Positions 1 through 64,000 of a stretch of 64,000 bases of DNA are shown here, piece after piece. The position numbers and the translations under genes are program-made. Location of the stretch: NCBI GenBank assembly GCA_001600695.1, contig BCKQ01000013.1, positions 2,045 to 66,044 on the forward strand. The letters are read 5' to 3'. How positions within the stretch are numbered: position 1 is the first letter of the stretch; each line of letters begins with the position of its first letter. The notes below the pieces were generated by a model, which was not told the DNA's origin, did not search any database, and worked only from the letters and a program-made list of their open reading frames with translations. The stretch is from Ascoidea asiatica JCM 7603. Lineage: Eukaryota; Fungi; Ascomycota.

Positions 1-1487
1 TATTTTTTATATAATTTTTATATATTTTATATTTTAATTAACAATTGTTTATAATTTGAATTAGATATCTTCTTAGTAATAATTAGATATTTCGTTCGAA
101 CTACAATCAAGGGCAAGGGTGCAGCTCCGAAGCAACATGTGAAACATCCCCTTCCACAAGGGTTTTCTAGAAGCATACCGCAAAAAGCTGGCTAATATTT
201 CTAGGTCAGATGTCTGAGTCCGGAATCCTGCCGAAGAAGCTCTTAACTTGACTTCTTATATCAATAAAAAGTTAAGTTTCCTATTCTTGATTAGAATTTT
301 TATTTACTTTCATATAAGTGTAAAATCCCTAGTGTTATCCAATATTCGTATTCACTGATTTTTATTCATGGAAGATTGTTTTCTAATAAGTTATAACTTC
401 TGAAAAACTATTTATTTAGAGTCAGTTAACTTCGAAAAATATCCCTCAAAACTTCTCAATACTTGAGAAGTATTCGTCCTTTTTTATTTACACTAAATCA
501 AAACCGGAATAACTATCAAAAGAATATTCTCAACGATATCCTTCGATAATCTTTTCTTGTTTTCTAGTTCTTTCTTTTTCTTTGATTTATAAATTATAAT
601 TACTGATAATTTTTTTACTATTGAATTGAACTCCCATCTATCCATAAAAGCTTGTAATCCCCATTCAATATAATTCACTTCAACTTCAAATTAATTAAAT
701 CGCAGTCACTATCCTTCTGCAAATCCTTGAAAGGCTATAACCTTCTAATATTAATAGAATAGATTCTGATTAATGGTAATGGAAAAACTATTTTATATAC
801 TTAGAAAATTCTGTCTTAGACTTTCATCTTAAACTTTATAAACTTTACTCAAAATTCCCACTTTTTTTTAAAAAAATATTATCAAATAAAAACTTCATTT
901 ATTTTAGATAAATGATCAAATTATAAGTTTACCAATTAATATATTGTTTTTCATTATTTTAGATCTGATCTAAGAAAAATACTTGATTTTTTCTATCAAA
1001 TTGTCTATCTCCCCGCGTTATATTCATCATTTTTGATAAAATAGAGCTAAGTTGATTTATTAATGATTTGTTTATGTTTCTCGTTCAATGCCTAAGCTGT
1101 TCTAATTCTCCTCAAAAGTTGGGATCCGGATTATGTTTTTAAAAGTTCAAAATTAAATTAATTTAACCAATAAGAAAATAATTAGAATTATAAAAGTAAG
1201 TAGAATAGTTTAGAATATTGAAATATTATGGAAATATCAAGGGATGAGATAATTTAGACAAATTTAAGTAAAATATTATACTTAAAGATGAGCAATTTGT
1301 AACAAATAAGTAAATGGAAACTTAAGTTAGTTGAATGAATTGATTAGATTAAAAGATTTTAAAATAAAATTAAAAGTTTCTTGAAATTTATTAAAATTAT
1401 TTATATAATTATATATATATAAGTTTGAAGTAATCCATTAATGAATTAAATCATAACTAAAGCATCATTATTATATTGGATATAAAA

Positions 1488-1577
1488 TTATTTGCAACAA
1501 GATGAAGATTCACAAGATGAGCAATTTTCAGCACATTCACAAGTGGATTTACTACAGCAAGCACATTCTTTAGCCAT
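1488..1577 (-). CDS. Small fungal metallothionein MT-A, 29 aa: MAKECACCSKSTCECAENCSSCESSSCCK
   Basis: Hand translation: aaaaATG context, 9 Cys in CxC/CC/CxxC motifs, no aromatic residues, TAA stop. The paralog at 43204 keeps the Cys positions despite 14/90 nt differences. Below the ORF-track size cutoff. Confidence 0.9.
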   Translation of the reverse strand: MAKECACCSKSTCECAENCSSCESSSCCK

Positions 1578-2490
1578 TTTTAGATAAGGGGGTTTAAGAT
1601 AATTAAATAAGATAATTGATTGATTGATTAATTGATTAATTGATTGATTGATTGATTAATTGATTGATTTAATGAATTTAAATGAGAAAAGACATAAAAA
1701 AGAAGAGAAAATGGTTAAATTTATATCATTTTTCAACTAGAAAAATTGCAAGTTTGTACTAATCAAATCTAATTCTTTTATTATCAATATCCAATTATTG
1801 TATTGTATCATTATGATATTTTTTTATTTACAAAAAAAATCAGGTCAGAGTTAAAAAAGATTTTTTAAAAGATGATTATTAAGTAGTAATTAACTTTATT
1901 TGGCAGGCAATGAGAGAAAAATATTTTAAATTACTTAATTTTATTCAATTTTATTTAATTTTATTCAATTTTATTTAATTTTATTCAATTTTATTTAATT
2001 TTATAAAAATATAAGCGAAATGAACATAATCATTTAACCAATAAGATTCATCTCCTTCAAAGATATTTTTGATAATTGAGAACTTCAAAGGCAAAATTGG
2101 TGACAGACTAGATAAAAGGTTTGTTTTTTGATTACTTCTTTTCAATTCTTTCTATTTCTTTTAATTATTGTAATGACATTGAATGAATATTGATCCATTT
2201 GAAACAATCAGATAAAGAGTTTGTAGAGAGTTTGAAAAGAAGCTGTAAAGATTTTGTAAACAATTATCTGTTCTTGCGGATTGGGATAACCGTTGAAAAG
2301 AGTTCCAAGAGTTTGAACAGTTCAAACTTAGAAGAAGTAAAATAATCAAGGGAAACGAACACTTTCTTTTTAGATTATTTCAGTTGTAATCTAAGAAAAT
2401 TTCAGATATTTAAATGTTTTATAAATAATTTAGATTCAAAAGATAAAGATGGTTTTATTATCTTTATCTTTCTCTTTATTTTTCTTCAAA

Positions 2491-2516
2491 AAAGCAGCAT
2501 TTTCTGCTGTCGCTGC
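2491..2516. promoter_or_regulatory. Cluster of Ace1/Cup2-type copper-response-like GCTG elements upstream of MT-A
   Basis: TTTCTGCTGT at 2501-2510 fits HTHnnGCTGD, with adjacent TGTCGCTG and an opposite-strand GCTG. Conserved in copy B (42303-42330) within a diverged promoter. Confidence 0.55.
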
Positions 2517-2910
2517 GTGAGGACCGGTAATCAGTTCCCCTTCACCAATGTTTGCCCTCGGACATTGCCACGTGCATTACTTTTCTTTAAGTTCTAGTCT
2601 CGCGAGGACCCTTTTTTAACAGGAACAAAAAATAGAATAAGAAGAGCAACCGATTTATATACAATTATCCGCAACAAGATGTCAGTCTTAGCTTATAACA
2701 TAATATATAAATATATACATTTTTATATATGCAACTATCTCTTGAAGATCCATAAGAAAACCATTAAAAAACTCTAATTATAAAAAAAAATATTTATCAA
2801 AACATTCAACAAAAGATCTACTTTAGACAACCTAAAACAATAAAATACATCCAAAAGATAAAAATCAACAAAGTTTAACAAAAATTCATTATTTTATGAT
2901 ATTTTTATGG

Positions 2911-3615
2911 TTATACTACATTAACCGATGAAAGTAAATCATTGACTTTATAAATTAACGTATGATATTCTTTAGCTTTATTATTTGAAACAAAAATATA
3001 ATTATTTTCAAAACCTTTTTTTTAAATTTTCATTTCTCATAATTTTCAAAAAATCATCTTCACATACTATTTTAGTTAAACTTTTCTCTTCTTTATCATT
3101 TTTATTTTCACTTTCATTTTCATTTTTAGTTTCTCTTTTTTGTTCTTGTTCTTGTTCTTGTTCTTGTTCTTGTTTTTTTGAAAATTTAGGTGATCTTGGA
3201 GGTGAAAAAAATCCAATTTTATTCATTGTATTAAAAGAATTATCAAAACTTAGCTTTCTTCTTTTATTATTATTATCATCTGTCAATTTTTCTCTATCTA
3301 ATTTAATTTCACTTTCAATATTACTTTTAGTTCTAGTTGGCGTACAATCTGGGGTCGATATTTCATAATTTTTTCTCTTGATTTCCTTGGCTCTAACTTT
3401 CTTTCTTTCCAACCTTTTTAGGCTTATGCTTGATTTCTTCTTTATGGATTTCAATTGATTGTTCAGATTCAATAAGACTTTTTAATGTTTTAATTCTATC
3501 CATGATATATCACAAATTCCTTTATAAACTTCACAAATTATTTCTCCTTGTTCTTCATTAATTTCTTGATTAATTATACTTTCATATAGTTCAAATTCAA
3601 TAATGCCTTCAAATT
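2911..3615 (-). pseudogene. 5'-truncated duplicate of the JHD2 C-terminal coding region
   Basis: Translates to EEQGEIICEVYKGICDISW and ISTPDCTPTRTKS...KIVCEDDFLKIMRNENLKK, matching the JHD2 tail. It has frame disruptions (stop near 3482; A8 vs A7 run near 3016-3023) and no JmjC or 5' part. This explains track ORF 3008..3472. Confidence 0.9.
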
Positions 3616-3738
3616 TTTATAATATTTTAAAATATAATTATTAGTTTCTAGAGATAAATCATAACAATAAATTTTATTATTAGTATTATTAAGTTACAGT
3701 ATCACTAAAAACAATGGAAAATAGAAATATGTGATTGA

Positions 3739-6360
3739 TCATTTATATTTTATTGATACAATTAAATTATTACCATAGTCATGTTTGAATTTAACACCCT
3801 TCTTACGTTTTCTTCCTCTTCTCCTAGTGACAACAATATCACCATTATCAACTCCATTGTTAAAAAAATTATTATTATTATTATTATTAATATTATTATT
3901 ATTATTGAATTCATTATTAATTGCAGATGAATTTTGTGCGTTGAAATTATTAATAATTAAGCTTTCATCCAGATCACCTAATCCCAGAACATCATCATCG
4001 TCCTCATCTTCATCATCATCTTCTTCATTTTCATCTTCAAGATCTTCTTCCTCATCTTCTTCTTCATCTAATATTTTCAGACTTCTATTACTTCTTCCTC
4101 TTTTATTTCTATGTTTTATGGATGAATCTAATCCATTTGAATTTCCATAATTTTCATTATTATTATTGTTATTAATCATAATTCCATTATTATTATTATT
4201 ATTATTTTCATTATTATCATTTCCATTGTCTCCTTTTACTTTATTTCCAGAGTCATTATTATTATTATCTAATTCATCATTTTCAATTTCTATTCGATCT
4301 TTATTAAATTTTTTTTTATTTTTAATTCGTATCATTTTTATATATGGTTCTTTTTCTTCTTCATAATAATCATAATAATCTTCAATATTATCATTTAATG
4401 AAATACCTCCAGGTAAAATTGAATTAGGTACTGGAGTTCTAAAAGTTCTTGGAATTTCATTTAAATCTGGTAATGTTGGTAATCCTCTTCTATTAAATAC
4501 TCTACCAGCTGTTCTTCTTTTACGTCTACTTTCTCTTTCTCTATCTTTTTCTAATTTTTCTAATTCAAAAAAATCAATATTTTTTAAAACTGGTGTAAAT
4601 TCATTAATTTCTTTAATATTTCTGAAAATATTACCATTAGATGAAGAAACAACTGGTAAAAAATGTCTTTTGATTTCTTCTTCTTTAACCATTTCTCCAT
4701 TAAATTCATAACCAACTAAATATAAAGATTTTGTATATAATTGACATTGTTCTCTAATTGAATGAGCAATAGCTGTTGTAAATTCAGGAGGTAAAGCTAA
4801 TTCTGCAGTTAAAGTTTCTGCAAATTCTTCTGGATTATTTAATTTATTATTTAAATCCCATTCAATTTGATCAATATATTGATTATTTGAAATTGTAATA
4901 TCAAATTTTATTAAAATTCTTAAATCTTTTTCATTATTATCTTTACTTTTTCTACCAGGTATTGAAGTATCATAATTTCCATAATTATTATCGGTTTCAT
5001 AAATTTCTTTTTCTGAATCTATATCTATATCCGAAGGTAATGAAAAGTTTTTATTTTTATTTGAGTTCTTATTTTTGATTTTATTTTGATTTTGAATTGA
5101 ATTATCATTATAAACAAAAGAATGATAATCGTTAATTTGTTCTTTAACATTATTTAAAACAATATCATAAAAATTTTTATTTGTTAATTTATAATCATCT
5201 AATAATAAATTAATAAAATAATCTAATGGAATTAAGTCTTCATTTAAATTCCAAGTAAAGGTATCTCTTAATCTAAATTTATCTTTTTCAACATCAAATT
5301 CTAATCTTATCGGTATTAATTCATCATCATTGGTACTGCTATTATTAAATTTTTGAAATTGTTTAAATTTTGAAATATAATGATCATTAATTTTTGAAAA
5401 ATTTTTAATATGTAAAGAATCAGAATTTGGTAAAATTATTGTTGTTTTTGTATTTGTAAAATTATTACCATAACCTTTATAACCATCACCCCAAATATTT
5501 TTTGAATTAATATTAAAATTATTTAAATTATTTGAATCATTTAAATTTTTTGAATTATTTATACTTAACATTCTTTTTTGTTTTAATTGATTATAATATT
5601 GTAAATTATTTTCTAAATTTTTAAATAATTCAACATTTAATTTTATATTTGGATCATCTTGTAAATTTTGTTTTTTATTTGGATCAAAATATTTAAAAAC
5701 ATTTTTATCACGATGAATAATTTGTTTATAAAATAATAAATCTGAATTTGGTTTTGAAATTTCTAAATAATTTTTTTTATTTAATTTACTTAAACTACTT
5801 ATTTCTTTGAAATTAAAAGAAGTTATATTATTATTTACACTTGAAGTTGAAGATGAAGATGAAGTTTGATTTGGATTTGGAAGGGATAATGGACTTGAAT
5901 TATTACCATTATTATTAATATTGTTATTACTCATTTTATTATTGTTAATATTAGTCTTTTTGCTATTAGTATTTATATTATTGATATTATTGATATTATT
6001 AGCATTAATAGTATTATTGTTAACGTTATTGTTAATTTTATTTAGGTTACTAATATTATTGAAGTTATTTTGATTTTGAATTAAATTTGGATTTAAATTT
6101 TGAGTACGAAGTTGAGAACGTAGTTGAGCTTGAGCCCGTAGTTGAGCTTGGGCTTGGGCTTGGGCTTGAGCTTGAGCTTGTAACTGAGCTTGTTGTAAAT
6201 GTAAGGGAAAACTACCTATTGGTACATTTGGATTAAGATTGACGTTATTTGAGTTAATATTATTTAGATTATTTAGATTTATATTATTGTAAACATTATT
6301 GTTATTATTGTTGTTGTTATTATTGCTAGTATTGTTATTAGGTAACTGATTTCTATTCAT
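3739..6360 (-). CDS. SNF5: SWI/SNF chromatin-remodelling subunit Snf5
   Basis: Two SNF5 repeats (LIPIRLEFDVEKDKFRLRDTFTWN; DQIEWDL...PEEFAETLTAELALPPEFTTAIAHSIREQ), a GYxGYGN motif and an N/Q-rich N-terminus. First ATG is at 6360; the track start is a TTG. Confidence 0.95.
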   Translation of the reverse strand: MNRNQLPNNNTSNNNNNNNNNNVYNNINLNNLNNINSNNVNLNPNVPIGSFPLHLQQAQLQAQAQAQAQAQAQLRAQAQLRSQLRTQNLNPNLIQNQNNFNNISNLNKINNNVNNNTINANNINNINNINTNSKKTNINNNKMSNNNINNNGNNSSPLSLPNPNQTSSSSSTSSVNNNITSFNFKEISSLSKLNKKNYLEISKPNSDLLFYKQIIHRDKNVFKYFDPNKKQNLQDDPNIKLNVELFKNLENNLQYYNQLKQKRMLSINNSKNLNDSNNLNNFNINSKNIWGDGYKGYGNNFTNTKTTIILPNSDSLHIKNFSKINDHYISKFKQFQKFNNSSTNDDELIPIRLEFDVEKDKFRLRDTFTWNLNEDLIPLDYFINLLLDDYKLTNKNFYDIVLNNVKEQINDYHSFVYNDNSIQNQNKIKNKNSNKNKNFSLPSDIDIDSEKEIYETDNNYGNYDTSIPGRKSKDNNEKDLRILIKFDITISNNQYIDQIEWDLNNKLNNPEEFAETLTAELALPPEFTTAIAHSIREQCQLYTKSLYLVGYEFNGEMVKEEEIKRHFLPVVSSSNGNIFRNIKEINEFTPVLKNIDFFELEKLEKDRERESRRKRRTAGRVFNRRGLPTLPDLNEIPRTFRTPVPNSILPGGISLNDNIEDYYDYYEEEKEPYIKMIRIKNKKKFNKDRIEIENDELDNNNNDSGNKVKGDNGNDNNENNNNNNNGIMINNNNNNENYGNSNGLDSSIKHRNKRGRSNRSLKILDEEEDEEEDLEDENEEDDDEDEDDDDVLGLGDLDESLIINNFNAQNSSAINNEFNNNNNINNNNNNNFFNNGVDNGDIVVTRRRGRKRKKGVKFKHDYGNNLIVSIKYK

Positions 6361-6636
6361 TTTAGTTTTATTCAATTAAGATATTATTATAATTATCAGA
6401 TTATTTAATTCTCATAAACTTGGAAAAGTAATTATTTCTTAAAGAATATGAATATGAATATATTATATGAATATGAATATTGATTAATTGATTGATTGAT
6501 TGATTGATTAAAACTACTTCGGTAAAAAAATAAGAATAATTTTGGTGTTGTTTTGAATAAAAGAATTTTACAGGAATTGGTGAAAATACGCCACTGCCGG
6601 GCAGTGTACAGACATACATAACAAGCATAACTCCTG

Positions 6637-6668
6637 GCTGAGTCAGCAAAGGGTGTAATATTACGTCA
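6637..6668. promoter_or_regulatory. bZIP-type sites upstream of SNF5 (GCTGAGTCAGC and TTACGTCA)
   Basis: AP-1/Gcn4 core TGAGTCA at 6639-6645 and a CRE-like TTACGTCA at 6661-6668, in a locally GC-richer patch. Motif match only. Confidence 0.35.
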
Positions 6669-6792
6669 GCAACAATAAAAGTAACTTTGTCTACACAGTA
6701 TATTAATATTTATCTATGAATGTGAATTATACTTTTATATGTTTATATTTTTATGTTTATATTTTTTATTGTTCATTGAATGTATGTTTTGA

Positions 6793-8238
6793 TCATGATC
6801 TATAATCACCATTGATAGTAACATAATCATGAGTTAAATCACAAGTCCAAAACTTAGAAGAAAAACCTTTACCAGTACCTAAATTAACATTAATTGTTAA
6901 ATCTTCAAATTCTAAAATCTCTTTTGCTCTATTTTCATCAACAATTTCAGGTTCACCATTAATTAATAAATTTAAAGGTTTTGAACCATCTTGTGGTATG
7001 AAACTTAAACTTGTTTTATTTGGTATAATATCTTCAACATCAGAATAACCAATTGCACATAAAATTCTACCCCAATTTGCATCTTTACCATATAAAGCAG
7101 TTTTAACTAAATTTGAATTTGCAATTGAAGAAGCAATTTTTTTTGCAGATTCATCATTTGAAGCATCTTCAATATTAATTGTGACAAATTTTGTTGCACC
7201 TTCACCATCTCTAACTATTAAATGTGCTAAAGTTTGAGCAAATTCAGTAAATACATTTAATAAAATTTTATAATTATCTGAATTTATATCATTATCAGTT
7301 ATTATTGGACCACCTGCAGCACCATTTGATAAAGCAATAATTGAATCATTTGTTGACATATCACCATCAACGGAAATACAATTAAAAGATTTATTAGTTG
7401 CATAAGTTAAAATTTTTTTTAAAGTTGAAGAATTTATTGGTAAATCTGTTAAAAATAAAGCTAATAAAGTTGCCATATTTGGACAAATCATACCTGCACC
7501 TTTTGCAATTCCAGTTATTGAATAATCTATATTATTTAATTTAAAAGATTTTGAAATTAATTTTGGAAAAGTATCAGTTGTCATTATACCTTCAGCACAA
7601 TTTAACCAATTTTTATGATCTGAACCAAGATATTTATTTTTATTATTAAAAAATTCATCAATACCATTATAAATATTTTGCATTGGTAAATGTTGACCAA
7701 TTACACCAGTTGACATAACTAAAGTTGATAAATCATTTGGTTTTATATCATTTGGATTAATATTTTTATCAATTTTAGATGTAGATGTAGATACATTATT
7801 GACATTTTGATCAATATAATTTGAAGTTAATTTTGAATTATTATAACCTTTTAAACCAGTTACTGAATTTGCACAAGCACTATTAATTAAAATTGAATAA
7901 ATATTTTCACCATTTTTAAAATTTAAAATTTCTTTATCTAAAATTACAGGAGCCGCTTTAAATTTATTTGTTGTAAAACAACCTGCTGAATTACATGGTA
8001 AGTCAGATATTATTAAAGATAAATCATTTTTTAAATTATTTTTTTTTAAACCACAATTTAATGAACCAACTTTAAAAGATTTTGGATAATTTCCATTATT
8101 TGGAATATATTTTAGTTTATTTTTTGGATATGAATTTAAAATTAATGAATTTTTTATTGAAAATGATCTTGATTGGGATAGTAAATTAAAACTTTTCATG
8201 AATGTAGTTTTTTTGAAATTTGAAGAAATTGAAATCAT
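6793..8238 (-). CDS. ARG7: Mitochondrial ornithine acetyltransferase (ArgJ family)
   Basis: FTTNKFKAAPV, IMTTDTFPK, KGAGMICPNMATLL (autocleavage Thr), DGDMSTND, RDGEGATKF and WTCDLTHDYVTINGDYRS, plus a basic Ser-rich presequence. ATG at 8238; the track start is a TTG. Confidence 0.97.
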   Translation of the reverse strand: MISISSNFKKTTFMKSFNLLSQSRSFSIKNSLILNSYPKNKLKYIPNNGNYPKSFKVGSLNCGLKKNNLKNDLSLIISDLPCNSAGCFTTNKFKAAPVILDKEILNFKNGENIYSILINSACANSVTGLKGYNNSKLTSNYIDQNVNNVSTSTSKIDKNINPNDIKPNDLSTLVMSTGVIGQHLPMQNIYNGIDEFFNNKNKYLGSDHKNWLNCAEGIMTTDTFPKLISKSFKLNNIDYSITGIAKGAGMICPNMATLLALFLTDLPINSSTLKKILTYATNKSFNCISVDGDMSTNDSIIALSNGAAGGPIITDNDINSDNYKILLNVFTEFAQTLAHLIVRDGEGATKFVTINIEDASNDESAKKIASSIANSNLVKTALYGKDANWGRILCAIGYSDVEDIIPNKTSLSFIPQDGSKPLNLLINGEPEIVDENRAKEILEFEDLTINVNLGTGKGFSSKFWTCDLTHDYVTINGDYRS

Positions 8239-9506
8239 TTTGAATATTATTATCCTGTTCTTATTTGAAAAAGTAAATAAAAAAATTAAGAATAAAGTCA
8301 ATTATTAAATTAAACCAATTAGTTTTTTTTTGGCTTAGGTTTATTTCACTTTATCAGATTCAAAATTCAAAAATGAGTAATATTAATTGTTAATTTGTAT
8401 ACAAATCTCGATAAAGTTATTATTATCGATCAATGCTGTTTTTTTGGTGTGAAAAATATGAAAAATTTCGGAATTTCCTAATTTTGACACCGGTCAGATA
8501 TAAAATTATACTCACGTGTTTATTGTATCAAGTGCAAGTTACAGCGAATAAACTTTGAGCCGGAACTGGAATTAAAAGTTACCAACTCCTTGGAACCATG
8601 GATTTGATATTTCCGAATACGAGTTAAACAACGAAGAACGACAGAAATAGCGAAGAACGACAAGAGTGGGTTATTACTTCAACACATGGCGTGAAGCTAA
8701 ACGAGCACAGCATAAACACAAGCACAACAACAACACCAACCACAAGATATGCTCAAATCATAACAGTGGGTCATGTGATCAGTGAAGGAAGGGTAGTTGG
8801 TACTTCCTTTCTCTTTTTCCTTTCCCACAGCTGAAACAGGCTCAAGTTCTGCAAGTTCCAGAAACAGCAAAACCACCAAAAGCACCAGAAGCAGCACACT
8901 TGCCACTTGCCACTGGCTGAGAGAGTGAGTTGTGCGTGCAAAGCGAAAGTCTGTTTGGATCTTCTTTCTTTCTTCTTTCTTTCTTCTTCTTCTTCTTCTT
9001 CTTCTTTTTCTTCTGAATCCTAAACCTTTCACTGTCAAATTATTGCTGATTCCAAATTGTTATTCTCCTAACCTGCCAGAAAATACTAATAATATTCTAT
9101 TAAATCTCTATTATAAAAAATAAAATAATCAATCAAAATAGATAAAATAAAGATCAAATAAGAATCAGAAGTAAAATTAAAACTAGATTTAAAATGAAAT
9201 AATCGTAAATATAAAAAGTATTAATATCAACTATCAAATATCTAACATATTCATTATTTATTCAATATACACTAACTTATTTATCATTAGTCTGATATTC
9301 AGTACAAAATTATACTCCTAATCTATTAATTTATTAATCTTTAATACTTTTTTATTTTTTTTCTTTTAAAAGTTACTTAATATTACAAACAAGTAATATA
9401 TAATCAATCTATTCAAAATATTTCCTTAATATATTTATATAATATCTAATAATCACAACCATATTCTTTTTTTCAATTTTTAATCATAATATATTCAATA
9501 TTATTA

Positions 9507-12500
9507 ATGACTGAAAGAAATAAAATATCTCCAAATATTAATAAAGTTCAAAATAATCAACAAAATAATTCAAATAATCAAAATAATTCAAATAATTCAA
9601 ATAATATAAATGCTATTACAATGAAGGATCCTTCTCTTTTAGAAGATGCTTCAACTCTTTTAATGTTCTCAAATGCTGCCATTCTTAATTCTCATGTTCA
9701 ATCTCAATCTCAATCTCAATCTCAATCTCAAATTAAGAATCTGAATCTGAATATGAATCAACCTCATCAGCGTTATCCTTCAAATCATTCAGTTAATAGT
9801 AATTCAAATTCAAATTCAACTATAAGTAATGTTAATAATATAAATAATTTAAATAATCTAAATAATCTAAATAATTTAAGTAATATAAATAACTTAAATA
9901 ATTTCAGTAATATTCAAAATCCTCAAAATTATAATCAAGTTTTAAATCAAAATCAAAATCAGAATCAAAACCAGAATCAATTACCTCTTTTAGTATCATC
10001 TACTTCAATACCAAATAATAACAATAACAATAATAATAACAATAACATTAACATCAAAAAGCATACAACTTATCCAAATATATTATCTAATTCTAATTCT
10101 ATTTCTTCTCCATCTCCTCCTTTAACTTCTTTACTTCTTTCTTCTAATAAAACTATAAATAATAATAATAATAATTTAAATCAAAATATAAATCAAAATA
10201 TAAATCATTTTAATAATCATTCTTATCGTAATATAGTAAATAATACAAACTCAAATTCAAATACAAATACAACTAATATATCTAATAATAATTACAATAA
10301 TCATAATCATTCTCGTAATCATAGTAATCATCATTCTAATTCAAATCCAAATTCAAATTCAATAACTCCTTCACCTCCATTATCTAATACAAATAAATCA
10401 ATTCCTGGTCCTGCTTCAGCTGTTTTATTTTCAATCAATGATACAAATAATAATAATAACAATAATAACATTAGCAATGATAATAATGATATTAATAACA
10501 ATAATAAACTAAATCAATCAAATATTTATTCTTCCAATATTTTAAACTCAAGTTTTAATTCAAATTCCACTTTAACCGATAATAATAGTAATAATAACAA
10601 TAATAATAATAATTTATCTGTAAATTCTTCTTTATACAACTATAACCTAAGTAATCAAAGTCAGAACCAAATCCCAAATCAAAATCAAAATCAAAATCAA
10701 AATAAAAATACTTTTTTAAATAAATTTTCAACTTCTTTTATAAATAATCCTCAAAATTCTAATGATGATAAACAACATAATATTAATCTTATTAATAATA
10801 ATTATAATAATACTAATCATAATCGAAATCCAAATAATATTTCAAATTTATTAAATAATGATTCTAATATTTCTTCAAATAATAATATCAATAACATTAA
10901 TAAAAATAACAATTTTAATAATTTCAATAATTTTAATAATAGAAATAACATTAATAATATAAATAACATAAATAATATAAACAACATAAATAATTTGAAT
11001 AATATGAATAATTTAAATAATAATTCTCCACATACAAATGTTAAAGCTATAGTTGCAGCTGCAGCTTTAGCTGATGCTGCCGCTCAACCTTTACCTTTAA
11101 ATCATCATTTTCATTCTCACTCTCAATCTCAGCCTCAATCAAATCCAATTTCTCAACCTCAACCTCAACCTCAAATTCAACCTCAAATTCAATCAAATCG
11201 TTCAGTTTCTGCTCAATCAAGAATTAAAAAAAATGCTTTGGAAAATTTAATGAATCCAACAAATTCTTATATACATTCAACTTCTCCATCTCCTTCAATA
11301 ATACCAAATTTATCATTAAATCCAATAAATCAATTAAAAAACTCAATTAAATCTATCTCAACTATTCAACTTACTCAACCAATTCAACCTATTCAAACTT
11401 CAATGACTTTACAATCTATTCAACCAAATCAAGTTATTTCAAAATTATCTACTTCTCAAAATAATAAATCAAATAAGATTATTAAACCTTTAAAAGTAAC
11501 AAAATCTTCAAAACAACCTAAATCTGTTAAACCTCCAAAATCTATAAAACCTACAAAACCTAATAAATCAAAACAAGTAAAACAGATAAAACCTAATATC
11601 ATTACTCAAGATTCATCAAAAATTAATATTCAAAATTTTTTAAATAAAAATGACAAAGATAATAAAAATTTCAACAATCAGTCTTTGATCAATAATGAAA
11701 TTATTAGTAATAATAAAAGTTCAAATATAAATTTTATTCCACCATCTACTAATATTTCTACTTCTACAACTACCCATAATAATAATACTAATAATAATAG
11801 TAATGCCAAAAATTCAATAAAAAAAAATACTATAGCGAGCTTACTATCAAATAATTATTCAAGTGCGCCTGAGAATAAGTCACAACCATCAATTTCAACA
11901 CAACTACCAATTCAATCACAGTCCCAACTCAATACACAGACTCAAATGGAAAAACAAGTAGAGTTCAACATGCAAATACCTCAAAAGCAACAAGCTCATC
12001 AGTCAAATCAATTGTCAATATCTAATTTAATTTCACCATCTAATGATTATAATTACTTATCAAATGTGGTTAAAAATCAAGCATTAAAACAAGCTATGAA
12101 TCAATCATCGAATCAACCAATAAGTCAACCATCAATACAGGTACAAAATCAGGCACAAAATCAGGCACAAAATCAGAATCAAATATCAGAAAAAGTTTCA
12201 GGACAAGTTCCAAGCCAAATCAAAGTTTCAAATAAACCTCAAGTGATTAACGAAGCAAATGAGAATAAAATCACATTAACATCTAATTCTATTCAACCAT
12301 CGCTTTCTGTTTCAATACCGTTATCAAAAGCTGCTCAGAAAAATTTAATGAATCATGAAATTTTAAATATCAAACCTAAAGGAAAAGTAGCTAAAGCTAA
12401 GACTAAAAAAAGTAAAAAGAATGCAATCAGTAATTTAATTGATGATAATACTGACCTTAATTACTTAAAGCCCGTCGGTGAAAAAATTACTTTAGACATC

Positions 12501-15500
12501 AAGCCTAAATTAGAAATAAACGATAATAGTTCAACATCCAAAGAAAAAGGAACTTTTTCTGAATATGAGATTAAGGAAGGAAAAGAAATAGAGAAAAAAG
12601 GTTTCTTAACCAAAGTTAACTCTAATGAAGATCAAATTTCAAAAAATAACTTTGTGTCACCATCTCCAACGCCCTCTGAAATAATTAATCAGGGACAAGC
12701 TCCTTCTTATGCAGTGAACCCTAACTCTGGCATCATTGACTGTATATGTGAGATAAATGACGATGATGGTTTTACTATACAATGTGATAAATGCTTTCGC
12801 TGGCAACATGCAAGCTGCTTCAATATTGATATTAATGATGTTCCAGAAATATACCTTTGTGAGAAGTGTGATGTCAAAGCTTTTGCCAAAAAGAAAATAG
12901 ATATTAAACGAGTTAAAGAGATTCAGAAATTCAAAATAACAGAATTGCAACTAGCAAATCAGAATCAACTTTCTTCTCAACAACATGCTCTGTCTTTACC
13001 TCCAGTTCAACCTGAACCTTTGATAGTAAAGCCAGCAACCTCTGATACATCACTGCTTTTAGATGATAAAATAATTGCAACTATAACTCCAGATACTTTA
13101 TTAGAAAAAGAAAAGGACAAAGAAAAAGAAAATTTAAAAGTAGAGCTAAAAATTGAATCCCCTGTTATTACTGGACGAAAAAGAAAAAATACAGAATCTG
13201 CTAAAACGCCGAGTGAAGTAGCTTCCACTTTACCTGTATCAACAAAAAGAAATAAAAATGAGAATGAGAATAAAAGAGGTAAAACATCATCTAATTCAGC
13301 AACTGAGAATATTTCAAATAACCAAAAAAACAAAAAAAGAAAGAAAGAACAAACAGAAGAAGAAGAGGCCAATTCAAAATTAATTACTAAGTTTGAATTA
13401 ACTGGAGATAATTTTTATAAAGTTGCATACTTTAACTTGAACAATTTAGAATATAGAACAATTTTTTTAAAAAAATATTTTTTAGTTGAATTACCTTTAA
13501 TTGTTAAAAAATTGACCGAAAATTTTGATTTGAATTCTCTAAATGTTATTCCAATAAACACAGAAAAATATCAAAAACTTTCATTTCCACACTTGGTTGT
13601 TAGATCTATATTTGACTCTGATGGAGCTGCAACGAGGCAAGGATCAAAATTTTCTGGAATATCTAATATGGGTTTATACACAGAAGATAATATACCTTCT
13701 GCAAACTATTTAATTGGAGAATTTTTAGGTGAATTAGATTTGCAAGAGAATTATATTAGAAATCCAATTAATCAATACAGACTGTGGGGAGTTCCAAAAA
13801 ATTATAATTTTTTTGTTAATTATTTAATCGAGGATTCTATTAATGAAGGTTCTGGTGACTCAAAATCTGCTAATGAATCCTCCGATGAACCTGTAATGGA
13901 AACTGTTATTAACTCAAATGCTGAAAAGTTTAATAAGTTTGCTGAAGAAAATTTATTGCTCCCTTTATATGTTAATAGCAAAATATCGGGAAATGGTACT
14001 AGATTTATAAGGAAAAGTTGTTATCCAAATTGTAAATTACAGACTGTTTTATTGAATAATAAAAAAGGAAATTATAAAGTGAAGTTTTATTTAACATCTC
14101 TTAAATCGATTGAATCAAATACAGAATTAACTATAAGTTGGGAATGGAATAAAGAGCATTTATTTAACAAAGTTTTCACTTCAAAAGTTATTGGAAGTAT
14201 TAATGATAATAATGAGCAAATCAAATCTAATTTTAATTCTCTTTCAGAAGATGAGAAAGTTGAATTAATTTCATCTATTGAAATGATTTTAAATCAATGT
14301 AAATGTGGTTGTTATGCGCCAGGTACTAATGTTAATAATTCCGATTGTAAATTATTGAAAATTAAAAAAATGGGTAGTTACTATTATAGATCAAATAAAA
14401 AATTAAAGACCAATAAAGTTTCGAATTTTAATTCAAATGATAATGCAAATAGTTTGCCTACAGACGTACTGGATATAGAATCACCATTGAGTGGAAATAA
14501 TACTGGAATTTGTAATACTAGTTCAATTTTACTTGATGAAATTGCGGAAAAAAGAGGAGTAATTGAAAAAAAAAATGGTAAAGTAAGTATAAACGCAAGA
14601 CTTGAATTTCGTGATAAATTAATTGAAGAGAAATTGAAGAAAGAAGAAGAATTAAAGCAAAGTTTAATTGAAAAGGCCAAAGATGAAGATGAAGCTCCTA
14701 AGGATGTCAAAATCAATGATAAAACATTGGATGTAGATACAGATACTTTGATGAAGGATGTGAGTGAATCTAATGATTTGATTATAGATAAAGAAGATAA
14801 TAATTTGGAGGACTCAAAAGATCAGAAAGTTTCAAAAGATAATAAAGATTTTAAGGATGAGGATGAATTGAACAATATCAGTGAAAATGAAGATATTAAA
14901 AAGGATTTAACTAATGAACCTGATGGTAATTCAATAAAGTTTGAAACTTGTGTTAAAAGAAATAAGAAATTTCAAGATAATTTTTCATTTTTACCTTATA
15001 AATATAATTTAATTGCCAAATCTATTAAAAAATGTGATGTGAATTTAGATATAAATGGGAAAATGGATGTTAAATCTAAAGAATTGATTGATGAAGAATA
15101 TTTACCAGTTCCAATCAAATTAAAATCTAACTTACAGTTAAATCTTTCCAGTGATATAACTTCAATAGAAGTTAGTAATGATAGTGAATCAAATATCAAT
15201 GGTATCAATGGTATCAATAATAATTATAAAAATAGTAATAATAAGGTCAATAATACCAATAACAATGCTGATAGTAATAATATTGATATTAAAAAATTCA
15301 GCATTGATGGTAATATTGATACTAACAGCAGTATTAATAATAGTAGTGTAAATAAAGGTAATAAAATAGAGACTGCATTATTAGGTGGGTCAGCATCACC
15401 AGTTGAAATTATAACTGGTATAGATGGTCTTGGAATGGACTCACCTTCAACGTATACTGAAAATAATAAAGAAGAAAATAATAATTCTCAAAAGCCTTTA

Positions 15501-15563
15501 AAAGCAGTTAAAAAATTATCATATGCTGATTATTTAAATAGAAAAAAAAAGAAATCAGTCTAA
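9507..15563 (+). CDS. SET3: Set3 PHD/SET-domain histone deacetylase complex subunit with large N/Q-rich insertions
   Basis: N-terminal LLEDASTLLMFS, PHD finger CICEINDDDGFTIQCDKCFRWQH...CEKC, degenerate SET domain (GNGTRFIRKSCYPNC) and C-terminal KKLSYADY. Confidence 0.92.
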   Translation: MTERNKISPNINKVQNNQQNNSNNQNNSNNSNNINAITMKDPSLLEDASTLLMFSNAAILNSHVQSQSQSQSQSQIKNLNLNMNQPHQRYPSNHSVNSNSNSNSTISNVNNINNLNNLNNLNNLSNINNLNNFSNIQNPQNYNQVLNQNQNQNQNQNQLPLLVSSTSIPNNNNNNNNNNNINIKKHTTYPNILSNSNSISSPSPPLTSLLLSSNKTINNNNNNLNQNINQNINHFNNHSYRNIVNNTNSNSNTNTTNISNNNYNNHNHSRNHSNHHSNSNPNSNSITPSPPLSNTNKSIPGPASAVLFSINDTNNNNNNNNISNDNNDINNNNKLNQSNIYSSNILNSSFNSNSTLTDNNSNNNNNNNNLSVNSSLYNYNLSNQSQNQIPNQNQNQNQNKNTFLNKFSTSFINNPQNSNDDKQHNINLINNNYNNTNHNRNPNNISNLLNNDSNISSNNNINNINKNNNFNNFNNFNNRNNINNINNINNINNINNLNNMNNLNNNSPHTNVKAIVAAAALADAAAQPLPLNHHFHSHSQSQPQSNPISQPQPQPQIQPQIQSNRSVSAQSRIKKNALENLMNPTNSYIHSTSPSPSIIPNLSLNPINQLKNSIKSISTIQLTQPIQPIQTSMTLQSIQPNQVISKLSTSQNNKSNKIIKPLKVTKSSKQPKSVKPPKSIKPTKPNKSKQVKQIKPNIITQDSSKINIQNFLNKNDKDNKNFNNQSLINNEIISNNKSSNINFIPPSTNISTSTTTHNNNTNNNSNAKNSIKKNTIASLLSNNYSSAPENKSQPSISTQLPIQSQSQLNTQTQMEKQVEFNMQIPQKQQAHQSNQLSISNLISPSNDYNYLSNVVKNQALKQAMNQSSNQPISQPSIQVQNQAQNQAQNQNQISEKVSGQVPSQIKVSNKPQVINEANENKITLTSNSIQPSLSVSIPLSKAAQKNLMNHEILNIKPKGKVAKAKTKKSKKNAISNLIDDNTDLNYLKPVGEKITLDIKPKLEINDNSSTSKEKGTFSEYEIKEGKEIEKKGFLTKVNSNEDQISKNNFVSPSPTPSEIINQGQAPSYAVNPNSGIIDCICEINDDDGFTIQCDKCFRWQHASCFNIDINDVPEIYLCEKCDVKAFAKKKIDIKRVKEIQKFKITELQLANQNQLSSQQHALSLPPVQPEPLIVKPATSDTSLLLDDKIIATITPDTLLEKEKDKEKENLKVELKIESPVITGRKRKNTESAKTPSEVASTLPVSTKRNKNENENKRGKTSSNSATENISNNQKNKKRKKEQTEEEEANSKLITKFELTGDNFYKVAYFNLNNLEYRTIFLKKYFLVELPLIVKKLTENFDLNSLNVIPINTEKYQKLSFPHLVVRSIFDSDGAATRQGSKFSGISNMGLYTEDNIPSANYLIGEFLGELDLQENYIRNPINQYRLWGVPKNYNFFVNYLIEDSINEGSGDSKSANESSDEPVMETVINSNAEKFNKFAEENLLLPLYVNSKISGNGTRFIRKSCYPNCKLQTVLLNNKKGNYKVKFYLTSLKSIESNTELTISWEWNKEHLFNKVFTSKVIGSINDNNEQIKSNFNSLSEDEKVELISSIEMILNQCKCGCYAPGTNVNNSDCKLLKIKKMGSYYYRSNKKLKTNKVSNFNSNDNANSLPTDVLDIESPLSGNNTGICNTSSILLDEIAEKRGVIEKKNGKVSINARLEFRDKLIEEKLKKEEELKQSLIEKAKDEDEAPKDVKINDKTLDVDTDTLMKDVSESNDLIIDKEDNNLEDSKDQKVSKDNKDFKDEDELNNISENEDIKKDLTNEPDGNSIKFETCVKRNKKFQDNFSFLPYKYNLIAKSIKKCDVNLDINGKMDVKSKELIDEEYLPVPIKLKSNLQLNLSSDITSIEVSNDSESNINGINGINNNYKNSNNKVNNTNNNADSNNIDIKKFSIDGNIDTNSSINNSSVNKGNKIETALLGGSASPVEIITGIDGLGMDSPSTYTENNKEENNNSQKPLKAVKKLSYADYLNRKKKKSV

Positions 15564-15860
15564 AAGAATTTATAGAAATATTAATTCATAAATTTTTTCA
15601 AATTTATTTTGATTTTATTTATTTCAAGTTATTTTTCACTTTTGACACTAGATGTTTGTTTGTATAAGTAGTCTTTTTTTGTTTTTATTTTAGTTTTTGT
15701 ATTTATTTATGTTTTAGTTTGTGTTCAATTTGTATTTTTTATAAAATTTATGACTTTTATCAATAGATTTGAGAAATTAATCTTTTGGATAGACTTATGG
15801 AGGTTTCGATAGTATTTTTTCTTCGGATTAAGTAAATAAGTTTCAACATCAAATTGATGT

Positions 15861-15910
15861 TAATATAATATAATATAATATAATATAATATAATATAATA
15901 TAATATAATA
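15861..15910. repeat. (TAATA)10 microsatellite
   Basis: Read directly from the sequence. Confidence 0.95.
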
Positions 15911-17545
15911 AAAATTAGGAATAAAATGTAGAATCTTTCAAAAATTTGTAGTTTAACAAATACCCTTTAACATATTAAATCAAATAGAAATGCGTGGGTC
16001 AGGTTCAGCGCAAGATCACCAGCCCCAAACAAGCACAGGGACTCTTTTTTTCTGGAGTGGGCTCAGCCATAAGCTTCGAAGGCCTTGCAGTTGATTGCAT
16101 TTATTGTATTTTTCAAAACATCTTCTCTGGAGACCAGTTTAAGGGAACTTGGTTTTGTTTTACAGTAGTGTTCTTTTGTTCTTTTATGCTCTGTTATTAT
16201 CACGCTTTCTGAGTTCCGGCCTTTCCTGTAAGGATTTCCGGGCTGTAAAATTGTTTTGTCAACGTGCTGGTGCATGATAAGCTTTTTGAATGACGCTCTG
16301 AACCTGATTGGATCCCAAGAAGGAAAACGGAACGTTGTGGATTGTGTGTGTACAATACAGCTCTTTCAGAGAGCGTCGAAGCTCAGTAAGTTGAAAAAAG
16401 TAGCGAAGTAAGCTGAGACAATTGCTAACTCCAGTAAATATAGTACGGTAGAGCTGGTAACGCTGAACTCTGGAGGTGGCTCGCAACGGCGGAATGCACT
16501 TGGACAGCCCTTTTACTGGTTGGGTTTAAGGCCTGTTCTGCTGGTTCCATTGACCTTTTGAGATTGTTTTGTTTATGCTGCATTCATTCATTTATTCATT
16601 TACTATTCGAGTATTTCATGCTTACTGTAGTAGAACTACTAGTATTAGCAGTAGTAGATCTTAAAGTTTGAATATCAAATAGTGAGAGAAGAAACATTGA
16701 ATGATAATCATGGAAATATCAAGAAACAATTTTCAAAGAAATGAATCAGTTAATAAATCATTTAAATAAACAATAATCGATCAAAGTTTCAAGAGTTGAG
16801 AGCTTTAAATCTTGACATCTTGAAATTTTGAAATCAAAAATACTGTATAAATAACGATTAACCAATTTGTAAATTTGTAAATTACAAAATAATGAAATGG
16901 CAATTTCATTAAGATATGTTGAAGTCAAGATTTGAAGTTATTTAAACTAAATTCACTTTCTGGGCTTACATAAAGCTAACTTTATGAATTCTTTAGGCTG
17001 TTTAATGTAGATTAATTTCATTCTATATTTTTTTTTTTTATTTTTAATACGTATAATGAATAACTATTAAAGGAAATATTTTCGATTCCCTTTATACTAT
17101 TTTTTATAGAATATTATTTTATTATCCTTTAATTGAAATATTCTTGACACCATTATACTATTACTATTAAAGTATCTTCATATTTTTATATATCTCTGAA
17201 TTTAATCAATGATTATATAACTTTTATTTCTATTTCATATTCCAGTTTTACCATAACCAAAACATTAAAATTCAATCATATATTATACTTAATATTATAA
17301 CCAAAAAAAATACTTTAATCTGGTTCAAATTTATTATAACATTTATCAAATTATCCTAAGATTAACATCAATCTAAGAAACCCTTGTTGATCATGAAATA
17401 TCTTTAAATCATTTTATATCATATCTCATTGACTAACTCATCTAATCTAATTTATTATTATCAAATTCATCTTTTTTTAATTACTCTTTACTGTGTATTT
17501 AATATTCATTTATCTTCAATAAAATTCATTTAATACTCTCGCATA

Positions 17546-20266
17546 ATGGCTTCTCAAAGAGACCTAACTAATAATAGTGATAGTAATAGTAATAGTAATA
17601 GTAACAATAACAATAACAATGACAATAATGAAGACAAACAACAACACCAGAAGCAGATACTGAATTCAAAGCAAAATGAAAATAACAGCGATAATCAAAA
17701 TGAATTCACATTCATCACAACTGACAATGAAAAAAAAGAAAATAATAAAATTAAAGAAAACTCTTCCATACTTCTAGATCCTACAAGAAATACTTGTTTA
17801 AAAAGTTCAGATACTGCAAAAACTGTAGCAACAAATGTAGAATTAGAAGATTCAAAGCTTCTAAATACTTTTAATAATAACAATAATAACAATACCAATG
17901 CCAATATTGATAATAATATTTCAAATTTAAACGTTAAAAGAGATTTAACAATTTCTTCAAATTACTCAAGTTCAACTTCAATAACAAAAGTTATACCGCC
18001 TTCAATAATTTCAAATCCATTTAGTGATAATAAATCAATTAATCAACAAGTTAATAACACCGATATTAATATTAATACTGATAGTAATAGTAATAGTATA
18101 AGAAATAGTAATAATGGAAGTAGTAATAGTAGTATTAAGAATAATAGCAGTAGTACTAATGACAATATAAATAATGAGATTGATGATTCTTCATATTCTG
18201 ACAATGATGATAATATAATAGAAGAAAATATAAATAATAACATAAATATAAACAATAATGATTATATACCAAATGTTGATAATAACCATTTAGTAAATTA
18301 TAAACATAAAAATTTAGATAATTCAAAAACTCCTCCCACGAATACAAATTACATAAATGAAAATACTATTATCAATAATAATAGTAATCAAAATATTAAT
18401 AATATTAATAACAAAAATGTTTCAAGAGATATTTTAGGTAATGATTTGATAGAAAATTATACAAATCCCTCAGTTTCTTTATTATTACCTGCTTCAAATT
18501 ATGATAGGTATCCATCTGTAAAACATTCAAACAATGATAGCAATAAAATCAGTTCTTCAATAAGTTCAAATGAAGTTTTAATAAATTCTCAAAGTTCATA
18601 TAATGATAATGATAATGACAAAAATAGTAATGATAAAATTGATAAAAATTCAATATTTAATGATTCGAACTCTTCTTTAATTTCTCAAAAATTACAAATT
18701 CAAAATTATGTTTCTCCTTTTGGCGGTTATCCTTTTACTTCATTTCCTTTACAGATTGAAGAACAAGAATCTGACGATTATATACATAATCCCGATCCAA
18801 TAGAAGATGCAAAATATGATAAAAATCATTTTCTTTATGATTTAAAAGCAATGGATAAAAAATCTGGTTTTGGTTTATTAACTTTTTGTTTTTTATTTTT
18901 TGGTGCAATTGCTTTATTTGTACTTTTACCAATTTTTACTTATACAAATGTAATTAATCATGAAACTACCATAACTCTTAAAACAATTAATTTACTAACT
19001 GAATACTCATATCCAACTTTATCATCAGTTAGACTGAATTTAATTGATCCTGATACCCCATCTGATGCTTTGAATATAACTTCGAAAGATGGGGATACAT
19101 GGGATTTAGTATTTTCTGATGAATTTAATAAAGAAGGTAGAACTTTTTATGATGGTGATGATCAATTTTGGATATCTCCAGATTTTCATTATGATGCCAC
19201 AAAAGATTTAGAATGGTATGATCCAGATGCCGTAACAACAAAAAACGGTACTTTAATATTAACAATGGATCCTTATAAAAATCATGATTTATTTTATAGA
19301 TCTGGGATGGTTCAAAGTTGGAATAGAATGTGTTTTACTCAAGGAAAATATGAAGTTAGTGCTCAATTACCAAATTATGGTAATGTATCTGGTCTTTGGC
19401 CTGGTATTTGGACAATGGGAAATTTAGGAAGACCTGGTTATTTATCAACTACTGAAGGAGTTTGGCCATACTCTTATGAAAATTGTGATACAGGAATAAC
19501 TCCAAATCAATCATCTTCAGATGGAATCAGTTATTTGCCTGGTCAAAGATTGAATTCTTGTACTTGCAAAGGTGAAGATCATCCAAATAAAGGAACAGGA
19601 AGAGGTGCTCCAGAAATTGATGCCTTAGAAGGTGCTCAGGATACAAATTTAAAAGTTGGAATAGCTTCTCAATCACTTCAAGTAGCTCCATTTGATATTT
19701 GGTATATTCCGGATTACAGTTATATTGAACTTCATAATGAAACAGTTTCTTCTATAAATACATATGCAGGAGGACCTTTTCAGCAAGCTGTATCTGCAAC
19801 ATCAACTTTAAATAATACTTGGTACGAATTTGGATCTGGATTAGAAAAACCTAGATTTCAGAAATTTGCTTTTGAATATTTAAATGATAATGATAACGGT
19901 TATATAAGATGGTTTGTTGGTGACCAACTAACTATGACAGTTCATGCAAAATCTCTTCATCCTAATGGAAACATAAATTGGAGAAGGATTTCAAAAGAAC
20001 CAATGTCTATGGTGTTAAATTTAGGAATAAGTAATAATTGGGCATATATTGATTGGCAAAGTATTAAATTTCCCGTAACAATGAAGTTTGATTACGTTCG
20101 AATTTATCAGCCTAAAGATGCTGTTAATTTGGGATGTGATCCGGATGATTATCCAACTTATGATTATATACAAGATCATTTGAATGCATATAGTAATTAT
20201 AATTTCACTACTTGGAAAGAAGCCGGGTATGAATTCCCAAAAAATACTTTACTAGACAATTGCTGA
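17546..20266 (+). CDS. KRE6: Beta-1,6-glucan synthesis protein, Kre6/Skn1 family (GH16, type II membrane protein)
   Basis: DDYIHNPDP, a single TM helix, LIDPDTP, LVFSDEF, DLEWYDPDA, GLWPGIWTMGNLGRPGY and GRGAPEIDALE. KRE6 vs SKN1 cannot be resolved by eye. Confidence 0.93.
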   Translation: MASQRDLTNNSDSNSNSNSNNNNNNDNNEDKQQHQKQILNSKQNENNSDNQNEFTFITTDNEKKENNKIKENSSILLDPTRNTCLKSSDTAKTVATNVELEDSKLLNTFNNNNNNNTNANIDNNISNLNVKRDLTISSNYSSSTSITKVIPPSIISNPFSDNKSINQQVNNTDININTDSNSNSIRNSNNGSSNSSIKNNSSSTNDNINNEIDDSSYSDNDDNIIEENINNNININNNDYIPNVDNNHLVNYKHKNLDNSKTPPTNTNYINENTIINNNSNQNINNINNKNVSRDILGNDLIENYTNPSVSLLLPASNYDRYPSVKHSNNDSNKISSSISSNEVLINSQSSYNDNDNDKNSNDKIDKNSIFNDSNSSLISQKLQIQNYVSPFGGYPFTSFPLQIEEQESDDYIHNPDPIEDAKYDKNHFLYDLKAMDKKSGFGLLTFCFLFFGAIALFVLLPIFTYTNVINHETTITLKTINLLTEYSYPTLSSVRLNLIDPDTPSDALNITSKDGDTWDLVFSDEFNKEGRTFYDGDDQFWISPDFHYDATKDLEWYDPDAVTTKNGTLILTMDPYKNHDLFYRSGMVQSWNRMCFTQGKYEVSAQLPNYGNVSGLWPGIWTMGNLGRPGYLSTTEGVWPYSYENCDTGITPNQSSSDGISYLPGQRLNSCTCKGEDHPNKGTGRGAPEIDALEGAQDTNLKVGIASQSLQVAPFDIWYIPDYSYIELHNETVSSINTYAGGPFQQAVSATSTLNNTWYEFGSGLEKPRFQKFAFEYLNDNDNGYIRWFVGDQLTMTVHAKSLHPNGNINWRRISKEPMSMVLNLGISNNWAYIDWQSIKFPVTMKFDYVRIYQPKDAVNLGCDPDDYPTYDYIQDHLNAYSNYNFTTWKEAGYEFPKNTLLDNC

Positions 20267-20557
20267 TAAGTTTCAAATTTTTTTTTATTTCTTTTTTTGC
20301 TTTGTCATTTTTTAATTTTTTTTTTTTTTTTTTTAAAATTCAAGTAATTTTTTTTTGTTTTTAAATCATTTGAATTTTCAGTTCTTTTTATTTTCGATTC
20401 CTTTTTGCATAGAAAAGATTATACATTAATGTACATTACAAATAATAAATGGGGTATACAAAATTGTAATTTACATTCAAAATTGAAGGACATCATTGCT
20501 TTGGTAGTTCAAATTCTATTTATTAAATCTGATAGTATATTTCAATTTCAATCTTAA

Positions 20558-23500
20558 TTAATTAGAGGCAACAGCTCTTGCAAGCGTATCAGGAAATCCA
20601 GCCAAGAGCCAAGTCTTAATCACATAACTATATCTTTCTAAATTTAAGGTAAATTTCCCCGTTCCATTTATTGAAGCTCTTCCACTTTCACCATGTTCAT
20701 TTAAATAAGGAGCATTTATTATTGTATTGAAAAATTGTTGTTCGATTTTATAGTTTATTACGATTTCATTTGTTTGAGGAGAAAGAAAAACACCCAAAAA
20801 TGTTGAGCATTCATCTGCGATATGTTTTTTAACATGCCTAGAATTGAATATCTTTTTACCACATTGTAAACATATGAGAAAATCATTATCTTTATTGAGT
20901 GAAGGTTCCGATCCAGAAAGAATAGTGTTAAGCATTGTGAAGTTGGGATCAGATTCATCAGCTTCTGAACCTAACGATCCCATGCTTGATAAATAAGATT
21001 CATTATCAGTTAAAAACTCAGATAGCTCTAGCGGTAAATTGATTAAACTTACTACTCCAGGGTAATCAATGTATAGCGACCCATTCGTTGACAAGCATCT
21101 CGGAGAAAGCAAATCAGAAATAAGCATCGAGTTAGTATCGCTCATAATATCTTCAAAAACCATATTTAAAGGTTGCAATTTCAAAAATTTCAGTAAGGAA
21201 TAGATTATTCCTGCACCATCAGAAACAGTTAAATCTCCTTTGATTTGTTTTAGGCATTCCTCAAATTCCATATTAAGAGACGACATGTTATTCCGATTTG
21301 AACCAATTGCCATTATAAACAATATAGTATTTCTTAAGTATGGTAATATTGTCTTTTCAGTTATAGACAAAAATACTTTTGAAAGTGCATAGATATTTTC
21401 ATCTGATAAGGAGGTATCCTTATTGCAACGCAACAAAAAATTTAAAAAAGGCCTAGAACGGCTCTGATCCTTAACTGAAAGACTAGAAGAAGAACAAAAA
21501 GCAGCAACCTGGGTCTGATCTATAGAGCATCTTTTAATAATTGAATAAGAGTTAAAGAGAATTTGAATCTTGAAATATGATGCTATCAATTTATTTCCAG
21601 GAATATTAGATTGAAAGAGCATAGTTAATAGCTGAGAGAAAAAATTATTTTCGTTGTGCATAGGAAATGTCAAAACTGTGGTTGCAAACGCACCATGCCC
21701 CTTTGAAATAAATCTATCCACTAATTCTGGCTTTAGTATACTTAGAATGATCCTAGTTTGAATCAAAGATTTTATAGCATCCAAAGAGTTAGGGCGAATT
21801 CTATAGACAAATTTTTCATACGATTCATCACCATCAAACCTAGAGGATATTTCGTGCATAGAAATTGTGTTGCTTATCAAGAAAGAAATATTTCTCAAAG
21901 TTTCATCTAAAGTATTCCTCTGCGATGAAGGATCTAAAAGTCTAGCAATATCAAAAACAATCCCACATAAATGATCAATTAAGCTATTTTTAACTGAAAA
22001 GTTTTTGGAGTCAGAATTTTTAGAACTGTATATCACCTCCAACAATTGACTAGAAAAGCAAAATTTACTTAATGTCAAACAATTTTCTTCTTTGCCGTCC
22101 TTGAAAGTTTCTCCTTCGGCTGCAACCAACTCATTAAAAGAAGGTTGGCAAAAAATATCAGTTAAACTTTTCAAACCAGTAATTGATGTTTGTGAAATAA
22201 TAAAACTGGGAATGAAGCAATTATTTAAAGAATTACATAATGGACACCTAAACATTTTAACTCCTCGGTTCATCTGGTACGAATTTAAGCGAGAAAAACA
22301 AGAAAAGTGGATTCCATGGTTACAAGAGGTGAAAATTTTTTTTTTGTCAAAATTTTCAATCCCAAACATAGTTTCGGCTTCTTTTTTACATTTGATTTCA
22401 GAATAATTAGCTTTAACAGGAAAAAATGTTGAAGGTGCTTCTGATAAATCCGACGAAGTGTCAAAAATATTTTCCCATTTATCAAATCCACGCTTGATAT
22501 AATCTGGACTTCCAAAAGGTATTTTCCAAAAGCTATGATGGTCTCCAATATATCCATAAATTCCAAAAAGATCTTCGTTATTTTCTTGTTTTTGACAAAT
22601 CATACATGTTCGTAGCTCGTTTTTTCCACTTTCATTAATTCCATCGTTATCTTCATCTAAGCTTGCTTGATCCGAACTATTTTTTTTCTCAAATTCAGAC
22701 TGCTGAGTTTTGAGCTGCTCAAGAGCCTTTTGTTTATTTTTCTTAGCCATTCTCTTTTTCCGACCTTCTGAAAAAGTTTTTGATTTATTTTGTTTACTGA
22801 AAGTTTCTCTTATTTCTTCTTCGGAAAAAGATTCCAAAAGCATAGGAATGACCAAATCCTCTCTTTTTTTAATTAGGGATTTCAAAATAGTTAACGACTT
22901 TTTTTTGATCAAATTAGATTGTGTACTGGATCTTGTTAATTTGTAAAGTAAATTGATAATTGCATGCTTTATAAGAGACTCATGAAGATCAGAACTGTTG
23001 CTTTTTAAAACTCTCTCATTATCAATAATCATGGCATGTATCAAATGCAATGAAAGAGTTAAAACATTATAATATTCATCCTTCTGAATAGAAATCTTCA
23101 AAATTATGGTTAATATTCCAATAAAATAAGGGTTTCTAACAAAATTACTGAATTCGCAGAGCCCTTCTGGTAATTCTTGAAATTGAGGTGTAATTACTAT
23201 TTCCTCTATTTTGTTAGCATTTTTTCTACTTTTTCTTTTTCTAGTCATTGATGTGTCCTGAGCTAAATCTTTGGAATGAGATATACAGCCTCTGATTAAG
23301 AATGCAGCATCATCAGGAGAATCACAATATGCACAGTACGGATCGAGTGTTGTAATTATATCTGGTTTTAACATATAAGTACCTTCATCATTAATACCAG
23401 CAGGAGGTTTGAAAACTGACACCTCTTTCAAAGCTTCATCAAACTTTTTATCAGCTGTTACAACACGAGGTAAATTATTTGAAAATTGATGATAACTTAG

Positions 23501-26500
23501 TGAATTCTCGTTACTCACCAAGGTATAACAAATACAATTTTTGATACTTATTAACAATTTTTGATTCTGAGTAAGGCTGGAATTGAGATATGTTCTTTCT
23601 GTCAATAACTTGTAGAAAAGAAAAACGAAGCTAAAAAGCATCGTGGAAAATTTATCTTCGTATACACTTTTGATATTCTTATAGTCATCAGTTTTGTTCT
23701 CTAATATTTTAACTATTCCTAAAAGTTCAAATCTTTCTAAAATATTGATTATCATTCTTGCATCATTTTTTGATGCTTTTTCTTTATCTATCTGATTTAT
23801 CAAAAATTGAATCTGAATAATATGTAAATCCCTAAAATAACCTTCTCTTGTCAATCCAGAACCGTTTTGTGCAGCACTTGAGTAGAGACTGCACTGTCTA
23901 TACGCAGGAGCTCCATTTCTAACCCAGAATGATGCAGAAATCTGCGAACATAAGACTAGCGTCCTTAATGAAACATCAGAAATTGAAAAGAAGTTGGATT
24001 TTCTTTGTTCAGTGTTAAAAATTAGCTTTATTTGTTCGAAATCGAATCGGAAGGCATCAAAAAATGTAGATATTAATGAATTTATAGGATTTAAAAAACC
24101 AACTTCCTCATCACTGACTGTAAATCCCGTTGTTTCAAAAACATCTCTGAAGTTAGGATTATCCAAAGAATTAATTTTAAAAACATTTTTACAAGAAACA
24201 TGATTTCTTTCATTGAAGGCCCCCAAAAAGTCAATCAAAAATATTAAGCGCTTTCTTACAACTGGAATACCTAAGTTTTTAGATTTTTGAACACTATCGT
24301 AGAATTCAGAATCATAAAAAAATTCTTGAATATTTTGATAGATTGTATTACAAAATTCAAAATGGAAAAAAAAATCTCTTGTTTCAAATTCTCTATGAGC
24401 CCCCTTTTCTCTTTGTATCTTCCAACTACTTTGAAATAATTTCAAAAAAGCAATCATTATAAAAAATAAAGTATTTTCTAACATTTTTAATTTTGCGCAA
24501 GGTTGATTTTTGGAAATTAAATCAGAGGTGCTTTGATTTTCAAGTAGAATTTTACTATATTCTGGAATAGATTTTTCTATTATATAAGATAATTCTTGAA
24601 TTCCAAGCATACTTAATATTCTATATTTTTTAAAGAAAAGGTCTTTGAAGGAGTACTTAGGATCATCATCTAGTTGTATTAAAGATGTTTCGGGAGCAAT
24701 CCACATCAAATCTTTTGATTTTTCATTATTGAGTTTATAATTTCCTATTTCTCTAAAATCAAAATTTTCAAAAAGATCTAATAATGGAGCGAGATAATAT
24801 TTAGCTTTATCAGAATTTATCATTCTTGTCACAGTTACTGAAGAAGTTAAAAATTGAGTACAAATTTCTCTAGTTATTGTTAACTCATATTCTCTATCAT
24901 TATCCAATGAGCATTTAGCTATAAAAGGAAAAATAGGTAAATAATGTTCTTCGAAAAACTCGAGTTTTTCTACAGATTTTATTGATGTCATGACTTCAGT
25001 AAGTAATTTAGTTAATTCTTTTCTTGAATTTTTATGAAATCTTGAAAGTAATGTTAATAAATATTGAATTTTTGAATTTTTTAAAGGGGTATTTTCATTA
25101 TAATCATATTGTAAAATTGAATTTGATGTAAATAGATTTTGTGGTTTTAAGGAGTCTGGATTATTAATTAATTTTGTTTTTGCGCCTGAAGGAATTTTAT
25201 TTTGATTCAATAAACTATTTTCAAAACAGAATCTATTAAAATTTTTTGGATCATTATATTCTTTTGGTAATTTAAATAATTTAATAAATTCATCATTCGG
25301 TATTAAATTTTCATTTGAAATTATTGAACCATCATAAATATTAAATAATGATTTAACTAAACTTTCTCTGAAAGTTTCTTGAAAATTATTATAATAACCT
25401 TTAGATTCAAGATATGAACTAGAATCATTTTCAAAACTAAAGCATCTTGAAATCCAATTAATTAATTCATAAGAAATTTGTTCTTTAATAAAATCTCTTT
25501 CATTTGCAATTGTAGCTTGTAAACTTGATCTTGAAGCTTTATCAAAGACATTTAAAACTTCATCTATATTTTTTGGTTTACCTAAAAGTGCAGCATAACC
25601 AATTATATCAATTCTTTTAGTATAAATCCAACCTTCATTTTTACCAACACCTAAAGTATATTTAATTGCATTACTTGCAACATCAAATGTATGAAAATTA
25701 TCATTCCATAAAAATACATTATAAATTGAGAGTGGATCATTAATTTTATTTAAATCATAAGATTTTTTTGAAAAAGTTCTTTGTTTAGTTAATTTTTCTA
25801 AAATTTTTTTTTTTTCACCAGTTTCACAATCTTGTAAAAATTTATTTATAAAAGGTATATTTTGAATTGAATTTGAATAAGTATCAATAATATAATTTAA
25901 AATTATATCTAAAGTTTTTATGAAATTTAATTTATCATTATTATTAAATAAAGGTTTAAGATTTTTTAATTTAATTTTTTTTTCATTTTCTTCTTCAATT
26001 ATTGAACATCTACAATGTAATTCATTTTTCCAAGTTTCTATATCACCACAATCACAAGTACCAAAACAACCATCTCTTGATTGAGTAACTTTAACAGAAT
26101 GATTTATATGATCTTTTTGATTAAAACAAAATATACATAATACACAAGTTTCATCAATAGCACAATCATTACATCTATAAATTGGTTCATTAAGTTTAAA
26201 AATTCTACCACATGGTCTACCATAATGAACAGGATTTTCAGTTTTTTTTTTAAAATTAAATTTTTCTTGATTTTTACTTGAATAAGTTGGATTATTATTT
26301 TCATAAGAATGAACTGAGAGTATTTCAAACATTTCTTGTTCATCATTACCATCATCATCATATTCATAATCATCATCATTATTATTAGTAACATTAGTAA
26401 TGTTATTATTATCATCAGTCATTAAAGTATCACCATCATTTTCAAGAGATGCAACGTTATCATTATCGTCATCATCTTCTTCTTCATCATCATCGTCATC

Positions 26501-27013
26501 ATCATCATCGGAATTATTTGAATCAGAAGATTCATTATCAGATTTATCCATATCATTTAATTCTTCATCAGTTTTATAAAAAGATAAAAGAGTAGAGTCA
26601 AATTTTATATCTTTTTCAAGTACAAAATCATCAGAATAACAATGATTATCACCAAATTTTAAATAAGTATTAATTTCATTCCAATTTTTTGGTAAATTAT
26701 TACCATTATTAGAAATATTACAAGAATTATTTTTCTCAAATAATAATTTAAATTTTTTTGATTGTAAAAGTTGAAAAAAACATGCTCTATTTATTGATAA
26801 ATTTAAATTATCATTAATTAAAAATTTATTTGAAATTGGCAAAAAAAGTAAAAAATCTTTTAAATTTTTTATATTTGAATTTAATTTTATTTGTTCTTCA
26901 GTTTGTAAATTAAAATTTTTAAAGGTTTTTGAATTTTTTCTTGAACTTGATTTCTTATTACTATTATTGGTATTATTATTATTATTATCAGTGTGTGATA
27001 TTGAGATTTCCAT
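20558..27013 (-). CDS. UBR1: N-recognin E3 ubiquitin ligase (UBR box, ClpS-like domain, RING, C-terminal domain)
   Basis: UBR box CGRIFKLNEPIYRCNDC...CVLCIFCF...H...CDCGD, closer to the Ubr1 than the Ubr2 pattern. Also LWNDNFHTF, RING SCNHGIHFSC...CPLCNS and APYLNEHGE. Confidence 0.9.
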   Translation of the reverse strand: MEISISHTDNNNNNTNNSNKKSSSRKNSKTFKNFNLQTEEQIKLNSNIKNLKDFLLFLPISNKFLINDNLNLSINRACFFQLLQSKKFKLLFEKNNSCNISNNGNNLPKNWNEINTYLKFGDNHCYSDDFVLEKDIKFDSTLLSFYKTDEELNDMDKSDNESSDSNNSDDDDDDDDEEEDDDDNDNVASLENDGDTLMTDDNNNITNVTNNNDDDYEYDDDGNDEQEMFEILSVHSYENNNPTYSSKNQEKFNFKKKTENPVHYGRPCGRIFKLNEPIYRCNDCAIDETCVLCIFCFNQKDHINHSVKVTQSRDGCFGTCDCGDIETWKNELHCRCSIIEEENEKKIKLKNLKPLFNNNDKLNFIKTLDIILNYIIDTYSNSIQNIPFINKFLQDCETGEKKKILEKLTKQRTFSKKSYDLNKINDPLSIYNVFLWNDNFHTFDVASNAIKYTLGVGKNEGWIYTKRIDIIGYAALLGKPKNIDEVLNVFDKASRSSLQATIANERDFIKEQISYELINWISRCFSFENDSSSYLESKGYYNNFQETFRESLVKSLFNIYDGSIISNENLIPNDEFIKLFKLPKEYNDPKNFNRFCFENSLLNQNKIPSGAKTKLINNPDSLKPQNLFTSNSILQYDYNENTPLKNSKIQYLLTLLSRFHKNSRKELTKLLTEVMTSIKSVEKLEFFEEHYLPIFPFIAKCSLDNDREYELTITREICTQFLTSSVTVTRMINSDKAKYYLAPLLDLFENFDFREIGNYKLNNEKSKDLMWIAPETSLIQLDDDPKYSFKDLFFKKYRILSMLGIQELSYIIEKSIPEYSKILLENQSTSDLISKNQPCAKLKMLENTLFFIMIAFLKLFQSSWKIQREKGAHREFETRDFFFHFEFCNTIYQNIQEFFYDSEFYDSVQKSKNLGIPVVRKRLIFLIDFLGAFNERNHVSCKNVFKINSLDNPNFRDVFETTGFTVSDEEVGFLNPINSLISTFFDAFRFDFEQIKLIFNTEQRKSNFFSISDVSLRTLVLCSQISASFWVRNGAPAYRQCSLYSSAAQNGSGLTREGYFRDLHIIQIQFLINQIDKEKASKNDARMIINILERFELLGIVKILENKTDDYKNIKSVYEDKFSTMLFSFVFLFYKLLTERTYLNSSLTQNQKLLISIKNCICYTLVSNENSLSYHQFSNNLPRVVTADKKFDEALKEVSVFKPPAGINDEGTYMLKPDIITTLDPYCAYCDSPDDAAFLIRGCISHSKDLAQDTSMTRKRKSRKNANKIEEIVITPQFQELPEGLCEFSNFVRNPYFIGILTIILKISIQKDEYYNVLTLSLHLIHAMIIDNERVLKSNSSDLHESLIKHAIINLLYKLTRSSTQSNLIKKKSLTILKSLIKKREDLVIPMLLESFSEEEIRETFSKQNKSKTFSEGRKKRMAKKNKQKALEQLKTQQSEFEKKNSSDQASLDEDNDGINESGKNELRTCMICQKQENNEDLFGIYGYIGDHHSFWKIPFGSPDYIKRGFDKWENIFDTSSDLSEAPSTFFPVKANYSEIKCKKEAETMFGIENFDKKKIFTSCNHGIHFSCFSRLNSYQMNRGVKMFRCPLCNSLNNCFIPSFIISQTSITGLKSLTDIFCQPSFNELVAAEGETFKDGKEENCLTLSKFCFSSQLLEVIYSSKNSDSKNFSVKNSLIDHLCGIVFDIARLLDPSSQRNTLDETLRNISFLISNTISMHEISSRFDGDESYEKFVYRIRPNSLDAIKSLIQTRIILSILKPELVDRFISKGHGAFATTVLTFPMHNENNFFSQLLTMLFQSNIPGNKLIASYFKIQILFNSYSIIKRCSIDQTQVAAFCSSSSLSVKDQSRSRPFLNFLLRCNKDTSLSDENIYALSKVFLSITEKTILPYLRNTILFIMAIGSNRNNMSSLNMEFEECLKQIKGDLTVSDGAGIIYSLLKFLKLQPLNMVFEDIMSDTNSMLISDLLSPRCLSTNGSLYIDYPGVVSLINLPLELSEFLTDNESYLSSMGSLGSEADESDPNFTMLNTILSGSEPSLNKDNDFLICLQCGKKIFNSRHVKKHIADECSTFLGVFLSPQTNEIVINYKIEQQFFNTIINAPYLNEHGESGRASINGTGKFTLNLERYSYVIKTWLLAGFPDTLARAVASN

Positions 27014-29126
27014 TTTTTTGCTTTTTTAAAAAATACATATAAATAATATAAATCAAAATATTAAAATACTTTAGAAAATATATCTTGATATTATATTAAA
27101 TAGTATTTCTTCTTTTGATTTATTTATTAACAATTTGATTTAATATGAATTCAATTAGCAAACCTAATAAGAATTTATAAAAAAAAAGCTCTCAAATTTA
27201 TTAATTAGTTTTTTAAAGATGTTATGGATAAATGAGCAGCTTTAAAATAACCTAGGCTTACGTTACAATAGTAAACAAAGGACACTGACCACAGAAGCTG
27301 AGATTGAGTTAAAGGAATATTTAAAATTAAGACTAAGATAAATCAATCAATTGAATAATTGTAAACAAAAATATATGTTTATTTCCTTTAATTTGATTGA
27401 TATGAATATTTAGTTGATTATTAATTTGTATTTAAGTAATAAAGCAAGTAAGAAAGAAAGAAGGTAAGAAAATTCAGTTTTTCTTGGTTTACTACTCTTC
27501 TTGACTTCTGGTATTGAATTAACTTTGTAATGGATCAATTCCGAGCGGGAAGAATTTACTGGACTGTACTAATTACTACTGGGGCTGGAGTCCCAATAGA
27601 TTTATCTGTAAAGTAATGGAGAACCAAATTTGCAATGTAATTATTATCTCAAAAACCCCAGTGAAAAAGGGCAAACATTCATGAAATAAAGACAAATCTT
27701 TTCAACTTTGAATAAATTTACAAATTGTTTCCAGTTTACTTAAAAAGAAGAATTACTACAATTTTATATGGATTTAAAATTCAAAAACAATAAATCTCAA
27801 GAATAAAAACATGGAAATGGTAGATAATAAAGATGCAAATAACAAGTAACTTTGGGCCCTTTTTCTGATATCCTGTAGAAAGAATTGCCTTCATCAAAAA
27901 TTTTGTTATTCAATTCTACACTACAATTTAACAAAGACTAGAACAAATACTGTGATTGAAATATCCTTTTATATTTTCATTAAATTTTTTTATCCAATGG
28001 GTTTCTCTTTCTCCTTCTATTTCCTGTTGCTCTCAGATCTCTCAGTTCCAATCTCTTTTCCTTCACCTGGTTAACAATCAACTTTTACCGCACTCTTTAT
28101 TTCAGAATTACTCCGAAGTAACCATACCGACAGCGCATGTAACAGTATGAAAACAAGGTGAATCCGATCCTCAGTCACTTTCATTGACCCATGATTGTGG
28201 TCTCACATATTATCTATCCATAAACATGGTAGTACCAATATAAAGGTACTACCAGTGAAGAGGTAGCTGTAACAAAATGTATAAATATGCCTTTTTACAC
28301 GAGCTAGTATCACACTACATCTAGTAACGTCCAACTGCCTTCTTTCTTCTTCTCCAAAACCCCTGGGTTTGAATTACGTAATGTCACCTGCTTTTAGCTT
28401 TCAAATAAACCACGGTACTGTAACTTTGCTAACCTTCCCGAAACCACTATTGTTAAATCTTTAAATTGAGTATCCGCTACTATTTGGATAATATGCTGTA
28501 ACGTTAATAATCAGGAAAAACAAAATTATAAATTTTGAAAAAAAATATAGAAAAAATCAGAACAATCAAAATAATCAAAACATTCAAAACACCAGGTTAT
28601 TGTTCCTTCTTTTGAAAATAGAAGCTCGAATAAATTCATTTATCAACAAAGATTGAATTGTTCAATTTTGATACATTGAAATAACAATTAAATATCTTAA
28701 AGAACTTAGGCTATATTATACTTTGAGTATTCAATATTTTACTCCATTTGCAAATCAATAAATCAATCCTTTAATAAATCGATCTATCTATCTATCTATT
28801 TATCTATCAAACTATCAAACTATCAAATTATCAATCAATCAAGCTATTAATTAATCAATCAATCAACTAACTACAAACCTCTCTATTATATCAATTCTTG
28901 ACTGGTTCAGATTCTTACCTAATTCACTCCATTCTATCCCAATATAATTTACAATATTTATTTTTATATGCATCTTTTTATGAATTAACTGAATACTTTA
29001 AAATTTTTTTTCCTTAAATCATATAATATCCATAAAATATTCATAAAATAATCATAAAATAATCATAAAATAATCATAAAATAAAAATAAAATAAAAATA
29101 AAAAAAATAATAATTATTATTACTAA

Positions 29127-32100
29127 ATGAGTAATATAAATTCAAATAATCGAGGGATTTCCGATACAACTACAAGAAAAAGAAAAAAAACAAATAGTAA
29201 AATTAATGCTAATAAAAATTTAAATTCAGTTTCTAAAAGAAAACCAATTTCAAGAAAAAATTCAATTTTAAAATCAAATTCAAAATTAAATAATAATAGT
29301 GATTTAGATAGTGATTTATCTGATGCTTTAAGTACTTTTTCTACGGATGATGAGGATCAATTAATTCAAAATAATAACGTTAATGAAGAAGAAGAAGAGG
29401 CAGAGGAAGAAGAATATGATGAAAATGACAATGATTATCAAAATACTCAAAATTCTTCAAAAAAAAGAAAACTTGATAATAATAATAATGATAATAATAA
29501 ATTAAATAATAAACAATGGATTTCAAATAAAAAAGATTCTGTAAGAAGAAGAAATTTAAGAGAATTAAAAAATTTAAATAATATTTTAAGTACAAAATCA
29601 AAACAAAGTATATCCAATTTATCTAAATTATCCGATTTATCTGATCTTTCTGACTTATCTGATTTATCTGATCTATCTGATTTATCTGATACAAATAATA
29701 ATAATAATAATAATATTGATAAATCCAATAAAAAAAGTAATAAAAAAATTAATAAGAAGAATAATGATGATGATGGTGATGATGATTATGTCGATGATGA
29801 AAATATTAACAACAATAATAATAATGATGATGATTATGATGATGATGATGATGACGATGATGAAATAATGATAACAAGGGTAAAAAAAATTGATAAATCA
29901 AAACAAAAAAATTTGATTAATAAACCAATTAATCCTTCAATTAATACTCCAATTAATAAAAAAAGTATTAAGAAAAAACCAATTAAATCTAAAGAAAAAC
30001 CAAAATTAAATGATGTTAAGAAAATTAAATTAAATATTAGTAAAACTGCAAATTCAAATTCGAAAAAAAATTTAATTTCTAATAAAATTAATAATGAAAA
30101 ATTAAAAATTATTAAATCATTACCTGTAAGTTCAGTTCCAATAAGAAGTAAAAGAACTACAACAACTTTAAGACAACTTAAATTAAAAGATAATTTAAGA
30201 AAAATTAAAAATATTAATAATCCAAATAGTTCGCAATCTGAAATTATTGATATATCTTCAAGTGAAAGTGAAACTGACGATAATGAAACTTACAATTATA
30301 GTAATCATTATAATCATAATCATAATCATAATAATAATATTGTCAATAGTAGTACTACTAATATTTCAAGAAATATAATTCGTAGAAAACCATCTCCAAT
30401 TCCGGTATCTGGTAAAAAAGATAAAAAATATAGTTATACTGATAATAAAATTTCAAAGGATCTTGATCCAAATTTGAATCCCGATCTTAAAAATCCAAAA
30501 TCCAATAATAGTAATGATGATGATGACGATGATATTGACTCAGATACTGCTTCTTTATTTGGTCCTGATAGTGAAGAATCTTCAAAAAAATCTCAAAGTA
30601 ATAATTCAGATGACAATGATAATCAAAGTGAAAATGATGATTATAAATTTGTTTTTCCATCTCCTGATAATCCAAGAACTATAGCTTTAAAACAATTTTC
30701 AAATGAAGAAATTAAACAAGAATTATCAAAACTTGAAATTGATATTAGAACTTTATTAAATAAAATTCCTTATACTGATATTATATTCTTAGAATTTTTA
30801 AAAATTTTAACAAATTTATTATTATTTCCAAAAGAATCTATTAATCCAAGTTTATTAATGGGTTTAAAAATCAGAAAGACTTTAAAACAATTTTTTATTT
30901 CAAAATCAATTATTGAATCACATTTATATAAAGTATATCATTTTGATGAAATTAAAGATCATTTAGACAATTTATATTTTTTTTCTGGAAAAATTAATGA
31001 TTTTAAAAAATTAATGTTAACTAAAAAAAGAAATTCTTTTGGAATCTCAAAAGATTCCCTGAGAAAGTTGAATAAAAAAGCTTTGGAAAACAATGGCAAG
31101 GATAATAAAGAGGTAGATCAAATTGAAGAAAAAAATTCAAATGATGCTAAGGCAAATGAAACTGAAGTACCTTCAAAAGATTCAAAAGATATCAATGATG
31201 TACAAAATGAAAAAGATTCAAAAGATTTAAAAGATATAACAGTAAAAGACTCTAAAGACTCGGATATTAGTAAAGAAATTCAATCTGATTCACATAGATT
31301 AAGTATTGGCTCTATAAGTCCATTGGATAAAAGTAAACCTTTTTCAGAGAAAACAGCAAAGCCTTTGACACCATTTTTCAAAAAAACACCTTTTTTTAGT
31401 GATCTTAATGAGAGTCAATCTACGCCAAATAGTTCGGTTCTATCAATATTCACAAGAGGTGCTTCCAAATCATCTTCTTTTCCATCTGCAAATAGTTTAA
31501 CAGATTCTGCCCTAAAAAATATTCCGAATTTTTTAAGATCATCTAAATTAATTGATAGACAAATTAAAAAAAAATCAGATGCTTTATCTAAGGAAAAGTC
31601 TAAAATTGAAAAGCCAGATGAAATTAAAGAATTAATTAATCCAAAATTTCATAAACCTCCTCCATCAGGGCCCAAACTATATTCTGAAGATCAGTCTTAT
31701 GATAATTTTGAAAACTATGGTGATTTTGTTGATCTTACTGATAATTTCGATAAAGGAATGGATTTTGCTATGGATAACTCGAATTACGATGCATCATATG
31801 CTGAAAGTACCGCATATAATTCAAACCCCAATGAAAACAATAATGAAGCAAATAAAGATCAAGAATATGTTGATTTCTATGCTGAAAATGATTATAATAT
31901 GGAGCCAAGTTCCTACAATGATCCAGTTCAAAGTAGCTATAATGGTGATTATTCTTATGATAAAGCTCCATCCTATAATAAAGGTTTCAAAGATAATAAT
32001 AAATCAAAGGATAGGAATACTTATAATGCAAGATCTTCTTCTTTTGATAAAAAGAAAGGTTATGATTCTAGACAGAATAATTCGAATAGATATTCAAGAG

Positions 32101-35100
32101 ATTCATATTCAAAACGGTCTAATTCAAAGTCTTCAAATTTTTCTGAAACTTTCAGTCATAGTAGAAAAAACACCCGTGATTTTTCTAACAGAGGTTTTGA
32201 TTCAGAAAAACCTTCCTATGATTATTCAAAAGGAAATAATAGTAACTTCAAAAAGGATAAATTTAACAAAAAATCATACAATAATTCATCATATTTAGAA
32301 GTTAATAGGTCATTTGATACCTCTTTCCAGAAGAATAATAAATCTGATACTTATAAGGCTAATTCTTCAAGAGTTACCGAGAAAAATGGTGGGCAAGATA
32401 AAAACCTTGATCAGAATCATAGTACATATAATAATGGCTATGATTATAGTGAGAAATACGAAAATAATGAAGAAAATAAACGATATGATGAATATGACAA
32501 TTTTGACAATTATGACAACTATGACAACTTTGACAATTATGACAATTATGATAATATCAATGACAATCAAAATGATAAACAACATGATGAGCAAAATGAA
32601 GGACAAAACGGTAAGGTAGCTGATAAGATGGATATAAAATCAGGTGTTGAAGAAAAAACTAAAAATAATTATCAAGATAAATCGAATTCTATTTATGTGG
32701 ATCAGGAAAAAAACCTTATTGACAATAATAAACTAGGAACTCGTTTGCAAGAAAACAAAACAGTTAGCAAGGCCCAGACAGAGAATTCCGATGTGCTTAT
32801 TGCAGAAACAAAGAATATAGAAAAATCCAATGTTTACGACAACTTCGACAACTTTGACAACTATGATAATTATGATAACTGTGATAATAATGATACTTAT
32901 CTTGAGGAAAATAAAAAATCTACTGTAATTAAAAAAGATGATAAAGTTTTAAATAATAAAGTAGATAAGCCTAAAGATCTCAAATGCGATAGTTCCCAGC
33001 AACAACATGCAACAAGTTATAATAATAAAAAAGAAGAAAAGTATACTGAAAATCATAACTCCAATGAAAATTTTGATCAATATGACTCTCAAAATAACAA
33101 TGACAACCCGAAAAATCATGACAATTTTGATAGTTATGATAATTATGATAATTTTGATAATTACGACAATTTCGATGATTATGATAATACATATGAAAAA
33201 ACAAGTAATTCCAAACCTTTGAGCGGTGTGGGTTCAACTACCTCAGAAATTTCCAATAAAAAATTAGAGCCAGTAATAGAGACTGAGAAAAAATTTCCTG
33301 TTAAAAACAAAGCACAAATTAGCAAAAGCCAAGAAGCTGAAAGATTCAAGAATGGCACTAATGGTAATAGCAAGAGTTCCTATGGGTATAATAACAATCA
33401 TGAGAGTTATGATAACATTAAAATCGATAATAAAAAGAAAAAAGAGGTGCACAGTAAAAACATTCCTGTTCAAGCTGTCAAGAAATTAGATTTCAATAAT
33501 GAAAAACAAAAGCAGCTTCCACCAACTCTAAGCCTAGGAAAATCAGATCATAAAGAAAAATATATTGAACAAATACCTTCAAATCCTTCTAAGAATATTG
33601 AAAAACCAAAGGTTACAAAACCTTTGCCTACTTTATCCAAAAAAGAAGCTCCTAGAAAAAGTGTTGGGGAAATGGAAAACGAGCTTTCCAAAATCGACGC
33701 AATATTTCTGGAAACTTTTGATGCAAACTCAGATGAAACACCGCCTTCTGAAACAGAACCTATTTTGAAAGATGTAATCAATCATAGTTCTGAAAAAGAT
33801 TCACTGGAAACTGCTTTTGCTAGAGAAATCGAGGAAGTAGAAGAAAAAAGTTCTAACGAAAAAATTAATTCCGAATCTACCTTTAAACTGCGCGCAAAAG
33901 GTTCTGTCATTAATACCATTGAACCAGTTCCAAATGGCAATGAAGAGAAGAACTCTTATGATGCATATGATTCATTTGATAACTACAACACCCTAGATAA
34001 TGGTAATGATGTTGATAGTAAGCTTGAATATAATACTTACAATAACTATGAAATCACAGATTTTGTTGAAGGTGAAAATAATTATCATAATAAATCTAAT
34101 AATAAATCAGGTGGTAGCATTGAAAAAAATGCAAATGATTTTGATTATTATACAAATTCAAATATTTCAAAACAATTGGATTATAAAGAAATTGGAAAAA
34201 AAAATAGTTTAGGCAGTATTAATGATGTTATTAATATTGATTATGAAAATCAAAGTAGTCCAAAAAAAGAAATTCCAAAACACCCTATATCCTTAAATCA
34301 ATCTCAAAATTCGAAAAAAAATGCTGCTCCTCTTAAAAAATATGATTCTGGTCTTCTTAGTAGAGGATCCTCAAGAACATTTACTTCAAATTCTCAAAAT
34401 ACAGTATCCCCCAAAGATTCCAAAGGTATTACTTCAGAGGAAATTCTGGCAATAGATAATAAAGAGCCTACTGAATCATACATCAATTATGATAACTATG
34501 ATAATTATGATGAATGTGAGAATTATGGAAATCATGATGATTATGATAAGGCTCAAAATTATAATAGTTATGATTATTATGAAAATGAAAAATCCCAGGA
34601 AAAACTCGATAATTTTGATAAGATAGAAACTCAAAAAAACGAAAAATTTATGTCAAAGGAACCTTTACCGATTGTTTCTAAAAAATTGACTGCAAACGAT
34701 GCAAGACAAAGCTATTTTCCTAAAGGGCCAAAATCATCTATTGAACTCTCAAATGCAGATAATCAAATAAACGAAAATAATGACAATTTTTCTCAAAATC
34801 ATGCTGACGATGATAAATCAAATAATGAAACTGTGGAAAAAATTACTATAAAAACACCTAGAATCCAAGAATCCAAGTCAAATTCTGTTGGAAGTTCTAA
34901 CCAAGGAGCAAAAAAGTCAAAATTAACCGGAAAATTTCCCAGTGGGCCAAAATCTATAGCTGAAAGCCTTGTAAATGACTCGAAGAATAAGAATTCATCA
35001 AATGATTATCAAAATTTAAGAGAAAATAATATAACAGAGATAAGGATTGATAATTTGGATGAAAAACCTAAAAATAAAGACAAAGTAAAAACTACAGAAT

Positions 35101-35846
35101 CAGAAAATCAAAGAGCAAATAATATGAATCAAGAGGTTGCCGAGGATGTTCAAAACAATATTTTGAATTATAGTGAATCTAAAAGTCTTGAAAAGGATTC
35201 AGGTAATAGCAATAGTTATGAATATCCAAAAAATAATACATCAAAGCAAGAAGCAATAGAAGTAAATAAGTCTATAAATGATAGTAATCCAAAAGATAGT
35301 CTTGAAATAAGCGATGAAATTGCATATAATTCAAAACCAAGTGGAATTAGTCAAAGCGATAAAAATAATGAAAGTGTTGAAAAAAGTGGAAATGCTGAAA
35401 ATTTTGATAATTTCGATAATTATGACAACTATGACAATTTCGATAATTATGATAATTGCGATAATTATGATACTAATATGAGCTATGCTGCTGAACTCGT
35501 TTCTACTGATATTAATTCCAACGATTACTACTCTAAAAATGATTATCTTAGAGATAATTATTCTAAGGATGGTGAATACTCTAAATGGGATGACAATAAC
35601 TTCACAGTTGATGGAACTAAAAAATCATACTGGAATAATGATTATGATAAGAAAAGATCTAGAAATAGCTCTAAGGGAAGGTACAATGATAGGAATCAAA
35701 GCGGCTCTAGAAATAGTTCTAGAGGTAGAAATAGCTCTAGTGGTGGAAATAGAGGATCTTTTAAAGGAAATCCAAGAGATAATACAAAAGGAGGCTTTAG
35801 ACGAAATGCAAAAAATAATTTTGGTGGAAATTTCAAAAATAGTTAA
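29127..35846 (+). CDS. Unknown 2239-aa, mostly low-complexity, probably nuclear protein (possible TFIIS-N/IBD-like helical domain, N[YF]D repeats, RGG tail)
   Basis: 6.7-kb open frame with aaATG context, basic NLS-like runs and acidic tracts. The only ordered-looking stretch is ~30700-30990. No confident family assignment. Confidence 0.85.
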   Translation: MSNINSNNRGISDTTTRKRKKTNSKINANKNLNSVSKRKPISRKNSILKSNSKLNNNSDLDSDLSDALSTFSTDDEDQLIQNNNVNEEEEEAEEEEYDENDNDYQNTQNSSKKRKLDNNNNDNNKLNNKQWISNKKDSVRRRNLRELKNLNNILSTKSKQSISNLSKLSDLSDLSDLSDLSDLSDLSDTNNNNNNNIDKSNKKSNKKINKKNNDDDGDDDYVDDENINNNNNNDDDYDDDDDDDDEIMITRVKKIDKSKQKNLINKPINPSINTPINKKSIKKKPIKSKEKPKLNDVKKIKLNISKTANSNSKKNLISNKINNEKLKIIKSLPVSSVPIRSKRTTTTLRQLKLKDNLRKIKNINNPNSSQSEIIDISSSESETDDNETYNYSNHYNHNHNHNNNIVNSSTTNISRNIIRRKPSPIPVSGKKDKKYSYTDNKISKDLDPNLNPDLKNPKSNNSNDDDDDDIDSDTASLFGPDSEESSKKSQSNNSDDNDNQSENDDYKFVFPSPDNPRTIALKQFSNEEIKQELSKLEIDIRTLLNKIPYTDIIFLEFLKILTNLLLFPKESINPSLLMGLKIRKTLKQFFISKSIIESHLYKVYHFDEIKDHLDNLYFFSGKINDFKKLMLTKKRNSFGISKDSLRKLNKKALENNGKDNKEVDQIEEKNSNDAKANETEVPSKDSKDINDVQNEKDSKDLKDITVKDSKDSDISKEIQSDSHRLSIGSISPLDKSKPFSEKTAKPLTPFFKKTPFFSDLNESQSTPNSSVLSIFTRGASKSSSFPSANSLTDSALKNIPNFLRSSKLIDRQIKKKSDALSKEKSKIEKPDEIKELINPKFHKPPPSGPKLYSEDQSYDNFENYGDFVDLTDNFDKGMDFAMDNSNYDASYAESTAYNSNPNENNNEANKDQEYVDFYAENDYNMEPSSYNDPVQSSYNGDYSYDKAPSYNKGFKDNNKSKDRNTYNARSSSFDKKKGYDSRQNNSNRYSRDSYSKRSNSKSSNFSETFSHSRKNTRDFSNRGFDSEKPSYDYSKGNNSNFKKDKFNKKSYNNSSYLEVNRSFDTSFQKNNKSDTYKANSSRVTEKNGGQDKNLDQNHSTYNNGYDYSEKYENNEENKRYDEYDNFDNYDNYDNFDNYDNYDNINDNQNDKQHDEQNEGQNGKVADKMDIKSGVEEKTKNNYQDKSNSIYVDQEKNLIDNNKLGTRLQENKTVSKAQTENSDVLIAETKNIEKSNVYDNFDNFDNYDNYDNCDNNDTYLEENKKSTVIKKDDKVLNNKVDKPKDLKCDSSQQQHATSYNNKKEEKYTENHNSNENFDQYDSQNNNDNPKNHDNFDSYDNYDNFDNYDNFDDYDNTYEKTSNSKPLSGVGSTTSEISNKKLEPVIETEKKFPVKNKAQISKSQEAERFKNGTNGNSKSSYGYNNNHESYDNIKIDNKKKKEVHSKNIPVQAVKKLDFNNEKQKQLPPTLSLGKSDHKEKYIEQIPSNPSKNIEKPKVTKPLPTLSKKEAPRKSVGEMENELSKIDAIFLETFDANSDETPPSETEPILKDVINHSSEKDSLETAFAREIEEVEEKSSNEKINSESTFKLRAKGSVINTIEPVPNGNEEKNSYDAYDSFDNYNTLDNGNDVDSKLEYNTYNNYEITDFVEGENNYHNKSNNKSGGSIEKNANDFDYYTNSNISKQLDYKEIGKKNSLGSINDVINIDYENQSSPKKEIPKHPISLNQSQNSKKNAAPLKKYDSGLLSRGSSRTFTSNSQNTVSPKDSKGITSEEILAIDNKEPTESYINYDNYDNYDECENYGNHDDYDKAQNYNSYDYYENEKSQEKLDNFDKIETQKNEKFMSKEPLPIVSKKLTANDARQSYFPKGPKSSIELSNADNQINENNDNFSQNHADDDKSNNETVEKITIKTPRIQESKSNSVGSSNQGAKKSKLTGKFPSGPKSIAESLVNDSKNKNSSNDYQNLRENNITEIRIDNLDEKPKNKDKVKTTESENQRANNMNQEVAEDVQNNILNYSESKSLEKDSGNSNSYEYPKNNTSKQEAIEVNKSINDSNPKDSLEISDEIAYNSKPSGISQSDKNNESVEKSGNAENFDNFDNYDNYDNFDNYDNCDNYDTNMSYAAELVSTDINSNDYYSKNDYLRDNYSKDGEYSKWDDNNFTVDGTKKSYWNNDYDKKRSRNSSKGRYNDRNQSGSRNSSRGRNSSSGGNRGSFKGNPRDNTKGGFRRNAKNNFGGNFKNS

Positions 35847-36453
35847 GGAGATAATGAAAAGAGTGGTAAATCTAGTGAAGGTTCCAGAGGTTCCAGAGAC
35901 TCTAGAGGATTCAAGGATTCCAGAAGTTCAAGAGGTTCTAGAGGTGGCTCTAGAGGAGGTTTTCAAGGAAGCTCTAGGGGAGGTTCTGGTAGAAATCAAA
36001 GATGGTGATACTTTTTGATTAAATGTAAAACATTTTTTTTTATTTTGTTTTTCATTTATTATTTTATTTTTATTTTTATTTTTATTTAAAATTTTATTCT
36101 AAGATTGTTTAATTAGTCAGCTCATTTTTCCATTTATTTATAATCATTTTTGTTTAATTTTTATTCATTTTCTTGAAATTCTAATTTCAAAATTTTATTT
36201 ATTGTGCATTAGGATAATGATTTTTTTTTTTTCTTCTTATTTTATGTTAGTTTGAATGCTTATAATATTAATTTGCTTAATCTTTATTCAACTTAGGGGT
36301 TTGATTTTACTTTTACTTTCTTTTCAATTTTCATCTATATCTATTTCTATTTCTATTTCTATTTTTTCACCTATATATTTATTTATATATATTCATATAT
36401 ATATATATTTATATGCAGAATATTCATATGTATAATTTTAGCTATAATAATAA

Positions 36454-37548
36454 TTAGAATAAATTTGTATTATTATATTCATCTGGAGTTACAAGAATTA
36501 ATTGATTAAAGTTTAAAAATCTGCTAAATAATAACCAACCCCATCTAAACCAAACCATTTGAGAATTATGAGCAAATGACATTGCAGCTAAACTTAAAAT
36601 TACTGAAGGAAAATCTGAGAATATATTTATAATTTTTTTATCTACTTCATTTATTATTGAATTATTATTATTATTGAAGAAATTCTTATAATAAATTTTA
36701 ACTAAATGTAAATTCGTTAAAAAACCAAAAGAATATTTTTGAAAGAAATTTAAAGAATTTAATTTGTAAAAGAACATATTTGGATTTGAGTTTGGGATAT
36801 TTTTTTGATTATAATTTCTTAAAAAATAATTAATTCCATTATAAAGGGAAATATGATTTTTATGATTTGATATACCATTTTGATCAAAAGAAATAAGAAC
36901 AATATTTTCATATTTATTATTATTATCATTGAGGATAATATTATTTAAATAATTTGAAATTTTAGTTGAATTCCAATATAAACTCATTGAATCTCTAAAA
37001 ATTGAATCATTTTGAATTAAATTTAAATTTTTTTTATTTAAACCCAAAATTGAAATACTTTTTTCTAATTCCATGGATCTAATATTACCAATACCATCAT
37101 TGTTACCATTTGAAAAACAGATTATATTAAAATTATCATTATAATTATCAATGTTGTTATCATTATTAATGAATTTTTTTAAATTGACTATAGTTGGAGA
37201 AAAAAACATAACTTCATCATCAGGATGAGCAATGATCAAATAAAACTTTGAATTTTTTAAAAATTTTGGAAATTTATTATAATTTACTACATTCTCAATT
37301 GATTTATTAGTGAAATTATTGAAACTATTAAAATTTAAGTTTATATTCAAACTTTTTAAAAAAGTATTATTTTCTTGAAATTTTGAAATTACAATAAAAT
37401 TATTTGAGTTACTTAAATTATTTATCGAATTATTGAATGAATCATTGAATGTAATTAAAATATTTGGTAAAAAAGTTGTTAGAAATATCCAGAATAAATT
37501 TACAACTATAAAAAATTTTATAATCTTATGACATAAATAAGAACCCAT
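36454..37548 (-). CDS. GPI12: N-acetylglucosaminyl-PI de-N-acetylase (PIG-L family)
   Basis: N-terminal TM segment, IAHPDDEVMFFSPT, SFDxxGISNHKNH and AHNSQMVWFRWGW. Confidence 0.95.
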   Translation of the reverse strand: MGSYLCHKIIKFFIVVNLFWIFLTTFLPNILITFNDSFNNSINNLSNSNNFIVISKFQENNTFLKSLNINLNFNSFNNFTNKSIENVVNYNKFPKFLKNSKFYLIIAHPDDEVMFFSPTIVNLKKFINNDNNIDNYNDNFNIICFSNGNNDGIGNIRSMELEKSISILGLNKKNLNLIQNDSIFRDSMSLYWNSTKISNYLNNIILNDNNNKYENIVLISFDQNGISNHKNHISLYNGINYFLRNYNQKNIPNSNPNMFFYKLNSLNFFQKYSFGFLTNLHLVKIYYKNFFNNNNNSIINEVDKKIINIFSDFPSVILSLAAMSFAHNSQMVWFRWGWLLFSRFLNFNQLILVTPDEYNNTNLF

Positions 37549-38837
37549 TTTTATAGATTGAAAAAAAAGTGAATTGATTGAATATTAGTAATGATTAATA
37601 TATCATTCTCTAAAAGATGGAAATTGAATATATAATAATATAATGAGATGGTACACTGAATATATAATATTTTAAATCTTCCTTTATCTTTTTTTAAGTC
37701 TCTATTCTTTTTTTTTTATTTTAGTACGAGTTACTGATAAACAGATAAATCAGAAACTAAATGAGATAATTAATCATCACAGAGATGCTGGAAATTCAAA
37801 ATTTAGGTTTCACTTCATTCTCTGTCAAAAAGGACAAACACGTGTTGATACCCCGGAATTGAAGTAAGGTTTGTGCCACAAACAAAACGAACGTGATAAG
37901 ACGCGGGTTAAAAAAAAATTCAGCAGCCCACCTGACTAAGACCCCGTGCAATTTCAAAAGTGGGCTCATTTGTCCTAATACAGATTTGTGTTGCGTCCCA
38001 ATTGAAGAGGTAACAAATACTGTACAGCGCCGTGTGGTTCTGTGTGTACAGTAAAGCTTTAAAAAAACATGCAGAAAGGTAATGTGTTAACGAACACTGC
38101 TCACTTACGAGACCAGCACCACCTTGGAATCGGGAAATCAAATAAGTCAAGCCAGTCCAAAAATGTGTTCGCCAAGGGTGGGCTAACGAACTCACGCTCC
38201 CACTGCCGCTGCGCTTTGGCGAGTTGTGCGAACTGTGCGGATGTTGCTGCTGGCACTGGGGACGCTTTGAAAGAAAAAGCACCACAAAGGCCGTTGTGGA
38301 TCCTTTTTTATCAGCTTCATAGCTTCGGTTGCAATAAGAATCATTTCTAATTCTAAATTTGAATCATTTCTTTCTCTATTGTTCTTTTATTCTTCTTTTA
38401 AATACTTATTAGTTTTTTTATTTCTATTTCAAATCAAAATCATAACTTTTGTTTAAAATAAACGTATTAATCTTTTTTTTCTCCTCAAAAGGTTTTTTTT
38501 ATATCGGAGTTGGTATCTAATTTTATAAAATCCCTATTGAAACTTTATTGCTACAACTTCAATTATTTTATTTAATATCTCTAAATTTGCATAAACTTCT
38601 TCTTTAAATTGAAAAATTTAAAAACCTGATCAAAGAACTTAGAAAATAGACAATTATAATTCTTTTTTTTCTATTAAAATATATTAAATATTGATTTATT
38701 ACTGACTTTTATAAATATTTTTTTCAATAGGAAAAGAGAAAATTTCAATTTTAACATTTGAAAAATTTATCAAAAAATCATCTTTCAACTGAAAATAACT
38801 AGTTCGCTGTTTAATTCATCTTTCAAAGTTATCTAAA

Positions 38838-41800
38838 ATGCCATTTTTAGAATCTGATACTCATCAGAATTCTATTAAAATGGAAAATGGTATCAATAAT
38901 AATGAAAATGGCAGTACTACTAAAACTAGTAATAACAATACTAATGGTAGCAATAATAAAAAATCCGATAATGAATATAAACTAACTGAAGTACCAACTG
39001 TTCATCCAACTCATGAAGAATTCGCAGATCCAATTGCTTACTTATCTTCCGAGAAAATCTTAAATTTAGGTAAAAAATATGGAATGTTAAAATTAAAACC
39101 ACAACCTATTAAATATAAAAAAAATAATAATAATAAAAATTTAATCAATTGGAATCCAGTAGTATCTATTGATTTAACACTTTTTAAGTTTAAACCAAGA
39201 ATTCAAGTTTTAAATGAATTAAATTTATTAACTAGAATTAGAAATGTATTTCAAAAAAGTTTATCAAATTTTACTTTAATGAAAAAAAAAAAACCACCAA
39301 AATCTTCATTTTTTTATACTGAAAATAAAAAAAGAATTTACTATTATGATCTATTTCTTGAAATTAATAATTATATTATAAAAGATTATAAAAATTTAAT
39401 TAATTTAACAAAAATTGGTAATCATCCAACAATTTTTAATTTAATTAAAGATTCAGATAAACTTTGGTTAGATTTAAATAAATTTTTTAATTTAAATTTA
39501 GAAAATAGTAAATTAAAGTTAATTTATATTAGTTTAATTAAAGATTATTGTATTTTTTTATTCAAAAAAGATGCATCTAATTTACTTCTTTTAAATAATG
39601 ATAATCATATCGATTATAATATTAATATGGATGATAATAATATGGATAGTAATAATGTTGATGATACTGTTAGTACATTAAATACAATTAATCAAATGAA
39701 GCTGATAAAGACATTATTCAAAAGTAATACTTTAACTAATGAAGATTCTGATTCTGACTCAAATTCAGAATCAGATTTTGATTCTAAATCTAAATTTGCT
39801 CATCGAAATGGCCATCAAAATAATAGAAAAACTGATGATGAAAGTGAGCATGAAAGTGATAACGAAAGTGAAGAAATTGAAGAAGAATGGTGTCAAATAT
39901 GTGGTTCTATGGATGAAGAAGCTTCAATGTTACTTTGTGATGGATGTGATAAAGGTTTTCATATATCTTGTCTTGATCCTCCAGTAGTTAAAATTCCAAA
40001 AGGTAAATGGTTTTGTGAAAATTGTTTAATTGGAACTTGTGATTATGGATTTTCAATGTCAAATAAAAAATATTCATTAATGGAATTTAATAATAAGAAT
40101 TATTATTTTATGAAAAGCTATTTCAATGATAGAAATTTATTAAAAAAATTAAGGATCAGAAAAAGTGATAAAAAATTTGATTTAAACGTTGATATTTATA
40201 ATGAAAATTATATAAATTTATTAGAAAAAGAATTTTGGAATAATTTAGTTAATAATGAAGATTCAAAAATCAAAGTTTATTATGGAGCAGATATTCATAA
40301 TAAGAAATTAAGTGAGAAATCATGTTTTCCAACAAATTTTACATTAAAATATTTGAAATGTTCAGATCACGAATATTATGTAAAACATTCATTTAATTTA
40401 AACAATTTACCATTTTCAAAAGGATCATTATTGAAATATTTTAAAAATATAAGTGGAATGACAACACCATGGATTTATGTTGGATCATTATTTTCAACAT
40501 TTTGTTGGCATTTAGAAGATCATTATACATATTCAGCAAATTATTCACATGGTGGAGCAATTAAAAAATGGTATTCAATACCAGAAAATAATTGTTTAAA
40601 ATTTGAAAAATTTTTAAATAAAATGGCACCACATTTATTTTTACAACAACCAGATTTATTACATCAATTAGTTACATTAATATCACCATTTGAACTAAAA
40701 AAAAATAAAATTGAATGTTATTATGCAAATCAAAAACCTGGAGAATATATAATTACATTTCCAAAAGTTTATCATTCTGGATTTAATTTAGGATTTAATA
40801 TTAATGAAGCAGTTAATTTTACGACAAATTATTGGTTTAAATTTGGTATAAATTCATTAAAAGATTATAAAATTATTCAAAAAACTCCAATTATCAATCA
40901 TTTATATCTTTCAAAATCCATAATTTTAAGTTTTTTAAATGGAGAATATTTTGAAAATGATAAAGAGAAAGGTAATTTAGTTTCATCAATTTCATTAAAT
41001 TCAATTTTAAATCCAATATTTAATATGAATAAATCTAATTATGAATTAATTAAAAATTGTTTAAATTTTATTGAAAGTAGATTAATTCAAAATAAAGAAA
41101 AGAGTAATATAATTTTAAAAGAATTTAAAGATTTTTTTAAACTTGACCTATACCCTTCTAAAATCAATGAAGGAATTGATGAAGAAATCAATGAAAAAAT
41201 TAATGAAGAAATTAATGAAGAACATGGAGAAATAATTTGTGAAGTTTGTAAAGGAATTTGCGATTTATCATGGATAAAACTAAAATTATTAAAAAATTTC
41301 ATTAAATCTGAAGAATTAATTAAAATTCATAAAGAAGAAATTAAACATAAACTTAAAAAGAAAGTGGAAACGAAAGAAGTAAAGAAGATTAAGAAAATAA
41401 ATAATCAAATATCGACCCCAGATTGTACACCAACTAGAACTAAAAGTAAGAATGAAATTGAAATTGAATTAGATAAAGAAAAATTGATAGATGATAATAA
41501 TAATAAAAGAAGAAAATTAAGTTTTGATAATTCTTTTAATACAATGAATAAAATTGGATTTTCTTCACCTCCAAGATCACCTAAATTTTCAAAAAAACAA
41601 GAACAAGAACAAGAACAAGAACAAAAAAGAGAAACTAAAAATGAAAATGAAAGTGAAAATAAAAATGATAAAGAAGAGAAAAGTTTAACTAAAATAGTAT
41701 GTGAAGATGATTTTTTGAAAATTATGAGAAATGAAAATTTAAAAAAAGGTTTTGAAAATAATTATATTTTTGTTTCAAATAATAAAGCTAAAGAATATCA

Positions 41801-41852
41801 TACGTTAATTTATAAAGTCAATGATTTACTTTCATCGGTTAATGTAATATAA
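38838..41852 (+). CDS. JHD2: JARID1/KDM5-type H3K4 demethylase
   Basis: JmjN (PTHEEFADPIAYL), ARID-like region, PHD (CQICG...LLCDGCDKGFHISCLDPP...WFCENC) and JmjC with intact Fe ligands (WHLEDH...YHSG), which argues for Jhd2 rather than Ecm5. Confidence 0.92.
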   Translation: MPFLESDTHQNSIKMENGINNNENGSTTKTSNNNTNGSNNKKSDNEYKLTEVPTVHPTHEEFADPIAYLSSEKILNLGKKYGMLKLKPQPIKYKKNNNNKNLINWNPVVSIDLTLFKFKPRIQVLNELNLLTRIRNVFQKSLSNFTLMKKKKPPKSSFFYTENKKRIYYYDLFLEINNYIIKDYKNLINLTKIGNHPTIFNLIKDSDKLWLDLNKFFNLNLENSKLKLIYISLIKDYCIFLFKKDASNLLLLNNDNHIDYNINMDDNNMDSNNVDDTVSTLNTINQMKLIKTLFKSNTLTNEDSDSDSNSESDFDSKSKFAHRNGHQNNRKTDDESEHESDNESEEIEEEWCQICGSMDEEASMLLCDGCDKGFHISCLDPPVVKIPKGKWFCENCLIGTCDYGFSMSNKKYSLMEFNNKNYYFMKSYFNDRNLLKKLRIRKSDKKFDLNVDIYNENYINLLEKEFWNNLVNNEDSKIKVYYGADIHNKKLSEKSCFPTNFTLKYLKCSDHEYYVKHSFNLNNLPFSKGSLLKYFKNISGMTTPWIYVGSLFSTFCWHLEDHYTYSANYSHGGAIKKWYSIPENNCLKFEKFLNKMAPHLFLQQPDLLHQLVTLISPFELKKNKIECYYANQKPGEYIITFPKVYHSGFNLGFNINEAVNFTTNYWFKFGINSLKDYKIIQKTPIINHLYLSKSIILSFLNGEYFENDKEKGNLVSSISLNSILNPIFNMNKSNYELIKNCLNFIESRLIQNKEKSNIILKEFKDFFKLDLYPSKINEGIDEEINEKINEEINEEHGEIICEVCKGICDLSWIKLKLLKNFIKSEELIKIHKEEIKHKLKKKVETKEVKKIKKINNQISTPDCTPTRTKSKNEIEIELDKEKLIDDNNNKRRKLSFDNSFNTMNKIGFSSPPRSPKFSKKQEQEQEQEQKRETKNENESENKNDKEEKSLTKIVCEDDFLKIMRNENLKKGFENNYIFVSNNKAKEYHTLIYKVNDLLSSVNVI

Positions 41853-42302
41853 CCATAAAAATATCATAAAATAATGAATTTTTGTTAAACTTTGTTGATT
41901 TTTATCTTTTGGATGTATTTTATTGTTTTAGGTTGTCTAAAGTAGATCTTTTGTTGAATACTTTGATAGATATTTTTTTTTGTAATTAGAGTTCTTTAAT
42001 GATTTTCTTTTTTTCAATGTGTTTTTTTTTTGATTTATTTTCTTTTTTGGGTTTCAAGAGAGAGTTTTATAAATATACAGTATATATATTATGTTATAAT
42101 TTGAGACTGGCATATTGCTAGTGACAACCTCTCCTGTATAATAAATGCATAGTTATTCTTATTTAAATATAGATTTTTCTAGTTCTAATTTGTGCCTGCT
42201 AAAAAAGGGTCCTCGCGAGACTCGAACTAAAAAAAAGAAGTACTCCACGTGGAAACCTCCGAGGGCAAACATTGCCTAATGGGAACTGACTACCGGTCCC
42301 CA

Positions 42303-42330
42303 CACAGCGACAGCAGAAAGTGCTGCTTTT
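42303..42330. promoter_or_regulatory. Ace1-type GCTG element cluster upstream of MT-B
   Basis: ACAGCAGAAA at 42310-42319 is the reverse complement of TTTCTGCTGT. CAGCGACA and TGCTGC are also retained. Nearby CACGTG (42246) and CTCGCGAG are conserved between the copies. Confidence 0.55.
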
Positions 42331-43203
42331 GTAGATAAGCACAAAGATAAAGACAAAGTTAAAGAAAGATAAATGTATATTTATTTTATTATTCTTTAAA
42401 TCTGAATTGTAAATATATTCAATTTCTTCAGATTATAACTGAGTTCTTATAAAAAAAGGTGTTCGTTACCCTTGATTATCTCACTTCTTCTCCAGGTTTG
42501 AACTCTTTAAACTATTCAAACTCTTTTCTACGGTTATCCCAATCCGCAAGAAAAGATAATTTGGGTTTACAACTTCTTTGCAACTCACTATCAGATTGTT
42601 TCAAATAAATTAATATTCATTTATTGTCATTACAATTATGAAAAGAATCAAAAAGAATTGAAAAGAATTAATCAAAAAACAAACATTTTATCAAACCTGT
42701 CATTAATTTTACCTTTGAAGTTTTCAATTATTAAAAATATCCTCGAAGGCGATGAATCTTATTGGTTAAATGATTATTTTCATTTCGCTTATATTCATAA
42801 AATTAAGTAAAATTAAGTATATTTCCAAAATATTCTTCTGTCATTACCTGCCAAATAAAGTCCATTATTACTTTGAAACCATCATTAATAGTATTTTTTT
42901 TAACTCTGACCTGATTATTTTGTTAATGAAATAATTACTAGTTGTAAAATAATAGATAATAGCACAGTATCATATTGATAATACGATAATGAGATCTCAT
43001 CAATAACTATCCATTTTTTAAGATATAAAAAATTATATAAATTCAACCATTTTATCTTCTTTTTTTATTACTTTTCTTATTTACTTTTAATCAATTCATA
43101 AATCAACTAATTAAATTATATTAATAAGTTTATAAACCAATTAATAAATTAACAAATTAACCAATTAACCAACTAATCAATTATTTCAAACTTCTTATTA
43201 AAA

Positions 43204-43293
43204 ATGCCTGAAGAATGTGCTTGTGGTAGTAAAACTACTTGTGAATGTGGTGAAAAATGTACTTCCTGTGAATCTGGATCTTGTTGCAAATAA
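43204..43293 (+). CDS. Small fungal metallothionein MT-B, 29 aa: MPEECACGSKTTCECGEKCTSCESGSCCK
   Basis: Hand translation: aaaATG, 8 Cys, TAA stop. 21/29 aa identical to MT-A, with all 8 Cys shared. Confidence 0.9.
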   Translation: MPEECACGSKTTCECGEKCTSCESGSCCK

Positions 43294-43307
43294 TTTCATA
43301 TCCAATC

Positions 43308-43347
43308 TAATATAATATAATATAATATAATATAATATAATATAATA
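43308..43347. repeat. (TAATA)8 microsatellite in the MT-B 3' flank, not expanded in copy A
   Basis: Read directly from the sequence. Confidence 0.9.
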
Positions 43348-43985
43348 ATGATGCTTTAGTTATGATTTACTTCATTAATGAATTACTTAACCTTATATAT
43401 ATATCCAATTATATAAATATATTTTAATAAATCTTAGAAATCTTAAAAATCTATTATAAAACTTTTTTGATCTAATCAATTCATTCAATTCTTTCAATTT
43501 ACTTAACTTTCCATTTACTTATTTGTTAAAATTTGCTCATTTTTTATTTAAATATTCTACTTAAACTTCCTTAGCTCATCTCATCCCTTGATATTTCCAT
43601 AACATTTCAATATTCTAAACTATTCTAGTTACTTTGATAATTCTAATTATTTTCCTATTGGTTGAATTAAAATTAATTTTAAATAATTATTAAATTAGAG
43701 TCATTTAATCCTTATTTTATTCATATATGATATACTTTTCATATATTATATAAAAGAAATAAAATTTTAACTCTGTTGAAAATAGAAAAAAATTTACCAA
43801 TTATTTAAATATAATCAATTTTTTTATTATATTTCATGGTTCAAATTAATATAAATAAAAATGATTATTCCTACTTTTCATTAATTAATTTCTTTTATTT
43901 TATTATTATTCATTATAATTTATTATAATTCAATTCAAATCAAATACTCTCAATTCAAATTATATCAGTAAAACTTATTTTCAAA

Positions 43986-44069
43986 ATGCCAAATCATCAA
44001 TGTTCTTGTTGTTCAGGTCCTGAATGTCATTGTACTTCCTCTTGTAGTAGTTGTGGAGCTAAAAAATAG
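43986..44069 (+). CDS. Small fungal metallothionein MT-C, 27 aa: MPNHQCSCCSGPECHCTSSCSSCGAKK
   Basis: Hand translation: caaaATG, 7 Cys + 2 His, and the same CxC-x5-CxC-x3-C-x2-C spacing as MT-A/B. Size and pattern resemble Neurospora-type Cu-thioneins. Confidence 0.85.
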   Translation: MPNHQCSCCSGPECHCTSSCSSCGAKK

Positions 44070-44307
44070 TTGAATCTTCTAGTTGCTTTTAGATTCAATA
44101 TTATGATGCTTTTAAATATTATTATTTTTTCAATTCAGATTATTTTCCTAATAGAAAATTAAAAAAAACTCTTTAAATAAACTTTTTTAAAAATTACTTC
44201 TTTTATTAAATATATATTTATTTATATTACTTTTTAACAATAAAATTTATTCGATTCTTTTCTTATAGATATACTGAATCAATCTTGTAATTTTATATAA
44301 TGTTAAA

Positions 44308-44919
44308 TCACATCATTTTAGCATTTGAAAAATCCATTTCTGGATGTTGAGCTTTGAATTTTTCTAATAATGCCATTCTATCATTTTCTTTTAATTGATT
44401 TGAATTTGAATTTGATTTTGAATTACTATTTGCTTTTTTCTTTAATTCAAATTCAATTTTTTGTTTTTCTCTTTGTTCAAACATCATTTTTTCAACTAAA
44501 CCTCTTGATTCATCATCCAAATCACTTAATTTAGAATTATCAGGTTCAATTCTTCTTACATCAATTTTTGGTGCTGAGATTATTATATGTGGCCACCATT
44601 GTGATTTAATTTTAATTAAAGTAATTTCAACTTCTTTTCTATCAATTATTGACCATGTTGATTCAAATGAATTAATCTCTGCAAATAATTTATCATTCAT
44701 TAATTCTTTATTATTTTCTGAAAGTACTTTAACACAAATTTCATTTTTTTTAATGTTTATATATAAATCTTTAGCTCTTGTTCCATTTGGTACTTTGAAA
44801 TTTATACTAATATCTTCAAGAGTTTGTTTCCAAGTATATGGCAAAGTTGATTGTTCTTGTTTTTCTTTAGCTATGGCTTCTGGCGATCTATCTACTTCTG
44901 CTGCTAAATCTGATGACAT
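44308..44919 (-). CDS. NUDC: NudC-family Hsp90 co-chaperone (CS domain)
   Basis: YTWKQT, WWPHII, IEPDNSKLSDLDDESRGLVEKMMFEQR and KFKAQHPEMDFSNAK. Confidence 0.93.
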   Translation of the reverse strand: MSSDLAAEVDRSPEAIAKEKQEQSTLPYTWKQTLEDISINFKVPNGTRAKDLYINIKKNEICVKVLSENNKELMNDKLFAEINSFESTWSIIDRKEVEITLIKIKSQWWPHIIISAPKIDVRRIEPDNSKLSDLDDESRGLVEKMMFEQREKQKIEFELKKKANSNSKSNSNSNQLKENDRMALLEKFKAQHPEMDFSNAKMM

Positions 44920-44996
44920 TTTTAAATATATTGAAGTATAATATAGTATTATATAGTATATGATAAGCCTATTAAAGATAATTAAACTGATAACTG

Positions 44997-45000
<4 letters not shown>

Positions 45001-45056
<56 letters not shown>
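45001..45056. repeat. (ACTT)14 microsatellite upstream of NudC
   Basis: Read directly from the sequence. Confidence 0.95.
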
Positions 45057-45318
45057 TATAATTTTGTTTTTATCTTATAATTTTGAAAAATTTAGCTTTA
45101 TTTATGAAAGGTCCGTTGTTGATAGATAAAAGGTTAAAGTCAAAATGCGATTAAGAGACTATTTTGTTGATAAATATCAATGTTCTACAATTATCTAGAA
45201 AACTTACAGAATCCTCAGCATTACTTGAGTCAATTTCACTATTGATATTTATATTTAAAGTAAAAAAAAAAATACAAGAAAACTATAAACAGGATAAAGA
45301 ATGAATTCATTCAAAATT

Positions 45319-47067
45319 TTAATTTTTACTATTTTCATCAATCTCAGGATCTTTGATATCAGGATCTTTAACACTATTAACATCATAAACTAATAAATTT
45401 TTAGTTACTCTATCATGAAGAATAAATTCTGAAGTCCAAGCACTATTTTTTTCTAAACCTGCTTTAACCCATCTTTTTGGCCAATCATTTTCTTCTTCAA
45501 TTGCAGAAAATTTATCAATATTATTATCAAATTTTCTTGTTTTACCTTCAACAACTGCAGTTGTCATTTTACCATATTCATCAATTAATTTATAACGATT
45601 ATAAAATCTATAAATACGTCTTGGAATATTTGTAAAACCAATTAAATTTGGAACTGGAAATACAATTACAGGTTGTTGAAAATATGGTGGAATATCATCA
45701 TCAGTTGGAATTTTTTTGAATTCTTTTTCTTCATTTGTAAAATTTAAATATTTCTCTAATTCTTTTGGAATTGTACCTTTTGTTTCAAAATCTTCTCTTT
45801 TTATAAATGGTTTTGGTACTTTAATTTCAGGTTTTTTCTCTTCCTCATCATCTTCACTCTTTTTTTCTTTATCAATTTCACTATTTTCACTATTTTTATC
45901 AGTTAAATAATCTTCTGAAATATTTTTACTTTCAGATTCTACTTTATTATCCTCAATGATTATCTTATCTGAATTTGTATCAGTTTTGTCTGCAGATTGT
46001 ATATCCTTTTCAAGAATATCATCAAGAGATTCAATTTTAGGAACTTTTATTTGCTCTAAAGGAATATTTGATTCTTTATTTTCTTCAATTTTTTTATTCT
46101 CTGATAATTCTTTGGTTTCTGCTGACTTTTTAGATTCTTCAGAATTTTCATTTAATAATTCAGGTGGTGCATCTAAAGGACCAAGTAAACCTTCTTGAAT
46201 TCCAGTTATATATTCTTTATAAGTACCTCTACCAATACATATTACTCCTCCAACTTTATTTATATCATTATTTAAAGCATCTTCGGATTTAATTTTTTCA
46301 ATTTTATTTGGCAAATGATTTAAATTATTATAATAAATACCTAAGATATTTTTTGAATTTGATAAATTTTCTTTGAATTTTAAAGTTTTTTCTAATTCAA
46401 TTTCATCTTCTAATTTTTTTATTGATTTTTTAAAATTAAATAAATTTTTAAAAGAATTAAAAATTTTATAATTTATTGAATTTGTTTTATCATTTTCCTC
46501 ATTAATTTTTTTTAAATTTAACTCATCTTCAATAATTTTTTTCCTTAAATCTCTAATATCTTGTGATACTTTTGCTCTAATTTCACCTTGTCTATTTTCA
46601 GTAATTAATAAAAAATCAATTGCAGATGAATTTAAAATTGGTTTAATATATTTTTTAAAAATTTTTAAACTTTCATCTAAATAATCATCAGGTGGTGGAG
46701 ATATAAAAATTGTTAAAGATCTATTTAAATGATTTGTTTCTAAAGGTAAATTTGAATATGGTTTAACATAATTTTTCCATTTTAATCTATTTTTTTTTTG
46801 TTTATAATTATCATTAATTGCACCTCCAATAAATATACCACATACAGACCAAAAAATTAACCAATTTCTTGAGGGAATTCGAATTCTATTTATTCCCATC
46901 ATTTTTAAAGCAGGATTAGAATACCCTTTTGATCTTGCTTTGGTTGTAGATGATTCTGTCACTGTCTTCGCATCATTTTTAATATCATTCTTTATATCAG
47001 CTTTAATACCAGCTTTAATATCAGATTTAAGATCCTGCTTCACTTCAGGCTTAGTTGGTTCAGACAT
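45319..47067 (-). CDS. TIM54: Mitochondrial TIM22 complex subunit Tim54
   Basis: GYSNPALKMMGI...PSRNWLIFW, ISPPPDDYLD, GGVICIGRGTYKEYITGIQEGLLGPL and LIGFTNIPRRIYRF. Confidence 0.95.
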   Translation of the reverse strand: MSEPTKPEVKQDLKSDIKAGIKADIKNDIKNDAKTVTESSTTKARSKGYSNPALKMMGINRIRIPSRNWLIFWSVCGIFIGGAINDNYKQKKNRLKWKNYVKPYSNLPLETNHLNRSLTIFISPPPDDYLDESLKIFKKYIKPILNSSAIDFLLITENRQGEIRAKVSQDIRDLRKKIIEDELNLKKINEENDKTNSINYKIFNSFKNLFNFKKSIKKLEDEIELEKTLKFKENLSNSKNILGIYYNNLNHLPNKIEKIKSEDALNNDINKVGGVICIGRGTYKEYITGIQEGLLGPLDAPPELLNENSEESKKSAETKELSENKKIEENKESNIPLEQIKVPKIESLDDILEKDIQSADKTDTNSDKIIIEDNKVESESKNISEDYLTDKNSENSEIDKEKKSEDDEEEKKPEIKVPKPFIKREDFETKGTIPKELEKYLNFTNEEKEFKKIPTDDDIPPYFQQPVIVFPVPNLIGFTNIPRRIYRFYNRYKLIDEYGKMTTAVVEGKTRKFDNNIDKFSAIEEENDWPKRWVKAGLEKNSAWTSEFILHDRVTKNLLVYDVNSVKDPDIKDPEIDENSKN

Positions 47068-47392
47068 GACTGATCCAGTATTCTAATCAAAGCCTTATTC
47101 AATAGCCAGTTCTATATATATTTTAAATATTCACTTCTTTGCAGTCCTCAGATTCAGCTTCTTTTGCTTCTTCTGCTTCAAACTTTTCACTTCAATTTAT
47201 TTCTTAAAAATGGGGTCCGGCTGCCCAGCCCCAAATACGACCAATTATCACGTTTTTTTATTAGAAATCCGAGGTCAAATTGCCCTTGAAAATAAATTCT
47301 GCATTTTATACGTCAATATACCTACGGTAAAGGCCACCCACATATTTGGACTCTTTTGTCACGCCCATGTTTGTGGTCTCAATAACAACTAC

Positions 47393-47458
47393 CACGTGAC
47401 CTCTACTTTCTAGAGTTTTCTCCATGTCTGAGTCTGGTCGGATTCTTCTAGAATATTC
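47393..47458. promoter_or_regulatory. STI1 promoter: perfect 3-unit heat-shock element plus Cbf1-type E-box
   Basis: TTCTAGAATATTC at 47446-47458 (TTCnnGAAnnTTC), an imperfect TTCTAGAGTTTTC near 47408, and CACGTGAC at 47393-47400. STI1 is an established Hsf1 target in yeasts. Confidence 0.75.
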
Positions 47459-47694
47459 AATCCTCATTTTCCAAACTATTCTCAAACTGCATACTGGCAT
47501 CAAAATAAAACAATCATGAAAATTGTCAAATCTTTAAAATAAGATTGGAATAAGGAATCTAACTTTCAGAAAATAATATAAAAATTGATAACAAGAACTA
47601 TATATTTTTTTATAACCAATTGAAATTCCTAGAATTAAAATCTTATTAATCCTATTTATCAATTTATATAATATTAAATAATAATCATATCAAA

Positions 47695-49575
47695 ATGTCT
47701 ACAGCCGATGAAGTAAGTAATTTTTTTCTAGTTTTGTCTCTGTTGAAGGCAAATTTTTCAATATAAATAATTTTTTTTCAATAAAATTAATTTTACTAAC
47801 ATATTTTTTCTCTTTTATAGTTAAAAGCTTTAGGTAATAAAGCATTCTCCTCAAAAGATTTCAATAAAGCAATTGATTATTTCACAAAAGCTATTGAAGT
47901 TTCTGAAACTCCAAATCATGTATTATATTCAAATCGTTCAGCATGTTTTACATCTTTAGAAAAATATGATAAAGCATTAACTGATGCTGAAGAATGTGTT
48001 AAAATTAATCCAAAATGGGCAAAAGGTTATAATAGAATTGCTGCTGCTCAATTTGGTTTAAATAATTTAGATCAATCTCAATCTGCTTATGAAAATGCTT
48101 TAAAAATTGACTCAAATAATATTATGGCCAAAAATGGTTTAAAAGATATTGAAAAAAAATTGAATGAAAAAGATAATTTAAATGATTTTGGTATTGGTTC
48201 AAAGTTAAATGATCCAAATTTAATTGAAAATTTAAAAAAAAATCCAAAAACAAAAGAATTAATGAATGATCCAAGTTTTATTACTAAACTTCAAAAAGTT
48301 TCTAAAAATCCTCAATTAATGGCAACTGAAATGATGTCTGATCCAAGATTTATGACTGTTATGGGTGTTTTATTAGGTATTGATCTTGATATGGTAAATC
48401 CTTCAAATAATTCAAATCCTTCAAATACTTCCGAAAATACTTCTTCAAATATTCCTGAAGATGTTGAAATGAAAGATTCTAATTTTGAAAATGAAAAATT
48501 TGAACCAATACCAGAACCAATTAAAAAAGAATCAAAACCTGTACCAAAACCTGAACCTGTAAAAGAATCAAAACCAGAATCTGTTGATGATTCAAAATCT
48601 AAAGCTGATGCTGAAAAACAATTAGGTAATACTCTTTATAAAAAACGTCAATTTGATGAAGCAATTGAACATTATGAAAATGCTTGGAATATTCATCAAG
48701 ATATAACTTATTTAAATAATCGTGCTGCTGCTGAATTTGAGAAAAAAGATTATGAATCTTGTATTAAAACTTGTGAAAAAGCTGTTGAAAAAGGAAGAGA
48801 ATTAAGAGCCGATTATAAAACTGTTTCAAAATCTTTTTCAAGAATTGGTAATGCTTATTTAAAATTAGAAAATTATAAAGAAGCTTGTCTTTATTTCGAT
48901 AAATCTTTAACTGAACATAGAACTCCAGAAGTTTTAAATAAATTAAGATCAACTCAAAAATTATTAAAAAAATTTGAAGCTGAACAATATATAAATCCAG
49001 AAAAAGCTGAAGAAGCTAGAATTTCTGGTAAAGAATATTTTCAAAAAGCTGATTGGCCAAAAGCTGTTGAAGCTTATACTGAAATGATTAAAAGATCTCC
49101 AGATGATGCAAGAGGTTATTCAAATAGAGCTGCTGCTTTAGCTAAATTAATGTCATTCCCTGAAGCTGTTAAAGATTGTGATTTAGCTATATCAAAAGAT
49201 CCTTCTTTCTTAAGAGCTTATATTAGAAAAGCAAATGCTCAAATAGCAATGAGAGAATTTTCTGGTTGTATTGATACTTTAGAAAAAGCTAAATTAAAAG
49301 ATACTGATGGTAAATTTAATTATGAAATTGATGAATTATATCAAAAAGCAATGAGTCAAAGATTTGCAGCTCTTGATGGTGAAACTGAAGAACAAAAAAT
49401 GGAAAGAATTCAGAAAGATCCAGAAGTTATAGAAATTTTACAAGATCCTGTTATGCAAAGTATTTTAGGACAAGCAAGAGATAATCCTGCTGCTCTTGGT
49501 GAACATATGAAAAATCCGCAAGTAAATAAAAAAATTATGACTTTAATTGCTGCCGGTATAATTCGTACCAGATAA
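47695..49575 (+). CDS. STI1: Hsp70/Hsp90 organising co-chaperone Sti1/Hop; join(47695..47712,47821..49575), 590 aa
   Basis: Exon 1 encodes MSTADE. Exon 2 (LKALGNKAFSSKDF...) is in frame with track ORF 48124 and restores TPR1; TPR2A/2B and DP domains follow. Confidence 0.96.
47713..47820 (+). other. Spliceosomal intron in STI1 (108 nt)
   Basis: GTAAGT donor, TACTAAC at 47794-47800, TAG acceptor, phase 0. Confidence 0.93.
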
Positions 49576-49999
49576 GCTAAATGTCCATACTTAATTTTTA
49601 TTTCTAATTTCCTTTTATCTATTGATTATGTATTTTTTTAAAATCCCCATATTTTTTATATAGTTTATTTATTAATTCAAAATTTCAAGTGCAAAATTTA
49701 TTAACTCTGAAGTTGTAATCCACCTTTAAATTCTATATTTCTAAACCATGATATCCTTAATGCATTATAAATAACTTTCAATATAATATATGTGTAATAT
49801 TTCCAAGAAGAGAAAACAAATTTCAAAAAATCCAACACTATAAAGCTAAAATAGAATATATACATAAATCTGAATAAAATACAATTATTGCTAATATTAT
49901 TATTTTCAATATCATCAAAAAAAAAAGTATTATTTCTTACTTTACTGGGCTCCAAGCTCTATTGATACAATGAAGAATGTCAATTACATTTAATTTGAT

Positions 50000-52900
50000 T
50001 TATTTTTCCATATCTATATCTTTATCCTCTTTCTCAACTCTTTCCGGTTTAGCCAGATTCTCATCTTTTTGAGTCTCGTCCTCTATAACTTTCAATTTCA
50101 GCAATTCGTGTTCCTTTTCCAGTTCAGATTCCTTTTCTAATTCTTTCTCTCTAGCCTTTTCTCTTTTTTGAAGTTCATTTTTTTCAGCTTTTTTCTCTTC
50201 CCTTTCTTTTCTACGTTTCTTTTTTGCATCAAGCTCATGCCATTCCTCTTTGTCCGCCAAAAAAGTTAATGGAAGTGGCTCTGGCTCTTCTTTGAAAAAA
50301 TTATGCTGTAATGCCTCACTAGCAGTAAACCTATTTTTAGGTGTTAGTGAAAGTAAGTTTTCTGCTAATTCAAAGCATGATTCAGACGGTAGATATTTTC
50401 TGTACATTTCCCTAAATATACAAGGAAATTGAGATTTAGGTCTAAGTATTTCAAACCAAGGTAAGCACTCAATTCCTGCCCAAGAATAAGGATTTGGAGT
50501 TCCCATAATCTTATAAATGGATATTAGCTGATGAACTTCATCCATACCTTTGAATATTGCAGTTCTTGTAAATAGTTCTACTAATATACAACCAATTCCC
50601 CATATATCAACCTCTCTTCCATAATTTGTTGACCCAAGTAATAGTTCGGGAGGTCTATACCATAAAGTTATAACTCTATTTGTATAATCTGGGGATTCAG
50701 TTGGTTTCACTGATTTCATTTTTCTTGCCAACCCAAAATCTGCTATTTGAATATTACCATTATTATCTATTAATATATTAGAGCCCTTAATATCTCTATG
50801 AATAACTCTTCTTGAGTGTAAATAATCTATTCCTTCTAATAACTGTTTGAATAAAAATTTACAATTTGCAACAGATAAAGAAATATCAGGATGACTTAAC
50901 AAACCAGTTAAGTCATGGCTCATATAATTGAATACCATATATATTGAATTTCCTTCGACCATCATTTCTAATAAAGAAACTATATTTGGATGATTAAAAG
51001 ATTGCAATATTTTTATTTCTCTTATGGATGTTATTGGAAAACCTTCTCTTTCCCCTTCTAATCTTAATCGTTTCAAAGCCACATATTCACCCGTTATTGT
51101 ATTTTTAGCTTTGTAAACTTTTCCATAAGTTCCTTCACCAACTTGCTGAATTCTTTCATATATTTGTTGTTTTCTTTTTACTGTTAGGGATGTCAAATTT
51201 TCTTTACGTAAAATTTTTTCTTCTTCTACTTTTTTTTCCACTTTTTTCGGTGTTGATAGATGAATAGATTTTGTGGACGATGTGGAAGTAGATCTTACTC
51301 TTGATATGCTACTACTACTACTACTACTACTTTTGGAAGTCATGCTACCTTTGGGCCCTTTAGGTAAATTGCTTAAGTTGAAAAACTTTTTTATTTCTGG
51401 AGTTCTTGTTTTTGTTTTAAATACATTCGAAGTTTTGGATAATGTTGATAATGGCTTTGGATTAACTTTAGATTTGGTGATTGAATTCAGATCAGAACTT
51501 GGATTGGATTTCAGATTGGATTTAAGATTGGATTTCAGATTGGAACTAATATTGGAGGTCTGACTAGAAGCTAGATTTGATTTAGAATTATAGGAATGTC
51601 TATTATTATAATCTTTATTATTCGAATATGAAGAAGTGGAATGAGGAGGAGAAGCATTGGAACTAGAAGGTGGATAGTAGGTATTTTGTCTTTTTGGAGC
51701 ATAGGAAGAAGAATTTGGAACATAATGGCCGTGAGAAGTTTTAGTTTTACCATCATATACTTCTTTATATGAGTAGCCTGAAGTGGAACCTTTTTCATAT
51801 TTATTATCATATTTTTTATCATAATTACTCTCATACTTATTACTATATTTTTTATCGTACTTTGTGTCATATTTTGTGTCATATTTTGAATCATATTTTG
51901 GGTCTGGCTTTGTATCATATTTTGCGTCAGGCTTTGTATCATATTTAGATTCATATTTGGAAGGATATTTGGAATCGTATTTTGAGTTATAGCGGGTATC
52001 ATGTTTGGTATCATACTCAGATTCATATTTGCTATCGTACTTAGTGTCGTACTTACTATCATACTTGGAATTATACTTGGAATCATATTTGGGATCATGT
52101 TTGGAATCAGCTTTACTTTCATATTTCGAGTCATATTTACTTTCATATTTGCTATCGTATTTACTTTCATGATCATATTTGCTATCTTTGTCATATTTAC
52201 TATTGTATTTGGATTCATATCTGATATCATGATCATACTTAGAATCATATTTGGAATCATATTTGGAATCATATTTGGAATCATATTTGGAATCATATTT
52301 AGAGTCATGTTTGGAATCATATTTGGAATCATATTCACTATTACGATCATATTTGGAATCATATTTAAAATCATAAATAATATCTTTATTTGTGTCAAAT
52401 ATTAAATCTTTTTTAGCAAAAATTTTTGAAACACTCTTTGAAATAGTTTTTGAATTATTTTTTAAAATACTTTTTGGATTATTTTTTGGATTATTTTTTA
52501 TAGTAAAAGTAGTATTATCATAAGTTTTAAAGAATTTACTCATTTTACTATAAGAATTATTAGAAGAATCTAATTTTTTTTCATCTAATTTTTCATCAAT
52601 TTGAGATTTATCATTTGTAATTTCACTTTTGTTTTCACTTTTATTTTCAACTTTATTATATTCTTCAAAAGCACTATTTGAATGCTTCATATCCTCATAC
52701 TTTTTATCATCGTAGTTTTTATCATCATATTTTTGATCATTATATTTCCTATCATTGTATTTCTTGTTATTATATTTTTGATCATCATATTTTTTAGAGT
52801 CGTAAGGTTTGTCATAAGATTTGTCATAGGCTTTATAATTTTTAAAATCTTTATCCTTATAATCTTTATAATCCTTATCTTTATAGTCTTTATAACTTTT

Positions 52901-53711
52901 ATAATCTTTTTCCTTATAGTCTTTGTCTTTATCTTTATAGTCTTTATCTCTGTAATCTTTTGAATATAGACTTTTATTTTTATTATAAGAATTATATTTA
53001 GAATTAGATGAATAATTATGAGTATCTTTATGTAATATATTTTTATCTGAATTATAAGAAGTATTATTGTTATTATTTACATTATTATTTGAATGACCAT
53101 TTGAATAATTAGATGAATAAGAAGGTTTTAAATCATTTTTATTATTTGGTAAAGCTAAAGAAGATTTTTGTTTTTTTAAAGGTATTGAAATTTTATTTGT
53201 ATTTGAATTATTTGAATTATTTGAGATATTTGGAATATTGTCATCAGATAATTGATTTGAATGTCTTTTTTGAGGAATAATTGAATCTAAAATTTATCAA
53301 AAATTAAAGGATTAAAGAAAAACAGAAAAAAATAAAAAAAATTTGTTAGTAAGATTATTTCTTTTGAAGATTTTGAAATATTTGTCTCTTCATTATATTA
53401 TTGGTTTATTACTTTAGTTCTTCAGTTCTTTAGTTCACTTGACATTTCACTAACCCCTTATTACTCATTTTTTATATTTTTCTTACCAAACTTGGAAACA
53501 AAAAACAGAAACCAGAAAGTAATTTGATTGAATTCATCATTATATTTTCGAGGAAATAAAAGAAATAATTAGTAATATTTGTCAATAATTAGAGAACTAA
53601 TGATCTAAAGAAAAATATGAGATAAAGAAGAAGTAATAATAGATAATAAATAAAAATGAGATGGATATAATTAAGTTACATACTTTTTTTATCACTAATA
53701 GCAGTACGCAT
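50000..53711 (-). CDS. CTK1: CTD kinase I catalytic subunit Ctk1; join(53711..53684,53286..50000), ~1104 aa
   Basis: Kinase motifs QVGEGTYGKVYKA, EREGFPITSIREIKILQSF, HRDIKGSN and DYTNRVITLWYRPPELLLG. The frame stays open ~198 codons upstream of the track ATG, up to a TAG acceptor. Exon 1 (MRTAISDKK + 1 nt) matches the phase. Kinase identity is secure; exon 1 is inferred. Confidence 0.9.
51790..52960 (-). repeat. Coding tandem repeats in the Ctk1 N-terminal arm: 12-bp (KYDS)n array plus DKDYK/KYxD units
   Basis: Repeated atcatatttgga-type units on the + strand, roughly 40-45 degenerate tetrapeptides at ~51790-52370, with further Tyr/Asp/Lys repeats at ~52690-52960. Confidence 0.9.
53287..53683 (-). 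other. Predicted spliceosomal intron in CTK1 (397 nt)
   Basis: Minus-strand GTATGT at 53683, TACTAAC at 53351-53345, a pyrimidine tract, and the first downstream AG at 53288-53287. The phase-1 join gives AAT. Confidence 0.8.
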
Positions 53712-54251
53712 CACTGATATCAATTAAATCAATGAATGAATGAATGAATTAATCAATGATTTAATTAATTAGTTGATGATAATTGATAATAATTGATAAA
53801 TGATAATTGATATAAAGCAATATGACAGCAATATTATAATTTTGAATAATGAAACAATCAATTTGAGTAAATTCAGAAATTGCTTTTAAAATTGATTCAA
53901 AAATGGGATAAAGGATGAATTTGATTTCATTAATATATTTTATTGACTGTATATATTTTATAGAGTTACTTTTATTATTTTATATAATTATCTTTAATTA
54001 ATTATTATTTGAGTAATTTTTGATAGAATAAATTTGATAAATTTGAATAAATTTGAATAATTTTGGATAATTTTGGATAATTTTGATGGATTAGTTAAAT
54101 CTATTGGAATAAATTCAAATATATTCTCTCTGGTTCAGCGCTAGTTTATTGAGCAAAATAAAGGTTTCAGTGCTAAAGAAGCGGTAAAGCGTTGGGAGAG
54201 GAGAGGGCCGGGTGACTGTGAAAACAGGCACAAAACACAAGGAAAATAAAC

Positions 54252-54316
54252 AAGAAGAAGAAGAAGAAGAAGAAGAAGAAGAAGAAGAAGAAGAAGATGA
54301 TGATGATGATGATGAA
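54252..54316. repeat. Compound (GAA)n(GAT)n microsatellite, intergenic
   Basis: Read directly from the sequence. Confidence 0.9.
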
Positions 54317-54462
54317 TATATTGATTGAAGAAAAAGAAGAAGAAGAAGAGAAGAAAAAGATGTTTATTAGTTAGGTTACCAACAATGGTTTAATGGCTTA
54401 TTACAAAGACAGAGAGAGATATATAATATATATGGATATGTGAGGGAAGAGTACTATAATAT

Positions 54463-54735
54463 TCAAATTAAAGTATTAGCAATGAATATAAGATTTAATA
54501 AAATACTTAAAATGAAAACAGCAAAAGCACTTTGAATATAAATATTACTTTTTAATTCTTTAATTAAAAGTTCTTGAATTTGATCACCAGCAACTGATTT
54601 AACTGCATCTTCACTAATATCTTTAATTTTAGATTTTGCAATATCATCAATATTATCAATTTTTATATCATCAATTTTTGATTCTTTTTGAATTTCATTC
54701 ATTTTTTCAGATGCTAAATCTTTTAAAAAACTCAT
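54463..54735 (-). CDS. Hypothetical 90-aa protein with a single C-terminal hydrophobic helix (tail-anchored-like)
   Basis: aaaaATG context, host-like AT-ending codons, a charged K/D/E N-terminal part and the TM segment AFAVFILSILLNLIFIA at the extreme C-terminus. It sits alone in a 2.3-kb gap. Confidence 0.7.
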   Translation of the reverse strand: MSFLKDLASEKMNEIQKESKIDDIKIDNIDDIAKSKIKDISEDAVKSVAGDQIQELLIKELKSNIYIQSAFAVFILSILLNLIFIANTLI

Positions 54736-56031
54736 TTTTAAATATTATTATTTATAATTGAAGATAATTGATTGTAATTTATGATTGATAATTAATAATT
54801 AAAACAGAAATAGATCAATGATATATATATTCGAATTATATTCAATTTAAAAGATTTAAAGAAATTCAATTCAATTTATACAATAATTTAGATCTAATAT
54901 TTATCTTAAACATATTTTAAAATCATTTTGTTATCATGAAATTATCATTTCCAGTCAATTCCCTAATAGTTTAATTGACTTTTTTTAATTATTTTTTAAT
55001 TAGTTCACTTATTTCATCTAAAAATGACTAAGAATGAAACAAGTTTAAGGCTTTAATATTATTATTGTAATTCAATTTAGTTTTACTATTTTTGTAATTC
55101 AATTTAGTTTTACTATTTTTGTAATTCATATTAATAGTTATATTCTTTTATAATTTCAATTAATTTCAATTTACTTCAATCAATTTCAATCAATTTCAAT
55201 CAATTTCAATCAATTCCAATAATTCTTAATCAAACTCTCCAATATTTCGACTCAGGAATCACAATGAAATTCCATTTAAACCAATACTTCTCAGTGTAAC
55301 AACAAATTACGGTTTCGTTAACCAACAACATATTTTTCACAAGGAGAATCTTGAAATTTATTGAAATTGAGGATTTAAAGCAGGACAAAAAACTCAACTA
55401 TATAGGGCATTGAGCCACTCCTAAATAAATGTGGAGCAGCATTAGTGCAATAAAGTGGCGTATATTCACATGACTATATTGTCGCCATTTATATGGGTTT
55501 ATCCTTGATAAAATATTATAAATATAATATTACCTATTACAATATAAATTATAAATAATACGATAAATGAGTACTTTTTTGAATATTTAGGTATAAATAT
55601 AATATTATAAATATGTTAAGTTACTGTATAAATGTATATATAAAAGAATTATAAAATTGGCATAAAATAAAGATGTATCAAGAATAACAAAGACAATTAA
55701 TAAAGAAATAAATAATAAAGACAGTTAACCAGTTAAGAAATATAAACAAGAAATATAAGTAAGAAAATTTAAAAAACCAAATATTTAAAAAATGAAAAAA
55801 AATTGAATCATCTATTATCCTATCCAAGTAAAGAATTTAATAAAAAATCCGAGTAATAAAAAAAAATAAATAACACGCCACCAAGTTTGATAAAAAAAAA
55901 GGAATGTAAAAAAAAAAATAAATATTTTCATATAAAGATATAAAAATTTGAAATGAAATTGAAAGTGAAATTGATAATTTAAGAATTGAAAGAAAAGAAA
56001 AGAAAATAAAAGAAAAAGAAAGAGGATTAGA

Positions 56032-58341
56032 TTAAATTTGTGCTTTATTATTCAAATAATCAACACTTCTTCTTTTAATCGGAATTTCAATAGATTTATT
56101 TGAATTTAATTCACTTGAATCAAAAGATCTTTTATGAATTGATTGTTTATTATCTTTTGTACCATTGACATTATTATTACCATTATTTCCATTATTATCA
56201 TTATTTTTATTAGATAATAAATTATCAGGTAAAAAATTATCACCAAGATATTCTTCAATATTTTGAAGCTCTGAATCATTAATTAAATTATTATTCCAAT
56301 TATTATTTGTCGAAGTACCATTATTTAAAGAATTATTAATTTGATTACTTAATCTATGTTCACTTAAAGGTGATGAAATTGTAGATGAATAACTTTCTGC
56401 ATAATTTCCATTTAATATATTACCATTTATTGAATTATTATTATTTAATGAATTATTACTATTATCATTAACTTTTTCATTACTTGTATTATTAGTAGTA
56501 TTGGAATTACTATTAATAGAACTAATTGAATTTAAATTTGAATTTAAGCTAAGTGGACTAGTTAATGAATTTGATAATTTACGTGAAATTTCTTCATTTT
56601 CATTACTTGTAATTAATAATGGTTGTTTTTTAATAAATTGTGGTTGAAAACTATCATTACTATTATTATTATTATTATTATTGTTGTTGCTATTATTATT
56701 AATAAAATCATTGGTATTGTTATTGACATTATTATTACTGTTATTATTATTAATATTATTATTAATATTATTATTAATATTATTATTATTCAAATTATTT
56801 TCAGTTAAATTTCTAGCTAAATAAGTCATTAATAATTTTAAACTATCACTTAATTTTTTTGATCTTTCTTTATTTAAATAAATTTCTTTCCATAATAAAT
56901 CATTTTCATTTCTTAATCTTTTTAAATTTTCATTAAAAAAAGATTGAGAAAATTTAATATTTTCAATTTCATTTAAAATTAAATTTAAATCTAAATCATC
57001 AATATAATCATCATTTTTAATTGGTTTATTTCTAACAATATTAATTAATAAATCTTCTCTACCTTTTTGAAAATTTGGAGATTCAAATTGCCAAGGTTCA
57101 TTTTCAATAATTTTTTCATCTTTATTATTAGAAGATGAAGTTGTTTTCTTTTTATTATTATTATTATTATTATTTGAAGGTTTGATAATTGGAGAAGAAG
57201 AAATATCTTGAACTTTATGCCAACCATACATATTTAATTGTCTTACAAAACTAGCAAAATTATTATGTTTGAAATATTTTGGTAAAATATTTTTCATAAA
57301 ATTTTCTCTATCAAAAACTTTAAAAGCTTTACCATCAGAAGTCCATTGAATAAAATTAGAATTTTCAGGATCATTAACCATTGTCCAAAGTTTTAAAACA
57401 AAAGCAGGACGAGTTTTTGGTGTGTTTTTATTATTATTACTATCATTGTTATCATTTTTGTTATTATTATTCTCTTTATTATTGATATTAGATTGATTAT
57501 TTTTATTGTTATTGTTATTTAAGATATTTGAATGAATTTTTCTATTTAATTTTTTTTGAAATAATTTTTTATTTTGTAAAAATTTTAAATTTTGAATTAA
57601 ATTATTTGAATAATTATAATTATAATTATAATTACCTAAATTATTTAAATTACCTAAATTATTTGAATCATTTAAAGGAGAAGAATAAAAATTTGGATTA
57701 TAAGATTGTAATTGTAATTGATTTAAAGATTGTTGATTTGGTATAAAAGGGGTTAATTGATTATTATTGTTATTATTATTATTGTTATTATTGTTATTAT
57801 TGTTATTATTGTTATTTGTATTATCGGCGGTATTATTATTTGAGGAAGGTACAAAATTTCCATTATTTAATATATCATTTGTAGTTAAAGAATCTAATAA
57901 ATTATTATTACTGTTATTACCAATATTATTTAAATTATCAATATTATTATCTTGGTTAAAAGTAGTTATTCCAGATTGAAAAATATTTGAATTAAGGATT
58001 TGATTATCAATTTGATTATCAATTTGATTATCAATTGGATTATCAATTGGATTATCAATTGAATTAATGATTTGATTATCAATTGAGTTATTAATATTTA
58101 AATTATCTGAATTTAAATCTTGAAATAGAGAAGAATTATAAAAATTTGAAGAATCACTGTTATTGTTATTATTATTGTTACTGTTATTGGAGTTGTTATT
58201 TAAATAGAGTCCAGGAATATTGATAATATCATTATAATTTAGATTGGAAATATCATTATTACTATTAATATCATTATTACTGATATTATTTGGATTATAA
58301 TTATTAAATTTACTTTGAGCGATTGTTGATAATGGATTCAT
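56032..58341 (-). CDS. HSF1: Heat shock transcription factor
   Basis: DNA-binding domain RPAFVLKLWTMVND...LPKYFKHNNFASFVRQLNMYGWHKVQD (GWHKV as in Hsf1), followed by a trimerisation coil (LKRLRNENDLLWKE). Confidence 0.92.
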   Translation of the reverse strand: MNPLSTIAQSKFNNYNPNNISNNDINSNNDISNLNYNDIINIPGLYLNNNSNNSNNNNNNNSDSSNFYNSSLFQDLNSDNLNINNSIDNQIINSIDNPIDNPIDNQIDNQIDNQILNSNIFQSGITTFNQDNNIDNLNNIGNNSNNNLLDSLTTNDILNNGNFVPSSNNNTADNTNNNNNNNNNNNNNNNNNNNQLTPFIPNQQSLNQLQLQSYNPNFYSSPLNDSNNLGNLNNLGNYNYNYNYSNNLIQNLKFLQNKKLFQKKLNRKIHSNILNNNNNKNNQSNINNKENNNNKNDNNDSNNNKNTPKTRPAFVLKLWTMVNDPENSNFIQWTSDGKAFKVFDRENFMKNILPKYFKHNNFASFVRQLNMYGWHKVQDISSSPIIKPSNNNNNNNKKKTTSSSNNKDEKIIENEPWQFESPNFQKGREDLLINIVRNKPIKNDDYIDDLDLNLILNEIENIKFSQSFFNENLKRLRNENDLLWKEIYLNKERSKKLSDSLKLLMTYLARNLTENNLNNNNINNNINNNINNNNSNNNVNNNTNDFINNNSNNNNNNNNNSNDSFQPQFIKKQPLLITSNENEEISRKLSNSLTSPLSLNSNLNSISSINSNSNTTNNTSNEKVNDNSNNSLNNNNSINGNILNGNYAESYSSTISSPLSEHRLSNQINNSLNNGTSTNNNWNNNLINDSELQNIEEYLGDNFLPDNLLSNKNNDNNGNNGNNNVNGTKDNKQSIHKRSFDSSELNSNKSIEIPIKRRSVDYLNNKAQI

Positions 58342-59483
58342 AATTCAATATTTAAGGTATTTGTAAAGCAATTCAATTCAAATCAATTGTTATAAGGTAA
58401 GGAAAAGACAGTTAATATATTATTATTATTACTATTATTATTGCTATAATTGATAATTTACTGATATATTATATTAATATATAATATTGAATATATTATA
58501 TTCTGTAGGATGTAGAGTATATAATATATATTTTGTATATTATGCTATGGATCGGAGTAAGATGAGGTATTATAGGGAAGATAACTTTAAATTTGAAGTA
58601 AAAAAGAGACAAATTAAGATTTAGTAACAAAATAAAGACAAAGGCAAAGATTTGGAGAAAAAGAAGCAAGAAGCAAGAAGCAAACAAGAAAATAATAAAA
58701 AGATGAAGCAGAAACTTCAACGAATAAATACAATTCAAATTTCGAAATTGAATAAAGTCAAGAGAACTGAAAAGTGGTTTGAAAAGATGATTATCCTTTG
58801 AATTATATCCTTATTCTTTACTTTTTATTCAATTGCCAATTTTCATATTCATACTCGTTTGTTATTCGTTATTCAATATTCAATTCAATATTCAATATTC
58901 AATATTCAATTTAATAACTTTTAACAGAGCTTTAGTAAATAAAGCTTTAAATTAGTGCAAAGTTCAAAGATGTTTGTGATGCAGAAGTGACTGGGACAAG
59001 CTCCAGCTTACGTAACCACCAGCCAAAACTAAACACCGCAAAAGAAATCTGAGCCAAAATCTGAGCTGAATCTGAGCTGATTTTCACAACATTCAGATAT
59101 TTATTCCCGTTATTGAAGGTCTAAATGTCAAATTGCTGTGGCTTTGCTTGCTGAAAACGATAGTGATTATTCTCTAATTAATTATATTTTATGTTTTATG
59201 TTATATTTTCATTTCTCTTTTTAATGGTGGGCTTTGAGTTTCAATTCATTGGGCTTTGTCAAATCAAATTATTTATTGAAATTTTGAGCAATTTGAACTT
59301 ATTTTAACCAGCTCAGTGAATTTTGTTGAATTTATTCACTGGTTTTAAACTATAAAAATGTTTTATTTTCATCAGGGACTAATTATTTTCATTTATTCAG
59401 AATCTTTTTACTTTTAGCTCGAATCAGGTGATCGCTGGAGGACATGTGTTTTGTAGTTTTGTAGTTTTGCATCTCGGAGCTTG

Positions 59484-59567
59484 TGGAACCAAATGGAACT
59501 TATGGAAGCAGATGGAACCAAATGGAACCAAATGGAACTTATGGAACCAAATGGAACAAATGGAACA
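59484..59567. repeat. Nine TGGAA units with 9-10 bp period (consensus TGGAACCAAA), resembling a step-type HSE
   Basis: GAA starts at 59486, 59496, 59505, 59515, 59525, 59535, 59544, 59554 and 59563. Confidence 0.85.
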
Positions 59568-59631
59568 TATTTTCATTCAAGGGGTAGACGTATACACTAA
59601 TGCATCTTCAAGTATTGGGTCATTGACTATT

Positions 59632-59644
59632 TTCTAGAATATTC
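59632..59644. promoter_or_regulatory. Perfect 3-unit heat-shock element ~1.3 kb upstream of HSF1
   Basis: TTCTAGAATATTC, the same 13-mer as in the STI1 promoter. Confidence 0.6.
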
Positions 59645-59856
59645 TATTGGAAAGCAACATGAACGTACATCTAAAGGCATTTCGGCTTTCGGGTATATTT
59701 CAAACGGCTATATGTATGTTTCGGTGTTTAAACGTGTATCCGTTATACTGGTACGAGACCAATATAATGGTACTTTTTATTTTAAATATTATTTCATTAT
59801 TCATTTAAATTAGTATGAGGAATATGAAATTATTTATAAATTAACTACTGAATTAT

Positions 59857-60834
59857 TTAATCTAGTTTAATTTCAATATTTTTTTCTTTAATATCTTTAA
59901 TAACTTCATCTTTAACTTCTTTAATATCTTGAATAACTTGATCTTTAAAATTATTAATATCTTTAATATCTTTAACTTCTTTTAAATCTTTAACATCTTT
60001 ATTAATTTTTTTATCAATATTATATTTTTTTATCATTTTTTTAATAATCATTATCATTCTATAAAACCAAAATAAATTTAAAAAATCTAATCCAAGATTT
60101 AAAATCATTACTAAAATTCCAAATTTTTTTTCAATATTATCTAATTTAATCCAATAAAATTTTAATTGTAATAAAACTTTATAAGCTGCAAAAAATCCCC
60201 AAATAATTCTAACTGTAAAAAATGTTAAAATTAATAAAATTCCATTAATTAAATTAAATTTAAATGATATTATTTCTTTTGGTAATTTACTTATAAACCA
60301 ATTTATATTAACAAATGGTGAACTTAATTCAAATATTAAAAATCTTGGAATCCAATAATTTGCAAATGGTTTTAAAGTTGTTAAAAATACAATTAATGAA
60401 CTTAAACCATGTAAAAAAAATCCAAATCCAAATAATTTAAAATATTTTAAACAAATTATTAAATCCCAAACAAAATATCCAATTGTTATTGATGATACAA
60501 ATCCACAATATTTAGAATATTCTAATAATGGATTTTTATTTAATTTTGGATCATTAAATATTGGTAAAATTATTAAATTTGAAATAATACATTGAATCAT
60601 GGAAACTATATGAATATTAAAATTTATTTTATTTTTTTTATTTAAATTTAAATAATTTTTACCAAATATTTTTTTTGATAAAATTGGTGAAATTAAATGA
60701 ATTATAAAATAAAATATTAATGATCCTAAAATTTCATGATAATGTAATTGATAATAATTTTTTGGTGGTGTAAAAAAAAAATTTGGTCTAAATTTTAAAA
60801 AATAATCTTCTTGAAAATAAAAATCTTTAAACAT
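59857..60834 (-). CDS. TLC (TRAM/LAG1/CLN8) domain membrane protein, Tda4/TMEM56-like
   Basis: HIVSMIQC, GYFVWDL, FFLHG, FLIFELSSPFVNINWF, NGILLILTFFTVRIIWG and LNLFWFYRMI. Confidence 0.9.
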   Translation of the reverse strand: MFKDFYFQEDYFLKFRPNFFFTPPKNYYQLHYHEILGSLIFYFIIHLISPILSKKIFGKNYLNLNKKNKINFNIHIVSMIQCIISNLIILPIFNDPKLNKNPLLEYSKYCGFVSSITIGYFVWDLIICLKYFKLFGFGFFLHGLSSLIVFLTTLKPFANYWIPRFLIFELSSPFVNINWFISKLPKEIISFKFNLINGILLILTFFTVRIIWGFFAAYKVLLQLKFYWIKLDNIEKKFGILVMILNLGLDFLNLFWFYRMIMIIKKMIKKYNIDKKINKDVKDLKEVKDIKDINNFKDQVIQDIKEVKDEVIKDIKEKNIEIKLD

Positions 60835-61369
60835 TTTTATATATTTAATTATAAATTGAGTAGAGTTTTTTGAAAAAAGAAATTCAAAAATAAATATATA
60901 TAGTTATCTTCTTCCTTTAAATATGTGATAATTTGATAATTATTATTGATAATTACTATTGATAATTACTATTGATAATTACTATTAATAATTTGTTAAC
61001 TACACTATTGGATAATATAATTAGGTTACCTTTTCTGTTCCGATAAATAAACAAAAAGTTCTTTAATGGAATAATTTTCAATAAATGTGAATTAGTTCTA
61101 TTATATATTCTTTTATAATCCCTTTATCTTTCTTGATCTGTCTTATTTCTTAATCTCTATCTTTATCTTTATCTTTATCTTTATTTTAAACTTATTCACT
61201 CTGTTTAAATATAATCAATTCAAGTATCCTTAATTTTTATTTCTTACTCCTTCCCAAGTTCCTTTTCAACCTTTAATTCAAATCGAAATCCAAACTCGTT
61301 TATTCGTAGAATCAATCAGAAAAGCAAAATTCCTAAAATTGCAAAGAGCCGAAACCCACCACAATGGAA

Positions 61370-61414
61370 CCGCTGCTTGGGGATCCGCTGCTTTGGGATC
61401 CACCGTTTTGGTTC
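61370..61414. repeat. GC-rich 15-bp tandem repeat (two near-perfect copies + one degenerate) upstream of the TLC gene
   Basis: ccgctgcttggggat / ccgctgctttgggat / ccaccgttttggttc. Confidence 0.75.
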
Positions 61415-61751
61415 GGACCGAAATTGAAAGGAGCCTGAGCAGGATAACAATTTCATACCCGTATTTGTGGTCTCGGAATAATCTTATTTCTAGTATATCA
61501 GTGAGATATTAATGAAATATTTGTGAAAAATGTATATAAATTCTATAAAGTAGTCTCTATATATCCTGGAAGAATAACCAAATCAAAAACAAACTAACAA
61601 AGAGAAAAAAAGCAGATGAAACCAAAATAAAAGAGAAAACAGAAAACAGAAAACAAAACAAAACAAAACAAAACAAAACAAAACAACAGAGATCATAATG
61701 AAATAACAATGATAAAAAAGAAGAAATGATAAAGAAGAAATCATTTCAAAT

Positions 61752-63398
61752 TCATTTGGAACTTCTTTTTTTAATTCTATTTTTATAAATATCATTACCA
61801 TGAGCTATATCATAATAAAGTATTCCATAACTTATAAAACAAAATCCACTCATTAATGTATAACAACCTCCAGCACCTAAAGTTTTAATCATTTTATTTA
61901 AACATGCAATAAAAATTGCAGCCATTAAACATCTTGTAAAATTTACACATGATGTTGAAGTTGATGCCTTTTCAGGATATAAATCAACTAAAATTGTTGT
62001 AGCTGCAGAAATTATTGGTAATGAACAACAACTTACAAAAAATGAAGAAATTAAAATTGCAGAAATATGAACTTTATTACCAATTGTCCAACCAAAAATA
62101 ATTAATGATAATGTACCAATTAAACCTGGAATACCTAATAAATTTAATCTTGCTTTAAATAAATTAAATTCTTCAAAATTATTATTTTTTAATAAAAATT
62201 TTTTTCTACTTCTTTTATAATACCAATCTAAAGCTTTACCATTAATTATTGAACCTAAAAATCCTCCAATTCCAGAAGGTATATAACAAATACCAATTTT
62301 TAATGTAGAATAACCATAATCTGATGATAAAATATTTGAAATTGATGTTAATAACATTGACCAAGATGCAAAAATTATTGAAGCAGGTATTAAAACCATA
62401 AAAATTTCAGGTAATGCAATAATTGTAAAAGGATCAGATAATCTAATTTTTAATGGAATTTCTTTTTTTTCTTCTAAAGTTTTAATATCATTAGTTTGTA
62501 AAATTTTTAATAAATACATTAAAAAAGATTTATTAAAAAAATTTTTTGGTGGTATTGAACCATTACCAACAATATCTCTTTTTGTTTCAGGTAAAAATAA
62601 AATTGCTAATGTTAAAGTTATACTACAACCAATTGCTAAGAACCAAAATATACCTCTCCAACCAAAATTAGAATCAATTAAACCACCAATTAAAGCACCA
62701 AAAGCTTGACCAATTAAAGTTATACAAGTTATTAAACCAATATAACCACCTCTATCAGATTTTATTGTTAAATCTCCAACAACACCAGAATTTATTGAAA
62801 CTACAGGTGCTATACCAAAAGCTTGTATACATCTTAAAAATAAAATTAATGAATAATTATTTGAAACTGCTAAACCAATATCAGCAATAATATAAATTAA
62901 ACAACAAAATATTATTGCTGGTTTTCTACCATATTTATCAGAAAATGGAGCAGTTATTGAAGGACCAATACCTTGAAAGATGAAATAAACAACAACAGAA
63001 ATATTTAAAATTTCATCATTTAAATTAAATTTTTTTTTAATTGTTGGTAAAGCAGGATAATAAATCGGAGCTGCAACTGCAGACCAAAATGAATTCATTG
63101 CACATAATACAATTATATAAAATCTAAATTTTTTAAAAATTGAATGTGGTTTTTGATCTGAATTTAAATTATTTATGGAGTTTTCATTTTCAATTTGATT
63201 TTCAATATCATTCTGACTATTTATTTCATTTTCATTTTCATTTTCATTTTCATTTTCATTTATCGATTCATTCTTTGATGACTCTTTGTTATTTGATTGA
63301 AATTTATGATTATTATTATCAATATTATCATTTTTTTCATTAGATTGATTAATTAAATCAATTGAAGAATTTTTTATTGAATTTTCATTAAATTTCAT
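61752..63398 (-). CDS. MFS drug:H+ antiporter (DHA1), Qdr1/Qdr2/Aqr1-like
   Basis: PIYYPAL, VVVYFIFQGIGPS, SDKYGRKP, LRCIQAFGIAP, FGWRGIFWFL and LPETKRDIVGNGS, with about 12 hydrophobic segments. Confidence 0.93.
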   Translation of the reverse strand: MKFNENSIKNSSIDLINQSNEKNDNIDNNNHKFQSNNKESSKNESINENENENENENEINSQNDIENQIENENSINNLNSDQKPHSIFKKFRFYIIVLCAMNSFWSAVAAPIYYPALPTIKKKFNLNDEILNISVVVYFIFQGIGPSITAPFSDKYGRKPAIIFCCLIYIIADIGLAVSNNYSLILFLRCIQAFGIAPVVSINSGVVGDLTIKSDRGGYIGLITCITLIGQAFGALIGGLIDSNFGWRGIFWFLAIGCSITLTLAILFLPETKRDIVGNGSIPPKNFFNKSFLMYLLKILQTNDIKTLEEKKEIPLKIRLSDPFTIIALPEIFMVLIPASIIFASWSMLLTSISNILSSDYGYSTLKIGICYIPSGIGGFLGSIINGKALDWYYKRSRKKFLLKNNNFEEFNLFKARLNLLGIPGLIGTLSLIIFGWTIGNKVHISAILISSFFVSCCSLPIISAATTILVDLYPEKASTSTSCVNFTRCLMAAIFIACLNKMIKTLGAGGCYTLMSGFCFISYGILYYDIAHGNDIYKNRIKKRSSK

Positions 63399-64000
63399 AT
63401 TTTTATAAATTTAGTATAAATTAATCATTTGATTCAAGACTTTTTTAATAAACTATACTAATAACTATACTAATAATAATCTTGAATAAATAGTTTATAT
63501 TGAAAGAAATAAATGATTTATAAATAAAAGAATATTCTATGATTAATATTATTTGAACTTTTGATAATAATTTGAAGCTAAATTAATAACTTTACTAAAA
63601 ATGGTTTGGTATATTACTGAGAGTAAGTGATAATAAAAGTGGATTTTATCCGAATATAGATAGATTCATCCGAATTTCAATAAGCTGCCATAGTTAATTT
63701 CTGTCCGCGGCTGGATTCTATCCGGACATATAGCACTTTGGGGGTGGTCCAGGAGTGCTCCAAGCAGAAGCGGAGTTAGCACGACTGGCCCCTAACCGTA
63801 AGCTAAGTCCGGCGGGCGTCAGCTGACAGGTGTCCGTTTTAGGAAATAAGGCGCAAATTGGCACTGGGAACCAAACTCCCTATCTGCTATCAGCAAAAAA
63901 CAATGCTGAGAAGGGTAATAAAGAAATAGTATCCCTGACAGTGTCTGTATCCAATTGATTGTATTTAGTCATATGACACGGTCACATGGATCAAAATATA

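Follow-up and report, generated by a model that had tools for sequence, protein, structure and literature searches.

In the genome of Ascoidea asiatica, a heterothallic diploid yeast, a stretch of 64,000 nucleotides (hereafter the window) contains two inverted copies of a sequence of about 2.5 kb on either side of a block of genes. The question raised by this arrangement is whether the block can be inverted, as in the flip/flop systems of other yeasts with which a sequence-only reading of the window had compared it, or whether it is the static duplication which that reading gave as its alternative. We find the second answer better supported, with a recent conversion tract as a refinement: the locus is probably an old inverted segmental duplication, mostly decayed, which carries one recent ectopic conversion tract and has no switch function.

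Anatomy of the inverted repeat and the enclosed block

Comparison of the window with itself, a check proposed at the outset, gave one long inverted alignment between positions 1146-3611 and 43683-41168 (blastn, E = 0; 77.96% identity, 2632 columns, 53 gap openings), bearing out the claim of ~2.5-kb inverted repeats around ~37.5 kb. Over the aligned columns the arms are 88% identical, with ~75 indels and a longest perfect run of 123 bp, and they are separated by 37,556 bp. Each arm has the layout described earlier, namely a JHD2 tail, a spacer of ~1.2 kb, a 29-aa Cys-rich ORF and a 3' flank. Copy B (41168-43683, forward strand) is continuous with the intact JHD2 in a gene order common to A. rubescens, whilst copy A (1146-3611, reverse strand), identified as the derived arm from alignment and synteny, comprises a decayed 3' part of JHD2, the spacer with a metallothionein (MT) promoter, the metallothionein MT-A and the 3' flank, and sits as an insertion between SNF5 and WDR48. 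A genome search returned the two arms as the sole copies of the repeat sequence, and we found no paper describing these repeats in Ascoidea.

The enclosed block (3612-41167) contains, from Pfam matches and ORFs, SNF5 (3739-6375, reverse strand; with ~50 bp between its stop and the inner edge of copy A), ARG7, a PHD protein, KRE6, UBR1, a 2239-aa ORF, GPI12 and the body of JHD2. Pfam supported the names SNF5, ARG7 (ArgJ), KRE6, UBR1, GPI12 (PIG-L) and JHD2 (JmjN-PHD-JmjC) given previously, but left SET3 unconfirmed since that protein had PHD matches only. The 2239-aa giant ORF had no Pfam match, and its residues 480-950 had no Atlas match. No tRNA (ARAGORN), Rfam match or MAT gene was found in the block.

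The JHD2 part of copy A has decayed

The intact JHD2 (38838-41852, forward strand), a histone-demethylase gene, encodes 1004 aa with JmjN, PHD and JmjC domains. Its counterpart in copy A includes an unconverted segment (3253-3611, reverse strand) in which a conserved Cys has been lost and frameshifts have accumulated, and where the differences are spread 15/16/15 across the codon positions, which indicates neutral decay of the JHD2 copy. A second relic (3611-3691, reverse strand), corresponding to positions 39317-39397, has its inner end ~50 bp past the SNF5 stop; it, like a third metallothionein to the right of copy B, is a feature beyond the earlier description. The two JHD2 pieces of copy A are joined at about 1 nt of microhomology with ~1.77 kb (PHD, JmjC) skipped, and a retrocopy or splicing origin of this gap was rejected as it lacks GT-AG ends. 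Judged from its sequence, the JHD2 part of copy A is a neutrally decayed pseudogene, and the metallothionein is intact.

A homogenised core of about 450 bp

The repeat pair is real, yet it is not near-identical as a whole. Identity along the arms is strongly uneven (chi-square p = 2e-14; the best 500-column window was reached in 0/5000 permutations), with mismatch fractions of 0.106 in the 3' flank, 0.156 in the metallothionein, 0.160 in the spacer, 0.019 in the core region 2754-3281 and 0.127 in the inner JHD2 part. Whilst divergence amounts to 11-16% over 82% of the arm, where indels are numerous, and the flanks of the core are 84-89% identical, ~450 bp (2804-3252 / 41518-41959; 18% of the arm) are ~99-99.5% identical against a background of ~87% (binomial P about 2e-24, assuming a background divergence of 0.13). 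The edges of this island are sharp.

In copy A (2804-3252, reverse strand) the core differs by 2 substitutions, a T run at 3016 that is longer by one T, which causes a frameshift, and a hexamer repeat at 3140-3145 that is longer by 6 nt. In copy B (41518-41959, forward strand) it covers the last ~110 codons of JHD2 and ~105 bp of its 3' UTR. Copy B keeps in frame a C-terminal motif that it shares with the JHD2 of A. rubescens, and the pseudogene stretch adjoining the core carries 9 indel events in 330 bp, from which we infer that conversion ran from the intact JHD2, with copy B as donor. Selection was rejected as the source of the core identity, since copy A carries a frameshift and the identity extends to silent and UTR sites. 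The tract is evidence of conversion between the arms, as found in inversion of the Saccharomyces FF type. The JHD2 C-terminus and 3' UTR form the only recombination-competent part of the repeat, which is thus not anchored on metallothionein cassettes as had been supposed. Repair already drops ~5-fold at 2% divergence (PMC6511840).

Metallothioneins and their spacers

As noted before, the metallothioneins of the two arms face outward: MT-A (1488-1577, reverse strand; 29 aa, 9 Cys) is intact, and MT-B (43204-43293, forward strand) has 29 aa and 8 Cys. Outside the repeat lies MT-C (43986-44069, forward strand; 27 aa), an older tandem paralogue. MT-A keeps 8/8 Cys of MT-B with 8 amino-acid differences between them; start, stop and the 8 shared Cys are retained in the pair with no indel, and the spacer has 45 indel events in 1.18 kb. 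Both spacers retain, outside the core, a relatively GC-rich block (2470-2625 in copy A) with one Ace1-like match ~0.9 kb upstream of each MT, a consensus match only which gives no evidence of function. Like the short copper thioneins of fungi, for example the 26-aa protein of Neurospora crassa (PMC4755600), the Ascoidea proteins are 27-29 aa long and thus under 35 aa, Cys-rich (about 30% Cys), with CxC and CC motifs and no aromatics. They had no Pfam match at E 0.1 and no PDB sequence match, 29 aa being a very short query. On these sequence criteria the locus holds three minimal metallothioneins, unannotated so far, with metal binding predicted.

Borders, synteny and assembly

In A. rubescens SNF5, whose locus was reached through ARG7, directly adjoins WDR48; in A. 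asiatica copy A and a Ty3-like element intervene, the order and orientation ARG7-SNF5-WDR48 being common to both species. Copy A was therefore inserted within this lineage, and the left border as assembled is the ancestral one, so that the sister-species gene order, another check suggested by the sequence-only reading, fits insertion of copy A. The order giant ORF-GPI12-JHD2 is also common to A. rubescens, and at the orthologous borders of this one distant congener there was no MT ORF and no inverted repeat. The block as an ancient unit was rejected, since in A. rubescens a distance of ~130 kb separates ARG7 from JHD2, and the genes that lie upstream of ARG7 in that species are found at C13:232-242 kb in A. 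asiatica.

The element between WDR48 and copy A is Ty3/gypsy-like, one of about 25 dispersed genomic copies; the end of its 3' LTR occupies positions 1-110 (forward strand) and its 4-bp target-site duplication, AGGG, is intact. Ordinary genes continue past both arms, with NUDC and MT-C directly to the right and WDR48 to the left, 1.5 kb beyond the Ty3-like copy. Scaffold C18 breaks off at window 3168, within the core, and is unmerged with C13 despite a 5.2-kb overlap, an end that is compatible with a repeat-induced break and also with mixed orientations. Over window 1-3168 the two scaffolds that carry copy A show no difference in sequence. That the whole of copy A is misassembled, a concern raised earlier, is unlikely given the pseudogene decay, the matching target-site duplication at the adjacent element and the SNF5-WDR48 synteny.

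A probable course of duplication, decay and conversion

We propose that at least 4.4 kb, comprising the 3' part of JHD2 and the MT-B region, would have been copied in inverted orientation to a site between SNF5 and WDR48, immediately past the stop codon of SNF5, as the synteny suggests. The JHD2 part then died, as the 1.77-kb gap, neutral substitutions, frameshifts and ~13-16% divergence in it show, whilst the metallothionein may have been kept under selection as an extra copy. Recently, a break in copy A was presumably repaired with the end of the intact JHD2, 38 kb away, as template, which would have overwritten the ~450 bp of the observed tract, most likely without crossover; copy A would since have gained its 2 substitutions and 2 slippage indels, and over laboratory time scales the block would stay as it is. 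Most ectopic conversions proceed without crossover, the share with crossovers being 10-15% (PMC6511840) or about 4% (PMC9731477). The single assembly is compatible with conversion either with or without crossover.

Alternative explanations

A regulated switch, induced by copper or stress and exchanging the cassettes behind JHD2 and SNF5, appears highly improbable. It draws on a real likeness to FF1 switching in Ogataea polymorpha and in the sister species A. rubescens, where one 2-2.5-kb inverted repeat with a truncated gene copy encloses a block of similar size (12-61 kb across FF1 systems; PMC5720833, PMC6692504), although the Ogataea repeat is identical over its 2 kb (PMC5720833) and the arms here are ~12% diverged with many indels. 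No centromere or telomere is evident beside either arm, nor is a gene-free silencing domain. MATalpha1 (MATalpha HMG box) was found only on contig C50, with AGE1 and STE20, which agrees with the absence of a visible MAT gene recorded earlier; hidden MAT genes were rejected, since the gaps of the block hold no MAT-like ORF and its end genes are SNF5 and JHD2. Unlike in FF1 switching there is no expression state to switch, and A. asiatica is heterothallic: SNF5 and JHD2 retain their own promoters, and both MT promoters, with the conserved module outside the core, stay with their own genes. The flip/flop analogy thus fails on its defining features. Inversion would leave each gene with the promoter it has now, and JHD2 would be truncated by crossovers in roughly half the core, which makes a regulated switch unlikely.

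Unregulated recurrent inversion, in which conversion between the arms occasionally ends in a crossover, has more in its favour but we still consider it unlikely. It entails that the orientation of the 37.5-kb block varies among strains or homologues, or that there was an even number of past flips, for instance birth as a staggered-break inversion with a later flip back at the core. The core is proof that the arms have exchanged strands recently, the assembly breaks inside it, inverted near-equal gene pairs recur in the genome, and the mechanism has precedents (PMC9731477, PMC1885836). The FF of Saccharomyces chromosome XIV is likewise a non-MAT block, tens of kb long and flanked by kb-scale inverted repeats of duplicated genes that exchange sequence through ectopic conversion with no recombinase, but its arms are about 4 kb long, 97.6% identical throughout and present in all eight species, with both orientations known (PMC9731477). 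Here the arms are 2.5 kb long, only the core is homogenised, which falls well short of near-identity (about 97%) over the whole arm, and the repeat is species-specific (absent from A. rubescens), partly pseudogene and known from one assembly in one orientation. The left border is ancestral. In addition, the frameshift at 3016 replaces the last 34 JHD2 residues by 2 for crossovers inward of that position, and should be purged if copy A often served JHD2. In staggered-break scars described in Drosophila (PMC1885836), as here, ancestrally unique sequence including a gene fragment is duplicated inverted at both block ends, but the Ascoidea block is not inverted relative to the outgroup at its left border, so that such an origin requires a further event to reverse the first; one staggered-break inversion left uncorrected is rejected by the ARG7-SNF5-WDR48 synteny. 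The arrangement expected from duplication would also result from a staggered-break inversion and a single later flip back. We also find it very doubtful that the near-identical core is an artefact of copy B reads polished into copy A. This is a short-read assembly of a diploid with a scaffold end inside the core, and such assemblies tend to merge inverted repeat copies (PMC9731477), but the cores differ at four places, both copy A scaffolds are identical up to the scaffold end, and an assembler has no reason to merge 13%-diverged sequences. Also against an artefact, three runs from two studies, all of which may be the source strain, contain 98-99% of the words of window 3200-9000.

Significance

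Taken alone, the locus documents duplication, decay and ectopic conversion clearly but is nothing unusual, and its value lies in its context. Since copy A is unlikely to be misassembled as a whole, this lineage does in fact generate and retain local inverted duplications. Gene pairs in inverted orientation, near-equal and spaced 2.6-27 kb apart, identified by coordinates only, include ALDH (C21), ARP6-like (C16), DFM1 (C20) and AA9 (C19) genes, and this recurrence across the genome is more interesting than the single locus. We regard as possible, though doubtful, a genome-wide set of at least 10 non-MAT blocks that flip through ectopic recombination between local inverted duplications of various ages, with the present locus an ageing member that still exchanges sequence and varies in orientation among strains or homologues. 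Flip/flop MAT switching has had at least 10 origins in budding yeasts, each requiring an inverted repeat (PMC6692504). Such a genome, if this were true, would be raw material for the flip/flop MAT switch of A. rubescens, and if A. asiatica often makes inverted repeats, it may be possible to trace within one genome how flip/flop substrates arise, are homogenised and decay.

Structure and content of the inverted repeat

Comparison of the window with itself using blastn gave a single long inverted match, 1146-3611 versus 43683-41168 (78% over 2632 columns), the arms of which lie 37,556 bp apart. Copy A (minus strand) lies beside SNF5 and copy B (plus strand) is continuous with an intact JHD2; read in JHD2 sense, each arm comprises the JHD2 3' part, a spacer of ~1.2 kb, a 29-codon Cys-rich metallothionein ORF (MT-A, 1488-1577, minus; MT-B, 43204-43293, plus) and ~350 bp of 3' flank. 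Both this order and the bracketing of a gene block had been described in the sequence-only reading and are upheld here, as are, by Pfam, the enclosed SNF5, ARG7, KRE6, UBR1, GPI12 and JHD2; the name 'SET3' was not confirmed, that ORF having only PHD matches in Pfam. A low-complexity ORF of 2239 aa (29127-35846) gave no Pfam or Atlas match, and its positional orthologue in the sister species A. rubescens (1813 aa) matches it over ~100 residues only (37%). KRE6 (18695-20387) has an inverted paralogue ~147 kb leftward (C18:179147-180832), 77% identical across the coding part. Among the genome's contigs (71; 20.3 Mb), the only other copy of the repeat was a duplicate scaffold end.

MT-A and MT-B retain start, stop and 8/8 shared Cys with zero indels, which suggests selection on both genes, and a conserved block with an Ace1-like consensus match is present in both promoters. 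A third minimal metallothionein, MT-C (27 aa, 43986-44069), lies in tandem with MT-B, beyond the repeat.

Uneven divergence of the arms

Divergence along the arms was markedly uneven (chi-square p=2e-14). Mismatch fractions were highest in the spacer (0.160, with 45 indel events) and the MT (0.156), intermediate in the inner part of JHD2 (0.127, with 9 indel events) and the 3' flank (0.106), and lowest across 2754-3281 (0.019). The identity of the best window was matched in 0/5000 permutations. In the tight core, 2804-3252 of copy A against 41959-41518 of copy B (inverted alignment), the differences were 2 substitutions, 1 additional T in a T run and 1 additional hexamer unit (P ~2e-24 at background divergence), and the longest perfect run between the arms was 123 bp. 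This identity island would represent an ectopic gene-conversion tract with the working JHD2 end as donor: that end keeps the C-terminal motif common to A. rubescens JHD2 in frame, and copying from an end as decayed as the flanking pseudogene stretch would have disrupted the reading frame.

In copy A, the inner part of JHD2 is a pseudogene: its differences are spread over codon positions as 15/16/15, a conserved Cys is gone and the frame is broken. An additional 80-bp JHD2 relic (3611-3691) corresponds to JHD2 39317-39397, with the intervening 1.77 kb, including PHD and JmjC, absent from copy A, so that the duplicate would formerly have been at least 4.4 kb or have been made with a template jump. 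Copy A starts ~50 bp past the SNF5 stop (3600-3741), and SNF5 may therefore now be without its original terminator and end in copied JHD2 sequence.

Synteny and the left border

As the proposed comparison with a sister species showed, A. rubescens has the giant ORF, GPI12 and JHD2 in the same order as the window, and ARG7, SNF5 and WDR48 as co-oriented neighbours; neither an MT ORF nor the repeat was found at either orthologous border. The A. rubescens JHD2 gene call (locus L028, 10001-12955; 556 aa) is partial, ending at a CTG codon region, and the frame runs ~400 codons beyond it to reach the conserved C-terminal motif. The end of contig C18 and the start of C13, which carries the window, overlap by 5212 bp with differences only at C13 N positions; the two can be joined, as SNF5-WDR48 synteny also supports. 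The resulting order, WDR48, a Ty3/gypsy-like element, copy A and SNF5, together with SNF5-WDR48 adjacency in A. rubescens, points to copy A as an insertion directly behind the SNF5 stop and to the assembled left border as ancestral. The block as an old unit was rejected, ARG7 and JHD2 being ~130 kb apart in A. rubescens with their neighbours reshuffled.

The Ty3/gypsy-like element (locus L012, 544-6942; C18:303624-310022; 3' LTR end at window 110) has LTRs of ~490 bp that are 7.6% apart and an intact 4-bp target-site duplication; no tRNA gene was found beside it. Dispersed Ty3-like copies number ~25 in the genome (92-100% identity in a 900-bp comparison), one almost identical copy lying 40 kb off (C18:266873), and are better substrates for ectopic exchange than the MT/JHD2 inverted repeat.

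Static duplication or invertible segment

The repeat is a real feature, best read as an inverted segmental duplication with ectopic conversion. The sequence shows an old duplication, a decayed JHD2 portion and an intact MT in copy A, and a young identity island, which presumably arose through conversion from the working JHD2 end. That the duplication is static, with one recent conversion, is probably correct, and the static alternative offered by the sequence-only reading is thereby favoured, with a young tract (2 substitutions in the core) added to it. Crossovers accompany 10-15% (PMC6511840) or ~4% (PMC9731477) of ectopic conversions, and mismatches suppress exchange (PMC6511840). Recurrent unregulated inversion of the block is unlikely, if deserving of consideration: a past staggered-break inversion (PMC1885836) with a later reversing crossover in the core would give the same final arrangement in the one assembly compared, and the end of C18 within the core (window 3168) is compatible with mixed orientations, but equally with an ordinary repeat break. 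Against it, a crossover inward of 3016 would leave JHD2 with a frameshifted end, its last 34 residues replaced by 2. The nearest working analogue would be the non-MAT flip/flop region of Saccharomyces, which re-inverts over evolutionary time by conversion between 97.6% identical arms, with zero flips in ~53,800 mitoses and 950 meioses (PMC9731477); conversion between arms is common to both loci, whereas the whole-arm homogenisation and conservation seen there are absent here. An artefactual core is very improbable; contigs from 3 runs of 2 studies, all perhaps of the source strain, contain 98-99% of the sequence words of 3200-9000.

A regulated flip/flop switch is hardly credible. Were the arms to cross over within the core, each MT promoter, with its conserved block and Ace1-like match, would remain attached to its own gene, and SNF5 and JHD2 would retain theirs; a flip would therefore switch nothing, and would carry some cost. 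The block holds no MAT gene, as had been noted: MATalpha1 lies on C50 (11.8 kb) between AGE1 and STE20 (locus L026), as in the published account of the heterothallic diploid Ascoidea asiatica (PMC6692504). A mating-type switch of the FF1 type was rejected, with neither MAT genes nor an evident silencing domain, and the arms are not identical, unlike the two identical 2-kb copies of the Ogataea repeat (PMC5720833).

Other inverted gene pairs

Four additional inverted pairs, confirmed by coordinates only, have spacings of 2.6-27 kb and equal or near-equal profile scores: ALDH (C21:39439-40824, plus, and 46486-47871, minus; 5.7 kb apart, equal scores), ARP6-like (C16:272637-273881, minus, and 300405-301649, plus; 26.5 kb), DFM1 (C20:168240-168767, plus, and 180024-180551, minus; 11.3 kb) and AA9 (C19:210138-210779, minus, and 213360-213995, plus; 2.6 kb). 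A third ARP6-like copy on the small contig C46 may be the other haplotype; its flanks could reveal inversion. The locus matters chiefly through a putative genome-wide pattern of such inverted pairs.
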